From Haliotis cracherodii (Eukaryota), in assembly GCF_022045235.1 (NCBI RefSeq), contig NW_027266286.1, positions 32,302,001-32,366,000 on the forward strand: 64,000 nt of DNA, read 5' to 3'. The notes under the pieces are model-generated. The model saw only the letters and a program-made list of their open reading frames with translations. It had not been told where the DNA came from and did not search any database. Position numbers and translations under genes: made by a program. Below are positions 1 to 64,000 of the stretch, piece by piece (positions within the stretch are counted from its first letter, which is position 1; each line of letters begins with the position of its first letter).

Positions 1-91
1 TGAACTTTCATGAGCGAGGTCACGGTTATCCAATCAAAGCATTGTATTTAAAGGAAATGGAGCTCGGGCATGTTAGCTAACTCTATACCCC

Positions 92-499
92 CTAATATGT
101 TCTGGACAGTTATGGAAAGGACATCAATCGAATACGCGATACATTTGAAAAGTCCAAGTACTATGAATATATGTAATGCCCTTAGTCATACCTCCTCTCG
201 CACAAGTAGTCATATTTTCTTTCGCATGGAATATCATGCCACTTATAGTTGTCGCGGGCCACGAGTGCAAGGCAGTCTTGATCAGTAGTGACACCGCCCA
301 CTCCTTGGTTTGGTTCGCCGGGTGCCCAGTTTGTGTTGGTGAAACTGGCCTGGTCAATGTCCCACACCCACAAGCCCTCTGACCTGAGGTCGCTAGCACC
401 GACCCACACCGTGGCGTTATCTGGAAAGACATTGTAGCGTTGTTTGTATCTTTTCATTTAGATTGTTTTCTATATCAATGACGCATGGGTAGATGAACA

Positions 500-574
<75 letters not shown>

Positions 575-1370
575 ATACAGGTAAGGTTCAATCGGCGAAA
601 TACTCACGGTTAACATACGTTAAGAAGGCTTGGACATTAGACGCTTTGCTAGTTGTGTTTAACGTTGCAAGATGACCACCGAATTCACGACAGAAACTCT
701 GAAATGTAATTTGTGCTTGTTTGAATATCTTTAGACGAATATGTCAGACAGATATGTTTCAAGGTTTCAGATTTAAAGGTAATCGGGTTCCTCGGTAATC
801 GGGACATCTTAAGTGGAGATGGGGTGATGGTTGACTGCTGTGCATCCTGTACAAAAATATAACAACAACGCCAAAAAGAATCACAATCAGAGCCAATGTC
901 GGATCTGAGCGCACGATCCGACACGCCTATTTGACGCAACTCTTAACAGTGAATGGCGGCATTGGACCCATGAATAGTGTAAAGCTTGACATATTTGATG
1001 AATACGTAACATTTGTAGATGTTTGTGTCAACATATAAAACTGAATTTTAAATTTTACAACACAATATATTATCTCACTAATTGTCTTTTACGCTGACAT
1101 GCATCTTAACTCACCCCGGCGTGCAACCACGACGTATAACCCTGGTACAGAGTATAGCATGACTGGTCGTATTTCGTCCATCCGTCTGGACACACTGCAA
1201 AATAACTTCAGTTTTGTTCACAACTAAACGATTAATCTACAGTAAATGGAATTCAATAACAAAAATATAAAGAAACCTAAAAACACTTATCTCCCAAATG
1301 CAATATCCAAACGCATTACAAAGGCAATGACACCCATAATAATAATGAGAATGGGATAACGAGACAGCAT
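92..1370 (-). CDS. CTL1: secreted long-form C-type lectin (perlucin-like), 5 exons; exon-1 donor defective
   Basis: Exons 1370-1292 (MLSRYPILIIIMGVIAFVMRLDIAFG), 1194-1115 (CPDGWTKYDQSCYTLYQGYTSWLHAG), 698-608 (SFCREFGGHLATLN...), 420-192 (VWVGASD..EG.WVW..WAPGEPN..DC..WHDIPC..YLCE) and a candidate last exon 101-92 (RTY*). Phases are compatible, but exon 1 is followed by GATAAGT instead of GT. Confidence 0.8.
502..573 (+). repeat. (TATC)n microsatellite in CTL1 intron
   Basis: Perfect tetranucleotide run. Confidence 0.97.
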
Positions 1371-1836
1371 GACAGCGACAAGTTCTCACCTGCGAATGTA
1401 AAAGAGGAAATTATACTTAATGACAAGAAAAAATTCAAGATCATTTCGAGAAGCTACTTCTTGCTCGACCCCGTTCTCTTAGGAGAATGTTTTTAGTAGA
1501 AAAGGTGTGTCGCGTCTTCATAGATAAGACACAGACATGACGTGGATCCGACACAAAGGACAAGTGTGACAGAAGGAGTATTATGTTGTCATTGTAATCT
1601 TATATTGTAACAGCCGGGCATAATATATAAATCATATAAATAAATGTTACAAAATAAATCCTTATGATCTTTGTCATGCCTTTGTTATCCAATACTATTG
1701 TGTGACTCCCTCAGAGGCAAAATCACACCATCGGTCGTTTGATAAACACAAGCATAGTCATGTGAAAGTATATATCACGATTTACAAATCTTAAGTATAG
1801 GAGGTAAAGATTAGATAAATATATGTAAGAATTATA

Positions 1837-1910
1837 CAGTAAACGGTTACAACGAACTCCACTAATTTTAGTTTGTTATAACCGTAGTTTGTTTTAAGCA
1901 GTTTCGACTG
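1837..1910. mobile_element. short pogo/Tigger-like MITE remnant
   Basis: ta|cagtaaacggttacaacgaa ... ttgttataaccgtag...ttcgactg: CAGT...ACTG ends with imperfect inverted repeats. Confidence 0.35.
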
Positions 1911-3392
1911 TCTGACATGCGGAATTTTCTCACTCTAGTCGTCACATTTTACAGGCAGAATATATCCTTTTCAACGGCTATAGAAATCATTGTTTTACTA
2001 TTGCTAATTGAGTAGTGTCGGAACTTAATCCAGTTAATCACTTGTAAACAGCCGCGATTTCTCTATATCCATTACTTCGTTCTTGGCGTGTTCGTTATGT
2101 CAGTCAATTTCATATAATACATATACAGCAAATGTCCGGGACCGAAAAAACAGTTCTTTTATCCGTCAGGGGTCATTGGGTCATGACAAAACTGGACTTT
2201 TCAGTTGTCTATTTTACCCTTACATGTGCACCAAACTCATATGGTGTATGTGCAAGAACTCTTTTCCCGGTATGGTTATATGAGTTAACGATGAGCAGTG
2301 GACCTAGGACATGCAACAAAAGTAGGCTGTCATTCTGGAGATTTAACAAAAGAATATCCAAACTTGAATAAAGACTGCTAGCCATTGGGACAGGAGACTG
2401 ATCAGCATGTATTAAACATTAGGATCTTTTGTTGAGGTTTTATTCCTCCTATCCCACATACAACATAATGGTAGTATCTAAATATATAGTGAATTATTGC
2501 AACGTTAACCTTGGTATAGTACATATGAGTTGACAACTTGTGAGATTGTTCGCTGATGTTTGTTTCAGTTTGAAGAACTTAAAAAAAAGAAAAGTGGATG
2601 ATTTCATCATGCCAAGTCAAGTCAGGTGTTTTATACAAGATGTTGGCCACTTGTCATATACAATCTTATATACATTAAAAATATTGCATTACTATACAAA
2701 GTGGTTAAGAATATCATGTTTTACAAAAGGTTCTCATGTTCATTTGCATACGGCCATATACTAGTATATATTTACCGAAATGTCTCAGTATATTGTTTGT
2801 TGTAGACATGCGATATATAATTTTGTAGATATTTGGCTTTGGGTAAAATACATGTGGTCACTTTTCCAATCTTTATATCACACAATTAAGATGTAAATCT
2901 AGAAATGGTATTCATCTTCTGTATCACGTCTACAAAATGGGCATTAACGTTGTGATACACCAATAACCAAACAACTGCCTTCGTTTAGTTTTAATCTTTA
3001 TATACCACATCTAAACCTATTCAACATATTACATAAGGGTAGTTATGAACTGTAAATCTTTGTATTCCTGCATTAGTACACTCATACCACACATAGCACA
3101 TGCCCTTAGCCTTGTGTAATAGATGCAAACAACGCTAATTTGATTAAGAAATTTGAAACCCCCTCTCAGTTATCCATTTCATAATCACACTACGCTTTCC
3201 GAGACATTTGACTTGTCCTTTGCCCGTGTTTCATCACACTATGAACCATTTGATGCCAGGATGACCATATCTGATCTAATACGCGTAAACAACGCAGATC
3301 AATTACTGGACAAAATTGGATATGACATGTACCATACTGTGCAATGGACGGAGCCATGTTCATGACATCTCAGGTGACACTGTCAGTTTGTC

Positions 3393-3658
3393 GACCGCAT
3401 TCGTGGTGTAGTGGATAGAGCATCAGCCCGGAGAGTGGAAGGTCGAGGGTTCGATCCCCGTTCGCATTATTCCGAAAGACATCATAGATGGTAATTGTTG
3501 TTCAGGTGCCTGGTGCTAGGCTATCGCAGTGATCTGACACTATATAATCGGCATCAGTACGAACTAGTACAAGCAAACACACACACGTGCATACACCTCA
3601 CTATATAAGTGCAAACATTTTGAACGCGACGTTAAACCCCATTTCACCTCAACTCACC
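3393..3658 (+). mobile_element. tRNA-derived SINE (family 1)
   Basis: A box gtggtgtagtgg, B box ggttcgatccc, then a non-tRNA body and a tail cgacgttaaacccc..cacctcaactcac. A related copy lies at 36965-37222. Confidence 0.75.
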
Positions 3659-4329
3659 AATGAACGTCCTGCACACATGAACACATGAACTTCTGCGTGT
3701 GACGTTGACATTAGACTCATATTAATTCGTATTAGTTCTGGAAAATCCACATATCTTCCTCCTATATTACATGCTGTAAACATCGTGCTGGATGCTTTAT
3801 TCACAACATATTCAATATCCTTTTCATTTTATTGTGACAGGAGGGTATATATTGTGATCTTAAGGCAATGATCTCTGGGCATACCATACTCATCTTCAAG
3901 TATTCCAAGCACACGTAATGTACTTGATTACAAAGAGCAATACCATATCTTCTTCCGAAGTTTATCATTAATGACTTCTACCCGAGGCAAGAGTGTCCAC
4001 TGTGGCAAAGTTTAGTTTCCTCCCTTGCGATTTCAATCACAGAACGTTTAACAAAATCAACATCCGTGTTCCGAAAACATGGTCTCTGCTATGGCCACAA
4101 CCATTGCCTGTCGAATATTAAAACATTAAGCTAGTATTAAAAAAAAACTATGACAAAAGCATAGGCATGTCACAAAATAAAATCTTAGCTTAGTCACAAT
4201 AGCTAACTACATCCTGCCATTAACAATCATCAGAAATAGTGTTTAACAATATATCCTACCATATAACACTTTGGACATATGTTATTAGATGCTGATAACA
4301 CTTTCACGCAATATCTCAGAAATCATTTG

Positions 4330-4680
4330 TGACAGTCAACAAATAAACCGCAACTGCCACATCCAAGAACAGCAACATTTGACTCATGATAACCCAGGCA
4401 TTTTGTATACTTTCACAACTGTATAACTGTATAAACCGCTCGATATATTTAATGTCCCACACACTCCACACGTATACAGTAATATTGGTTTAATAGGCGC
4501 ATCAACTATTTTAAATATAACAGAAATTTTCTTTAACGTGTAGTGTACCTGTTTTACAGAAACTAAAGTTTTAGTAGCTTTATCAACAAGAATATTAATT
4601 CCCTCACACCAACACAACCTATTTGTAAACAGCAACCCTTGATAATTATATTACGTCGATATGTTTACATGTTTTTATTC
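4330..4680 (-). mobile_element. degenerate non-LTR (LINE) RT C-terminal fragment
   Basis: FKIVDAPIKPILLYTCGVCG resembles the LINE 'LF.SLV.PILLYG.EVWG' motif, preceded by 'L..KA.K'. Confidence 0.55.
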
Positions 4681-4995
4681 CCAATTATCTATTTTCAGGG
4701 CTTGTAAGTTTTCCACGATTCCGAAAACCTAAGATTTCTGTGTTATCTTAATTAACATGTAATCACCAGTTAATGCTTAATTCGTTGGGAACATTTAGAT
4801 TTCTTTGCAAACCATAATAACAGGAAAACTTGTTTTCCCGTCAATGTTGCCCCATGTACACTCACCCCGCCCCTTTCAATGCACTAGCTTACGTGTATTT
4901 GACCTTTTAGGTTTTATATTGGATGGACCAAATGTTTTACTGTCGTTTCAAGAACAAAATAGTAAAGTCAAGCCGAGGAAGATTCTGCTGATCAT

Positions 4996-5187
4996 AAAGC
5001 ACCTGGGAGACTAAAGCACCTGGGAGACTAAAGCACCCTGGGAGACTAAAGCACCCTGGAAGACTAAAGCACCCTGGGAGACTAAAGCACCTGGGAGACT
5101 AAAGCACCTGGGAGACTAAAGCCCCCTGGGAGACTAAAGCACCCTGGTAGACTAAAGCACCTGGGAGACTAAAGCACTTGGGAGACT
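4996..5187 (+). repeat. 16-17 bp minisatellite (gactaaagcacc(c)tggga) ~12 copies
   Basis: Direct tandem repeats visible in the sequence. Confidence 0.95.
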
Positions 5188-5453
5188 ATACATGTACGAC
5201 ACTTAAGACATTTCAAATCAATGAATAAAAGATATGTTTGAAAAAAAAAAAATTCTATTATTTTTGCCGACTGTACCACAATATATCGTCACGTACACTG
5301 TGGAACACAAGGGACACATGGACGAACATGTTGATATTGTTTAAGTCACGTGTCTTCCAATCCATTAAGAGCGAACACATGAAAATATACGAGTTTAATT
5401 GCCGTTTTCATGATCATATACACAATGACATGTTGTTTCAATCGAAAGAGTCT

Positions 5454-7397
5454 TCATCCGACAACAGGTAAAACCCCATTCAAACTGCAAAACAAAACGA
5501 CAGAGGGAATATATTCCTACAAGATGGATTTAAGATACATATAATGTAAATCTAACTGCAATGGTTGGTGTTTGATCATTTGAGACGATACTACATTTCT
5601 AAAATAAGGATTAACCATATATAAACATGAAACTATATGATTAAGTATCAAGCATGATTGGAAATGTTTTTATTAGTTTTATCAGAACCCTCGGTCAATA
5701 TCTTTCTAAGCTTAAGGGTGTTGCAGTGTTAAAAAGAACATTTTGAAAGCACAACTGCTTGACGAATCTTGCAAATGTCAGTGTCGTAGGGCTATTCAGA
5801 TTTGCTAAGAGAACAAGAAAACAAAACAAACTGGTAGAAACCACGCGTGAATATGAAGGCCCGTTTAATATAAAGACTTTCTATCATTGTTTTATAGTTC
5901 CTGCCCCAGATCCCTAAATAATAATGAGAGAGTTTACAGTGGAGGTTACGTACGGTCTTTCACACAGATAGGAGTACTTTATTTCACAGGCAGCATCGGC
6001 AAACGTGTGTTCTTGCCTGCCAAACAACATGACACAATCTTCTTGTAAATCTGCTGGTTGGTTTGGCTCGTGTTTACCCCAGGGGAGGAAAGTGGCAGTT
6101 TGTCGGGTTGATTCCCACACAAACACTCCTTCTTCTCGCACATCAGAGAGTCCGATCCACACGTTGTCAGTCTCTGGTAACAAAGGGCGTATACTTTCCA
6201 ATGTATGGTGTATTATTTACAAATAGCACACATATGGATTTACAGTAANNNNNNNNNNNNNNNNNNNNNNNNNNNNNNNNNNNNNNNNNNNNNNNNNNNN
6301 NNNNNNNNNNNNNNNNNNNNNNNNNNNNNNNNNNNNNNNNNNNNNNNNNNNNNNNNNNNNNNNNNNNNNNNNNNNNNNNNNNTCAGTGTTATAATACTTA
6401 CTAAGAACATTGGATTCTGCTATCAATTCCTGTAGATGGCCATTTTCAACTTTGGTCTCAATTGAAGCCAGATACGCATCATGTTGTTCGCACGCAAACT
6501 GAAGACAATAACATCAGTCAGGTCAACAGAATAATTATGACATGTTGTAAGTGACATATGGACGAAACAATTGACATGTTGGATGAACAGCAGCCATCAC
6601 ATGAATTTCAATACATTTTGATACCACTGGGGATAAATATGCAGTTACCGTTACATCCACCATCATCTCCCCGTTACATTACAGTGACTGAGAGACCCGT
6701 GAAGGTCTTCAGCAACCCATGCTTGTCATAATAGGTGATTAACGGGATCGGATGGTCAGGCTCGCTGACCTGGTTGATGCATGTCACCGTATCCAAATTG
6801 CGTCGATATAAGCTCATGATGTAAATCGCTGGATTGTCTGGTCCAGACTCGAATATATTAAGAATGCCGTCATATAGCTGGCATATTGCTGCGTGCGGCG
6901 TTAAACAAAGAAACAAACAATGAAACGATTGTTTTGGAAAACGACAAAATGTTGATTCTTAAAACAATATGCTGTCAGTTTTTAATTACATCGATCAACC
7001 GCTTCAAATGGGTGGGAGGAAACTTACCACTGCCTCTGGCCATGACTGAGGACTTTGTCTGAACAGCCGATAGCAAGATTTGTCAAATCTAATCCAACCA
7101 TTTGGACATTCGCCTGATACTGTTAAACATAAGCCAATGTTTAAAACGACATCATAATACACGTCGCTGCCAGTGTTGCTTATATTTTAGGAAAGGTATT
7201 GCAATGTTAAGTAAGATTGTGTTTTTTCCTGCTCGTTATTACAACAGTTAATAGTAAAAATAGTATCACCCGGAATTTGAACATGTATCTTCTAAATGAT
7301 GTGCACAGTCACGCTTTTCGATGTCATGCATACTCAAAGATAACCTACCTGTGGTAAGTGAGATAATCACAGTCAGGAATAACGTTAGGGCAATCAT
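5454..7397 (-). CDS. CTL2: secreted C-type lectin (perlucin-like), 5 exons, intact
   Basis: Exons 7397-7349 (MIALTLFLTVIISLTT), 7119-7028 (VSGECPNGWIRFDKSCY..SWPEAV), 6498-6402 (FACEQHDAYLASIE..), 6173-5954 (WIGLSD..EPN..EDC..FADAAC..YLCERP), 5484-5454 (LNGVLPVVG*). All introns are GT-AG with phases 1,0,1,2. Confidence 0.93.
6249..6382. other. assembly gap (N run) in CTL2 intron 3
   Basis: Run of n. Confidence 1.
6690..6915 (+). mobile_element. SINE (family 4)
   Basis: gagacccgtgaaggtc...ggtcaggctcgctgac...ccatatagctggcatattgctgcgtgcggcgttaaacaa. It shares the 3' tail of the other SINEs; partial reverse copies at ~9295-9390 and ~60720-60875. Confidence 0.7.
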
Positions 7398-7444
7398 ATT
7401 CACAACTGCCCTTTTCGTTGGCATATTAAACCCAATGAAGATGC

Positions 7445-7535
7445 AATCCAATTTATATGAATAGGCCAGGTCTCTACCATCCACGTGACCAAATATCTCT
7501 CGTCGCCTCCTGTTACTGAGAGTACAATTCCCAGG
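7445..7535 (-). promoter_or_regulatory. CTL2 proximal promoter: TATA-like + GTCACGTG E-box + kB-like site
   Basis: On the minus strand CATATAAAT (7459-7451), GGTCACGTGG (7490-7481) and GGGAATTGTAC. The same order of motifs is found upstream of CTL3. Confidence 0.5.
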
Positions 7536-9059
7536 TTCGATGACTTACTTATACCCCTAATGAGTTTACGAGGTTGTTATGATTTGTAATATGACCTTTA
7601 AACATGTTTTCGTAACGTATATGTAGTAATTAGGCCATCCCAGTGAAGGACAATTTTAATAAATCATAACGATGAAATGTTGAACCTGTTTTTGTGGGAT
7701 TTAGCCGGAGCCAGATTCGGGACATTTTCAGTCCCAGTACACTCCATTCGCGACCCTCAAACGTCACTTTGTGTGCGCTCGCTTAAACCTTATTATGTAC
7801 ATCCATGAAGCAATTAATGAGTGTCCTCATTAAACAGAAGCAGTAATTATAGCGTCAAGACGTAGACTGGAAATGGGCAGCAAATCATGAAGTGCCCCTC
7901 TAAGATTGCAAACACGTATGGCAGTGAAATAAAACCTCCATGTTCATTACACAAACCACACTCAAGAAGGCCAAGGGCAAGGTAACCCATATAACATTCC
8001 ACCATCTTTAAGCTCACGATAAAATTCTCTCCCAAGTGATGCAGCTGGGTTCTGACTAATCATGCATTGACATCATTTGGGACCTGTTGCATTAACACAA
8101 TACGCGAGACACAAAAAGCCAGTGCTGTCATATAGAAGTGACAGTTCACGATCTTGCCATGTGACGATACCATGGTGTCTTTCTCTGGACTGCCCCGCTG
8201 ATAAAGCAGTGCCACCTTCGCAAAGGTTGAAGTCCTTCAGTCAAAGGTTTCAGAGGTCGATAGGTGACCGTCATACGTATCAGATTTGCGTATTATCTCG
8301 ATATGCTTACAAAATTAGACACTTAGAGTTCCGCCCTTGATGAAATTACCTTCTAACCCGACCTTTCAGACGTCTGTTGATGTCAGCATAATTACTGCAT
8401 ATATACAAAACCCTTTATTATGGCACTGTGTACATGCAGGCATAAAATGTCGGAGTATCTTGCTTTATATTTTAATATTTTAATGTCCACTTTCTGTTAT
8501 GTCAATGCATAGAAACGTGTGAACTAGAGTCATTTTATAATTTTCAGATTGACGAATCATGGATTATTTTCACCCGGCTGCTTTGTTCCTATAACACGCT
8601 GTGTCTATGTGGCGGGTATATTTCTTTGGTTAAGTAAATGTTCTAAGATTTTCCAATATGTGACCTGACATAATTCACACACACGTACATGTTCATGATT
8701 AGTACAACTCTTTTTCAGGTCATGACATATTTTTGTTCAGGAGACAAGCCAAATGTTTTATTTATTATATATTTTCATAGTGGTGTTAGTCTCAAAACCA
8801 CAGTGTCAAATATCAGCGTAGAAGACTGAAAGGAGTTCAGAGAAGTTTTACCGGTGTGTAATACTGACTCACATATGATATATTTGATCACGTAATACAC
8901 AACAGGTATCTGTAATAGCATACACACTTTACTGGTGCACGGATGGTGATCTTTCACTAACACTCGGGAGAATAGCGATCACAACTGTTTGTTAAGTCTT
9001 TGAACGGCTTTTAGAAGTGATACTCAAAAGGAAGAGAATATATTGATGTCGACTTCTTC

Positions 9060-9125
9060 AATATGAGGAACACAACATTTCGGCTATATACTTACTCCTT
9101 CATCAGGTGAATCAATGATATGAGG
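9060..9125 (-). mobile_element. Penelope-like pLTR remnant with hammerhead ribozyme core
   Basis: Minus strand cCTGATGAaggagtaagtatatagccGAAAtgttg. Confidence 0.5.
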
Positions 9126-9879
9126 CAGAGAACATATATGTGTACCTGTAAGACCAAAAAAGGTAATAAGGTAACAAAAGTGGAAACTTAACAGCAGAAG
9201 CAAACAGACAATTGTCGCTGAAAAGTGATTAGCAATGGACAAATGGACGCCATCACTTAACTTATCACTCATTGGTAATAGGTAATTATCTATAAACTGT
9301 TTGTTGTTTTACGCAGCAGTCATTCATATTTCAGCTGTATCACAACAGCCTGTAAATAAACGATGACACGCAATGAGCCAAGTCACCGAGACTGACGTAA
9401 GTGAGAAACAAACCGGTTTCGGTGCACTGCGTCGATCCATTTCAATATATATGCAAACCGATTACAGTTGCGATAATTACTTCCAAGGAACAGAACTATG
9501 AGTATGTATGTATTGTAGGAATGTGTTATATTTCTGACGAGTCAGCACGAAGGAACATTCTTACAGAAACCGCAAATGCATGGTTTCGTAATGACAGTAA
9601 AAGTCATAGACAAATGGAAGGCTGTCGAGGTCAAGATAAATGTAAACTGCCACGCAGACATACTGTGTTTATCCTTAGAAAAGAGTGCAATCCGTTTAGG
9701 TCCGTATTCGCCCTTACACTAAATACACTCTTGAAACGGAACGTATAATGTCCCAAATTGCCCGAGATCTTCTGAGTACCTTAATTGCACTACGTAATAG
9801 ACTCAAATCTGTTCCTGGTATCAACTGAGAATTACGTACAATTACGGGAAGGCAAATTTAAATCTACCGTTAAATCCGG

Positions 9880-10525
9880 CTCTATGCTGCCGGCCTGTCA
9901 AGGGTTTGACCCTCCTAGCTTACCAGAGGCGACAAAGATTGGGGTTGCTAGGCACCACAAGGGACGGGCTGTGCGCCAACGGCGGTACATCATTTTACAG
10001 TAGAATCAAGGTTTTGTTTCCGATGCAAAGATGGCAGAAAATGTTGTTGGCGACCAAGCGGCGAACTGTATGCCGGGACAATAATTCCTGATCTTGATCG
10101 GATTTAAGGGGGTAGAGTCATGGTTATAGGGCGGCATCACACATGACAGGCGAACGTATGCGGTTACTGAGAATGAACATTTGACTGGCCGGCGATATGT
10201 TGAAAGTTTTCGTCCTGTCGTTGTTCCATTCGCTGGAATTATCGGCAGAAATTTTGAACTGCAGGATGGCAATGTCTTTTCACATCGTTCTCAGGTCGTC
10301 ATCGATTATCTCCGACGATAAGGCACCCGGACATTGGACTGGCCCACTGAGATGTCCTCAAATAAAGCTTCTTTGGGGACTCAGCCACGTGGCCCAGGTT
10401 GGGGTAGCTACTCAGGCGGAATGGCGGGCAATACCAAGGGCAACCATACGCAAGTTAATCACAGTGTGCCATCGAGGTGTCATGCATGTATCGCCCAACA
10501 TGGTGGACACACCCGGTAAAGATCT
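9880..10525 (+). mobile_element. degenerate Tc1/mariner transposase
   Basis: Frameshifted fragments FTVESRFCFRCKDGR..WR..GE.YA (cf. FSDESRF..DGR), a GGSVMVWGGI-like segment, EWRAIPRATIRKLI and SVPSRCHACIAQHGGHTR. Confidence 0.8.
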
Positions 10526-10829
10526 ACACGCTCGAAACTAACATTTCACAGACATTTATCGGCAGGATATAGTCACTCTAATTTCATCAGTTCCCTTATT
10601 TTATACCCGTAGCATTTGCTATTGGTTACTTGTGTATGATCATTGCTCACTATAAGTGCTTCATTTTCGCACCTTATGTGTTAATAGGACAGAATAATGT
10701 AACATATATACATATAAATATTATATCACCGTAAGATACCTGATCCAGTTGGAAATGATTATGATCAAATATGTTTATTAACCTTCTGTATTTACATAAC
10801 GAAATGATGTTTCGATTTTGAGGATATTT

Positions 10830-12756
10830 TCACCCGATGACTGGTAGATTTTCATTCAATCTGAAAAAACAAACAAATTAAACGAGAGCATTATAACTTA
10901 TAAAAAAATATCTCAGCCTTTAAGGATTTGTCTGTGTTAAGTTATAAATTTCGTATTGCAAATAAATCATCACACTAATGAAGTACAGTAAGGATCTTAT
11001 GAATTTAGTTTTCTGTATTCGTTCAATGCGAAGTTCTAGCACCTGCCCCGAAAAACCGCATTGCAAAAATAAAGAAATGTCAACTTTGTCTTCACTGACT
11101 CTGCAACGTTGAAAATGACGCAGTAAATGTCTCTGTGTGAATATAACATTCAATACATACATGATTAACTAATGTACAACTGATGCCTCAGTGGAACAAA
11201 AGTACACCGGAAAAACTGTTTGATGTTCTCGATAGGTTATCGGTTATACTTATGATATTACATGTTTACATGTTTTCACATAATTTTACTAGCAGGGTTG
11301 AAAACATCTTCCCGAGGCAAGGGAGTTAACTCACTGTAAAAGTCCACTTTCCACCCTTGCCACCCTTGTCAAGATGTAACTCCGGAATTCAAGCCTAGTT
11401 CGGTAAGGTTGGAAATTGGACTTTTATAGTACCTTAACACCCTTGCCTCAGGAAGATGAGTTGAAAACGAATGTGATAGTTTTACTCTTGATATCATCAA
11501 CGATGATATGCAATAAGCAAAAAGCGTATAAATTACGTACGGTCTTTCACACAGATAGTGATATTTCAGTGAACATTCAGCGTCGGCATACTTGTGTGCT
11601 CCCTTGCCATACAACTTGACACAGTCCTCTTGTCTCGTCTGCGGTTGGTTAGGCTCACCATGAGCCCAGTCAAGGAAAGTGGCATTTTCTCGGGTGGACT
11701 CCCACACAAACACACCCTCATGCCTCACGTCAGCAAGTCCGATCCACACGTCTTCAGTGGCTTGAAACAACGGAGGTGTAGCATTAAAAGTTTGAATTAT
11801 ATCATTCATCAATGTATCTTTGTTGCCATACACGACTGTGATCTAAGTTTGTACGTAAGCCAGATAATAATGATGAGGAAACGTATGAAGACATACACAT
11901 ACATTTTCCTTGTGTTTCGTTTGATAGTTAATGAAGAACTACTAAGTTAGGAAGTCAAGCACACGAAGCTACACTAGCGTACATAATTAGTAAATCCATT
12001 AGAAGAAAGTACATGTACATTTACAGGAAATTAAATTAAAGGTCGAAAATTGTACATTGCGCATTCCAATTTATACACTTAAAGCTGTAATAGAGAAGTG
12101 GAGCTCAAACATAAATATCGGTGAAACTTTGTCTTGTTTTAGATACTTACTTAAAACATTAAATTCGGTGATCAGTTCTTGCAGATAGCCATTTTCACGT
12201 TTTGTCTCAATAGACGCAAGATATCCTCCTTGTTCTTCGCACATAAACTAAAAACGGAAGAGTGACCATGGAACAGACTGAGCACTGGTAGAGAGGGTGA
12301 CAGCTTAATCATGAAAACATGTACTTCGACATTGTAAGTCATGATTATAAGGAAGCGCCTACTCTTGGTTGTAAAGCATACGTTAATGTCATATGCAATA
12401 ACATTTAGTGGCGTGGACACTACACATTTACTGAGGAAGGTGACGAATTAATACACAAGTATAGGTCAGAAGTATATTCAATTAACATATGTACTTATGT
12501 CATGTACGTACCACAGCCTCTGGCCATGCTTGAGGGTGTTTTCGGAACAGTCGGTAGCAGGAGTTGTCATACCTCACCCAACCATTTGGACATTCGCCAG
12601 ATACTGTTGGACAATATTACATTAAATATATAAAGATCAAATAAAGATAAATGCTTCACTACGACACAAATAATACAGTTCCATGCACATTTGCCAGTGT
12701 AACCTACCTGTTACAGATATTATAATCACACAAAGTGCTGAAACAAGGACACTCAT
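10830..12756 (-). CDS. CTL3: secreted C-type lectin (perlucin-like), 5 exons, intact
   Basis: Exons 12756-12708 (MSVLVSALCVIIISVT), 12603-12512 (VSGECPNGWVRYDNSCY..AWPEAV), 12247-12151 (FMCEEQGGYLASIE..), 11760-11541 (WIGLAD..EPN..EDC..YADAEC..YLCERP), 10860-10830 (LNENLPVIG*). Exon sizes are identical to CTL2. Confidence 0.93.
11305..11458. mobile_element. non-autonomous TIR element (MITE), 9-bp TSD
   Basis: TIR catcttcccgaggcaagggagttaac... / ...cccttgcctcaggaagatg, flanked by ggttgaaaa / agttgaaaa. Confidence 0.8.
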
Positions 12757-12794
12757 ATCTGCTCTTCCGTTGGAATAATGTCCCCAACAACGAT

Positions 12795-12880
12795 ATAATC
12801 AGATTTATGTGAATGAGCCGGGCCTATATTTTCACGTGACCGACTATCTCGCCGCCTGTTTCCAGAGGTACATTTCCCAA
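12795..12880 (-). promoter_or_regulatory. CTL3 proximal promoter with GTCACGTGA E-box
   Basis: ttcacgtgac at 12831-12840, CATAAAT near 12808 and GGGAAATGTAC. Homologous to the CTL2 upstream region. Confidence 0.5.
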
Positions 12881-13273
12881 AAAGATTCCGATTGATTTAT
12901 TCCACCGTTTTGCATAAGCTACTGGACTGGCATCTACATCAATAAATTTTATTTATAGTTCACCAGAGTAAAGTATTCATAGTCTTAACTTAAACATTGG
13001 CCTTTTTTGAATAATTGTGATGTTAAATTGATTATAAATTATAATAATTGGCTTCTTCCAGAATTATATCTCCGGCTACCAACTTTAAGACTCATGCAGT
13101 AAGAGATAGTAACACCCTTAAGGCACTACTATCACCATATCTCTAACCTGGAAAGGGTTGTTGAGTGACAATTAATAGGCCAAAACCATATGTATATTTT
13201 CAGACTCAATCATATCTCGTAGGAAAGAAAAAAAGACATCGCACGAGGTGTATGATACCTCATGTTCGTGAAA

Positions 13274-13466
13274 CTAGCTGTATCGCATGGTGTGAAACTA
13301 GTGAACATGCTCTTTCCTAGCTGTATCGCATGGTCTGAAACTAGTGAACATGCTCTTTCCTAGCTGTATCGCATGGTGTGAAACTAGTGAATATGCTCTT
13401 TCCTAGCTGTATCGCATGGTGTGAAACTAGTGAACATGCTCTTTCCTAGCTGTATCGCATGGTGTG
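13274..13466 (+). repeat. 43-bp tandem repeat ~4.5 copies
   Basis: ctagctgtatcgcatggtgtgaaactagtgaacatgctctttc repeated. Confidence 0.95.
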
Positions 13467-14134
13467 GAGGTCGATGAGTTTGATGACGTTGTACATTTAA
13501 CCTAATTGCAACTACATATATTTGTATAAAGCATTTAGATGCATTAGAGTCAAATATTTGTTTTAAAAAACACCTGCGGGAACATCATCTTAATATGTAG
13601 GGAGGGTGGTGGTGTATTTTGAGAAAAATCTATTTTTGCCCCAGCTATATCCAACAAACTATTTATTTACTGATCATGAACACCATCAAACATTCTATTC
13701 ATTTTCACGATGAACATAAAATGTTTTGTGACCTGGTTGAGGGCGTGATGTATTTCACCCCTCACCCCTGACCTATATTGGTGGTACATATCAAGGCCAT
13801 CACATGTGTACCAGCCTCTAGATGGAATAATCACACTTCCATCAAAGTGACTGCATGCCATTGCTAAAACATCTGGTGCCTTTTCAAATTGGACCCGAGG
13901 CGCACAAACTGTCCTCAGTCCTTAACATCGTTCATTGGCGTGTTGTTTTCTGAACGTACAGTGCTTTGATACATCCTTTACCAGGTATGAAGCAATTTCG
14001 GAAGTGTATACGCAGTATGTCCATCTCCGCCTCTATTCGGTTGGTCATTTGAATGGGTCGTCGGTAGCACTGTCCAACTTATCTTTGCAATGACTACTCT
14101 GTCCCGATAGACACAACTAGACACAACAAATAGG

Positions 14135-14205
14135 TTTGAAATATTCTTGAAGAAACAAATCAGCAAGAAAGGGATCACAGTTGGTGCCAATGGGGATGCC
14201 TGCTT
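14135..14205 (-). mobile_element. Penelope-like element reverse transcriptase fragment
   Basis: Minus-strand translation AGIPIGTNCDPFLADLFLQEY matches the PLE RT motif GIPMGTNCAP.LADLFL. Confidence 0.7.
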
Positions 14206-15437
14206 CTAGCCAAAAAGTCTTGTACCCAGCAAGCGTCATGGGGTTATAACGATCATCACAATATTCATCGTTGCGTCCACTTACGAACTTGAACTTCGTG
14301 TTGTACCAAGTTTACAGTTGTTAGATATGTCGTCTCAACCGATGCAATCTCGTGTAGTGAACCGTTCGTGCTCCGCGAGTGAACAGACGGTGATGGTGAT
14401 TACAACCAGTTCCATTGAAGATACACCATCTGCTGACTCGGGGGAGTCGATCATCTCGCGAGCCCCCCTCACCTACGCTGAACCGAGTTTGAAGATTGAT
14501 TTTTGCGTAGATTAAATATATATGGTCGAAATATAAAATCAACTCCGAATGTTGTAATCACATGCCCTCCTTATACGAACAAGGTCTTCTTTCAATGTTG
14601 TCCCCGTCATATACTGTTTTGTTACAACGAGTGTATTCAGAAACGTATCTCGCGAGTTTGATAGGTCTGAAATACACTCGTAATAAAACGGTATCCAAAG
14701 GAGACGACCAGCTTGTCTCATTCACCCGTTTGGCTATTGGCTTGACCATTGATCGTGATGTAAAGGGGTTATGATGACGATGAGTGTTGTTCGTATTGTA
14801 GATAAGTCGCAACTCCTAGTGATGACAAGAATAAGGGAACTAAACATTGAAGGGTTACATTTCATTTTGTGTTCAGTTGCAACATTGCGTTCTAAATTTA
14901 ATTCACCAAATGTAATATTTGTCAGAATCTTTCTATTTCTTTAGTACACACGCCTTACGTTTTAAGTCCTTGTATGTTGTTTTTGCTCGTTGATCTTCCA
15001 ATATTTACTCAATCGTGGATATAAAATAGTTTATTGATCTGGTTATATACAATGCACTTGTCCGAGTCCATACAGATTTCATGGACATATTGAGAAATGT
15101 TTTTCACAGGCTCAAGGATAGGTTTTTATTCCATAAACTGTTTTTTGTGTTTTTATTCAATCACGTGTATGGAGTGGGATTATTTACGCTTTAAGTGTAA
15201 TTTCATGCACACATGAGAGTTGGAGGATAAACGTGTATGAACATACATGCCCCAAATGTTTCACTATATAAGTGTCCAATGCAATAAACTTAGACATATC
15301 AATTGTGTGGTACGGAGTTTCTCCCGCAACTAGACAAGTAAAACAACATGTTGGTGTCAGTCAAAGTTTATTTCCTGAACGACTTGTAACAATGCATGAT
15401 ATTATACACGGGTGTCGCTGGTGACGGAATTCAAACA

Positions 15438-17289
15438 TTATCCCGACACACTTGCTTGTAATCTGAAACGTAAAGTGAACATGAGTGATATTGAGACGAA
15501 TATCATAATTGTAATTTCATAATATAAACTTTAATTCAGTACTTGTTGAAATGGTTTTTTTTGGGTTTTGGACCTAATCCCTTAAGTTTTATTCATTCAC
15601 TAATCTCATATTTCAGGTAATCAGGAGCTCTTACACTTGCCTTGTACCGCATGGTACGTTCTTACTAATGATGATGATACGTACGGTCTTTCACACAGGT
15701 AGTAGTACTTAATTTCACATCTATCATCGGCCCATGTATGTCCGCGTTTCCCGTACAGAATGACACAGTCTTGTTGAGTTGTTCCTGTTTGGTTAGGTTC
15801 AGTTCGCCCCCAGTTGAAGAACGTGGCGTTCTTCCTGTCAACCTCCCAAACCCACACATTCTCCTCTCGGACATCTGACAGGCCGATCCACACGTTGTCG
15901 GTATCTATAGGGTATTCAAACATAATGACTCTGATTTTAAACAGACGTAAGAATCCAAATTATGAAGTAATGAATTGTCTATATTACATTCAAACATACT
16001 GAATCCGTGTTTAAAAAGAAGTAAGAATCCAAATTATGAAATAATGAATTGTCTATATTACATTCAAACATACTGAATCCGAGTTTAAAAAGACGTAAAA
16101 ATCCACATTATGAAGTAATGAATTGTCTATATTACATTCAAACATACTGAATCCGTGTTTAAAAAGAAGTAAGAATCCAAATTATGAAATAATGAATTGT
16201 CTATATTACATTCAAACATACTGAATCCGAGTTTAAAAAGACGTAAAAATCCAAATTATGAAGTTTTAGTAAAAAATACATATCTAAATGTTCCGATGGC
16301 AGCTTTTGAGAAAAATACACTTGATTGTTTCTCTCCGTTGAAGCCCTGCATATGGAGGACATGTAAATAAGCTACTTGCAACTGTCAGATAGTTAGATAT
16401 ACAAGTAACGATGGACTAACTCTACCTGCGAGGTTCAGCTCCGCAACCAGTGCATGGACGTTTGTGCTTTCACGCTGTGTCTCTATTGACGCCAGATAAG
16501 CGTCCTCTTTTTCACATGCAAACTTTCGTGCAACAGAAATAAATGTTTGTACATGGAATGGCGTGTGCATTTCATTAATGTATGGATTTATAATTATAAA
16601 ACCGCAAACAATGATATATAAATTGCAATTTTATGTATACAGTTTGTCTTTGTCCACATGATTGTACGAGCCATAAATGAGACTTCACTTTAAATGCAAA
16701 ATCATAATACACACTTCAACAGATGCACATTGTATTTCAGGCTGATAATGGTTGTACATACCACTGCTTCCGGCCAAATCTTTTTGGAATCTCTAAAGAG
16801 TCTGTAGCAAGAGTCATCATACCGTGTCCAGCCATTGATACACTCGGACCAAACTGATGTGTTGAATTAAGCATGATGGGACATACTTGCATTTAATGCA
16901 CACATCAGCGGCAAATCAAGCTATTGAAAGTTAGCACAGAGTCACATAAAGATGTGTTGATGCAAACCAATACACAGAATTTGAAGATTAGTTTTGTTTT
17001 ATTGAATTAATGTTTTTTTTCAGAATTTGTATGTAAATGTTAGCAAGATTATCAAACTGGGAGGATACATTAATCTTATAACTTTCAGACCTTTAACATA
17101 TTTTGCGAGCCTCATATCGACGTTAAAGGAATTAAGGTGTTCCATATGTGTGCAGCGTAACACAATATCTGCGATTACATTTGTAACGTTTCCTTTGTTT
17201 ATATTACCTTATTGTGAATTAGCTACATACAACTTACCAGGTCCTATAACGACTGAAACACAGATGAATGATAACACAATGGACGCCAT
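15438..17289 (-). CDS. CTL4: secreted C-type lectin (perlucin-like), 5 exons, intact
   Basis: Exons 17289-17238 (MASIVLSFICVSVVIGP), 16853-16762 (VWSECINGWTRYDDSCY..WPEAV), 16522-16426 (FACEKEDAYLASIE..), 15904-15685 (WIGLSD..EPN..QDC..WADDRC..YLCERP), 15462-15438 (LQASVSG*). Confidence 0.92.
15940..16263 (+). repeat. 70-bp tandem repeat (~4.5 copies, alternating dimers) in CTL4 intron 3
   Basis: gtaagaatccaaattatgaa..aatgaattgtctatattacattcaaacatactgaatccg..tttaaaaaga repeated. Confidence 0.93.
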
Positions 17290-20200
17290 AGCTGCCTGAC
17301 ACACAGAGGTGACACCTGGGGGTTGTGAGAACACAGGTGGTGCGGTCATTACCTGATCAGGTGGTCATGTGACTGTATTGCAAATGCTCTTGGAATTTCT
17401 CTCTCAACCAACACAGGCGAGGGGAAAATGATTAGTTTATACACGTTTTATTTTACAATTGAGCTTATTGGGAGTTGACACGTTAATAATGGAAGAAAGC
17501 AGTGACATCGTGAAATGGATTAACATGGCTCCTTCCAAACTTTTTCTTTTGACACAAATCTCTTCTGAAGAAAAAATGGGGGTAAGACATTGAAGCAAGA
17601 AGTAGGCATCCACGTGGGCACCACTTGTGTTCCCCTTTTTGAAGTCTTGAAGTCTACTGTCATTATACTGTCTGAGTGTACGTGGAGTTAAAATCCTACC
17701 ATTTCGGTACAGCCTTTAGCAACCAAAGCGTGTCCAGCTGGACTATGACGTAGTAAAGGGCACTGATACGTTAACCAGACAGATTTTATATCAGAATTTT
17801 AAAAATATTACTTAGAGAGGTGGGATTAAACGTTTTAAAACGTTTATTATGTCGTACGACGATGACAGTGATCGTCATGCTGGTTCAATCACTGGTTCGT
17901 CTGCTACAGTTTCGAATATTCACACGCTATCGCGGTATAGCTGTGATATTGTTGCGACACAGACAAAACTCATTACTACCTACTCAAAGGATTATTCGAT
18001 CCAAAAGCAGCAGTTTTTGGCAACTAAATTTGTTTATGACACATGAATCTAAGTACGTAAGTACCTATACCCAAACCAAGGCGATTACTAAGCCTTCTGC
18101 GTCAGATGTCATGTTTTGTGAATAAGATTAAATGGAAGATTGACCCTGATATATTTAGACTCACCGATTAGCTTTGATAAAACTACCCGTGCTCTGAAAT
18201 TCTCACGAACGTCTTAATCAGTAGGTTGTCCCTGTGTCAGTTGATAGTATGGTATTCCTTGTCATACCATTGCAGGCATTGCACGGTAATAGTGTGAAGC
18301 CACAGCTGATATCATGTAAACACCAATATCGCTCACAACAAGATACCTACACTTTTCGCCTATCTACTTTACTAGAATCACAACTTGAATAACCATTTTG
18401 ATCATTAATTGTTCTGTTAAGGGTTGAGGACAGAAGTTAGTAAATAACTAATTAGTGCATAACTAGCTGTTTATAAGAAATGAGTGGAATCATTAGTGTA
18501 TCTGTGTACACGTGTGCTTGCGTACGTGCGTGCAATTCAGCAATTTTATAACCCTATTTTATTTATGTCTTTGATTTGCCTCAAAGAACGCAAACGTTTC
18601 TGACATACATGTAGGTATCAAACTATGAAACAATCACAGCGTAGCACTAATGGCTGTGATTGCATTTGTACACTCACATGCATGACAAACATTACATGTT
18701 TGTAGCGTAAATATTGTCAATATGAAACCTGTGACATGATTTTTCAATAACGTGTTTAAACAAAACGGAGAATGGTCTCACAATGTACAGGGTTAAAGCA
18801 TCTCTTGATATATATCTTTAAGTGGATATCTGTCTTCGTATTGACATTTGAATTTCATAAGCTGTGCGGAATTGTAAAGATGCTATGCCTTTCTGTATTG
18901 TCATAGCCGCGTGTTATTGAATATATTTTCATTGTAATCTTCGGAATAACATCTGGAAGAAATAAAGAATCTCTCTCGCCATGGATGAAATGTTATATAC
19001 TAGCACAGAGAACAGAGCAAATGTATTCGTTAAACTGCGTTAACATTTAATCAAAGTGGGCTATATGAGTTTGCCTCATCGGGAATCGGCATACTAATGA
19101 TGACTGTTGGTGTCATATTTTGCAAAACACAGAAATCCAGTTACTGCACTTCAGTTTAAAACAAACGGTCGTGATAAAGAAGACGTGTATTGGACTGTAC
19201 CCTCTGTCAATTCAGTCTGGCAGCTTGAGCCTCCATCACCAGGAAGCTCTGGGTATAATTTGGGGAAGCTTCGGTGGAGCAGCCGACGTCCTTGTGTCAG
19301 GGGAAATCTGACTTCCCAGGAGGGCATCAAACCTGGGTGTTATCCTGTTCTCAGACACGCGAACTGGGGGGATGTTTGCAATCTCACGAAGGGGAGGTAA
19401 TTCCGACCTCCGTTGTGGAACAACCATTGCGTCGAAGTTCACATGATTGACAGGACCAGCAGTTTTAGAAGCATCATGCTGTGCTTCATCTCTGGATATC
19501 TGAGAAGGATCTCGGGTTCGGGTGGCCCATGTTGTGCTTGTGGTTCTGTCTGAGCAGAAACACACAATAGTCCGAAATACTGCAGGTTGGTTTGGGTTCT
19601 GACGTATCTCTGACGAACCACAGGGACGTTGCTCCTTTAAGAAATACAAACTGCAATGTAAAAATTGTATACAGTATAACAAAAATGTTTATTCCGTTGG
19701 TATTCACAGACGAATCTCACAAGAAAAGGAACAGGTATCACATTTCAAACAACAACAAAATAAACAGCGACGTTTTCTGATACAAATCAAGCATCAGTGT
19801 TATTTCAGGAAACGCAAATGTCTGGAGAGCGTTCGTGAGGCTATGGCATCACTGATTTCAGTGTTTGATAAATTGTTATATAAGTGAATATGATCTTGTC
19901 AAATGTTTCCTTTTTTAAGAAATACTACAAGATCGACTTCGCATGGTAGCATGGGATTAACCTGACGAGCAAGCTATTAATCACTGGACTTTGTCACTGT
20001 ACGTGAATATAGATTTCGATCAACAAATATGTGCCGTAGATGAAGGCCATTCTTTGTCGAACAAGAGTTAGTCAGGACAAAGGACACTGAATGTAACTCA
20101 TCATAGCTGTCAACACATCTGTGAAGGTTCTAAGTTACCTTCGTCAGCTTTTTCTTTTTGACGCAGTAGAGAACAACCAAGAAGATTATCCCAAGGAAGC

Positions 20201-20924
20201 AAATTCCCACAACAGCAATCACAGCAATCGTGTCGGGCTGCATACTTGAGTCTTAAGTACAAAAGCTTCATGCATATGTGTACTAAATAGCTTCATAGTT
20301 ACACAGGAGGCTTACCTAGATTGTGTGTGATCACTGCTGGAATAGGGAGATGCTTTCAACACATTCATTTATACATCTGTCTAGCGATAACTGTCCTCAA
20401 TGACGTGCAACGCCCGTTACAAACTGTTGTGAATAAATAATGGTCCAACGTTCTTCATTCTCTGAACTTGTCTCTGCCCAAATGTCATCGAAATAGAATC
20501 AAAACATAATTTTTGTTATATTTTGTGCAACGTTTAAACATCTTGACGACAAATTCACCAGCAACCCGTTTCTAGGCTAACTAACAAGGGCTATGTACAT
20601 AAGCCAGCGAAGCAACTCGTGGCGTAATAGCTGCACTAAAATGAAATTAACCGATTATCAAAATTATATATGTTTTGTCTGCACAAACTACACATTAAAG
20701 AGTAAATACCTCTTTGAGTGTTTCTTGATGCATAAGCTGATGCTGAGGGCATCAGTGACCTAGATATCAACATGTAACCCGTTGTTGTTGGAGTTGCCTG
20801 CGTTGTCGTGGTTGGACACGCATACGGTCTGCGGTAGCGATGCAGCCGATGCACCACAGGACACTTCGACGTCAACTCCGGGGCTTGTAGCTGTTGGATA
20901 ACGTAGGTTGGATGAGCTGAACAT

Positions 20925-21175
20925 TGAACAGTATTCCAGTTACATCACGGCGTGTCACCTTGGTGTGAGAGGAAAGCCCATAGCGATGCAGGACTCTGAC
21001 GTTTACAAATTTTGTGAAACCCGTGAGCACGGGTATGCTGCTGATAAACCTAGAAACATAATCGGGACAAATCGGGGTTCGAACCCACGATCAAAGGTTT
21101 CGGGCGTGCCCAAGGGACGCAACTCCTGCACAACGAATTGCTGTGCCTTAGACGACCGGGACATCCGTGCTCCCA
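20925..21175 (-). mobile_element. tRNA-derived SINE (family 3, long A-B box spacing)
   Basis: Homologous to 42340-42630 and 33066-33265: gtcgtctaaggc...cccttgggcacgcc..gtgggttcgaaccc..catacccgtgctcacggg. Confidence 0.8.
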
Positions 21176-22261
21176 CCAATATAATTAACTGTAAGAATGA
21201 GGGCATATGGTTACGTACCAGTGTTGACATCGTTCTTCCAATTCATAGCATTGTGGTATAACGTATTAATCCTGACAGAATACAAAGTTAGTATATATGC
21301 TTTTACTCAAATTATGAATTGTGTTTAGAAATATATGTAGGACTTACATGGTAAATGTAGCAGCTTATGCAGGACATAGCTTAATTGTGTGTGTACATGC
21401 CTGTCCAATATGAAACAGTGAGTGAGTGAGTGAGTTAAAATTTACAGTCACATCGGCAGTATTTCAGCCATATCGTGACAATATGAAACAACCGTGGACT
21501 AACATCAGTTTAAGAACGGAAAATGCAAACGCCCATATATGCTCACAGTTAAGCTGACTCAAGAAATGACCTCCTCGTACATGTAAGTTGTTAATAAAAG
21601 TTAATTTAAGAAAGCTTCCCTTGGATGAAAATATGGATTTGACAACAAAGTCGTTATTGAAAGTACAATCAATGACTTTTGTTGCATTCCCATCCTCCAG
21701 AAGAGATATTGGGCACAGGAACCATCAGCATTGTACTGGAAACGAATGTCAAGGGCAGTTACTGTGACCTCTGACCCACAAGGCGCTGACACACTGCAGG
21801 TATTGTTGCCCTCCAACTGAACTGCGTCCGGGTAGTTATCGTTGTATAGATACAATGTAGAGCCTTGGAAGACAATGCTGTCGGAAATACTCTGGTGGAT
21901 ACTTTCTGTCGCAAACAAAAATTCAGTAGAATAAGTCAAATTATATTTTAAATTATGTCCATAAAGAATATGTATTACTATATTGGCATTGGTTGACATT
22001 ACGTTATTTAAAACCAAATACACAGGGCAACTCCATGCAACATAAACATGCATGACTATATCGGTTGACAAGTAATACGCGTCCTTCATTCTCGAACATA
22101 TTTTTACCAAATGATTAAAGTTTTAAGACAATGTGACCCATGTGCTAAGCGCTGGATTAACTTATACTTCAGTAGAACTTTGTGTACGTTGACCATATGC
22201 AGTCTACATTGACCATTGCTTTTCGACCTTTTGACAATGGCTTTCTCTTAATGTTGTGGTC

Positions 22262-22455
22262 ACAGGTGCCCCTGTCGCCTAAGTGGTTTGATTCCTATGA
22301 CGGGGTCTTCGAATACAAGATTCGGCCTGATAATGGTTCCTGGTTTGTCGGCACCATACCTGTGCTCATGGGTTTCTATTGACAACGTCTTTGGATTGTC
22401 CTCCTGCATAAAGCTGACACGCCGTGATATAACGGAGATACTCCCCACTAAACCC
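22262..22455 (+). mobile_element. SINE family 3, degenerate copy
   Basis: acaggtgcccctgtcgcctaag...ggcaccatacctgtgctcatgggtttc...gacacgccgtgata. Confidence 0.6.
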
Positions 22456-24536
22456 ACTGAATCAGTATCCCATATTTTCAGTATAGTGTTCTTGATGAGA
22501 TTAAATTTATTAACTTTACCTTTTCAATTCAACCCTACGTATCTTACCATAGGCCGACCACGACAACAGTTGAATTGTACCCCAGTTACAAACAGAGACA
22601 TGTGCAAGGCGTTTGAAAAGGTGATCAAAAGGTAACACTGTTTGTGTCTATTATCAACTCACCAGGTATGCAGTAGTAGTTCACAAGCATGTAATTAGTT
22701 GGTGTCAAGCGAGCAAGGAAGTCACATGGCCACCCTGCAGTGACCCTGTCAACTCTAAGCATACAGTCAGTTCTTTCCAGTACAGTTGGTGTAAAACCCC
22801 AGGCCTTTTCCTTGTCCGTCCAATTCAAACTGACAGTCGTCTTTTGCGTGTGTGCAACACTTTGTGTGGTTCCTGTTTAAGTCTGTTGATTCGCTGGGGC
22901 AGTTGATAGATTTATTTTTAGAGCCAGCATAGAAATCTTTAAGAGCAATTATCTCCCCTGGTTGGCAATCCGGTTCCAGAAAATCAAAATCTGAAGACCC
23001 TGTCCCAAAACAGCCCGAAGATTGCTTTGGTGTCTCCCTGTCTCCAGCCTGACTGGGTGTCTGTGGCACGACATCGCGTGTTGATTATAAACTCTCTCTT
23101 TGTTTGCAGACTTGTCTTGAATTTACAAGCATGGTTATCATTAATTTTAATCTGACTCCCAGAACCTCAGAGCTCAGAAGCAGATATTATGTTCTGCCGT
23201 TGGGTTAGAATTGAATGTATTTATTAGGTTGTTTTACAGGTATAGGTACACGTTTGAAGGTCGGTTCACCATGATTGTGTCTCTAAATGTGTGCCATATC
23301 CGTGATCACATTGGGCTTTCAACCCGAACCAAGCCCACACGCTATGAAGTATTGTTAAAAGGCAATACATTCACTCGATCACACATAATCTGAGACATGT
23401 TCATTTGTAAGCAATGGCCTCTCCTATAGTGACATTAGTGTCTCGGACAGAGATATGTTTGTTCGCCTCATAATCAGTTCTATAATGTGGAATATAACCC
23501 CTTTTCTTTCCTGGACCCTACAGAGATGATGCGTGTGAGTGAGTGAGTGAGATATGATGAACACCTCTTTTAACCGTATGTTAGGCAGCTTAATATGGAA
23601 GTGTTTTCCAGATGTCAGACGTTCACCACTTGGTAAAAACCACGGACACTTAGAATCTTAATCAGGGCGCACACGGTATCGGATGACACGCATGAGTATG
23701 CACCTGTCAGCATCAGTCCAGTACGTATGTGCTTATTGATATACTGTGTGTAATGGGGTCTCTTTCGAGATGTATACAATTATTAGTCCAGAAATATTAA
23801 AGTCATATTAGTCAGCAATCAATCGTTTTAGCAATACCCTTAACTATTAGTGTATAATGAGTTTCTGATAGCTGGGAAAACGAATATCGATGTTTTCCTC
23901 ACAAAAAGTTAGTTACTTTATTGAACACTTCCCTGCAATACTTCAATGGTGTTCCGTTGGCGAGTGACGCAGCATACACAGTTCTATCAGACTCGGATTA
24001 TTGATAATTTCATTGGTAATTGGAACGAAAATAATTTTAAAGTTTATCGCAACCATTGAGGTGTCATTCAAATAATATGGCATTGTGTATTTTTCCAAAG
24101 GTAATATATATGGTTACGTACTAGTTTTAAATCTATGTCTGTGATAGTCAAGTTATGTAACTGTCCTTTGTCGACATGTTTTATATAGTCTATATTTATG
24201 CATTATTAATGTATAATTTTTCTCTCGTCACGATATGGCTGAAATATTGCTGAATATTATTAGATTGAGTATCAGCTCCAAACTCATGACGAATGAAAAG
24301 CAATACAGTCAATAGGATTTTGTTTGTTTTTTGTTTAACACAATAGTCCAGCTGTATGACGGCTGTCTGGAAGTCAGTGATTGAATCCGTTCAAAACAAA
24401 CCTGTGACATAATGTCCAAACAAACTGTTACTTTGGCAGTCACCCGAGTATATTTCCTCAAGTTTATTGATAGAGCACTTTGGTAGATGTTTGATGGTCT
24501 TTTCACTGCCAGTGACCACATGTAAAAATCGATTAA

Positions 24537-24538
<2 letters not shown>

Positions 24539-24595
<57 letters not shown>
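24539..24595 (+). repeat. (TG)n microsatellite
   Basis: Perfect dinucleotide run. Confidence 0.97.
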
Positions 24596-24602
<7 letters not shown>

Positions 24603-24614
24603 TTAACATTTATA

Positions 24615-24835
24615 TATTGTTTGATAGGCATTACTTAGAAGTAGGCGGATGACAAAATGGACACAATTTAATGTATGGCAACTTCTTTCATTACTGTAAA
24701 GCGACGTTTGGGTATAGATCCTTAGACCATTGTCAAGCAGGGCGTACTTAACAACAGTATAAGGATCTACATTGAAAAGTCGCGTTTACAGTAACTAAAG
24801 AAGTTCCTAGCCATTAATTAAATATTGTGTCTACT
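24615..24835. mobile_element. inverted-repeat element with Penelope pLTR-like ends
   Basis: Shared with 34157-34325: tgtttgataggcattacttagaag..gacacaat..actgtaaagcgacgttt..ttgtcaagc and its inverted copy ..gtcgc.tttacagta..aaagaagtt..ttgtgtctact. Confidence 0.55.
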
Positions 24836-26588
24836 TTGTACGCTTATATAGTATATTTGTGGTGTTCACATAGTGTTGTTGACAATCCAGGTTTTTATGA
24901 ACTGCAGCATGTGAAAAACAACTACTGGTCGGAACAGTGCGACTATCGGTGTGGGACTTCTATTTTTCTCTCCCCCGGTCAAGTGTTGTCCTAATCGTCT
25001 CGTGAAAAAGGGGTTCGGATACAATATCTATTTGTGTGATGAAAGTATGTGATAAATCTAGTTTTGAAGTCCCGGTCTGGTGGTACCTCCACTTTACAGT
25101 AAATAGAATGTTGATGAGTGCGATATTTTCGAGGTGCAATAAGGATATTGGTTACAGCCACATAAAACGTCATATACTCATTGTTCACATTCGTGGGTAT
25201 CGTGATCACACGTCAGACGTGTGAATGGGGAGTTGATATTTGGACAATAAACTGTTTGCTGTAAAGGGGGCAGCGGCGCGCACATTTATGTGAAAGCAAG
25301 GTGCCCACCGTTTATCAACATTAAATCGCTTCAAATCACCTGCACGCCCTCTTCCGTCAACCACTACCGACAATGACATAAGTACTATTCTAAAAATATT
25401 ACTTTCACGGTGATGCGGCCGTCAAAATCGGCTGTTTCAATCAGAAGGGGTTTATTGCGATTTGATGCTTCTGGTCGACCAAATAAAAGTATTTTCCAAA
25501 TTTATCTTAGAATAATCTTCATATTTGAGTATTGCATTAGTTGTACAGACCCGTGTCAAATCAAACCGAAGCATGTAGCTGGGGTCCTTTCATGACTACA
25601 TCTTGGCGCCAAAAAGACATCAAGAAAAGACATGTTTTACCATGTTGTATTAACCACATCAAAGAATTCCTGCCTTGCATCAGATATTATTTGGAAGCAA
25701 CATAGTTTAAGGTGCTGGGAAGTAAATCAGAAAATGTGAAATATTCGAGGACCAATTCGCAGCTGCACGTACATTGCCAAAACTCTTCACCATTACGGAA
25801 TAGCAAATTGGAACTCTAATATGTGTCGTTGAGCTAGTAGATGATTCCATAAACGATGCGTTGTAACAGTTGATTTTTATAGAGAGTGTCATTGGTTTAA
25901 TATGAAATACAGATCCTACTATTTCTTTGATCTTCTGATCGGATGAATGGGGTGTTATTGTGATTAGAGCGAAAGCCAATGTTTCTCAACGAGAAACGGA
26001 TTCCTTAACCCAGTGCAAAAGTCATCATGATACTTCATGTTGTTTGAAATACATCCATTGTAACAACTCACTCTGCACTTGATGCTATTAGAAGATAACT
26101 CGTCAGAAAGGTTAACTTTCTAAAAACACGATTTGTTTGTAGCTCATGATTGTATGTTACAAGGTCTTTTCTAAATTGAAACGCATCGGTTAACCCAGAA
26201 ATCGGTTCTTTAACAGCTAAATTGTCTAATCAGTAATTAACTACACACATGAATAGTTAACAAACACACAGTTTTAGGTTTACATTCAGAAAAGACAAAA
26301 CAGTGGGTCACATACGTGGCAGCAGCAGTTAATAACTAGTCCTGTAATAAATGTCACTGCACTCACGATCCTGAACCGCCAGGGACAGATAAACGAGAAA
26401 CATATTCCATCAAGTAATGACCATAGATAGGGTTGAACCGGAACATCTGTAGGCGGAAACCAGCACCAAACAACAGTTGCCCTGACACCAATAAGTCCAT
26501 ATGTACACGTAGCGCTGTCACACGACAAATGCTTGCAGGCATGTTGCCTTCATGATTGTCTTTCCTTTGTCGTCACTGCAGAGTTACA

Positions 26589-29500
26589 CTATTTCCCTCG
26601 AGGTTCGAGATACCAAACGTCTGTCTTTACTGCGCCTTTTTTGGACAACTGCGTCGCTGCTTTGTTAACAGTGTATGCTGAACGGACAGTGTGCCACATT
26701 TTAGGTACTGTGTCCACAGAAGGAGCCGCCGGAGAGTCATGAGAAGGGTAATCATCCAGCGGCTCAAGGCGCCTGGGGCGACGGACTAGTGCAGTTGTTG
26801 CAGGGGCTACTGGGGGTACTTCTGTACTCATCAGGGGAAGAACCTCCACCTGCAACACATGTCAATAATCTCGGAATAAGCGACACATTAAGTAAACAAA
26901 AGGATGCTTAGGTATTTTACAAAATGCAAAGGGCGTCTCTAAATGTTTGTTGAAACATTGTTGAAAAGTATCATATACCATTCATAAATATTCATGAAAC
27001 GCAGTATGGTCCCAAATAGTCTAGGAAATACCTGTGTTTTTCTGAACTTCCTCTTAATAACGTATCCAGCTATGACAGCAAGAACCAATACGACCAGTAC
27101 TACTGCCACTGGTATCTGCCAAGAATCTGAAGAAGAAATGTAGGATCGTTTTGAATGTACATGTCATTATTGTTTTTCAATAAGACGAAAATAATAGAAT
27201 ATTACCAAACATGAGTACCATTAGTCAGGGTCGACCTTTTTATCTCAGGGACTCCTGTATTTGAATTTAATATTTCTGTATAACCCAGAAATTGCATGTC
27301 GTTAGGGTGTTTTGTTGATATATCTGGGGATAGTCCTGTAGGTCAAGGAGTGCTTGTACCCTGGAGTGGTTCGGTGGGGGTATTTGATCCTGTAGATCCA
27401 GGAGTGCTTGTGCCCTGGGGTGGTTCTGTGGGGGTATTTGATCCTGTAGAACCAGGAGTGCTTGTACCCTGGGGTGGTTCTGCTGATGTCCCTGTGGACC
27501 TGGGGTCGACGGTGGTTACTCGTTTATCGTTTTCACAGACAGAGTTAACATTATTAGAATAGATGGAACCAGCAACGTCTTCCTCATAGGAACCAGAGCG
27601 AGTAGTGCCAGCTGGGCATGCTTCACCAGACGAAGCTTCTTCGGAATTGCAACTCATATTGATCACGTCACCGTTTGAACCTTGAATACAATAAAAAGAG
27701 AATTAATTAAATAATTAATATTAGAGATCTATGACGAATCATTGTGTACTTCACAGGTATACATGGGTATTTCGTGTATAATAGCTATTTCTAAATATAG
27801 AAGGAAGATATTCTAGGGAGGGTGGTGTAAAAAAATGTTTTGGGGCAGGTAGGTTTTAATGGAGAAAATCTGTTCCAGACAATAATGAAAAAAAACCCAC
27901 CAACATATTGCCCCAGGTGATACAACAAAATTACAGTTGACTGAAGTAGAAAAATATATTACATGCCTTGACGCTATGACTGAAATCACCTTTGATTTGT
28001 GCCCATAACCATGTTCCCTTAGTCATGTTAGATAGTGTTATCTGGACGGAGGACGTCTCGCTGGTGTAGGTGACTCCAGTGAAGTTATTCCCGGGACATA
28101 GCAATGTCTGAGAGTTGTCCCCATCAGTTATTTCCAGATTGGTGTGTGACCCGTTGGAATAGATATGGATTGTTTCTATGATGATTGATGTGTCACAGGG
28201 TGCTGCTACTCTACATGAAACATTGTTACTGGAAGTCGTGTTCTCTTCGCTTTGAATAAATACTGTCGTATAACTTGCTGTCTGGTTAGACGTAGGATCC
28301 AGTATATACGTTTCTGAAAAACAGTCGGAAATTAGTAAAAATAATCCATGTTATTAACATGTGATTTCGTCTTTAGTTTACGTCTGTACTACTACACATT
28401 CCATCCAAACTTCAGAAAATTGCGAGTGCTAAGCTACTTTTGTTATTCCTTATTTGGCACATGCATACTGCACACGCTGCATGTAAGGTGTTAGCATCAC
28501 CATATGGCTCCTAATAATCGTGGATTATTCGTGGCACAGTTAGCGAATTCCAGCAATGACAGATGTATCAGCAATGACAGACTAAATCATGAAACAAAGT
28601 AAAATTTACGTTATGAGTAGTCTTACCCAGGACACAGGAGAAATCCATGATCATGTATGTCGTGAAGGCCATGTAACCAGCGTCCACATACGTCATGTTT
28701 ACTCGCTGGCGAGTCACTGGCCTCATGCACCTTGACTTCCCTACACACGCAGATAGGTATTCAGAGAGAGATATTCCCTTATAAAGAGACTTGTAGTCGT
28801 TTGCATCGTACGTGCAACACTTCCCACGATCATAATCAGCTCCAAATGCTGCCAAGGCACACCCAAGATTTGCTTTCTTTGCAAATGCGTAAATATTTTC
28901 GATTACAATAACTTTAGGACTATCGCATGAAGGTGTAAAGAAATCCAATTCATCTGACCCATCACCATAGCAACCCACTAATTCATTTGTGAAGGATTCT
29001 GAAAATTAAAAAAATAAAAAAATATATTTTACTTTAGTTATCACTGAATGAGCGTGTTTAAGGTATATTACACGATCTGGGTAAAACGAAATACGTATAA
29101 ATTACCCAAACCCGATTGATATGAGAACATATCAGTTTTGCACATGTTATCAATAGTACTTATCAGTTTGTCAACTAAACTAAACATACAATACTGTTAC
29201 CGCCTATAGTTGTGGAGTAATACACTGGATCAATAGACACTTCCACAGAGTACATAAACAGCAACATACTCTGTCAAGTAAATAAGTTTGGCAGTGGAAT
29301 AGAGTTGGTCCACAGCATTCTATAGCTATACTGGACGTACCAGGCAGTTTAATGGATCAGGTGGTCACGTTAGGTGACCCGATGATGTGAGTCGATGCAC
29401 GCAACATCAATCATTGGATGATCATTACTGGGTGCGGTGTTAAACGCATAGCGTCTGGTTTAACGTCGCTTTGAACAGTATTTCGGTAATACCAATGAGG

Positions 29501-30893
29501 GTCAGCATGATGACGAGAGGTAGCTGAACATTTCTGAGCCTATCTGTGATGGACTGTGTTGATAGAGTTGCTTGCTAATTATGTCAGATCACAATATATA
29601 TATATTATTCTTTATAATCCCATCCGAGGTCTGCCAACGACACTGATAAATGCCTGGATCCAACTGGTATGACGACCTACTCTTGGTGGTGTAAAACGTC
29701 ATCCACAGCTGAAAATACGTCATGATTATTTGCATGTTGCTTGTCAGATATTCATTTCTTCAAGCCTTGATATTCTCCCGCAGTTGGAAAAGCAGCTTAA
29801 CAGGATATTTGCCATTAATGATCTGACCTTTAGGGAGGTAGGATTCCTTTGAGAGCCCAGATAAAAAGAAGCCATAACTTTGTCAGCTGATGGAACAGAC
29901 TTATCGTGAGTCAACTGTCATTCATAATCATATCACGTATTTTAGCAACATTTTCGTTAATGGTGGCAGGTGAATGTCTTCCCATCTTCCCGACGCAAGG
30001 GAGTTAACTGAGTTTTAAAGTCCAGTTTCCACCCTTGCCGAACTAGGCTGCAATTATGGAGTTATATTTTGGCTGGACTAACGAGTCGATGCATAGTCCA
30101 GTCGAAATCGCGCAACGAAATCCACATCCGGTTGGTAAACTGCCGTGCAGATTTCGGTCGACTGCAGGATTTGTAAAGCATGTGCTTCGCCAACTGAGCG
30201 TCGTCAGATATTTTCCAAATCTTCTCATGTTTTTAATCAAGGTGGTCACGTGATTTGATGCACTTTGCTAAGTAAGGCCCGTTTTATTACAAAATAAATC
30301 TTGATTATGTATCGGATGGATCGTCATTTCGTTTGAAACAAAACCAAATGATATGGGAGGTGGAATCTAACTGGTCAATAGGAGGGACATATAAGGGACA
30401 TAACTCGTAATAGCCACTGATGACGCTACTATCGAACCCAGATATTCCGGCCTAGTTCGGCAAGTGTGGAAACTTGACTTTTCTAGTCAGTCAACTCCCT
30501 TGCCTCGGGAAGATGATGTCTTCCTGGCCCTTCACTTCCCATCTTCCCTTCTCAGTTTTGTTCAACATAGAATACCTAGTCCTTTTTATGACTGCAGAGA
30601 TATTCAGTCTGGTGATGTATTTGGTTCAAATGCAGCATGTTAGTTGCGTAATTATTGTACTTAGACATGCACACTGATGAAGAAATACTATATACCATTC
30701 GTATTCAGGCCCATGACTTTTCAGCCACTCTGCATATATCCCTCGAGCTCGCAACATCCTGCAGTTACTGTATTTACACAAGATTTTGCTTGTATTCGTG
30801 TCACATTTTGAGGAACGGTATTATACAGGCCTATGTATACTTACCCTGAAAGAAGATGAACATGGCCAGAAATGTGGCGGTACGTCCGTTCAT
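26589..30893 (-). CDS. Receptor gene B: signal + SUEL-like + CUB-like + PT/S repeat stalk + TM + tail; premature TGA in stalk
   Basis: Exons 30893-30845 (MNGRTATFLAMFIFFQ), 24-nt 29224-29201 (VYYSTTIG), 28998-28627 (GCYG..C..VIVIENIYA..CC..CVGKSRC..YMIMDFSCVL), 28313-27990 (..VSCRVAAPCDTSIIIETI..LEITDG..LLC..WLWAQIK), 27680-~27300 (stalk, TGA at 27345-27343), 27126-27032 (TM VAVVLVVLVLAVIAGYVI-KRK), 26849-26589 (tail). The stalk-exon donor is not resolved. Confidence 0.8.
27335..27490 (-). repeat. 57-bp coding repeat (EPPQGTSTPGSTGSNTPT-type) ~2.7 copies
   Basis: Repeat within the gene B stalk exon. Confidence 0.9.
29983..30515. mobile_element. non-autonomous TIR element, ~65-bp TIRs, perfect 9-bp TSD (Mutator-like)
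   Basis: catcttcccgacgcaagggagttaactga...cttgccgaactaggc / gcctagttcggcaag...cccttgcctcgggaagatg. TSD atgtcttcc at 29974-29982 and 30516-30524. Confidence 0.85.
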
Positions 30894-31239
30894 TTTCAGA
30901 AGTATGCCGTACGGACCATGGGTCAGATAGCCGGTGGGGCTTGAGGAGGAATGTCAAGACTTCCTGATTTTCAGAACCTGCGAATACGTGTCAGCTGTGA
31001 AAAGACATTATATACTAGATGGTTACCTCTGTAGGTTTTCACACTCGAGTCGCCATTGCAGAAAGCGCTCAACAGCTATGTTTATGCGTGTAGGAATTCA
31101 ACAGTTGCTAGTAGTGCAAGATTGAAATGATATGGGACATTTGTGCTACAAACATAAAGGACCGCCGAGTTATTATGTTTCATTACAGGTTGAGACTAAA
31201 CCCAGTGCGTGTGTCCGTGATTCCTGTGAGGCACGCATT

Positions 31240-31458
31240 CCCATGACAGTGTGGTGTCAGTTTGCAGACTGTCTGTCATTCAGCGCATTGAACAGAGCCG
31301 GGATATACTGGTAACTCGCTACCTTTGCCTCGGCACGTGTTAGATAATGCCCATGACAGTGTGGTGTCAGTTTGCAGACTGTCCGTCATTCAGCGCATTG
31401 AACAGAGCCGGGGTATACTGGTAACTCGCTACCTTTGCCTCGGCACGTGTTAGGATAA
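31240..31458 (+). repeat. ~110-bp tandem duplication upstream of gene B
   Basis: cccatgacagtgtggtgtcag...cctcggcacgtgttag occurs twice. Confidence 0.92.
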
Positions 31459-32341
31459 TAAAACAAAAATGCCATGGGTATTATCTAACTTAGACACTGT
31501 GAACGCCGTGGACGCCGTGGCAGTAGTTACCAAAGTTTTCATAAGTATCGGATGAAAGCAATAATAAAGACTTATATCCTTGATTAGTAATAAGACAGAA
31601 CGAACGTTATATAGACGTTTATCTCTGTCGGATAGTTTGTTACGATAACCGATTTGATCTTAAAATTATATATTTTCCCAACTTGTATAAAAAAAATATT
31701 GGGAAAAGACAATACGTAGTACACTACAATAACATGCTCCTTGTCTTTCTATCAGATATACATGTTGCCGACATACATATAATAAAAGCATGTTTAGAAT
31801 CAAATAGCAGCGTTATCAAAACCCACCAAATACAACCAGAGATGCAGCACACAAAATGTTGTCGATTGTTAAAGCAATTTTCCTTTTAATGAGTCTCAAT
31901 TTGTGAATGTAAACGACTGCTTCACACTGTGTCCGTTTGGGGTCCCTTGTGGTGTTCTAACTCGTCAGTAGAAACAAACAATTGGTGGAAGTTCCTGATA
32001 TGTGGACCCTGATCTGGAGTAAGACCGGCGTCGTCTTGATGAGTCACGTGTTGCTTGCCTCTCTGCGGGATAGCTCTAATTCCACAGCAACGTCCTGACG
32101 TCATGTTACATATGATCTTATGCTTACATGCCTCAAGTGGGCAAGGGAGATAACTCACCAAATCACATGCCTCCTATTTTCCATGTAGCTGCCAACCCAA
32201 GGGTTCTAATCAGTTGTTTAACTCCGTTGGTCATCATCAATACACTATTTCAAAACAAACTTGTATATTTCTCTTGATTAACAACAGGCAATAATTTATG
32301 TTTGATTCTTTATTAACCTATTTGCATCCAGAGTTTCACGA

Positions 32342-35018
32342 TCAGAGACTTGCAGAAAGTCTGAAACGGAGAAATTGAGTTGGATTGGAGCGACACCTAT
32401 AAATGTAATACAGTAAGTCTTTAAGGGACTGAGGCCTTGGTACTGGGGTGTTGGAATTACCATACCTCCATGATCTCTATGGTTGAGATAACGGGCGATA
32501 GTTTAAACATACCTTTTTTTCAATATGCTTTTCATGAAATCATAATATGTTTAAACTAGAAAATAATAACGGGACAGCATACATTGGAGTGACGTCACAC
32601 ATGTTTGCACACATCAGATCGATCAATTCTTTCTGTTTTGGAGAACGTATGTGCAACTCCCAGCAGCAATTACGTATTGCCACACTTTGTGTTTATTTAT
32701 TTACAGATGTCGCAATATTCAAAATATTCATAACATTCTTGATATGGCGTTGAAAGAAGTAATCAAACGTTACGTCATTGTTACTTACGGTCTCTCGCAG
32801 AGATACTGGAAATGAGACGTGCAGATATCATCAGCCCATTTGAAGTCATATTTGCCATACATCATCACACAATCTTGCTGGGTTGAGCTGCTGCCCTGGT
32901 TGGGTTCCTTTCCACCCCAGTCAAATATAGTCACGTTCTGCCGACTGTTCTCCCAGACCCAAACATTCTCGTGTCGAACGTCCGACGCTCCGATCCATAT
33001 TTTATCATCCACTGAAACACACATATGATGCGATTACATTCCGATGCAATGTCTTTCTACATAAAGGGACACAGGTGTCCCTGTCGTCAAAGGCGCCGCA
33101 CCTCGCCACGCAGAGTTACGTCCCTTGGGCACGCCAGAAACCTTTGGTCGTGGGTTCGGGTCCCGATTATGTTTCGAGATTTGTCATCACCGTACCCGTG
33201 TTCATGGGTTTCACCAAAGTGGCTTTTCTCCCACACGCCGTGAAATAACTGGAATACTGTTCAAACACCAACTCTTCAGGCCTAACCTGCATTAATGTAG
33301 ATAAATATAATCAAAATCACTTGGATGTTTTGGTCTACGTCAGCACGACTTTGTTTTGACATCTTGATTCCAAAAGATACATGAGGCAGACCCACATTTA
33401 TTGTCGCATAAGATATGTACATGTTACTTTCAGGGATACATAGACGGCATTTGTGCATTTATTCCAGCAACTGACCTTTGCCATTGAGTTCTCTCATCAG
33501 TGCATGGGCGTTTTGTATCTTGCTTGCAGTGTCAAACTGCGCGAGGTAGCCACTCTTCTTCTCACAGTCAAACTAGGTAAAAAACGATCAAAACCTAATA
33601 TACATATGTAACATTGTACTTTGTTCCACGCGTCGACATATATACACATTCTACACTTCTACCAACACACCTCTCGACATCAATCGCCTCGGCCAGTTGT
33701 ACAAGTGTGACCACAATGTCGCCTCGGCCAGTTGTACAAGTGTGACCACAATGTTGCCTCGGCCAGTTGTACAAGTGTGACCACAATGTCGCCTCGGCCA
33801 GTTGTACAAGTGTGACCACAATGTCGCCTCGGCCAGTTGTACAAGTGTGACCACAATGTCGCCTCGGCCAGTTGTACAAGTGTGACCACAATGTCGCCTC
33901 GGCCAGTTGTACAAGTGTGACCACAATGTCGCCTCGGCCAGTTGTACAAGTGTGACCACAATGTCGCCTCGGCCAGTTGTACAAGTGTGACCACAATGTT
34001 GGGAACTACGTATGACTAAAGTAGAACACAAGATTTATGTTTATTGTTTGAGTCTTGCTGATTTGTTAGATTAGTCTTTGAATAATGTTAAAGTACTCTC
34101 AATCCCATTAACTTTTATACAGTTCCAATATACATACATAACATACTATTTCACTGAATTGTTTGATAGGCATTACTTAGAAGTTGACGGATGACAAAGT
34201 AGACACAATACTGTAAAGGCGACGTTTCGGTAGAGCTCCTTATACCGTTGTCAAGCTTGATCTATACCGAAACGTCGCATTTACAGTATTAAAGAAGTTG
34301 TTATCCATAAGTTGTGTCTACTTAACTACTTTATTACTCTGTTCATAATTTATGCATGTACGTTATATAAAATAAGATTTGCTGGCTCTGTTTAGATGAC
34401 ATATGACACTGAGGTCATTCTATCTCGTTCCTTCACGAAAAGTTATCATGAGCAACTAAAAGAAACATATACCACTCACAAATATTCTGTAAAATTTATA
34501 TGTTTTATCTTATATATACGCGCTCAGAATACCTACAATTCGGGTTTCTAATCAAACAGACACGCTAACATCGGCTTCCCGTTATCGCGGCCCTTGGTAG
34601 TGTCATTGTCACACACACATTTGATATATTTTCTCACCCCTGAAGGTTACGTAACCTCATTCAACTCTCTCTCTCCCCCCCCCCCCCCCCCCCCCCCCCT
34701 CCTACTCCGTCTCATCCATGTATCACGGACATACCACTGCCAGCGGCCATTCGGTACCGTTTCGGTACACTCTGTAGCATGAGTTGTCAAACCGTGTCCA
34801 GCCATTCAGACAGTCGGCCGCTACTGAAATACGCGAGGAAACACATTTCACCACAGTTTTTTTTACGTGTAACGGCTGTCAAGATAAATTATTAGTTTGT
34901 GTTGGATAGCTTGTGGAGAAACTTTGGATCCCTTTCAACATTTAAAATATGTGTTGAGAATTTATTTACCTGATGGAAAGACCAAGCAAACTGCTAAGAC
35001 TGCGGTTATAGGCGACAT
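32342..35018 (-). CDS. CTL5: secreted C-type lectin (perlucin-like), 5 exons, intact
   Basis: Exons 35018-34970 (MSPITAVLAVCLVFPS), 34823-34735 (VAADCLNGWTRFDNSCY..EWPLAV), 33572-33476 (FDCEKKSGYLAQFD..), 33011-32789 (WIGASD..EPN..QDC..WADDIC..YLCERP), 32360-32342 (LSASL*). AATAAA lies ~30 nt downstream. Confidence 0.92.
33066..33265 (+). mobile_element. SINE family 3 copy in CTL5 intron
   Basis: gggacacaggtgtccctgtcgtcaaaggcg..cccttgggcacgccagaaacc..gtgggttcgggtccc. Confidence 0.75.
33684..33998 (+). repeat. 35-bp minisatellite x9 in CTL5 intron 2
   Basis: atgtcgcctcggccagttgtacaagtgtgaccaca repeated without spacers. Confidence 0.97.
34157..34325. mobile_element. inverted-repeat element with Penelope pLTR-like ends (second copy)
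   Basis: agtagacacaatactgtaaaggcgacgtttcggtag ... ctataccgaaacgtcgcatttacagtatt..ttgtgtctact. Confidence 0.55.
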
Positions 35019-36964
35019 CTTGGTTGGCAGAGAGAACGAGTGACCAAGATCAGATATACCTTGTCTTACTGATAAGCGTCTGGAATATTCGGTATGGTGC
35101 CCTCAAAACTCGTCATGTACCTAGAAAGGAAGTTTTATCGTAGGAAACTGCATAATATATATACATTTCAAACAAAACCGACAAACGAAAACACCACACT
35201 AACATGTGAAATTTTAATCTATTATTTATTTTGTCAATATTCCTTTAAAATTTATAACCCAGGATTTGCCCTGATTATGACCCTTGGGTTGTCAGAATCA
35301 ATTCGGAACTTCAGGGATTTCGACAAAGTGGTAAATGTCTAAGATCTGGATTAATTAGGGATGTCCTCACATACTGTTCAACGCGGCGTTAAACTATACT
35401 CACTCACTCACCAACTCACTCAAAAGCTACACAGCACGATTGATTACACTAAACACAAATCATTGATTCCAGCCTAACTGACCATTTAACCTTTGAATCA
35501 TCAGGCCAGTGCGCACACGTTGAATGCCCATTCAACCTTGAATCATCAGGCGTTGAATGCCCTCCACCGTGCGGGTAACTCAGCAATATCGTGGGATCCT
35601 CCGTGAGATAGCATGTCCCTACTGTTCACATTACTTAATATCAGTTGTTGTCTTCTTGGACGCAATACCCCATCTACGGGAATGAATTAGTAGCAATTAA
35701 CACCAATCCCACTACGTAATGCATAATTGAAGGGGTGGTTCATTCAAAATAGAATAATACGAGTTATTTCCCTTAGATTAGAAAATTTATAAATACTTGA
35801 AATCTTTTGACAGCGGTTCCTGGAGCAGTTGGTTACAAGGACACTTCTAGCAATATTCCAGCAATATCACGGCAGGGCCGACCGCTGATGGGGAGGGTGC
35901 GGGGAACCAGCATTCAATCAATAGAGTTCAAATACAGTTTGGACTCCCCATACATCCGTGCAGGTACATAGACTTACATAACATATGTTAGTCCTGCACC
36001 ACGACTGTGGAATATATTTATTTTATGAAAATAAAACAATCGAAAAACGTATACAAAAGCAAGGCTAGGGGAAATTATTTTTTTAGAGTCGAGAAGGGTA
36101 TTGTGTAATGTAACATTTCATAGACTAAATGTTAGTCTAAACAGAATGATGTTTACTTTGCATGAATATTTTCAATTACAATAATATCTTGAGGACGATA
36201 GCAACCCACTAAATATTTCGTGTATACTTTTATTAAATACAAACCCTCTTTTATTCTACATATTTTGTAACGGTTATATACTGTAAATGGGATCAGATAT
36301 TATTCCCTCAGCGTCCGAGCAATCTTTAAATTGAATCTGAAAAAAAACAAATCAGGTATTAGATAGTTGATGTATAGATATTCGTTTTGGATGCATAATA
36401 GTTGCTACTGAATTATAAAAAAAAATACTACCGTTCCTATATAACCTTATCACAAGCACATCAATATCTAAACACACGTCCTGTAAAACTAATGAAGATT
36501 GCCAGTGTACATACATACATGCACATGCGTCTGTCTCACAGTCCACGAGCCATATTAGTAATTGCTGGTTTCTATCAAAATGTTATATAGTCAGAGATCA
36601 AGCGTTAGTCTAACGTACTCCCATACAATCCCAAGGGAAGCACACGTTGTCAGAGGAAATTTGGGGATTCACGCATGTGGAAAATACTTCATACGTGACA
36701 TATTCATTCTTATCTTGAAAGCACTGATAAGGTCGAACACCAATTTTATTCACCATGTGCCCAAAACACATGAAACTAAACACACACACAATTCCTTTTA
36801 TCCCCTCCACCCACAGGCCAACCCCTACTTTTATACAGAGTATTTTCTGCACAACCGATATTTTAATCAGTTTAGTTCTATATGCATATGCTCAGGTTAT
36901 TTGTTTTTACTTTTGTCGTTTGATTTGTCTCTCGTTAAGATTCTGAATCAGTACCCGTGGTGAC

Positions 36965-37222
36965 ACGGGACAAGGGGACTGCACCCCACCCCACAATACT
37001 GACCTACAGACGTGTGTGTTTCGATTCTGCACCCCTAACCCTCTGAACTGATGCCGATTTATAGTGCTAGCCCACTGAGACACCATGCCGCAGTTTAACA
37101 CGAATAGCCCACTCGGACAACAGTGTACATCAAGTACCATCTTTTCACGTCTATTGGTATCACGCGGCCTGTGATCGAACCACGGACCTTCCACCCTGTG
37201 AGCGGACGCTCTACCACTAGAC
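36965..37222 (-). mobile_element. tRNA-derived SINE (family 1)
   Basis: Minus strand ctagtggtagagcgtccgctc..ggaaggtccgtggttcgatc..gataccaatagacgtgaaaagatggtac. Confidence 0.7.
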
Positions 37223-37707
37223 AACGGACTTTTGAACTAATGTATTTGAACACATACCATCAACACAGAATATCAGTGTGAGGAGAACGCCGGTTTCCCG
37301 GAAAGTCGCTGGATATTTTAGAACACTTGATACCAGACCTAAGGGTGCGCTATCATACAGATATGGGAACAGAAAAAAATATCTACAAAGTGTACACATC
37401 AGGTGCGCGGGAGGCGAGAGCATTCCTTCTGCCAGGTGGCCCGACACCTGATGATAGCAGCAGGCCAAAGTCCCCTCCCAGCGTACAGCGGTGCACGTAC
37501 TGGTGGGGCACGGCGACCACATGACCCACTCGACATGTTCATAAAGATTATCTATCTACATCTTTGTCCACACGAAAGGTGAAGCATTTATTAAACTCAT
37601 TAACGCGGATGCCTTTTATAGCTCTTTGGTTATCTAGAACGTTGTTTAGATACACTTTGAAATTATTGCTGTTATGGTGAACGCCATTTTAGCGTCCCTT
37701 GAACTAG

Positions 37708-37862
37708 ACTGACTGAGTATGGTTTTACGCCGCTTTCAGCAATATTCCAGCACTATCATGGCAGGGGTCACAAGAAATGGTCTTCACATATTGTACCCAT
37801 GTACAATTGGACCCAGGTCTTCGGCATGACGTGCGAACGCTTTAACCACTAGGCTACCCCAT
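37708..37862 (-). mobile_element. tRNA-derived SINE (family 2)
   Basis: Reverse copy of 59025-59187. Confidence 0.85.
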
Positions 37863-39990
37863 CCTTGAAAAAGAACGTTAACGAGAACGATGGTAGTCAT
37901 TAATTATGCGACTTCCTCTCGGTCAATGCACATACTTACACTGCCTGTCGGAATTAATATGGCCAGAGGTCATGAGCTTGTTGTACGTGTGCACAAATGT
38001 GTTCAATATATTACAATTCCTTAAATTATTTAAATTGGTACACATCACATCGACCTTCGATATTTAAATAATCATTGTTAGGACAAACCTAGGCCCCCAC
38101 TCTCCACAGATACACAGCAGGTGTTCAGAAGTTTGTTTTTCTGAGTACTTAGATACGGTATCAAAAAAATGTACAATCTTTCTGGCACGTACTAGTGCTG
38201 CAGTGTTAAAAAGTTAGATAGCGGTGATGTCTGGTAAGACAGACGTGACCATTAGTTAAACTTCACAGATAATGACAACTGAGCAAATTCTCGTTCCCAC
38301 TCCTGACCAATCGTCAAACGTGCATCTTGGTCTGGTTATTTGAAAATATCCATTGGTCATTGAAAACATATAGGTGTTTCAATAGTTCCCCGTGGAGGTA
38401 CATGGGCAGACTTTGCCCCTAGTTCCCTATGTTTGTCATAAGCGCCAGCTACACGTAAAACTTGGATTGGATGTTGACGTGGCTGTTGACGTGGCTGTTG
38501 ACTTGGCTTTCACAGATAAGATTTTTCCTTATCTGGTCCATTATCGCAAACTGGCTTCTCAATAAAAGGAAAACAAAAATTCATTTTTCAAAAGAAAACC
38601 TTTCACTCGAGTATACTTTTCAAAACAATTATACCGTAATCTCCATAATTTTGGTGCTGGAAAAACCCATATTTGACAAAAGAATTCAAGGTACTGGCCA
38701 AGCTGCTATTTACTCCTCTCTTAAAGTATAATAATTTGTGGGTAATGTACACAGCAGTGAAATGAAAATGCCACATAAATAGAAAGTTTTAAAACAAACA
38801 GAGTTGACAAGCGACATGTTATGAATAGTAAAGTTTTCTGAATGTCTATCATTAAATCTTGATTAAAAAGAATAGTAAGTAAAATTAATCTGTCCTTGAA
38901 ATTTGAATGTAATGTACTTCCTCTCAAGTACCTCAGCAATTGAGAAATGTAGACGCCATCAGCAGTAGCCGATGGTATTCTGCTCGCACAATTTGAAAAT
39001 CGAAACCATCACTTTTGTCATACAGCTTCATACAGAATGAGGGTTCTATCTTTTTAAGTTTCTATGTAGATGGGACACTGAAAATGGTTTCTCAGTTTTA
39101 TCTTTCATTTCCATCTCTGGTGGGCAGATGAAGTAAAGATGGGTTTTCATGTTGGCGTTGTTGATAGATATGAGGCCATCTGTATGTCTGATAGGTCGCG
39201 ATAAAAGTCAAAGCCTCAAGGGTTTCATATTCATGACACGACTGCACGTGCAAACTGAAAGTACAGAGACGGGTATTTTATTACATGGGCTCAGCATATC
39301 ATGAAACTATGTATGACTTGGCAGACTCTGTATAGTGGGTTGTAATCAATTGTTCACGGCACTTTAGAAACATTAAAAATATGTGTTTTCGAAGACATCT
39401 CCCCCCATATCATATGCTGGCATTGGCAAGTACTACAATTGGTTTACATCAACCCCTATCTTCATATATACACAATGATTACAGAATACAATACATCCAA
39501 CGGAAATATTCCTGAAGTCAAGGTTGGTTTGTAGATATGAACTTGTTTATTCTTGTGATGTCATGGGGATATTTATTACTTAATTACTATCTTGTGTACA
39601 GTAGTTTTTGAAAGTACAGGTGTGAGTCATCTTTGTGGAAAATCCTCATTAACGTGTGAGGTGTATCTAACGCCGTTTACGCAGCATTTCAGTTACAAAT
39701 ACTCACCTCGTTCGTTCAATCGCTTGTTTAAATTTAATTTGACGCATAGCAGAAAAAATGACAAAAAAGATGACGGTGTGGAAAACTTAAGATGAAAGGG
39801 AATCGATGCGCACTGTGGGAACATTGTGATGACGTTGTAAACTGATATGACTATTTTAGGCAATAGAGTGACGGAGGGGAGATGATCGTGGGTATTATTA
39901 TGATGATTGACGTCCTCAAACCCGGAGGAAAGCAACAGACAGGTTCTAGGGTCTCTAAAGCATAAACGGTTTCCATAAACGACAACTGTA

Positions 39991-41288
39991 TACTGAACCG
40001 TAAAAGAAACATTACCATGGAAAGATATGTGAGAAACCTTATTTGTCCAAACACTGTAAACATACTTTGAGACATATTAAAAGGATGAAACTTAGCAAAA
40101 CTGATCATCAAGGTTGAAATTAAAGTGTCAAATAGTTTTAAAGTGAAACGCAACACTAGTCTCTGAGAAAATGGCGTCACAAGCCAGTATTCCGTGTGTC
40201 CGCCATGTGCAGTGATGACTGCCGTGCAACGTCGATACATGGAATGGATGAGACGGTTCAGGATAACGCCCGAGCCCACACGCAGTGTGGACGTTATCAT
40301 GCTGAAACTCGTGGTTGCGGCGACGTGCAAAATGAGGTATGGCGTATGGTCTCCAGACTTGATCAATGTACCGAGCTGCTGTGACACCATTGCCTCTCCC
40401 TGGACCGATGTTCTGGAAGAACACAGGGACGTTCCTCTGTGCAAGACCAATACCACCCCACACCATGATGCTCGGACCACCCCACGAGTCTCCCTCAACA
40501 ACACAAGCATCCGAAAAACGTTCCCCATGGCGTCTCTGCAATCTGCTGTTGAGATGCAGTAACGGCTCTTGTCTGACTGCTGGTGCCGCCAATGTTGGTG
40601 CTGTGTTGCCCACTGTAGACGGTCCCGGCGATAGTGTGGTGTCAATGGGGCCTGTGACAGTGGAGTCAATCGTCGACGCACGGTGAACGCACTGATGTGT
40701 CGCGGGTGTGTCCCAATGGTCTGTCGAGCAGTTCCTGCAGCAGTAACAAAGCGATCTTGAAGATGCTGTTGCACTATCTGACGATCCTGACGTCGGGTGG
40801 TGACCTTTGGTCTTCCAATACGTGGTATACGCTCAATACGCTCATCAGTAGTGATGGTGGTCTGGTACCTGGTAGCCTGTATATGGTCCTTACGTGGACT
40901 TGAAATGCATTGGCTACTTGCCGGACGGTTTGTCCTGCTTGCAATCGTCCAAGTGCTTGGTGTCGCTGATTTCTTGTCAATCTTGGCACATAAACGAATG
41001 AATGTTATCCGATCTGGATGGATTTTTATAGGGCAAGAAATGAGGGAAAACATGTGCATTTCAATTTCCAAGGAACCCACGTGCATCGGGTTAGCATGGC
41101 CGTTGCCGTGTTGCGTTTGGGCAATCGGTTTTATTGTCATCTCCTTTGTTTTTTTATCATCCAATTTCATTTTTCCGGACAAGGTAATGTTAAATTTTAG
41201 AAATTTTGACGAACATTACCCAGATATTTAAATGACAACTTTTCATGCAATGTTACTTTGGGTGACGTTTCTTTTGCGGTTCGGTATA
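39991..41288 (-). mobile_element. Tc1/mariner DNA transposon, near full length, inactivated
   Basis: ~26-bp TIRs (tactgaaccgtaaaagaaacattacc / ggtgacgtttcttttgcggttcggta) with TA flanks. Frameshifted transposase: MPRLTRNQRHQALGRLQAG..VANAF (HTH), GRPKVTTRRQDR, GGPSIMVWGGI, FQHDN, SMYRRCTAVITAHGGHT. Confidence 0.92.
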
Positions 41289-41785
41289 TATAACCGATAG
41301 ATTGGTATTATGCAGAGTTACGGAGTCTTGCGGAACATATGCGTCAAGGTAACTTTCTACACATACTATGTAAGCATTTTTCAACTTATTTCAATTGAAC
41401 GTTTATGAACGGTTTTACCTTCGATGGTATTTGAATTATTTGGAATATTGACAATATCTACGAGTGAGAGTGACTGAGCGAGTGAGAGTGAAGGAAAGAG
41501 GGAAGAAGCATGGACGACTCAAATTGTACGCATAGAATAGAGTCCTCCCCTTATGCCCTTGTAGACGCTACCATATCACCAACAGATACAAGTAACCATT
41601 AGCCTAGCAATCGGATATTAAATCTTGTAAAAATCATATGAAACAAACATTTCTGCTCATTTTTAGATGTGCCATGTGTTCGCTTCAAACATGATAATTG
41701 TTACTCTATTTCTATGAATAATACATAGCTTGTCACTTGAATATGTTTTTATCACACCTTCGATAAGCTATCAGGCGTGGGTGGG

Positions 41786-44700
41786 ATGAAGCAGCTGCTG
41801 TGATGTATTTCAACTGCTGCATTAGTCCTGCAAGCAAGCAATCTGCATGTGTGTGAAGGTGAGAAACACAATATAATGAAATTCATTAATATCTGATACT
41901 AGTCTACTCTTTCAAGAATAATTATATAGACATATACATCGGGGGAAAGTGGAGGTTAGCTTATACGAGCATTTAACACGTTTATAAGTCACCGATATCT
42001 TACACCATGAACCGGGCTATACGGTTATAAATAGATACGTGGAATGTCAACAAACTGACACGTATATTCATGTTCATATCTACTCCCACTGAAGCAGTCT
42101 TTCTGTTAACAAGTCTATGCTTTTTCAGCCTTATTTTAACTTATATTGACATCAGAGTATGCAATGAATTAATTTTACTTTATCTTGTCTACAGGCGCCA
42201 TTATCAACCCGGGACATGTCTCCATTATTCTTCATTTTGTCATTATTACAATGTAAGTGAGATATTTTCCATTTTGTTATCCATAGTGAGCCGACACAAG
42301 CCATTAAACTGCAACATGAGAACTTGATCCATAAAATCTGAGTGAGCGAGTGAGTTGGGTTTTTCACGTCGCTTTTAACAGTATTCCAGTTTTATCGTGG
42401 CGTGTCAGTTTAATGTGGGAGGAAAGCCCGAAGTGATATGATGCAGGTCTCAGACGTTTACCACTTCGGTGAAACCCACGAGCACGGGTATGGTGCTAAC
42501 AAACCTAGAAAGATAATCGGGGCGAACCGGGATTCAAACCAACAATCATAGGTTTCTGGCGTGCCCAAGAGACGCAACTCTGCACATCGAATCGCGACGC
42601 CTTAGACGACAGGGCCACCCGTGTCCCCCATCTTCCCCGTTAGTATCAATATCAGGTCATCTGAACAAATCGAAAAACTACAGTGGATGATAGCTTGAAC
42701 AGCGATCCACGCCATCAGGTACAATTGTACTCCTTGATCTGGACACGTTTTACGCGTTTTGGTTTCAGTAAATACTGTATAAGAACGGGTTATTGGGGGT
42801 CTTTTCTCCCACAGAATCGGCCGGATAAAACTATTTTGATGTAATAATTACTCGCTAATATATAAGTATTGGTGCAAAGTGACAAAACCCTTGTCATAAT
42901 CATTAGAAAGTTCTGCTACAAGCAGAGTCCAGTGTACGATTCCCACCATGTCATAAGCATGTGTATGGAACACAGTCAGCAATCACCATCGTCTTTGTCT
43001 TACAGGTTTATATCTTCTACACGGACTAAACCATACGGCCTGCTACAATTCCGAGTTAATCATTGATTCCCCTCTTTGTGGAAATAGTGGGAATCTTGCA
43101 CCGAAGAAGTTCCTGCTTGGACAATTGTCCCCAAATAGCACATGTCGCACAAGACTAAGCGGACAACGGGACTATCATATTGTCCGTGACTGTTGCAAGT
43201 TCCACGGCGGGGATACCGTCATCGAGGAGGTGTGTATTCCAGGACAGAAAATGCGGTTGTCAAGTCCCCTGTCTCACATGGCAAGGTACTGTAGTCGTGG
43301 ACATCGCTGTGATTCCGGGAAGCGGTTGACGAGCAAGGAACTGCATTCAGGGGACTATGTGTCTCTGGAATATGACTGTGTACATGGCAAGTAGAAATTA
43401 AGTAATATTTCTTATGAAACGCACGTATCTATGGTACGCGACAAATTGAAAGAAAATGTACTGTGAAAATTGAACTGTGCGTCGTCGCTCTTTTACAAAT
43501 AAATGTGTTTGTCTTTGTTAGGAACATTATTGTGCACATTATCACATCGATAAAAAAACACCAGAGCCTGATAATAACCAGTTCCGATTATCCGCCGAAC
43601 CACAATCCATTAGGCGTAAAATAACTGAAAATTATATGAATTGATCACGGAAAATCAGCGATGACACCAAGTGTTAGCGAATAGAGAAAGCATGCCCTGC
43701 CCTTCCGGTAGCACCGCCACTCACAATGAGTTTCATAACAAAGTAAGTGTTTGTTGCGTGACGTCACACAGCAGTACTCCCGTGAACAAACAAGACAATC
43801 AAGTAATCCATGGACCAGTATTACGATAGCACATCCACTGATATTGTGAAGCCAAAATCTACGTTAATTTTAAATCTGCTGCACACAAACAGATATTCTG
43901 CTGCTTCTTAAGAAAGAAAAACCGTTTGGTTTGCATGGGACAGCAGCTCCTGCGCTGAACATCCGTGATTTATATGGTTAGCCTGAACACAGCCATGGCA
44001 TAGAGCAGTCCTGTGCATTTGTGTCACTGTCGGTTTTTTTAAAGTGCAGGTGTGGGCAATTGAACTGTGAGAATATTTCCTTGGCGCCGGACTACTGCAT
44101 GTTTCATTAACAACCTTTTCATCACTATTTATTTCATTCTTTCTTCTTTTTCAGTAAAAGAAGAAATCCATTTCAATTCCGATGAGGTGCTTAATGGAAG
44201 AAAGGTTTACCTGATAAGCGATCAGAAGGATGGAAGTGTCCGAGATGCTAACTGTGCTGCCTACAAAACAAATCCCCGGTCATCCATCATCGTCACTCTC
44301 GTAGACAACATTGTTTCCTCGGGAGCGTGTACCGTCTCCTTCGCTAGTTCAATGTCTGGGAGTACAAATATTAATTGTGCCAAAACAGAGATTGTGAATG
44401 GTTGCAATAACGTGCTGTATAGCAGCAACACCAGCAGGGTAGATATTAATCTGACCATGACAGTTATTGCTGACGGCAGTGATCGCCAGTTTTTGTGGAT
44501 GGTTGTTACAGGTAGGCATGATTAATCTTATTGTTATGAATTCTCAATATGAAATTGTTTTTATTCACATGTAAACCAACTGTTATTGTTTATGTTGATA
44601 AGGTTTACCGTAGGTTTTACATTTAGTTTGACTACCAAAACCTGACAAATCTTTTTTTCTTCTCAACTACATTCATGAAATATAAGTCAGAGGCATGATC

Positions 44701-47700
44701 CCTCACCTGCGTCTTTTGTAGCTTCTGATGGAGGTAACCTGACAGTTGCTTGTGGGAAGAAGATACCACCAGATGATTACACAACAGCCTCAGCAACACA
44801 GTCCACAAGAAGCCGCCTGACGACTCAAAAGAGTTCACCTAATTACACGACTACGTCTTACTCAAAATCGACATCAGATTATCCTGCTACTATCAGGGCA
44901 ACAAATAGCAGTGGGATTTCAAAATCATCGACTGTGTCCATCTCCGCTATAGCTACTGGGTTAACGATTCCACATTCAATCTCAGGGTCTGGAGGAAGCA
45001 CGAAAATACATTTGAGCAAAACCAACTCCATGTCTCATTCATCTACTGGCTTTAAATTGACCAGGTCTTCCTCACCTTTACTCACAACGTTTGGTAGAAT
45101 ACAGGCTTCAAGTACAACATCAACCTCATTATCTACAAACATGCCATCTTCACTTCCACCAACGTCTTCGCAATCACATTCAACAACAGAAACAGTTTCC
45201 CCTTCCCTGACACATTCGACCACAGGAGGACGACTACAGTCTTCCAGACACACATCATACTCGACTCGTCCCACTCAAGGGCAATCTTTATCTTCGTTTA
45301 AAGCGTTATCGTCTTCAAACATTACACTATTTCGTCTCATAAAAACAACAAAACCATCTTTACATCCACTGACAGTGTCGATCGCGGGAGGCCCTGAAAC
45401 TGCCCAGATATCGACAACGTCAACGAGTGGAAGATTAAGGTCTACAAACATCATATCATTCTCACCAGTAGACATAGAAGGAAAAGGCTCATCTTCCCCA
45501 ACTGTGTCAACGATTGGAAGGATGCAGTCCTCCAAAGCCACATCCGTTTCCTCGGAAACCGGACAGGAAACATCCCCATCCGCAACAACGCCTATGCCAT
45601 CAACACAGGGTGGAATACAGCACTCGACAACCACATCTTCATCTTCCATCACTGACAACGGCAAGCCCTCCAACATCTCTACTCACACTTCAGCAAGCCA
45701 ACACATGCTAACAGCTTTAATGTTCGGTGCATCAACCTCAACAAAATCTTGGCAAAGATTGTCGTCAACTACAGTGACATCCAAGCCACCACCTGTTGAT
45801 GAAACAACACCGGATACAAGTAGGTAATATACATAACATATGATGGGAAAATGAAACAAAGATTGGATTGCCGTTGTGCTTGCTATTATGCCCTTGTTTA
45901 ACATCCCAGAGAATGAATGAAGAATGATTTTGACATTTGTGGGAAGACCGTTCATACTGTATCGAAAAAAATAGTTATAATGATTGTATAGTTTTTGGAA
46001 TGACAGATTCGTACTGACTATAGAACGTACCATTGCACAACACATGTATTTCGTCTTCAGTGTCATTAATATATGTTTACCCCAAACACTTATTGCATGA
46101 ATTATAATTAACTTTGTATCATTTCCCTATCGCAAAGATAATGTGCAAGGTATATATTGCTGAATCATACTGAATAGTATCACCAATCGTCTGCAAACGT
46201 TACACTATTTCGTCTCATAAAAACAACAAAACCATCTTTACATCCACTGACAGTGTCGATCGCGGGAGGCCCTGAAACTGCCCAGATATCGACAACGTCA
46301 ACGAGTGGAAGATTAAGGTTTACAAACATCACATCATTCTCACCAGTAGACATAGAAGGAAAAGGCTCATCTTCCCCAACTGTGTCAACGATTGGAAGGA
46401 TGCAGTCCTCCAAAGCCACATCCGTTTCCTCGGAAACCGGACAGGAAACATCCCCATCCGCAACAACGCCTATGCCATCAACACAGGGTGGAATACGGCA
46501 CTCGACAACCACATCTTCATCTTCCTTCACTGACAACGGCAAGCCCTCCAACATCTCTACTCACACTTCAGCAACCCAACCCATGTTAACAGCTTTAATG
46601 TTCGGTGCATCAACCTCAACAAAATCTTGGCAAAGATTGTCGTCAACTACAGTGACATCCAAGCCACCACCTGTTGATGAAACAACACCGGATACAAGTA
46701 GGTAATATACATAACATATTATGGGAAAATAAAACAAAGATTGGATTGCCGTTGTGCTTGCTATTATGCCCTTGTTTAACATCCCAGAGAATGAATGAAG
46801 AATGATTTTGACATTTGTGGGAAGACCGTTCATACTGTATCGAAAAAAATAGTTATAATGATTGTATAGTTTTTGGAATGACAGATTCGTACTGACTATA
46901 GAACGTACCATTGCACAACACATGTATTTCGTCTTCAGTGTCATTAATATATGTTTACCCCAAACACTTATTGCATGTATTATAATTAACTTTGTATCAT
47001 TTCCCTATCGCAAAGATAATGTGCAAGGTATATATTGCTGAATCATACTGAACAGTATCACCAATCGTCTGCAAACGTTACACTATTTCGTCTCATAAAA
47101 ACAACAAAACCATCTTAACATCCACTGACAGTGTCGATCGCGGGAGGCCCTGAAACTGCCCATACATCGACAACGTCAACGAGTGGAAGATTAAGGTTTA
47201 CAAACATCACATCATTCTCACCAGTAGACATAGAAGGAAAAGGCTCATCTTCCCCAACTGTGTCAACGATTGGAAGGATGCAGTCCTCCAAAGCCACATC
47301 CGTTTCCTCGGAAACCGGACAGGAAACATCCCCATCCGCAACAACGCCTATGCCATCAACACAGGGTGGAATACGGCACTCGACAACCACATCATCTTCC
47401 ATCACTGACAACGGCAAGCCCTCCAACATCTCTACTCACACTTCAGCAACCCAACCCATGTTAACAGCTTTAATGTTCGGTGCATCAACCTCAACAAAAT
47501 CTTGGCAAAGATTGTCGTCAACTACAGTGACATCCAAGCCACCACCTGTTGATGAAACAACACCGGATACAAGTAGGTAATATACATAACATATGATGGG
47601 AAAATGAAACAAAGATTGGATTGCCGTTGTGCTTGCTATTATGCCCTTGTTTAACATCCCAGAGAATGAATGAAGAATGATTTTGACATTTGTGGGGAGA

Positions 47701-50700
47701 CCGTTCATACTGTATCGAAAAAAATAATTATAATGATTGTATAGTTTTTGGAATGACAGATTCGTACTGACTATAGAACGTACCATTGCACAACACATGT
47801 ATTTCGTCTTCAGTGTCATTAATATATGTTAACCCCAAACACTTATTGCATGTATTATAATTAACTTTGTATCATTTCCCTATCGCAAAGATAATGTGCA
47901 AGGTATATATTGCTGAATCATACTGAATAGTATCCCCAATCGTCTGCAAACGTTACACTATTTCGTCTCATAAAAACAACAAAACCATCTTTACATCCAC
48001 TGACAGTGTCGATCGCGGGAGGCCCTGAAACTGCCCAGATATCGACAACGACAACGAGTGGAAGATTAAGGTCTACAAACATCATATCATTCTCACCAGT
48101 AGACACAGAAGGAAAAGGCTCATCTTCCCCAACTGTGTCAACGATTGGAAGGATGCAGTCCTCCAAAGCCACATCCGTTTCCTCGGAAACCGGACAGGAA
48201 ACATCCCCATCCGCAACAACGCCTATGCCATCAACACAGGGTGGAATACAGCACTCGACAACCACATCTTCATCTTCCTTCACTGACAACGGCAAGCCCT
48301 CCAACATCTCTACTCACACTTCAGCAAGCCAACACATGCTAACAGCTTTAATGTTCGGTGCATCAACCTCAACAAAATCTTGGCAAAGATTGTCGTCAAC
48401 TACAGTGACATCCAAGCCACCACCTGTTGATGAAACAACACCGGATACAAGTAGGTAATATACATAACATATGATGGGAAAATGAAACAAAGATTGGATT
48501 GCCGTTGTGCTTGCTATTATGCCCTTGTTTAACATCCCAGAGAATGAATGAAGAATGATTTTGACATTTGTGGGAAGACCGTTCATACTGTATCGAAAAA
48601 AATAATTATAATGATTGTATAGTTTTTGGAATGACAGATTCGTACTGACTATAGAACGTACCATTGCACAACACATGTATTTCGTCTTCAGTGTCATTAA
48701 TATATGTTAACCCCAAACACTTATTGCATGTATTATAATTAACTTTGTATCATTTCCCTATCGCAAAGATAATGTGCAAGGTATATATTGCTGAATCATA
48801 CTGAATAGTATCCCCAATCGTCTGCAAACGTTACACTATTTCGTCTCATAAAAACAACAAAACCATCTTTACATCCACTGACAGTGTCGATCGCGGGAGG
48901 CCCTGAAACTGCCCAGATATCGACAACGTCAACGAGTGGAAGATTAAGGTTTACAAACATCACATCATTCTCACCAGTAGACATAGAAGGAAAAGGCTCA
49001 TCTTCCCCAACTGTGTCAACGATTGGAAGGATGCAGTCCTCCAAAGCCACATCCGTTTCCTCGGAAACCGGACAGGAAACATCCCCATCCGCAACAACGC
49101 CTATGCCATCAACACAGGGTGGAATACGGCACTCGACAACCACATCTTCATCTTCCTTCACTGACAACGGCAAGCCCTCCAACATCTCTACTCACACTTC
49201 AGCAACCCAACCCATGTTAACAGCTTTAATGTTCGGTGCATCAACCTCAACAAAATCTTGGCAAAGATTGTCGTCAACTACAGTGACATCCAAGCCACCA
49301 CCTGTTGATGAAACAACACCGGATACAAGTAGGTAATATACATAACATATGATGGGAAAATAAAACAAAGATTGGATTGCCGTTGTGCTTGCTATTATGC
49401 CCTTGTTTAACATCCCAGAGAATGAATGAAGAATGATTTTGACATTTGTGGGAAGACCGTTCATACTGTATCGAAAAAAATAATTATAATGATTGTATAG
49501 TTTTTGGAATGACAGATTCGTACTGACTATAGAACGTACCATTGCACAACACATGTATTTCGTCTTCAGTGTCATTAATATATGTTTACCCCAAACACTT
49601 ATTGCATGTATTATAATTAACTTTGTATCATTTCCCTATCGCAAAGATAATGTGCAAGGTATATATTGCTGAATCATACTGAAAAGTATCACCAATCGTC
49701 TGCAAACGTTACACTATTTCGTCTCATAAAAACAACAAAACCATCTTAACATCCACTGACAGTGTCGATCGCGGGAGGCCCTGAAACTGCCCATACATCG
49801 ACAACGTCAACGAGTGGAAGATTAAGGTTTACAAACATCACATCATTCTCACCAGTAGACATAGAAGGAAAAGGCTCATCTTCCCCAACTGTGTCAACGA
49901 TTGGAAGGATGCAGTCCTCCAAAGCCACATCCGTTTCCTCGGAAACCGGACAGGAAACATCCCCATCCGCAACAACGCCTATGCCATCAACACAGGGTGG
50001 AATACGGCACTCGACAACCACATCTTCATCTTCCATCACTGACAACGGCAAGCCCTCCAACATCTCTACTCACACTTCAGCAACCCAACCCATGTTAACA
50101 GCTTTAATGTTCGGTGCATCAACCTCAACAAAATCTTGGCAAAGATTGTCGTCAACTACAGTGACATCCAAGCCACCACCTGTTGATGAAACAACACCGG
50201 ATACAAGTAGGTAATATACATAACATATGATGGGAAAATGAAACAAAGATTGGATTGCCGTTGTGCTTGCTATTATGCCCTTGTTTAACATCCCAGAGAA
50301 TGAATGAAGAATGATTTTGACATTTGTGGGGAGACCGTTCATACTGTATCGAAAAAAATAATTATAATGATTGTATAGTTTTTGGAATGACAGATTCGTA
50401 CTGACTATAGAACGTACCATTGCACAACACATGTATTTCGTCTTCAGTGTCATTAATATATGTTAACCCCAAACACTTATTGCATGTATTATAATTAACT
50501 TTGTATCATTTCCCTATCGCAAAGATAATGTGCAAGGTATATATTGCTGAATCATACTGAATAGTATCCCCAATCGTCTGCAAACGTTACACTATTTCGT
50601 CTCATAAAAACAACAAAACCATCTTTACATCCACTGACAGTGTCGATCGCGGGAGGCCCTGAAACTGCCCAGATATCGACAACGACAACGAGTGGAAGAT

Positions 50701-53700
50701 TAAGGTCTACAAACATCATATCATTCTCACCAGTAGACACAGAAGGAAAAGGCTCATCTTCCCCAACTGTGTCAACGATTGGAAGGATGCAGTCCTCCAA
50801 AGCCACATCCGTTTCCTCGGAAACCGGACAGGAAACATCCCCATCCGCAACAACGCCTATGCCATCAACACAGGGTGGAATACAGCACTCGACAACCACA
50901 TCTTCATCTTCCTTCACTGACAACGGCAAGCCCTCCAACATCTCTACTCACACTTCAGCAAGCCAACACATGCTAACAGCTTTAATGTTCGGTGCATCAA
51001 CCTCAACAAAATCTTGGCAAAGATTGTCGTCAACTACAGTGACATCCAAGCCACCACCTGTTGATGAAACAACACCGGATACAAGTAGGTAATATACATA
51101 ACATACGATGGGAAAATGAAACAAAGATTGGATTGCCGTTGTGCTTGCTATTATGCCCTTGTTTAACATCCCAGAGAATGAATGAAGAATGATTTTGACA
51201 TTTGTGGGAAGACCGTTCATACTGTATCGAAAAAAATAATTATAATGATTGTATAGTTTTTGGAATGACAGATTCGTACTGACTATAGAACGTACCATTG
51301 CACAACACATGTATTTCGTCTTCAGTGTCATTAATATATGTTAACCCCAAACACTTATTGCATGTATTATAATTAACTTTGTATCATTTCCCTATCGCAA
51401 AGATAATGTGCAAGGTATATATTGCTGAATCATACTGAATAGTATCCCCAATCGTCTGCAAACGTTACACTATTTCGTCTCATAAAAACAACAAAACCAT
51501 CTTTACATCCACTGACAGTGTCGATCGCGGGAGGCCCTGAAACTGCCCAGATATCGACAACGACAACGAGTGGAAGATTAAGGTCTACAAACATCATATC
51601 ATTCTCACCAGTAGACACAGAAGGAAAAGGCTCATCTTCCCCAACTGTGTCAACGATTGGAAGGATGCAGTCCTCCAAAGCCACATCCGTTTCCTCGGAA
51701 ACCGGACAGGAAACATCCCCATCCGCAACAACGCCTATGCTATCAACACAGGGTGGAATACAGCACTCGACAACCACATCTTCATCTTCCTTCACTGACA
51801 ACGGCAAGCCCTCCAACATCTCTACTCACACTTCAGCAAGCCAACACATGCTAACAGCTTTAATGTTCGGTGCATCAACCTCAACAAAATCTTGGCAAAG
51901 ATTGTCGTCAACTACAGTGACATCCAAGCCACCACCTGTTGATGAAACAACACCGGATACAAGTAGGTAATATACATAACATATGATGGGAAAATGAAAC
52001 AAAGATTGGATTGCCGTTGTGCTTGCTATTATGCCCTTGTTTAACATCCCAGAGAATGAATGAAGAATGATTTTGACATTTGTGGGGAGACCGTTCATAC
52101 TGTATCGAAAAAAATAATTATAATGATTGTATAGTTTTTGGAATGACAGATTCGTACTGACTATAGAACGTACCATTGCACAACACATGTATTTCGTCTT
52201 CAGTGTCATTAATATATGTTAACCCCAAACACTTATTGCATGTATTATAATTAACTTTGTATCATTTCCCTATCGCAAAGATAATGTGCAAGGTATATAT
52301 TGCTGAATCATACTGAATAGTATCCCCAATCGTCTGCAAACGTTACACTATTTCGTCTCATAAAAACAACAAAACCATCTTTACATCCACTGACAGTGTC
52401 GATCGCGGGAGGCCCTGAAACTGCCCAGATATCGACAACGACAACGAGTGGAAGATTAAGGTCTACAAACATCATATCATTCTCACCAGTAGACACAGAA
52501 GGAAAAGGCTCATCTTCCCCAACTGTGTCAACGATTGGAAGGATGCAGTCCTCCAAAGCCACATCCGTTTCCTCGGAAACCGGACAGGAAACATCCCCAT
52601 CCGCAACAACGCCTATGCTATCAACACAGGGTGGAATACAGCACTCGACAACCACATCTTCATCTTCCTTCACTGACAACGGCAAGCCCTCCAACATCTC
52701 TACTCACACTTCAGCAAGCCAACACATGCTAACAGCTTTAATGTTCGGTGCATCAACCTCAACAAAATCTTGGCAAAGATTGTCGTCAACTACAGTGACA
52801 TCCAAGCCACCACCTGTTGATGAAACAACACCGGATACAAGTAGGTAATATACATAACATATGATGGGAAAATGAAACAAAGATTGGATTGCCGTTGTGC
52901 TTGCTATTATGCCCTTGTTTAACATCCCAGAGAATGAATGAAGAATGATTTTGACATTTGTGGGAAGACCGTTCATACTGTATCGAAAAAAATAATTATA
53001 ATGATTGTATAGTTTTTGGAATGACAGATTCGTACTGACTATAGAACGTACCATTGTACAACACATGTATTTCGTCTTCAGTGTCATTAATATATGTTTA
53101 CCCCAAACACTTATTGCATGAATTATAATTAACTTTGTATCATTTCCCTATCGCAAAGATAATGTGCAAGGTTTGTATTGCTGAATCATACTGAATAGTA
53201 TCATCAAACATAAGAACATACATAGTAAATCATTTGCCGTTTCCTTCCAGGTAAATCAGACAACACTGATGACAAGGTTGCCTTTAGTAAGTATACTTAC
53301 AAAGAATATTGAATGTTATCGGCAGTTGTGTTTCATGTGTTGACGGGGATGAATATAGTAAACTACATGGGAGCTAAACGCCTAAGACAATTCCTTCCGT
53401 TCCAGTACTGGAGGTAATCACAAGCTTGACGGGAGCAGCCCTCCTCCTTCTGATGGTGATCACTACAGCAATGTGCTTGTGCTACAACAAAAGGTATTAT
53501 ATATCTTGTGAGAGAGTATTTATTGCCCATTGTAAGATCGTGGATCCTCAATCAATAATGAGCTGCAATATTAATTTACGAATTGTGTGTAGGTCCATTT
53601 CCTTGTACGAGAGTAACAAATGATTTCAACAGCATTAAGAATTATAAAATATGTCTGTTGCTTGTACATTGAATGCGACTTTAATAAGGTTTACAAACAT

Positions 53701-56614
53701 ATACGTTAATGCGATGCATTATCCTACTTACATCTCTGATAACCATGCTGAAATCACAGCGTACCAAGCTGAGAGTCGTGCAGCCATAGAATAGCAGTTC
53801 TGTCTGACACGTTAGTTGCAGCGTTAAAGTGAACGTATCATGAAAAACAGCAATAGATTTTTCGTACACCATTATGTAGGCAGTATAATGTACAATACGA
53901 TTGCCTAGGAACAAAGTGTAAAAACATCAAGTTACCGCTGTTGCGCGTAATTTAAAATACGATTTGTGTGGTCTCTATTTGTAAGAACCCAAACTATGGA
54001 ATAATTGCCCTTACAACAGCAAGTATAAAGTGTCAAAACAAAACCAATGCAGCACTGCGACATGTTGGCCATTTGTCGCAATGTCGCGTTGACACATTGT
54101 CGCGCTTTGAATCATATTGTTTTTACTTAACAAAAGGGCGACAATGCGACAATGTGACATTTTTCAAGGTCAAAATATGTCGCATTGTCGCTCTTTGGTA
54201 AAATAAAAATAATATTATTCAACTCGAAAAATGGTCAAAATGTCGCGTTGTCGCACTGTCGCTCTTTTGTTAATTTTGACACTTTTTACTTGTTTATGTA
54301 AAGGCAACAATGCGACAACGCGACAGTGTCCCTTCTTGGATTCCATACAAAAGGAGGCGTGGTTTACTTAGCCTGCAGGTTAATTGGGTATAACCACCAG
54401 CCGGGTACAGAATATACCTATTCGTTTCATTAGTCGTTGGGATATATATACTCTTCCAAAAAAAAGAAACTATACATGCATAACTTTGATGATCCTGGAC
54501 CTGATCGCTTTTGCATGGCAGAATTTGTTTTCTTAAGTAATCGTTAAATTTCATTAAATTTTCGAGTAAGCATGCAGATTGCCGAAACGTAATGTTGTGA
54601 CGTCGCAACGGAGCAATTCGCCAAAACGCAGCTGCAATGCCATAAAACTGCATCATGCAAATTTCTGAACTGTCGTGACAATACCTGTCAGCAGCCTCAC
54701 AAGTACCCAGACTACGTCTAATATCGGATCAGACTGTTCGAAACTGTCACAGAGTTTCTGCGTCAGAACAACGTGCCTGCGCTACCCTGGCCTGTCCGCT
54801 CGCCAGACTTGTCCCTTATTGAACATTTATGGGACATGCTGGATCGTTGGGTCCGTCAACGTCAACCACCGCCACAGACACTTCAGGAATTGTTTGTGGC
54901 GCTTGAGCAGGATTGGCAGAACATCCCCCGGAGTGTTATTCGGACTTCGCTGCCAAGAGGTGATAGCAGCTCGAGGAAGCCATAATCGTTACTTTCCACC
55001 TACCCCGGACGTCTTTGCGCCTGTATTTGTTACATGCATATTGTACAGCAACAATTAACCTATAAGTACCACTAGTTACACTATTTATGAAATCTAAACT
55101 CGAAAAATAAACCCAGTTGCAATCCTGATGTATAGTTTCTTTTTTTAAGAGTATATAATATAATAATTGAATGGATTTCACATATGTCAAGAGTATGGCT
55201 AGTGGTGGCGTGTCAAGTAACCTTGGTTTAACGTGAATTATAATTTTCACGTAAAATATTTACTTTGCAATTTTAGGGGCGCGGGTTCCAAAACAAAACA
55301 AATGAGATGAGTACCGTAACGCGAAGAATAAACGCATTTAAAGAAATAGCAAGTTTCGCAAATCGTTTTCTCACCGAATATTGAACTCAGTTTGTGATAT
55401 GAATTGCCTTTGTCACATATCTGTTGTGGGGATCAATTTTGGAAGTAATTTCCTCCAACAAGACCTTATATGGAGCCTCTGTATACAAAGGCTCCGCCTC
55501 CGCTGTATTTTCGTGTCAGGATTTTAAAGTGATAGACAGGATAAAAGGACAAATAAACCTTATTTACGCGCCTCGATGTTTTGAATACGACATTAACATT
55601 AACAATGTTACGATCTATCCATACCTGCAAAAGTTGTATATACCCAAGAGACTTGCACTCTAAAATTCCATTATGTCCGGTTTATCGTTAGACCGTAAGT
55701 ACAGTCAAGCCTCGTTAATCCGACACTCGTTAATCCGACAATCGGCTTTATCCGACACTAATGATGGGAACCGATTAAATCAGTGCTATTTAGACCCACT
55801 AATCCGACAGTGTCGCACTCCGACTCCGACACACTTAATTTGCAACGAATTACCAAAATCTCTCATATAACAACGGCTCCAGAGATAAACTTGCTTAACA
55901 ATAAACAATTAATGCTTTAAATAAAGAAAACAGTATTAATCACATGCTTGGATTACCTCAATCTCATTGAAATCAGATACAAGTTCTCGCTGTCGCCGAG
56001 GATATCCCATTACAGCTTTTCGCTAACTATGACCTGCCAATGAAATGACCAACAGGAAGTCAACGTTAGCCACTTAGAAAGCAGCTCTCCTAAGCTTTGC
56101 GGTTCCAGTATCAAACTTGCGACTGCCATTCCAGACTATGCTTTTTAAAGTATTTTGAATAAGTCATACAGTCCGTAACAGTTGTGTCGAGCTTTAGAGG
56201 TTGCATGATTAGAAAACATATTCCACTAACAATGTAACATAACAATATGAACATTTCATTTTTATTTTTTATTACGTGTTTGTATCGTTATCTATCGTGT
56301 AGTTGTTCGATTTTCTATCACGAACGTCGATACTACTTAAATTCGTTTATCCGACATACTCGTGAATCCGACATAATCGTATGCATCAACCATGTCGGAT
56401 AAACGGGACTTGACTGTATAAGAATCAGTTAGACAGGTCAACTCATTTTGAGTTTAATATCAATGCCTTGTACTGTTGCAGGATGCACGAGCTGCAACGG
56501 AATTCTCGAAAAAGGAATAAACTGTCAGGAACCAACGTATCTGCATTGGAATTAAAGAGAAACTCTGTTGTATCATTAGAATCTGGATATGATTCCATTT
56601 CAGCGTTGCGCTGA
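41786..56614 (+). CDS. Receptor gene C: signal + SUEL-like + CUB-like + very long mucin stalk + TM + ITIM-like tail; in-frame TGA at codon 6
   Basis: Exons 41786-41858 (MKQLL*CISTAALVLQASNLHVCEG), 43006-43386 (ACY..C..C..DCC..C..YVSLEYDCVH, GC donor), 44155-44511 (CUB-like), 44722-45819 (S/T-rich), optional repeated 444-nt exons, 53251-53286, 53406-53493 (TM), 56482-56614 (tail ..SLESGYDSISALR*). AATAAA at ~56690. All phases are compatible. Confidence 0.8.
42340..42630 (-). mobile_element. tRNA-derived SINE (family 3), most complete copy
   Basis: Minus strand ggggacacgggtggccctgtcgtctaaggcg...ggtttgaatccc...ctggaatactgttaaaagcgacgtgaaaaacccaactcactc. Confidence 0.8.
45309..53208 (+). repeat. 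878-bp tandem array x9 (mucin exon 3' half + intron)
   Basis: Near-identical units; matching positions at 45375, 46253, 47131, 48006, 48884, 49762, 50640, 51518, 52396 (copy 3 has a 3-nt deletion). Confidence 0.98.
54670..55000 (+). mobile_element. Tc1/mariner transposase C-terminal fragment
   Basis: LPWPVRSPDLSLIEHLWDMLDRWVRQRQPPPQTLQELFVALEQDWQNIP (SPDLxPIE motif). Confidence 0.88.
55702..56416. mobile_element. pogo/Tigger-type MITE
   Basis: TA|cagtcaagcctcgttaatccgaca ... tgtcggataaacgggacttgactg|TA, with internal atccgaca subrepeats. Confidence 0.85.
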
Positions 56615-59024
56615 CGTGGCTGTTCAGTTCATATGACAATTTATCTAACCTCCCGCATGTGTAGTCAGCTTGTAGTGTTGCCTAACAGAAATAAACGCTG
56701 TCTTGGGAGATATATCAGTTATCAGACATCACCACTTTTCGTAAACCCAAAGAAGAAAACTAAAAATGTCTGGAACGTATAAACTTGCCCCGCATGTAAC
56801 TATCATTAAGTCACACTGTTCATTGTGATGTAGAATGTAAGACCTCGCCGTCGGATATTGCAAAGCGCCAAATTTAAGTTCTGTTGTTGCTCAAAATTGA
56901 CATACACTCTCCCATTCCATTGTTTTCTGCTGAATATGCTTTGAATATTGTAGTAATTGCAACTTTGCAATGTGTCACCTGTACTAGTACATACTTATTC
57001 AAAATGACAACCGCCAATGACTGAGAAATTAGCTGCTTCATTCAGAAGTTGTTATTTCGATTTGAAACCTGAGTACCTGTATTTTCCAAGCTGTGATAGA
57101 AAATGTTTTATCGTGATGGTTTCTATTTGTTCTCCATGCGACTGTGCGAGCTTGTTAGATCACGATAATAGCCAACGTGCATGTTGATTATATACTTGTG
57201 CAGTGTGTCATTCAGTGTCTTTCTGTAATCAAAATAACATGTTTTACCGGTACGCGATGGAACAAAGGGAAACTATACAACCTCCGGCAAAGATGTACAT
57301 CCAACACTTTAGACGATCAATTGTAAGAGACACATAAGTATTCATGTACCCAGAAAAGTGATGATGTTTGATTTCATTTTTATGCTCACATGTAACAAAT
57401 TGTGGTCAAATCAGAAAAATAGAAATGACCAGGAAATGCCCAGACTAGCCATCATTGCATCTGTTCTTACATGCTATTGCTTGCAGAAGGCTAAAAGCTG
57501 CGTAAAACCATACGCGCTCTCTCACCTGTTATTGTAATTGGGTTTTATGAAGGCGTTATCATGATAATTTCAAACATTATGTTATAACAACAATAGTACT
57601 GAAGAATGTAATACGTATACGAAAGTGTTCGTGGGATCGATCCTTTGATTCTTTGGAGTATCGGCTGTGATGTAGAATATCTGAATACAATCTTACAGTT
57701 TCCATCCCATCTTCAAATGCCTCTCCTCCCACCCAGAACCGAACATGTGTTTTTTTAACAGCACTGTCGGTCTTAAACCAGAGAAGATCACTGGGGAGCA
57801 AGTGGCGAACTAAAACACGCCAAGTAAATATAAAACAATAACGTATAGTATGCAAGGTCTTCGGATTTTGACATTGCACCTTTCGCACATCCCTAGCACC
57901 AGGACCAAACAAGAACGGTTTTTCCATGGTCCGGGCAAATTAGCTCGCCTACTTGGGGTGTATGTTCAAATCATTTTTATATATATATTCGGAAATCAAT
58001 AAGACAAAAGTCGCATGATCACACGGGGAAAGTGAACGTACTGACGAAAGCGAATCGCCGATGATCTCGTGTAATGTTTTCAGTTGAGTCCAGATTCACT
58101 CTGACCTTTCTGTATAGGCATGGACGTGTCTGGAACGTCAACATCAACGCAAGACAACACGACGAATTTAGGGGTGGGTCTGAACGATATGTACGATAGC
58201 GCTCGTGCTCACCGTGCATGTATCGTAACTATCTCCAGTAGCATAACGTCATCAGACTTAAATGAACAGCAATGAAAACTTTTCCCATTTAGCACATCTG
58301 GGCTATGATCGGGAGAACAGCACCCAGAAATCAAAGGCTATCCGCTACGTAAGCCCAAATGGGCCATGCGTTGCTAGAGGAGTCGGAAGGACTCCCTCAA
58401 ATTGTCATTGTCAAATTATCCATTGCCCCCTCAGATAAGGAAGCAGTGATTTAAATGCACACACATATCATAGACATATTCATGAGTCTACTACCTGCTC
58501 CTGTGGATATCATTATGAGGATCCTACACATTACTTCCTTTCATGTCGCAACTACTGCAATCTTCGGAACAATATGTACTACTATATAAAGGGATATGAC
58601 ATGCATTCAGTATTATATGGAAATGCTACAACATCTACTGATACTAACCTTACTATTGTACAATCTGTCCATTTGATCATTGCAAAATTGCAACAGTAGG
58701 CACAATCAATCTAAATTTATTATTTTATGTACAGCTTACTCTTATTAATTGTTAAATGTTCTTTGTAGGGAGAGGTGTTTAAATAGGTTGAACCTGTTCA
58801 CCAATCCCATTCCTTTTTCTTGGAAATAAATATTGTTTAAATCAAATTGCCATTTGGAGATTAATTCGGACCATGACACACGTATATACTAATGTTTGAT
58901 CAATCGTCGGGGCATGATCCATCATTAATTATAGTTGACCACACACCCTTGTCGTCTTTCTTGGTTCTTTGCATCCTTACAAAATACCGCCAACATGTTC
59001 TGTTAATAGTCCTTCCCTGTTCTT

Positions 59025-59187
59025 GGGGCGGTCGGGTAGCCTTGTGGTTAAAACGTTCGCTCGTCATGCCGAAGACCCGTGTTCGATTCCCGATATGGGT
59101 ACAATATGTGAACCCATTTCTGGTGTCCCCCGCAGTTATTTTGCTGGAATATTGCTAAAAGCGGCGTAAAACCATACTCACTCACTC
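59025..59187 (+). mobile_element. tRNA-derived SINE (family 2)
   Basis: A box tagccttgtggttaa, B box gttcgattcc, body gctggaatattgctaaaagcggcgtaaaa and an (actc)n tail. Confidence 0.88.
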
Positions 59188-61793
59188 CTCTGTACTCCTT
59201 TGTAATTCACTCATAGTTTACCCTACTGTATTTTGAGAGAACGTAACCCGAAAGAAAAGGCGTATTATAGTACCACGGAACAACAGAGCAAATATCAAAT
59301 GACAAGAGGAGAGGATTGTCAGAGGGCTATTAACGACAGCTTGACTATTCCGGAGGAATTACCTGATATTTTGTGAACATTAAGACCTCGAAATGCAGGT
59401 CCGATATGATGGGAAACCTTTGACAAGTACAGGTTTTTATAGTTAGTATCATATTTAGAGACACAAAGTATAATTTATAACTATTCATATTGCGATACGA
59501 TATTTAGGCCTAATGTGGTAATATGTACAAGCTTAACGAAATATCTTAACACATATCAAACAATGATGTTAAACTATCTGGATGTTTATGTAAATCAGAG
59601 GCTTAGTTATTATGGAATACCAAATATTTTCTTTAACTACCATATCAACTTTTGAATCTCCTATAACCGATTCGATATTATCCAAGTTAAGAAAAAAGGG
59701 TAAACTTTATGACAGACACCGATCGAATATCTCTTGCCTGTTGAATACCGAATCTAATTATTTTGCGGCAACGATGGACAGAAGACTGGCTTACTCCGCG
59801 AGCCAAGCCCAAAGATAGGAAAGGGAACGTGCATCTTTTAACCCGAGACATTAACCGATAATCGACATGATCATTGACTGTTGTTGCTCTTTGCTAACTC
59901 AATCCATTTCTCACCGCATGTAATCCAATATGTGCAATTGTTATAACATCGGGTATTACTTTATTAATTTTACTTTAATGGGAAACTGTATGAGTTTGTA
60001 GACTATTGTTTTACAGTGCAGAGTGAGGCCGATGTCCGACGTACAGAAAGTCGCCATATCTCACGTACAGGCATCTGCTTGTGGGGTGACAGGAACCGAG
60101 GCCACAGTGACAACAGATTAAAAAAACAAGGAAGACAAACTCAAGCCACAAGACACTTTTCAATGTCACGATCAATTCCAAAATGGAAGTTTGGAAATGT
60201 TTTGAGTTCACAAAAAGTTAGAAAAATAATGTGGTGAATAAAGTTTAACTGTAGCATGAGTGCTCCAGACATTCTATACACTGTCCCTAACTGCAGGGAT
60301 ATATAACAAAAGAATATCCAGGGCGCCGGGACATGTACATGCGCTTACTCCGGGAAAGGAAGACCCTTACAAGACAAAGTGGCATTGGAGGTATACAGAC
60401 TGCCGTTATTTAGCTTGAATATAACTGACTGACAAACTATTGCCTCCCCTCTTCGTGTCAGGATTCGCTGACAATTGGTTCATGCCACTGATACTTGATT
60501 GGTCAGCATCATACCCATGCTCGTAGGATTTTACAAATGTGAAACGTCTTTGACCTGTATTATATCTGGCTTTTAATTCGAAACAGAAACATATACATGA
60601 AACAAATATATACGTTTTTACAATTATTAGACACTGACGCTCACACATGACAATATAATTACAAATAAATAAATGTGCTATGTTGTCAGTGAAGAGATAA
60701 CGGATGATGTCATTGTCATAGTTTATTTGTTGTTTGACGCCGCACTCGGCAATATCTCATTCCAGATATATGATGGCGGTCTGATGAAAATTGATGATTG
60801 ACATTATGTGCTACGATCCATGGGATAGGGATACGATGACACGAGAATAAGCTTATCAGTGACACCCCATTAGCTAAATACCGAGATAAATGCATACATC
60901 AATGTGATATGAAATCACCAACTGCGTATAAGAGCCACATTGTTGTACTCGATGTCTTTCTGAGTGGTGAATTGCAGAGATTGGTGTGGCATACTTAGCT
61001 ACAAACTGAAAGTCGGAAAGGAGCGAGCGGGTAGCCCAGTGGTTAAAGTGTCCGCTCGTCATTTCGACGTAAAACAATACTCACTCACGAAAGGAATGTT
61101 AAACAATGTTTTCTATATTAACGAATTATACCTAACTTTCCAACAAACTATCTGCATTAGTATGCCATTCGATGAGTAATTTACTTTTTTTCACACAATC
61201 AAACTTAACCCCGAAGCTAATGTGCAAGTGACCTTATCTTATCAAATGCCCTTAGTTCTTTGCCTTGCCTAATGTCTGTAATTCAACAGAGCGATAATAA
61301 ACGTGACACAATCCTCAGCGTAAAACATGCCGACAAGTGGTACAAATGCAGAACGAGGACGTACACGGCGTGTATCGAAACAGTCTTTACACACATCACA
61401 GGCTTGGTATAAATATCACTGATAACAATGTATCCCCAAACACATGGTGACCACTTATTCTACATATATGTATAAACTATGACCCAATGAAGCTGTAAAT
61501 AATTGGCACATAACAACATTACATGCATATGACCATGAGATATTATATTTTATCCTTGCTAGAAATGCAATGCTCATGCATAATCATTTTGTGAATATTT
61601 GACCCCTTAGATAACATATCAAGCGGCACAAGATTACAAATTACTGTGTGTGATATATATAATGCTATCATGACACAACAGATAGCGAGACAGTCTTCCA
61701 AAGGTTGTCTGGTGAAATTAAATATTTTCTGTCTGACTTCGCTTTACATGTAGTATTGTGCCAACACCTTCAGTCTGTATTTGATACATCAAG

Positions 61794-63342
61794 ATGAGGA
61801 TAGTTTCACTGCTCTTCACAGTGATTCTGGTCCCACTTGTGCCGCCAGCATCTTCAGGTAAGCCCTATCTTTCTCGGGTTGGGCAAGCATTATTTAAAGT
61901 TCTTGCATGCCAGTTTATGCTAACATCCTTTAATACTGGCTTCATTACGAAACACGCTGATTACCAACCGATCATTCTACGGCACGACATGCTAAACTGG
62001 TAATTTAAGTATTTTATATTTTTCAAAATGGCGGAGGTGATCAAGGGGCGTGTACATATTCAAACTCCTCATTCGGGCATTGAAACGCCAGCTGCTGCCT
62101 CAATATGTTGTCAGTCGACGCTTGCTAAGAATTCCTCTGTACTCAGTTGTGTATGTACTTACGTAACAACTTCTACCCTAGATTCAGTCTGTACATCGTG
62201 AACGTCCTGAAAAAGTTCATTTTGGGTACATGTTGAGGCCTGGCATGTGTTTTCCGAGATTTATTTTTTCAATGTTTAGCCCACGTATGTTTTATAAGAG
62301 TCAAAACGGGTTGCTCAGCTGGCCATATCTGAATGTCTCCGCGATCGCGAGACGGGTCCGATGCACAGACGCGTTGTCATCTTGGACGCAGTATTGTTTA
62401 TCAGATAAATCATATTTTACCATAAGGGCTACCTCCCAACATGATCAGCCACAAAGAGCCAACACCCGTTCCAGGTGATGCAGCCCCCATATCGTAATTG
62501 ATACTCAACGACGTGTTTTGTCAATATTGGTTTGGGATACAGACTAGCACTTGACAAGGTACATCCTCGCGCACATTTTCTTTCTGATATTGTGCCTAAA
62601 ACATTTATGTAATTGAATGTGTGTGCAAAACAAGCTGATCTGTGACCTGAACTGTCAGGCTGAACTGAACCTTCATGTCCCTACCGTAATAAAAGGGGGT
62701 ATTGATGTCTCCCAGATCTTTTCCTATGTACATATGGTTGTCTATGTTTCTGTTACGAATGAAACAAACGGCAAAAATGTTTGTCAAAGACAAAATGTTG
62801 AATGTGTTTGTCATTAATGTTCACATGCTGTCAACAGCATGTTTGTATAGTACCTGGTTCATCAACCATCAAGTTATAGGTGGGTATTTGCCTCCATCTT
62901 CAAAGCTCCTGAAAAATATCTTGTACATTTGTTTCAGAGTTGAAGCTGGTGCACATGAATGGGTCAGCTATCCAAGTCTGCAAGGAAACCCTGTGTTATC
63001 AAGACACCTATGACGTGCAGTGCGACAAGGATTGGTTTGCACCAATTAGAAACACATTTTCCCTTAAAAACCCTGCGTTTTCATCAGCTAACAATTGCAC
63101 AGGCCAGAATGCATACCCCAAAGTTTGTTGTGATGTGAATCCCACTGACTGCAGTTTTACCAGTGTTAAGGACTTTGACAAGATAAGAGATGTGTGTTCG
63201 GGGAAGACCCATTGCACGGGTCAGAGAGCACCGTGGCACCCTGTGTATGCCTATAAACCCAATATAAACTGTCCATATCAACAAGGACTGACAACAGTGC
63301 TGACAACACAGTATGTGACGACAGAGTACATGTGTGTACCAT
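61794..63342 (+). CDS. Receptor/lectin gene D (5' part): signal + SUEL-like domain, open
   Basis: Exons 61794-61857 (MRIVSLLFTVILVPLVPPASS G) and 62938-63342 (LCYQDTYDVQC..C..VCC..DC..IRDVCSGKTHC..C..YVTTEYMCVP), both phase 1. The gene continues past the window end. Confidence 0.85.
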
Positions 63343-63860
63343 GTAAGTCTGTATAAGAAATATTCAATAGTTAAACCGCTGACCACTGACACGCATACAT
63401 CTACATGACATTTTGTAAATGCATACATTTTGTTATGGCCGTAACCTTAATTCAAAATTATTTAATGTTATGTTCATAATTGTTCATACACACCATGTTG
63501 CCTTGTACAAAAACCTACTTTCGAGTCACCTCTTTTTGAGCTCCAAAGATACTTCGACAGATCTCGTATGTATTCATGACAGTGTGCTATATATAAAATA
63601 GCAGCACCATTTCTTTGCTTAAGAATGAAATTTGACAATTATCTATTAGGATGTACAGTAACAATTGTCAATTAGCGAGGAAATAGCTGAGTTTCCCTTC
63701 CATTTTTCAAACGAGGATTTCATTGGTCGGATTCCGGAAGTTGAAATACGAATCAGACATTGTATGGCACTGAGTTGTATAATCAGATGCTGTTTGTATT
63801 TGCATTTTGTAATTGTTGTTAACTTACAGAAATATCACACCATGACAGCTTAAATTGAAA

Positions 63861-64000
63861 GGGCCTTGTGGTTAAAGCTTTCGATCGTCACGTCGAAGAT
63901 CCGGCCTCGATTCCCGACATGGGTACAATGTGTGAAGCCCATTTCTGGTGTCCCCTGCCGTGATATTGCTGGAATATTGCTAAAAGCGGCGTAAAACCAT
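63861..64000 (+). mobile_element. tRNA-derived SINE (family 2)
   Basis: Copy of 59025-59187, truncated by the window end. Confidence 0.88.

Follow-up and report, generated by a model that had tools for sequence, protein, structure and literature searches.

Clustered Abalone Genes for Predicted SUEL-like/CUB-like Membrane Proteins Lacking the Canonical Lectin Sugar Site

Results

Organization of the gene cluster

In our study, a stretch of 64,000 nucleotides (64 kb) of Haliotis cracherodii DNA, here called the window, was found to contain four paralogous phase-1 exons, of genes A and B on the minus strand and genes C and D on the plus strand, together with five C-type lectin (CTL) genes. The features, with their support in brackets, were as follows.

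182-1194, minus: CTL1, EPN; signal exon not located
5954-7397, minus: CTL2, EPN; last exon not located
10830-12756, minus: CTL3, EPN
15438-17289, minus: CTL4, EPN
19236..19634, minus: A, cytoplasmic tail exon with LPPL (exon model, motif scan)
20139..20251, minus: A, transmembrane exon (exon model)
20779..20890, minus: A, last CUB strand (VxCG) and short Thr stalk (exon model, family pattern)
21547..21905, minus: A, CUB-like exon, frameshift near 21700 (two ORFs, 52.9 and 41.5 bits)
22663..~23034, minus: A, SUEL-like exon, frameshift near 22772 (profile; 78% to H. asinina P0010)
26364..26403, minus: A, candidate signal-peptide exon, approximate bounds, without orthologue support
26589..26849, minus: B, tail exon; its RRLEPL resembles the family LPP[LI] motif (exon model, relatives, motif scan)
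27032..27126, minus: B, transmembrane exon (exon model, relatives)
27360..27680, minus: B, last CUB strand and stalk exon (H. rufescens isoforms)
27990..28313, minus: B, predicted CUB-fold exon (structure model of the H. rufescens orthologue P0001)
28627..28998, minus: B, predicted SUEL-fold exon, 372 nt, without the sugar-site Glu/Lys and without the C4-C7 Cys pair (predicted structure)
30845..30893, minus: B, signal-peptide exon (exon model, relatives)
32789..35018, minus: CTL5, secreted, single-domain, EPN/WAD; last exon not located
42216..42252, plus: C, signal exon; the RefSeq model begins 11 codons upstream
43006..43386, plus: C, SUEL-like exon, 381 nt, GC donor (profile, exon model)
44155..44511, plus: C, second-domain exon, probably encoding a highly diverged CUB (weak support from sequence)
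44722..45819, plus: C, first mucin-like stalk exon (exon model, relatives)
46254..52840, plus: C, eight duplicated frame-symmetric stalk exons of 441-444 nt (coding in P0003-P0006)
53251..53493, plus: C, 36-nt juxtamembrane exon (53251-53286) and transmembrane exon (53406-53493)
56482..56614, plus: C, tail exon with SGYDSI (ITIM-like)
61794..61857, plus: D, signal-peptide exon (resembles the P0008 N-terminus)
62938..63342, plus: D, SUEL-like exon, 405 nt (profile, exon model)

The sequence-only reading had described four phase-1 exons of about 125-135 aa with matching exon plans. The exons were present where it had placed them, with lengths of 372-405 nt, and contained the C[YF]..C..C..CC..[YF]xxxx[YF]xC pattern in all four genes, in A only when the frame break was spanned. 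The matching plan was found in part: a second exon, stalk, transmembrane segment and tail followed in A, B, and C, but A was frameshifted and the C stalk contained eight extra exons. The second exon, given as about 110-120 aa, was found to have 108 (B), 119 (C), and about 120 (A) codons, but its CxV..DG pattern was missing in C. The order of signal, head, second domain, stalk, transmembrane segment and tail agreed with the proposed type-I membrane architecture.

The exon models of B and C agreed with named RefSeq proteins, and spliced C matched the H. cracherodii RefSeq protein at 1860/1861 aligned residues. The B stalk (about 70-100 aa) contained 54-nt repeats, each closed by a splice donor (27468 GT, 27414 GC, and 27360 GT) through which its length is varied; H. 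rufescens isoforms contained one or three repeats. An in-frame TGA in the B stalk was rejected as a nonsense mutation: it lies beyond the last repeat donor, and the H. rufescens isoforms leave the exon at donors upstream of it. The C stalk of about 1500 residues was a Ser/Thr repeat made by exon duplication, its exons lying in an 878-nt tandem array of nine units 97-100% identical, with RefSeq isoforms including X3, X16, and X17. The remainder of D lies beyond the window; in its named relatives the head is followed by a CUB-like domain and a stalk, and these relatives matched the domain-2 profile of the family at E 5e-10.

In gene A, the frameshift of domain 1 sits inside CxGKxxC, a motif that had been claimed for A and that was complete only when read across the break; no recognisable 5' end or acceptor was found for this domain. 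Domain 2 was also frameshifted, and a third frameshift is probable in the stalk exon since it has 112 nt between two phase-1 junctions. An alternative acceptor of the stalk exon, at 20916, keeps the frame and loses the VxCG strand. The reading of A as an intact receptor thus failed, and its sequence indicates that it is probably a decaying pseudogene. An assembly error behind the frameshifts is unlikely because no stop interrupts the 1893 codons of C or the CTL exons that were located, and P0027, which is A-like, is also frame-broken.

Neighbouring C-type lectins

All five CTL exons matched Lectin_C (PF00059) at 36-46 bits, against a cut-off of 22.6. The five CTLs contained EPN, with WHD, FAD, YAD, WAD, and WAD where WND is expected. 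The located exons spliced without internal stops, the terminal exon being missing from three genes. The receptors had been read as interleaved with five CTLs; this was true of CTL5, between B and C, but CTL1-4 formed their own tandem block (182-17289), which adjoins the receptor cluster and lies outside it. It is very improbable that the two groups form a lectin complex, in which secreted CTLs would opsonise microbes, SUEL-CUB receptors would capture them, and linkage would be kept for co-regulation. Physical adjacency, with CTL5 among the receptors, and the binding of lectin collagen stalks by MASP CUB domains (PDB 3pob) are in its favour. However, four of the five CTLs are a separate array, the window CTLs have no collagen stalk, Lectin_C was found in 0/55 family proteins so that no fusion is seen, and a D-like copy was also found on a different H. 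cracherodii scaffold. The adjacency is moreover cheap since abalones have many CTLs, with more than 60 perlucin-like matches in one abalone transcriptome (PMC6003135).

Detection of the family and age of the paralogues

The N-terminal domain common to the four paralogues showed pairwise identities of 18-26%. A test profile was built from the domains of 49 relatives, excluding the named Haliotis proteins; these relatives were first gathered with the window-exon profile, so that the test is independent in sequence and not in selection. Among the 2181 six-frame segments of the window, the test profile scored 92.4 bits for B, 70.8 and 22.1 bits for the two ORFs of A, 31.9 bits for D, and 27.1 bits for C. 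The top score in 20 shuffled controls was 11.0 bits, and therefore the four exons are not chance matches. No fifth copy of the head exon was detected by profile among these segments.

A library search with the family profile gave 54 matches, of which 52 were genuine relatives. P0017, a bacterial-type PKD/CHU protein, and P0031, a plant LRR protein, were rejected as spurious since neither contained a domain in the refined profile. A homologue search in the 834-2380 aa length range returned only two already known Haliotis proteins. Half of the relatives (26/52) were short (≤215 aa), and the architecture was not readable in those.

The family had been called rapidly diversifying. The paralogues differ deeply, yet their orthologues were conserved across Haliotis species: domain 1 of C was identical to that of H. 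rufescens (126/126), domain 1 of B matched at 119/123, and A, C, and D had H. asinina counterparts at about 78%. Judged from these comparisons, the paralogues are old, with no recent burst, A, C, and D having their H. asinina counterparts. The identical C head also tells against receptors for self/non-self or parasite recognition that balancing selection keeps polymorphic, comparable to Biomphalaria PTC2, and we regard such receptors as very unlikely here. Clustered single-pass transmembrane paralogues without a Pfam domain (PMC11426442) and a pseudogene within the cluster would fit them, as would the B CUB exon, which at 98/107 against H. rufescens was more diverged than other parts of B.

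The SUEL-like head

The SUEL-like and CUB-like folds that had been proposed were borne out for the gene B model by structure prediction and fold comparison. The B head was predicted with a mean AlphaFold pLDDT of 93.6. Against 48161 chains, its top eight matches were all RBL-type (Z 7.8-5.2), with the next fold at 4.4; these were SUL-I, latrophilin lectin domains, CSL3, P113, the RIPR complex, and the rice beta-galactosidase C-domain. The best structural match was latrophilin-3 (Z 8.2, rmsd 3.2, 86 aligned; best VIA Z 7.8-8.2), and Z values under or near 8 may, according to the tool, reflect a common arrangement. Foldseek with the isolated B head gave nothing at E≤0.001, the best being 0.006. 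Its rows for the 455-residue B model (Cry-toxin and other beta-sandwiches; TM-score about 0.1, rmsd >15) were set aside as artefacts of a long disordered model. The family profile found seven PDB sequences, all RBL/latrophilin, with a best E of 0.0024. A four-sequence profile had given only stellacyanin (E 0.48, rejected) and CSL2 (E 0.53). In the Atlas, SUEL was carried by 10-36% of members in the top three clusters. Pfam gave no SUEL and no CUB on the window exons at E≤10, and SUEL (PF02140) was found in 3/55 family proteins at 15.8-17.5 bits, against a gathering score of 31.4. The head is thus assigned to the SUEL/RBL alpha/beta fold, by the predicted model for B and through profile homology for A, C, and D.

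The cysteines C1, C2, C5, C6, and C8 were conserved in 56-58 of 58 head domains, which also contain two extra Cys. Cys4 and Cys7 were both present in 50/58 domains (including A and D) and both absent in 8/58 (including B and C), and never occurred singly; this paired presence and loss matches the C4-C7 disulfide bond of RBL lectins (PMC3269628). The head would accordingly agree with the eight-Cys plan C1-C3, C2-C8, C4-C7, C5-C6, the disulfides being deduced from Cys columns and not from model coordinates. Besides the predicted fold (Z 7.1-7.8) and this Cys skeleton, SUEL/RBL domains (PF02140; SUL-I 5h4s, CSL3 2zx0) share CxGxxxC (50/58) and the terminal YxxxxYxC with the abalone head. They differ in having about 95 residues, whereas the abalone head has about 120 and one further Cys pair, in loop 1, and the abalone proteins are membrane-anchored with a CUB and score below the Pfam cut-off (17.5 against 31.4 bits).

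The absence of YGR and DPC and the extra CC had been recognised correctly. DPC (of DPCxxTYKY) was found in 0/58 head domains, the Arg-equivalent column of YGR was never R (A38, S7, others), with the YGR string anywhere in 1/58, and the extra CC was present in 57/58. With the column register taken from the family-profile/PDB alignment, the residue after Cys1 was Tyr in 45 domains, Phe in 5, and another residue in 6, and was Glu in 0 of the 56 filled; the Lys120-equivalent column contained N32/T8/H5/D4/Q3/S3/I3 and Lys in 0/58. Mutagenesis has shown that Glu and Lys are needed for rhamnose/galactose binding, E42D, E42Q, and K120R nearly or fully abolishing sugar binding of the latrophilin-1 RBL (PMC2430599). 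The label of membrane glycan sensors is therefore unsupported, as these residues are missing from every domain, and by the aligned columns the canonical sugar site is lost in the head.

Tyr10, Lys40 (51/58), Asp67 (58/58), and TNYM were conserved in the head and could make a new pocket, as would be required if the proteins were pattern-recognition receptors binding microbial or self glycans via a remodelled, non-canonical site. A lectin-derived fold, a multigene family with pseudogenisation, the adjoining EPN C-type lectins, and one ITIM-like motif in C point the same way. We nevertheless consider glycan receptors unlikely: the canonical Glu and Lys, both needed (PMC2430599), are missing in all domains, the conserved Lys/Asp could be structural charges buried in the fold, as Arg65/Lys120 are in latrophilin-1, and ITIM/ITAM motifs were not enriched, the SGYDSI of the C tail not being retained in H. 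asinina.

CUB-like domain, stalk and tail

In the B model, residues ~148-252 were predicted to form a CUB fold, the top 22 rows of the comparison being CUB-containing (Z 10.1-8.4, rmsd about 2.6 over about 102 residues). Domain 2 is thus a predicted CUB beta-sandwich in B by model and in A and D by profile. The best CUB (PF00431) score was 18.9 bits, in 1/55 proteins, against a gathering score of 21.4. For the second exon of C, the independent domain-2 profile gave no match at E≤1; hhalign against family domain 2 gave a weak match (E 0.27) with Cys/Trp in register, and in the Atlas its rank 3 cluster was 44% CUB (score 0.88), all scores being below 0.9. CUB surface proteins (neuropilin, NETO2, Kremen1, cubilin, spermadhesin, and C1s/MASP CUBs) resemble domain 2 in fold (Z 8.4-10.1), but have 5-18% identity to it and no preceding SUEL head. 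Complement-type CUB domains bind Ca2+ through acidic ligands (Glu/Asp/Asp); these look absent in domain 2, the consensus of 21 sequences, read by eye without superposition, having no conserved YD or SD. A homodimer prediction of B residues 17-275, run without alignment, scored 0.00 and carries no weight either way.

A transmembrane segment was found in 22 of the 34 proteins of ≥200 aa (isoforms included), the hydrophobic segments listed being one per protein. P0011, P0012, and P0013 contained 2-4 tandem SUEL-CUB modules. The tails ranged from 31 to 478 aa and were disordered, with no enzyme domain. LPP[LI] was present in 6/20 tails, whereas shuffled tails gave 0.09 on average and 6 was reached in 0/1000 shuffles; the motif was first chosen by eye and some of the 20 tails are related. 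It may correspond to the ANKRA2-binding PxLPxI/L motif, which by eye was strictly fitted only by P0055 and the gene A tail. A literature search for LPPL/LPPI gave nothing relevant. ITIM/ITAM signalling was rejected as a family trait (ITIM-like 2/20 against 2.3 expected; ITAM 0/20).

The length of the C stalk, its origin by exon duplication, its many RefSeq isoforms, and the variable length of the B stalk would also suit membrane-tethered mucins of the glycocalyx, in which the head would cap or oligomerise and the function (barrier, lubrication, anti-adhesion) would reside in the glycosylated stalk. This is rather improbable, as most members are short-stalked like B, the tandem SUEL-CUB modules suit ligand binding better, and the tails share an enriched motif.

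Discussion

The family is real and combines known domains, the SUEL/RBL fold and CUB, in a new arrangement. It had been read as not a described family, and this stood: the proteins score below the Pfam cut-offs, and no published description of the family or of the SUEL-CUB-mucin architecture was found in the literature searched.

With roughly even confidence, we propose that these are type-I cell-surface recognition/adhesion proteins whose head likeliest binds a protein partner and whose stalk is spliced to length. Protein recognition is the likelier role because the head is lectin-shaped without the sugar-gripping residues. A signal peptide would be followed by the SUEL/RBL head, the CUB, a Ser/Thr stalk that is presumably O-glycosylated, one transmembrane helix and a disordered tail. 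The head would keep the RBL scaffold, with the monosaccharide pocket lost and loop 1 longer by one extra Cys pair, and by analogy its partner may be a counter-receptor carried by another cell, or else a ligand that is secreted or part of the matrix. The CUB could provide a second binding or oligomerisation surface, and the stalk would set the projection of the head, tuned by splicing through the repeat donors of B and the eight duplicated exons of C. Short tail motifs possibly recruit adaptors. The old paralogues probably have different ligands, with A decaying, and the CTL neighbours would not be required.

The latrophilin/ADGRL lectin domain (2jx9, 6vhh, 8suf), the best structural match, is likewise an RBL fold that tops a receptor at its N-terminus, and it gives a precedent for protein ligands, as latrophilin lectin domains bind teneurin and the Toll-like receptor TOL-1 (bioRxiv 10.1101/2023.05.04.539414); protein complexes were among the B-head matches (PDB 8suf, 6vhh, 6ska). 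However, latrophilins have olfactomedin, GAIN, and 7TM domains, whereas the abalone proteins are single-pass without these, no GAIN or seven-TM domain being found in the Pfam matches of the family, and mammalian latrophilin-1 retains Glu42/Lys120, which the abalone heads do not. EVA-1/C21orf63 is likewise a single-pass receptor having RBL domains without the sugar residues (PMC2430599), and a co-receptor role without an enzymatic tail would be a further likeness. It has two tandem RBL domains, whereas the abalone proteins have one RBL-like domain followed by a CUB and a mucin stalk, and no EVA-1 sequence was among the matches listed. Biomphalaria PTC1/PTC2 are also clustered single-pass transmembrane paralogues of a gastropod with few recognisable domains (PMC11426442); they are polymorphic, whereas the abalone orthologues are well conserved, and the likeness is one of description.

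Mollusc surveys count SUEL lectins by InterPro/Pfam, with 3 in Aplysia (PMC9334734). At least 52 clusters at 50% identity lie below the SUEL/CUB cut-offs and go by the labels 'uncharacterized' or 'serine-rich adhesin-like'. With the profile and the fold assignment, the family can be counted and tested in genomes and transcriptomes that already exist. Both also caution against the glycan-sensor label, as this is apparently another RBL fold repurposed away from sugar. It is a long shot that the proteins represent a receptor family that is widespread in molluscs and invisible to Pfam, its lectin fold having been turned into a variable module that recognises proteins and serves cell-cell, gamete or self/non-self recognition. 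The SUEL-CUB head of each paralogue would then display its own loops, clamped by disulfides, and splicing would tune how far from the membrane they are held. If true, the family would be a candidate for the missing molluscan allorecognition or parasite-recognition receptors.

Gene models of the receptor paralogues

The exon bounds of the four receptor paralogues, genes A, B, C and D, were read together with their splice sites.

Exons of genes B, C and D (window positions)
30845-30893, minus: gene B signal exon
28627-28998, minus: gene B head exon
27990-28313, minus: gene B second domain exon
starting at 27680, minus: gene B stalk exon
27032-27126, minus: gene B TM exon
26589-26849, minus: gene B tail exon
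42216-42252, plus: gene C signal exon
43006-43386, plus: gene C head exon, with GC donor
44155-44511, plus: gene C second domain exon
44722-45819 and then eight repeat exons, plus: gene C stalk
between the repeat exons and the TM exon, plus: gene C exon of 36 nt
53406-53493, plus: gene C TM exon
56482-56614, plus: gene C tail exon
61794-61857, plus: gene D signal exon
62938-63342, plus: gene D head exon; the other exons lie beyond the window

The window is of abalone origin. The head exon of gene B matched H. rufescens LOC124153106 at 97%. Of 1861 aligned residues, 1860 were identical between gene C, as spliced from the window, and the H. cracherodii RefSeq protein P0006, which lacked one 31-residue piece and started 11 codons earlier. 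The RefSeq proteins also agreed with the GC-AG intron that follows the gene C head exon (43386, plus).

The sequence-only reading had listed gene A among the paralogues with CxGKxxC. The family head was present, but tblastn with the H. asinina counterpart P0010 as reference placed one frame shift inside this motif, near 22772, and a second near 21700. The exon with the conserved VxCG strand measured 112 nt between phase-1 junctions. Similarity ended at about 23034, upstream of which no 5' piece matching P0010 or the frame-broken relative P0027 was found. P0010 has 238 aa, without evident signal peptide or TM. Gene A is probably a pseudogene; an assembly error is less likely, because gene C and the located C-type lectin exons are open.

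Extent of the family

The heads of the four genes shared 18-26% pairwise identity. When 1.84 billion representatives were searched with a profile, 54 matched at E<=0.001, 52 with the domain and two spurious. The test profile was built from 49 domains of unnamed matches, with every named Haliotis protein left out; it recovered all four window head exons with scores of 27-92 bits, against 11.0 for the best of 20 shuffles, and found no fifth head copy in the window. A domain-2 profile of 21 sequences recovered genes A and B in the window, and did not recover domain 2 of gene C. Half of the relatives (26/52) were longer than 215 aa: 21 contained head and domain 2, these being mostly the training set, two were C-type and three carried the head directly on the stalk. 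The remaining 26 were short; the architectures given here are those of the longer half. Three relatives (P0011, P0012 and P0013) contained 2-4 tandem SUEL-CUB modules, and both modules of P0011 preceded one TM. From the number and divergence of the unnamed relatives, we infer that the family reaches beyond Haliotis. The Atlas clusters nearest to gene C domain 2 were eukaryotic, including one mollusc and two annelid records, and serve as a lead only.

Predicted folds

Pfam listed neither SUEL nor CUB in the window exons; among 55 family proteins it gave SUEL in three and CUB in one, each under cut-off. The family is invisible to Pfam. The AlphaFold model of the gene B head (39 sequences) had a pLDDT of 93.6. 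When it was compared with 48161 chains by VIA, eight RBL-type (rhamnose-binding lectin) chains ranked first: SUL-I (Z 7.8), latrophilins (7.5-7.6), CSL3 (7.1), P113 and the RIPR complex (both 6.9) and the rice beta-galactosidase C-domain (5.2); the next fold followed at 4.4. A second VIA comparison gave Z 8.2, rmsd 3.2 and 86 aligned residues for latrophilin-3. Foldseek returned the LAT-1 lectin domain as top match (E 0.006), with no match at E<=0.001. All seven PDB sequence matches of the family profile were RBL proteins, and the Atlas search pointed to SUEL. For this predicted head the Z values were middling, but the ranking was clean and in agreement with the sequence evidence, and the proposed SUEL-like head was upheld as a predicted fold for gene B.

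The proposed CUB-like second domain held for gene B: residues ~148-252 of the model of P0001, an H. rufescens gene B protein (455 residues), matched CUB domains in the top 22 VIA rows (Z 10.1-8.4). Family domain 2 matched relatives of gene D at E 5e-10; its match to gene C was weak (E 0.27; Atlas 0.88). By eye, gene C contained nine Cys in the head, as did the unnamed relative P0047, and five in domain 2 and the following strand (43006-44760), hinting at a possible inter-domain disulfide in the ectodomain.

Sugar site and cysteines

RBLs bind sugar through Glu7/Tyr27/Lys86/Gly83 in CSL3 and, in latrophilin-1, through Glu42/Tyr63/Lys120/Gly117 (PMC3269628). According to PMC2430599, E42D and E42Q raised the Kd for rhamnose from 1.78 to 141-144 mM, an affinity loss of about 80-fold, and E42A, E42R, K120R and K120A abolished binding.

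The residue register was taken from the alignment of the family profile with PDB RBL sequences. The count covered 58 domains, of which four came from the window, five from named Haliotis proteins and 49 from unnamed relatives; it left out isoforms P0002-P0006, P0027, the two spurious matches and partial domains. Glu was found in 0/56 filled binding-site Glu positions (Tyr in 45) and Lys in 0/58 binding-site Lys positions (Asn in 32), and the Tyr63-equivalent was Tyr in 4/58 heads. Since both Glu and Lys are required for binding in the latrophilin-1 mutagenesis, the proposal of membrane glycan sensors was not borne out. The head has lost the canonical sugar site, and would therefore be an RBL-like scaffold outside the sugar-binding RBL lectins. 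Asp67 was invariant and Lys40 was present in 51/58 heads; these may serve the structure or contribute to a new site. A new, non-canonical glycan site, for which they would be candidates, is unlikely.

The DPC motif was absent from all 58 heads and the Cys46/Cys60/Cys61 trio was complete in 57, as the absence of DPC and the extra CC had been described; the trio would give one extra Cys pair within an enlarged loop 1. Cys4 and Cys7 were both present in 50 heads and both absent in eight, which include B and C and are not independent of one another; such a pairing is expected from the RBL C4-C7 bond.

Stalks and tails

The gene B stalk contained 54-nt coding repeats, each closing on its own splice donor (GT, GC, GT; 27334-27482, minus), so that an alternative 5' splice site sets stalk length; H. 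rufescens isoforms retain one or three units. The gene C stalk contained nine 878-nt units of exon and intron, 97-100% identical (45308-53200, plus), yielding eight frame-symmetric exons of 441-444 nt that are used in RefSeq gene models. H. asinina gene C has a different stalk repeat, which suggests lineage-specific expansion of the array. A mucin role, to which such stalks would be relevant, is improbable.

A hydrophobic segment was found in 22/34 proteins of at least 200 aa (isoforms counted; the threshold missed the likely TM of the named relative P0009). LPP[LI], a motif noticed before testing, was present in 6/20 tails (shuffled mean 0.09; 0/1000 shuffles reached six): gene A (about 19390-19400, minus), P0026, P0033, P0035, P0037 and P0055. 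ITIM-like motifs occurred in two of 20 tails against 2.3 expected, and ITAM in none of the 20. A second short motif, (T/I)API, was seen in 3/20 tails.

C-type lectins and repeats

Five secreted C-type lectin genes, CTL1-CTL5, contained Lectin_C and EPN, with WND replaced by WHD, FAD, YAD, WAD and WAD; the signal exon was located in four. They shared an exon plan, CTL3 and CTL4 having a short extra 3' exon, and a 134-N assembly gap lay within a CTL2 intron (~6248-6382). The receptors had been described as interleaved with all five: CTL5 (32789-35018, minus) did lie between receptor genes, but the other four formed a separate tandem block (182-17289, minus). Pfam found Lectin_C in 0/55 family proteins. 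Such lectins are numerous in abalones (PMC6003135). Functional pairing of receptors with these lectins is unsupported, and was considered the most remote of the readings.

Tc1/mariner-like transposase fragments (HTH match E 5e-6, DDE_3 match E 6e-5) were observed at 40131-41004 (minus) and 54722-54982 (plus), the latter in the last intron of gene C. Non-coding minisatellites were present at 33684-33999 (period 35 nt) and 15914-16264 (74 nt), both in CTL introns, and at 13274-13466 (43 nt), 4995-5188 (17 nt) and 31240-31459 (110 nt). A short interspersed repeat closing on 'actcactcactc'-type runs recurred (e.g., 59040-59190 and 63860-64000), which we take to be probably an abalone SINE.

Age and divergence

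In the 58-row head tree, A grouped with P0010 and C with P0007 (both H. asinina), D with P0008/P0009 and B with P0001; thus the duplications would be older than the split from H. asinina. A starred 9-row set held B and D, not A or C, and a starred 6-row set held C with unnamed rows. Identity to H. rufescens was 119/123 (head) and 98/107 (domain 2) for B, and 126/126 and 116/118 for C; H. asinina counterparts were 73-78% identical. On these comparisons, paralogue divergence is deep and orthologue conservation ordinary, and the proposed rapid diversification was not supported; polymorphic recognition is very unlikely. Apparently, A-, C- and D-like genes lie together on a single scaffold in H. 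asinina, as do B and C in H. rufescens, and in H. cracherodii a D-like copy (127/134) and C are on different scaffolds.

Function

Queries of the literature outside subscription journals (Haliotis, SUEL/CUB, RBL motif, abalone CTL and RefSeq labels) found no description of the family, as had been anticipated. The single-pass SUEL-like/CUB/stalk family is real and apparently undescribed. Biomphalaria PTC2 (PMC11426442) is an analogue in organisation only. Precedents for protein binding by RBL domains are the latrophilin-teneurin and LAT-1-TOL-1 complexes (PDB matches; bioRxiv 10.1101/2023.05.04.539414) and EVA-1 (PMC2430599); the authors of the latter suggested that receptor RBLs may bind proteins. 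By analogy, and with moderate confidence, the most likely function of the family would be protein-ligand recognition or adhesion.
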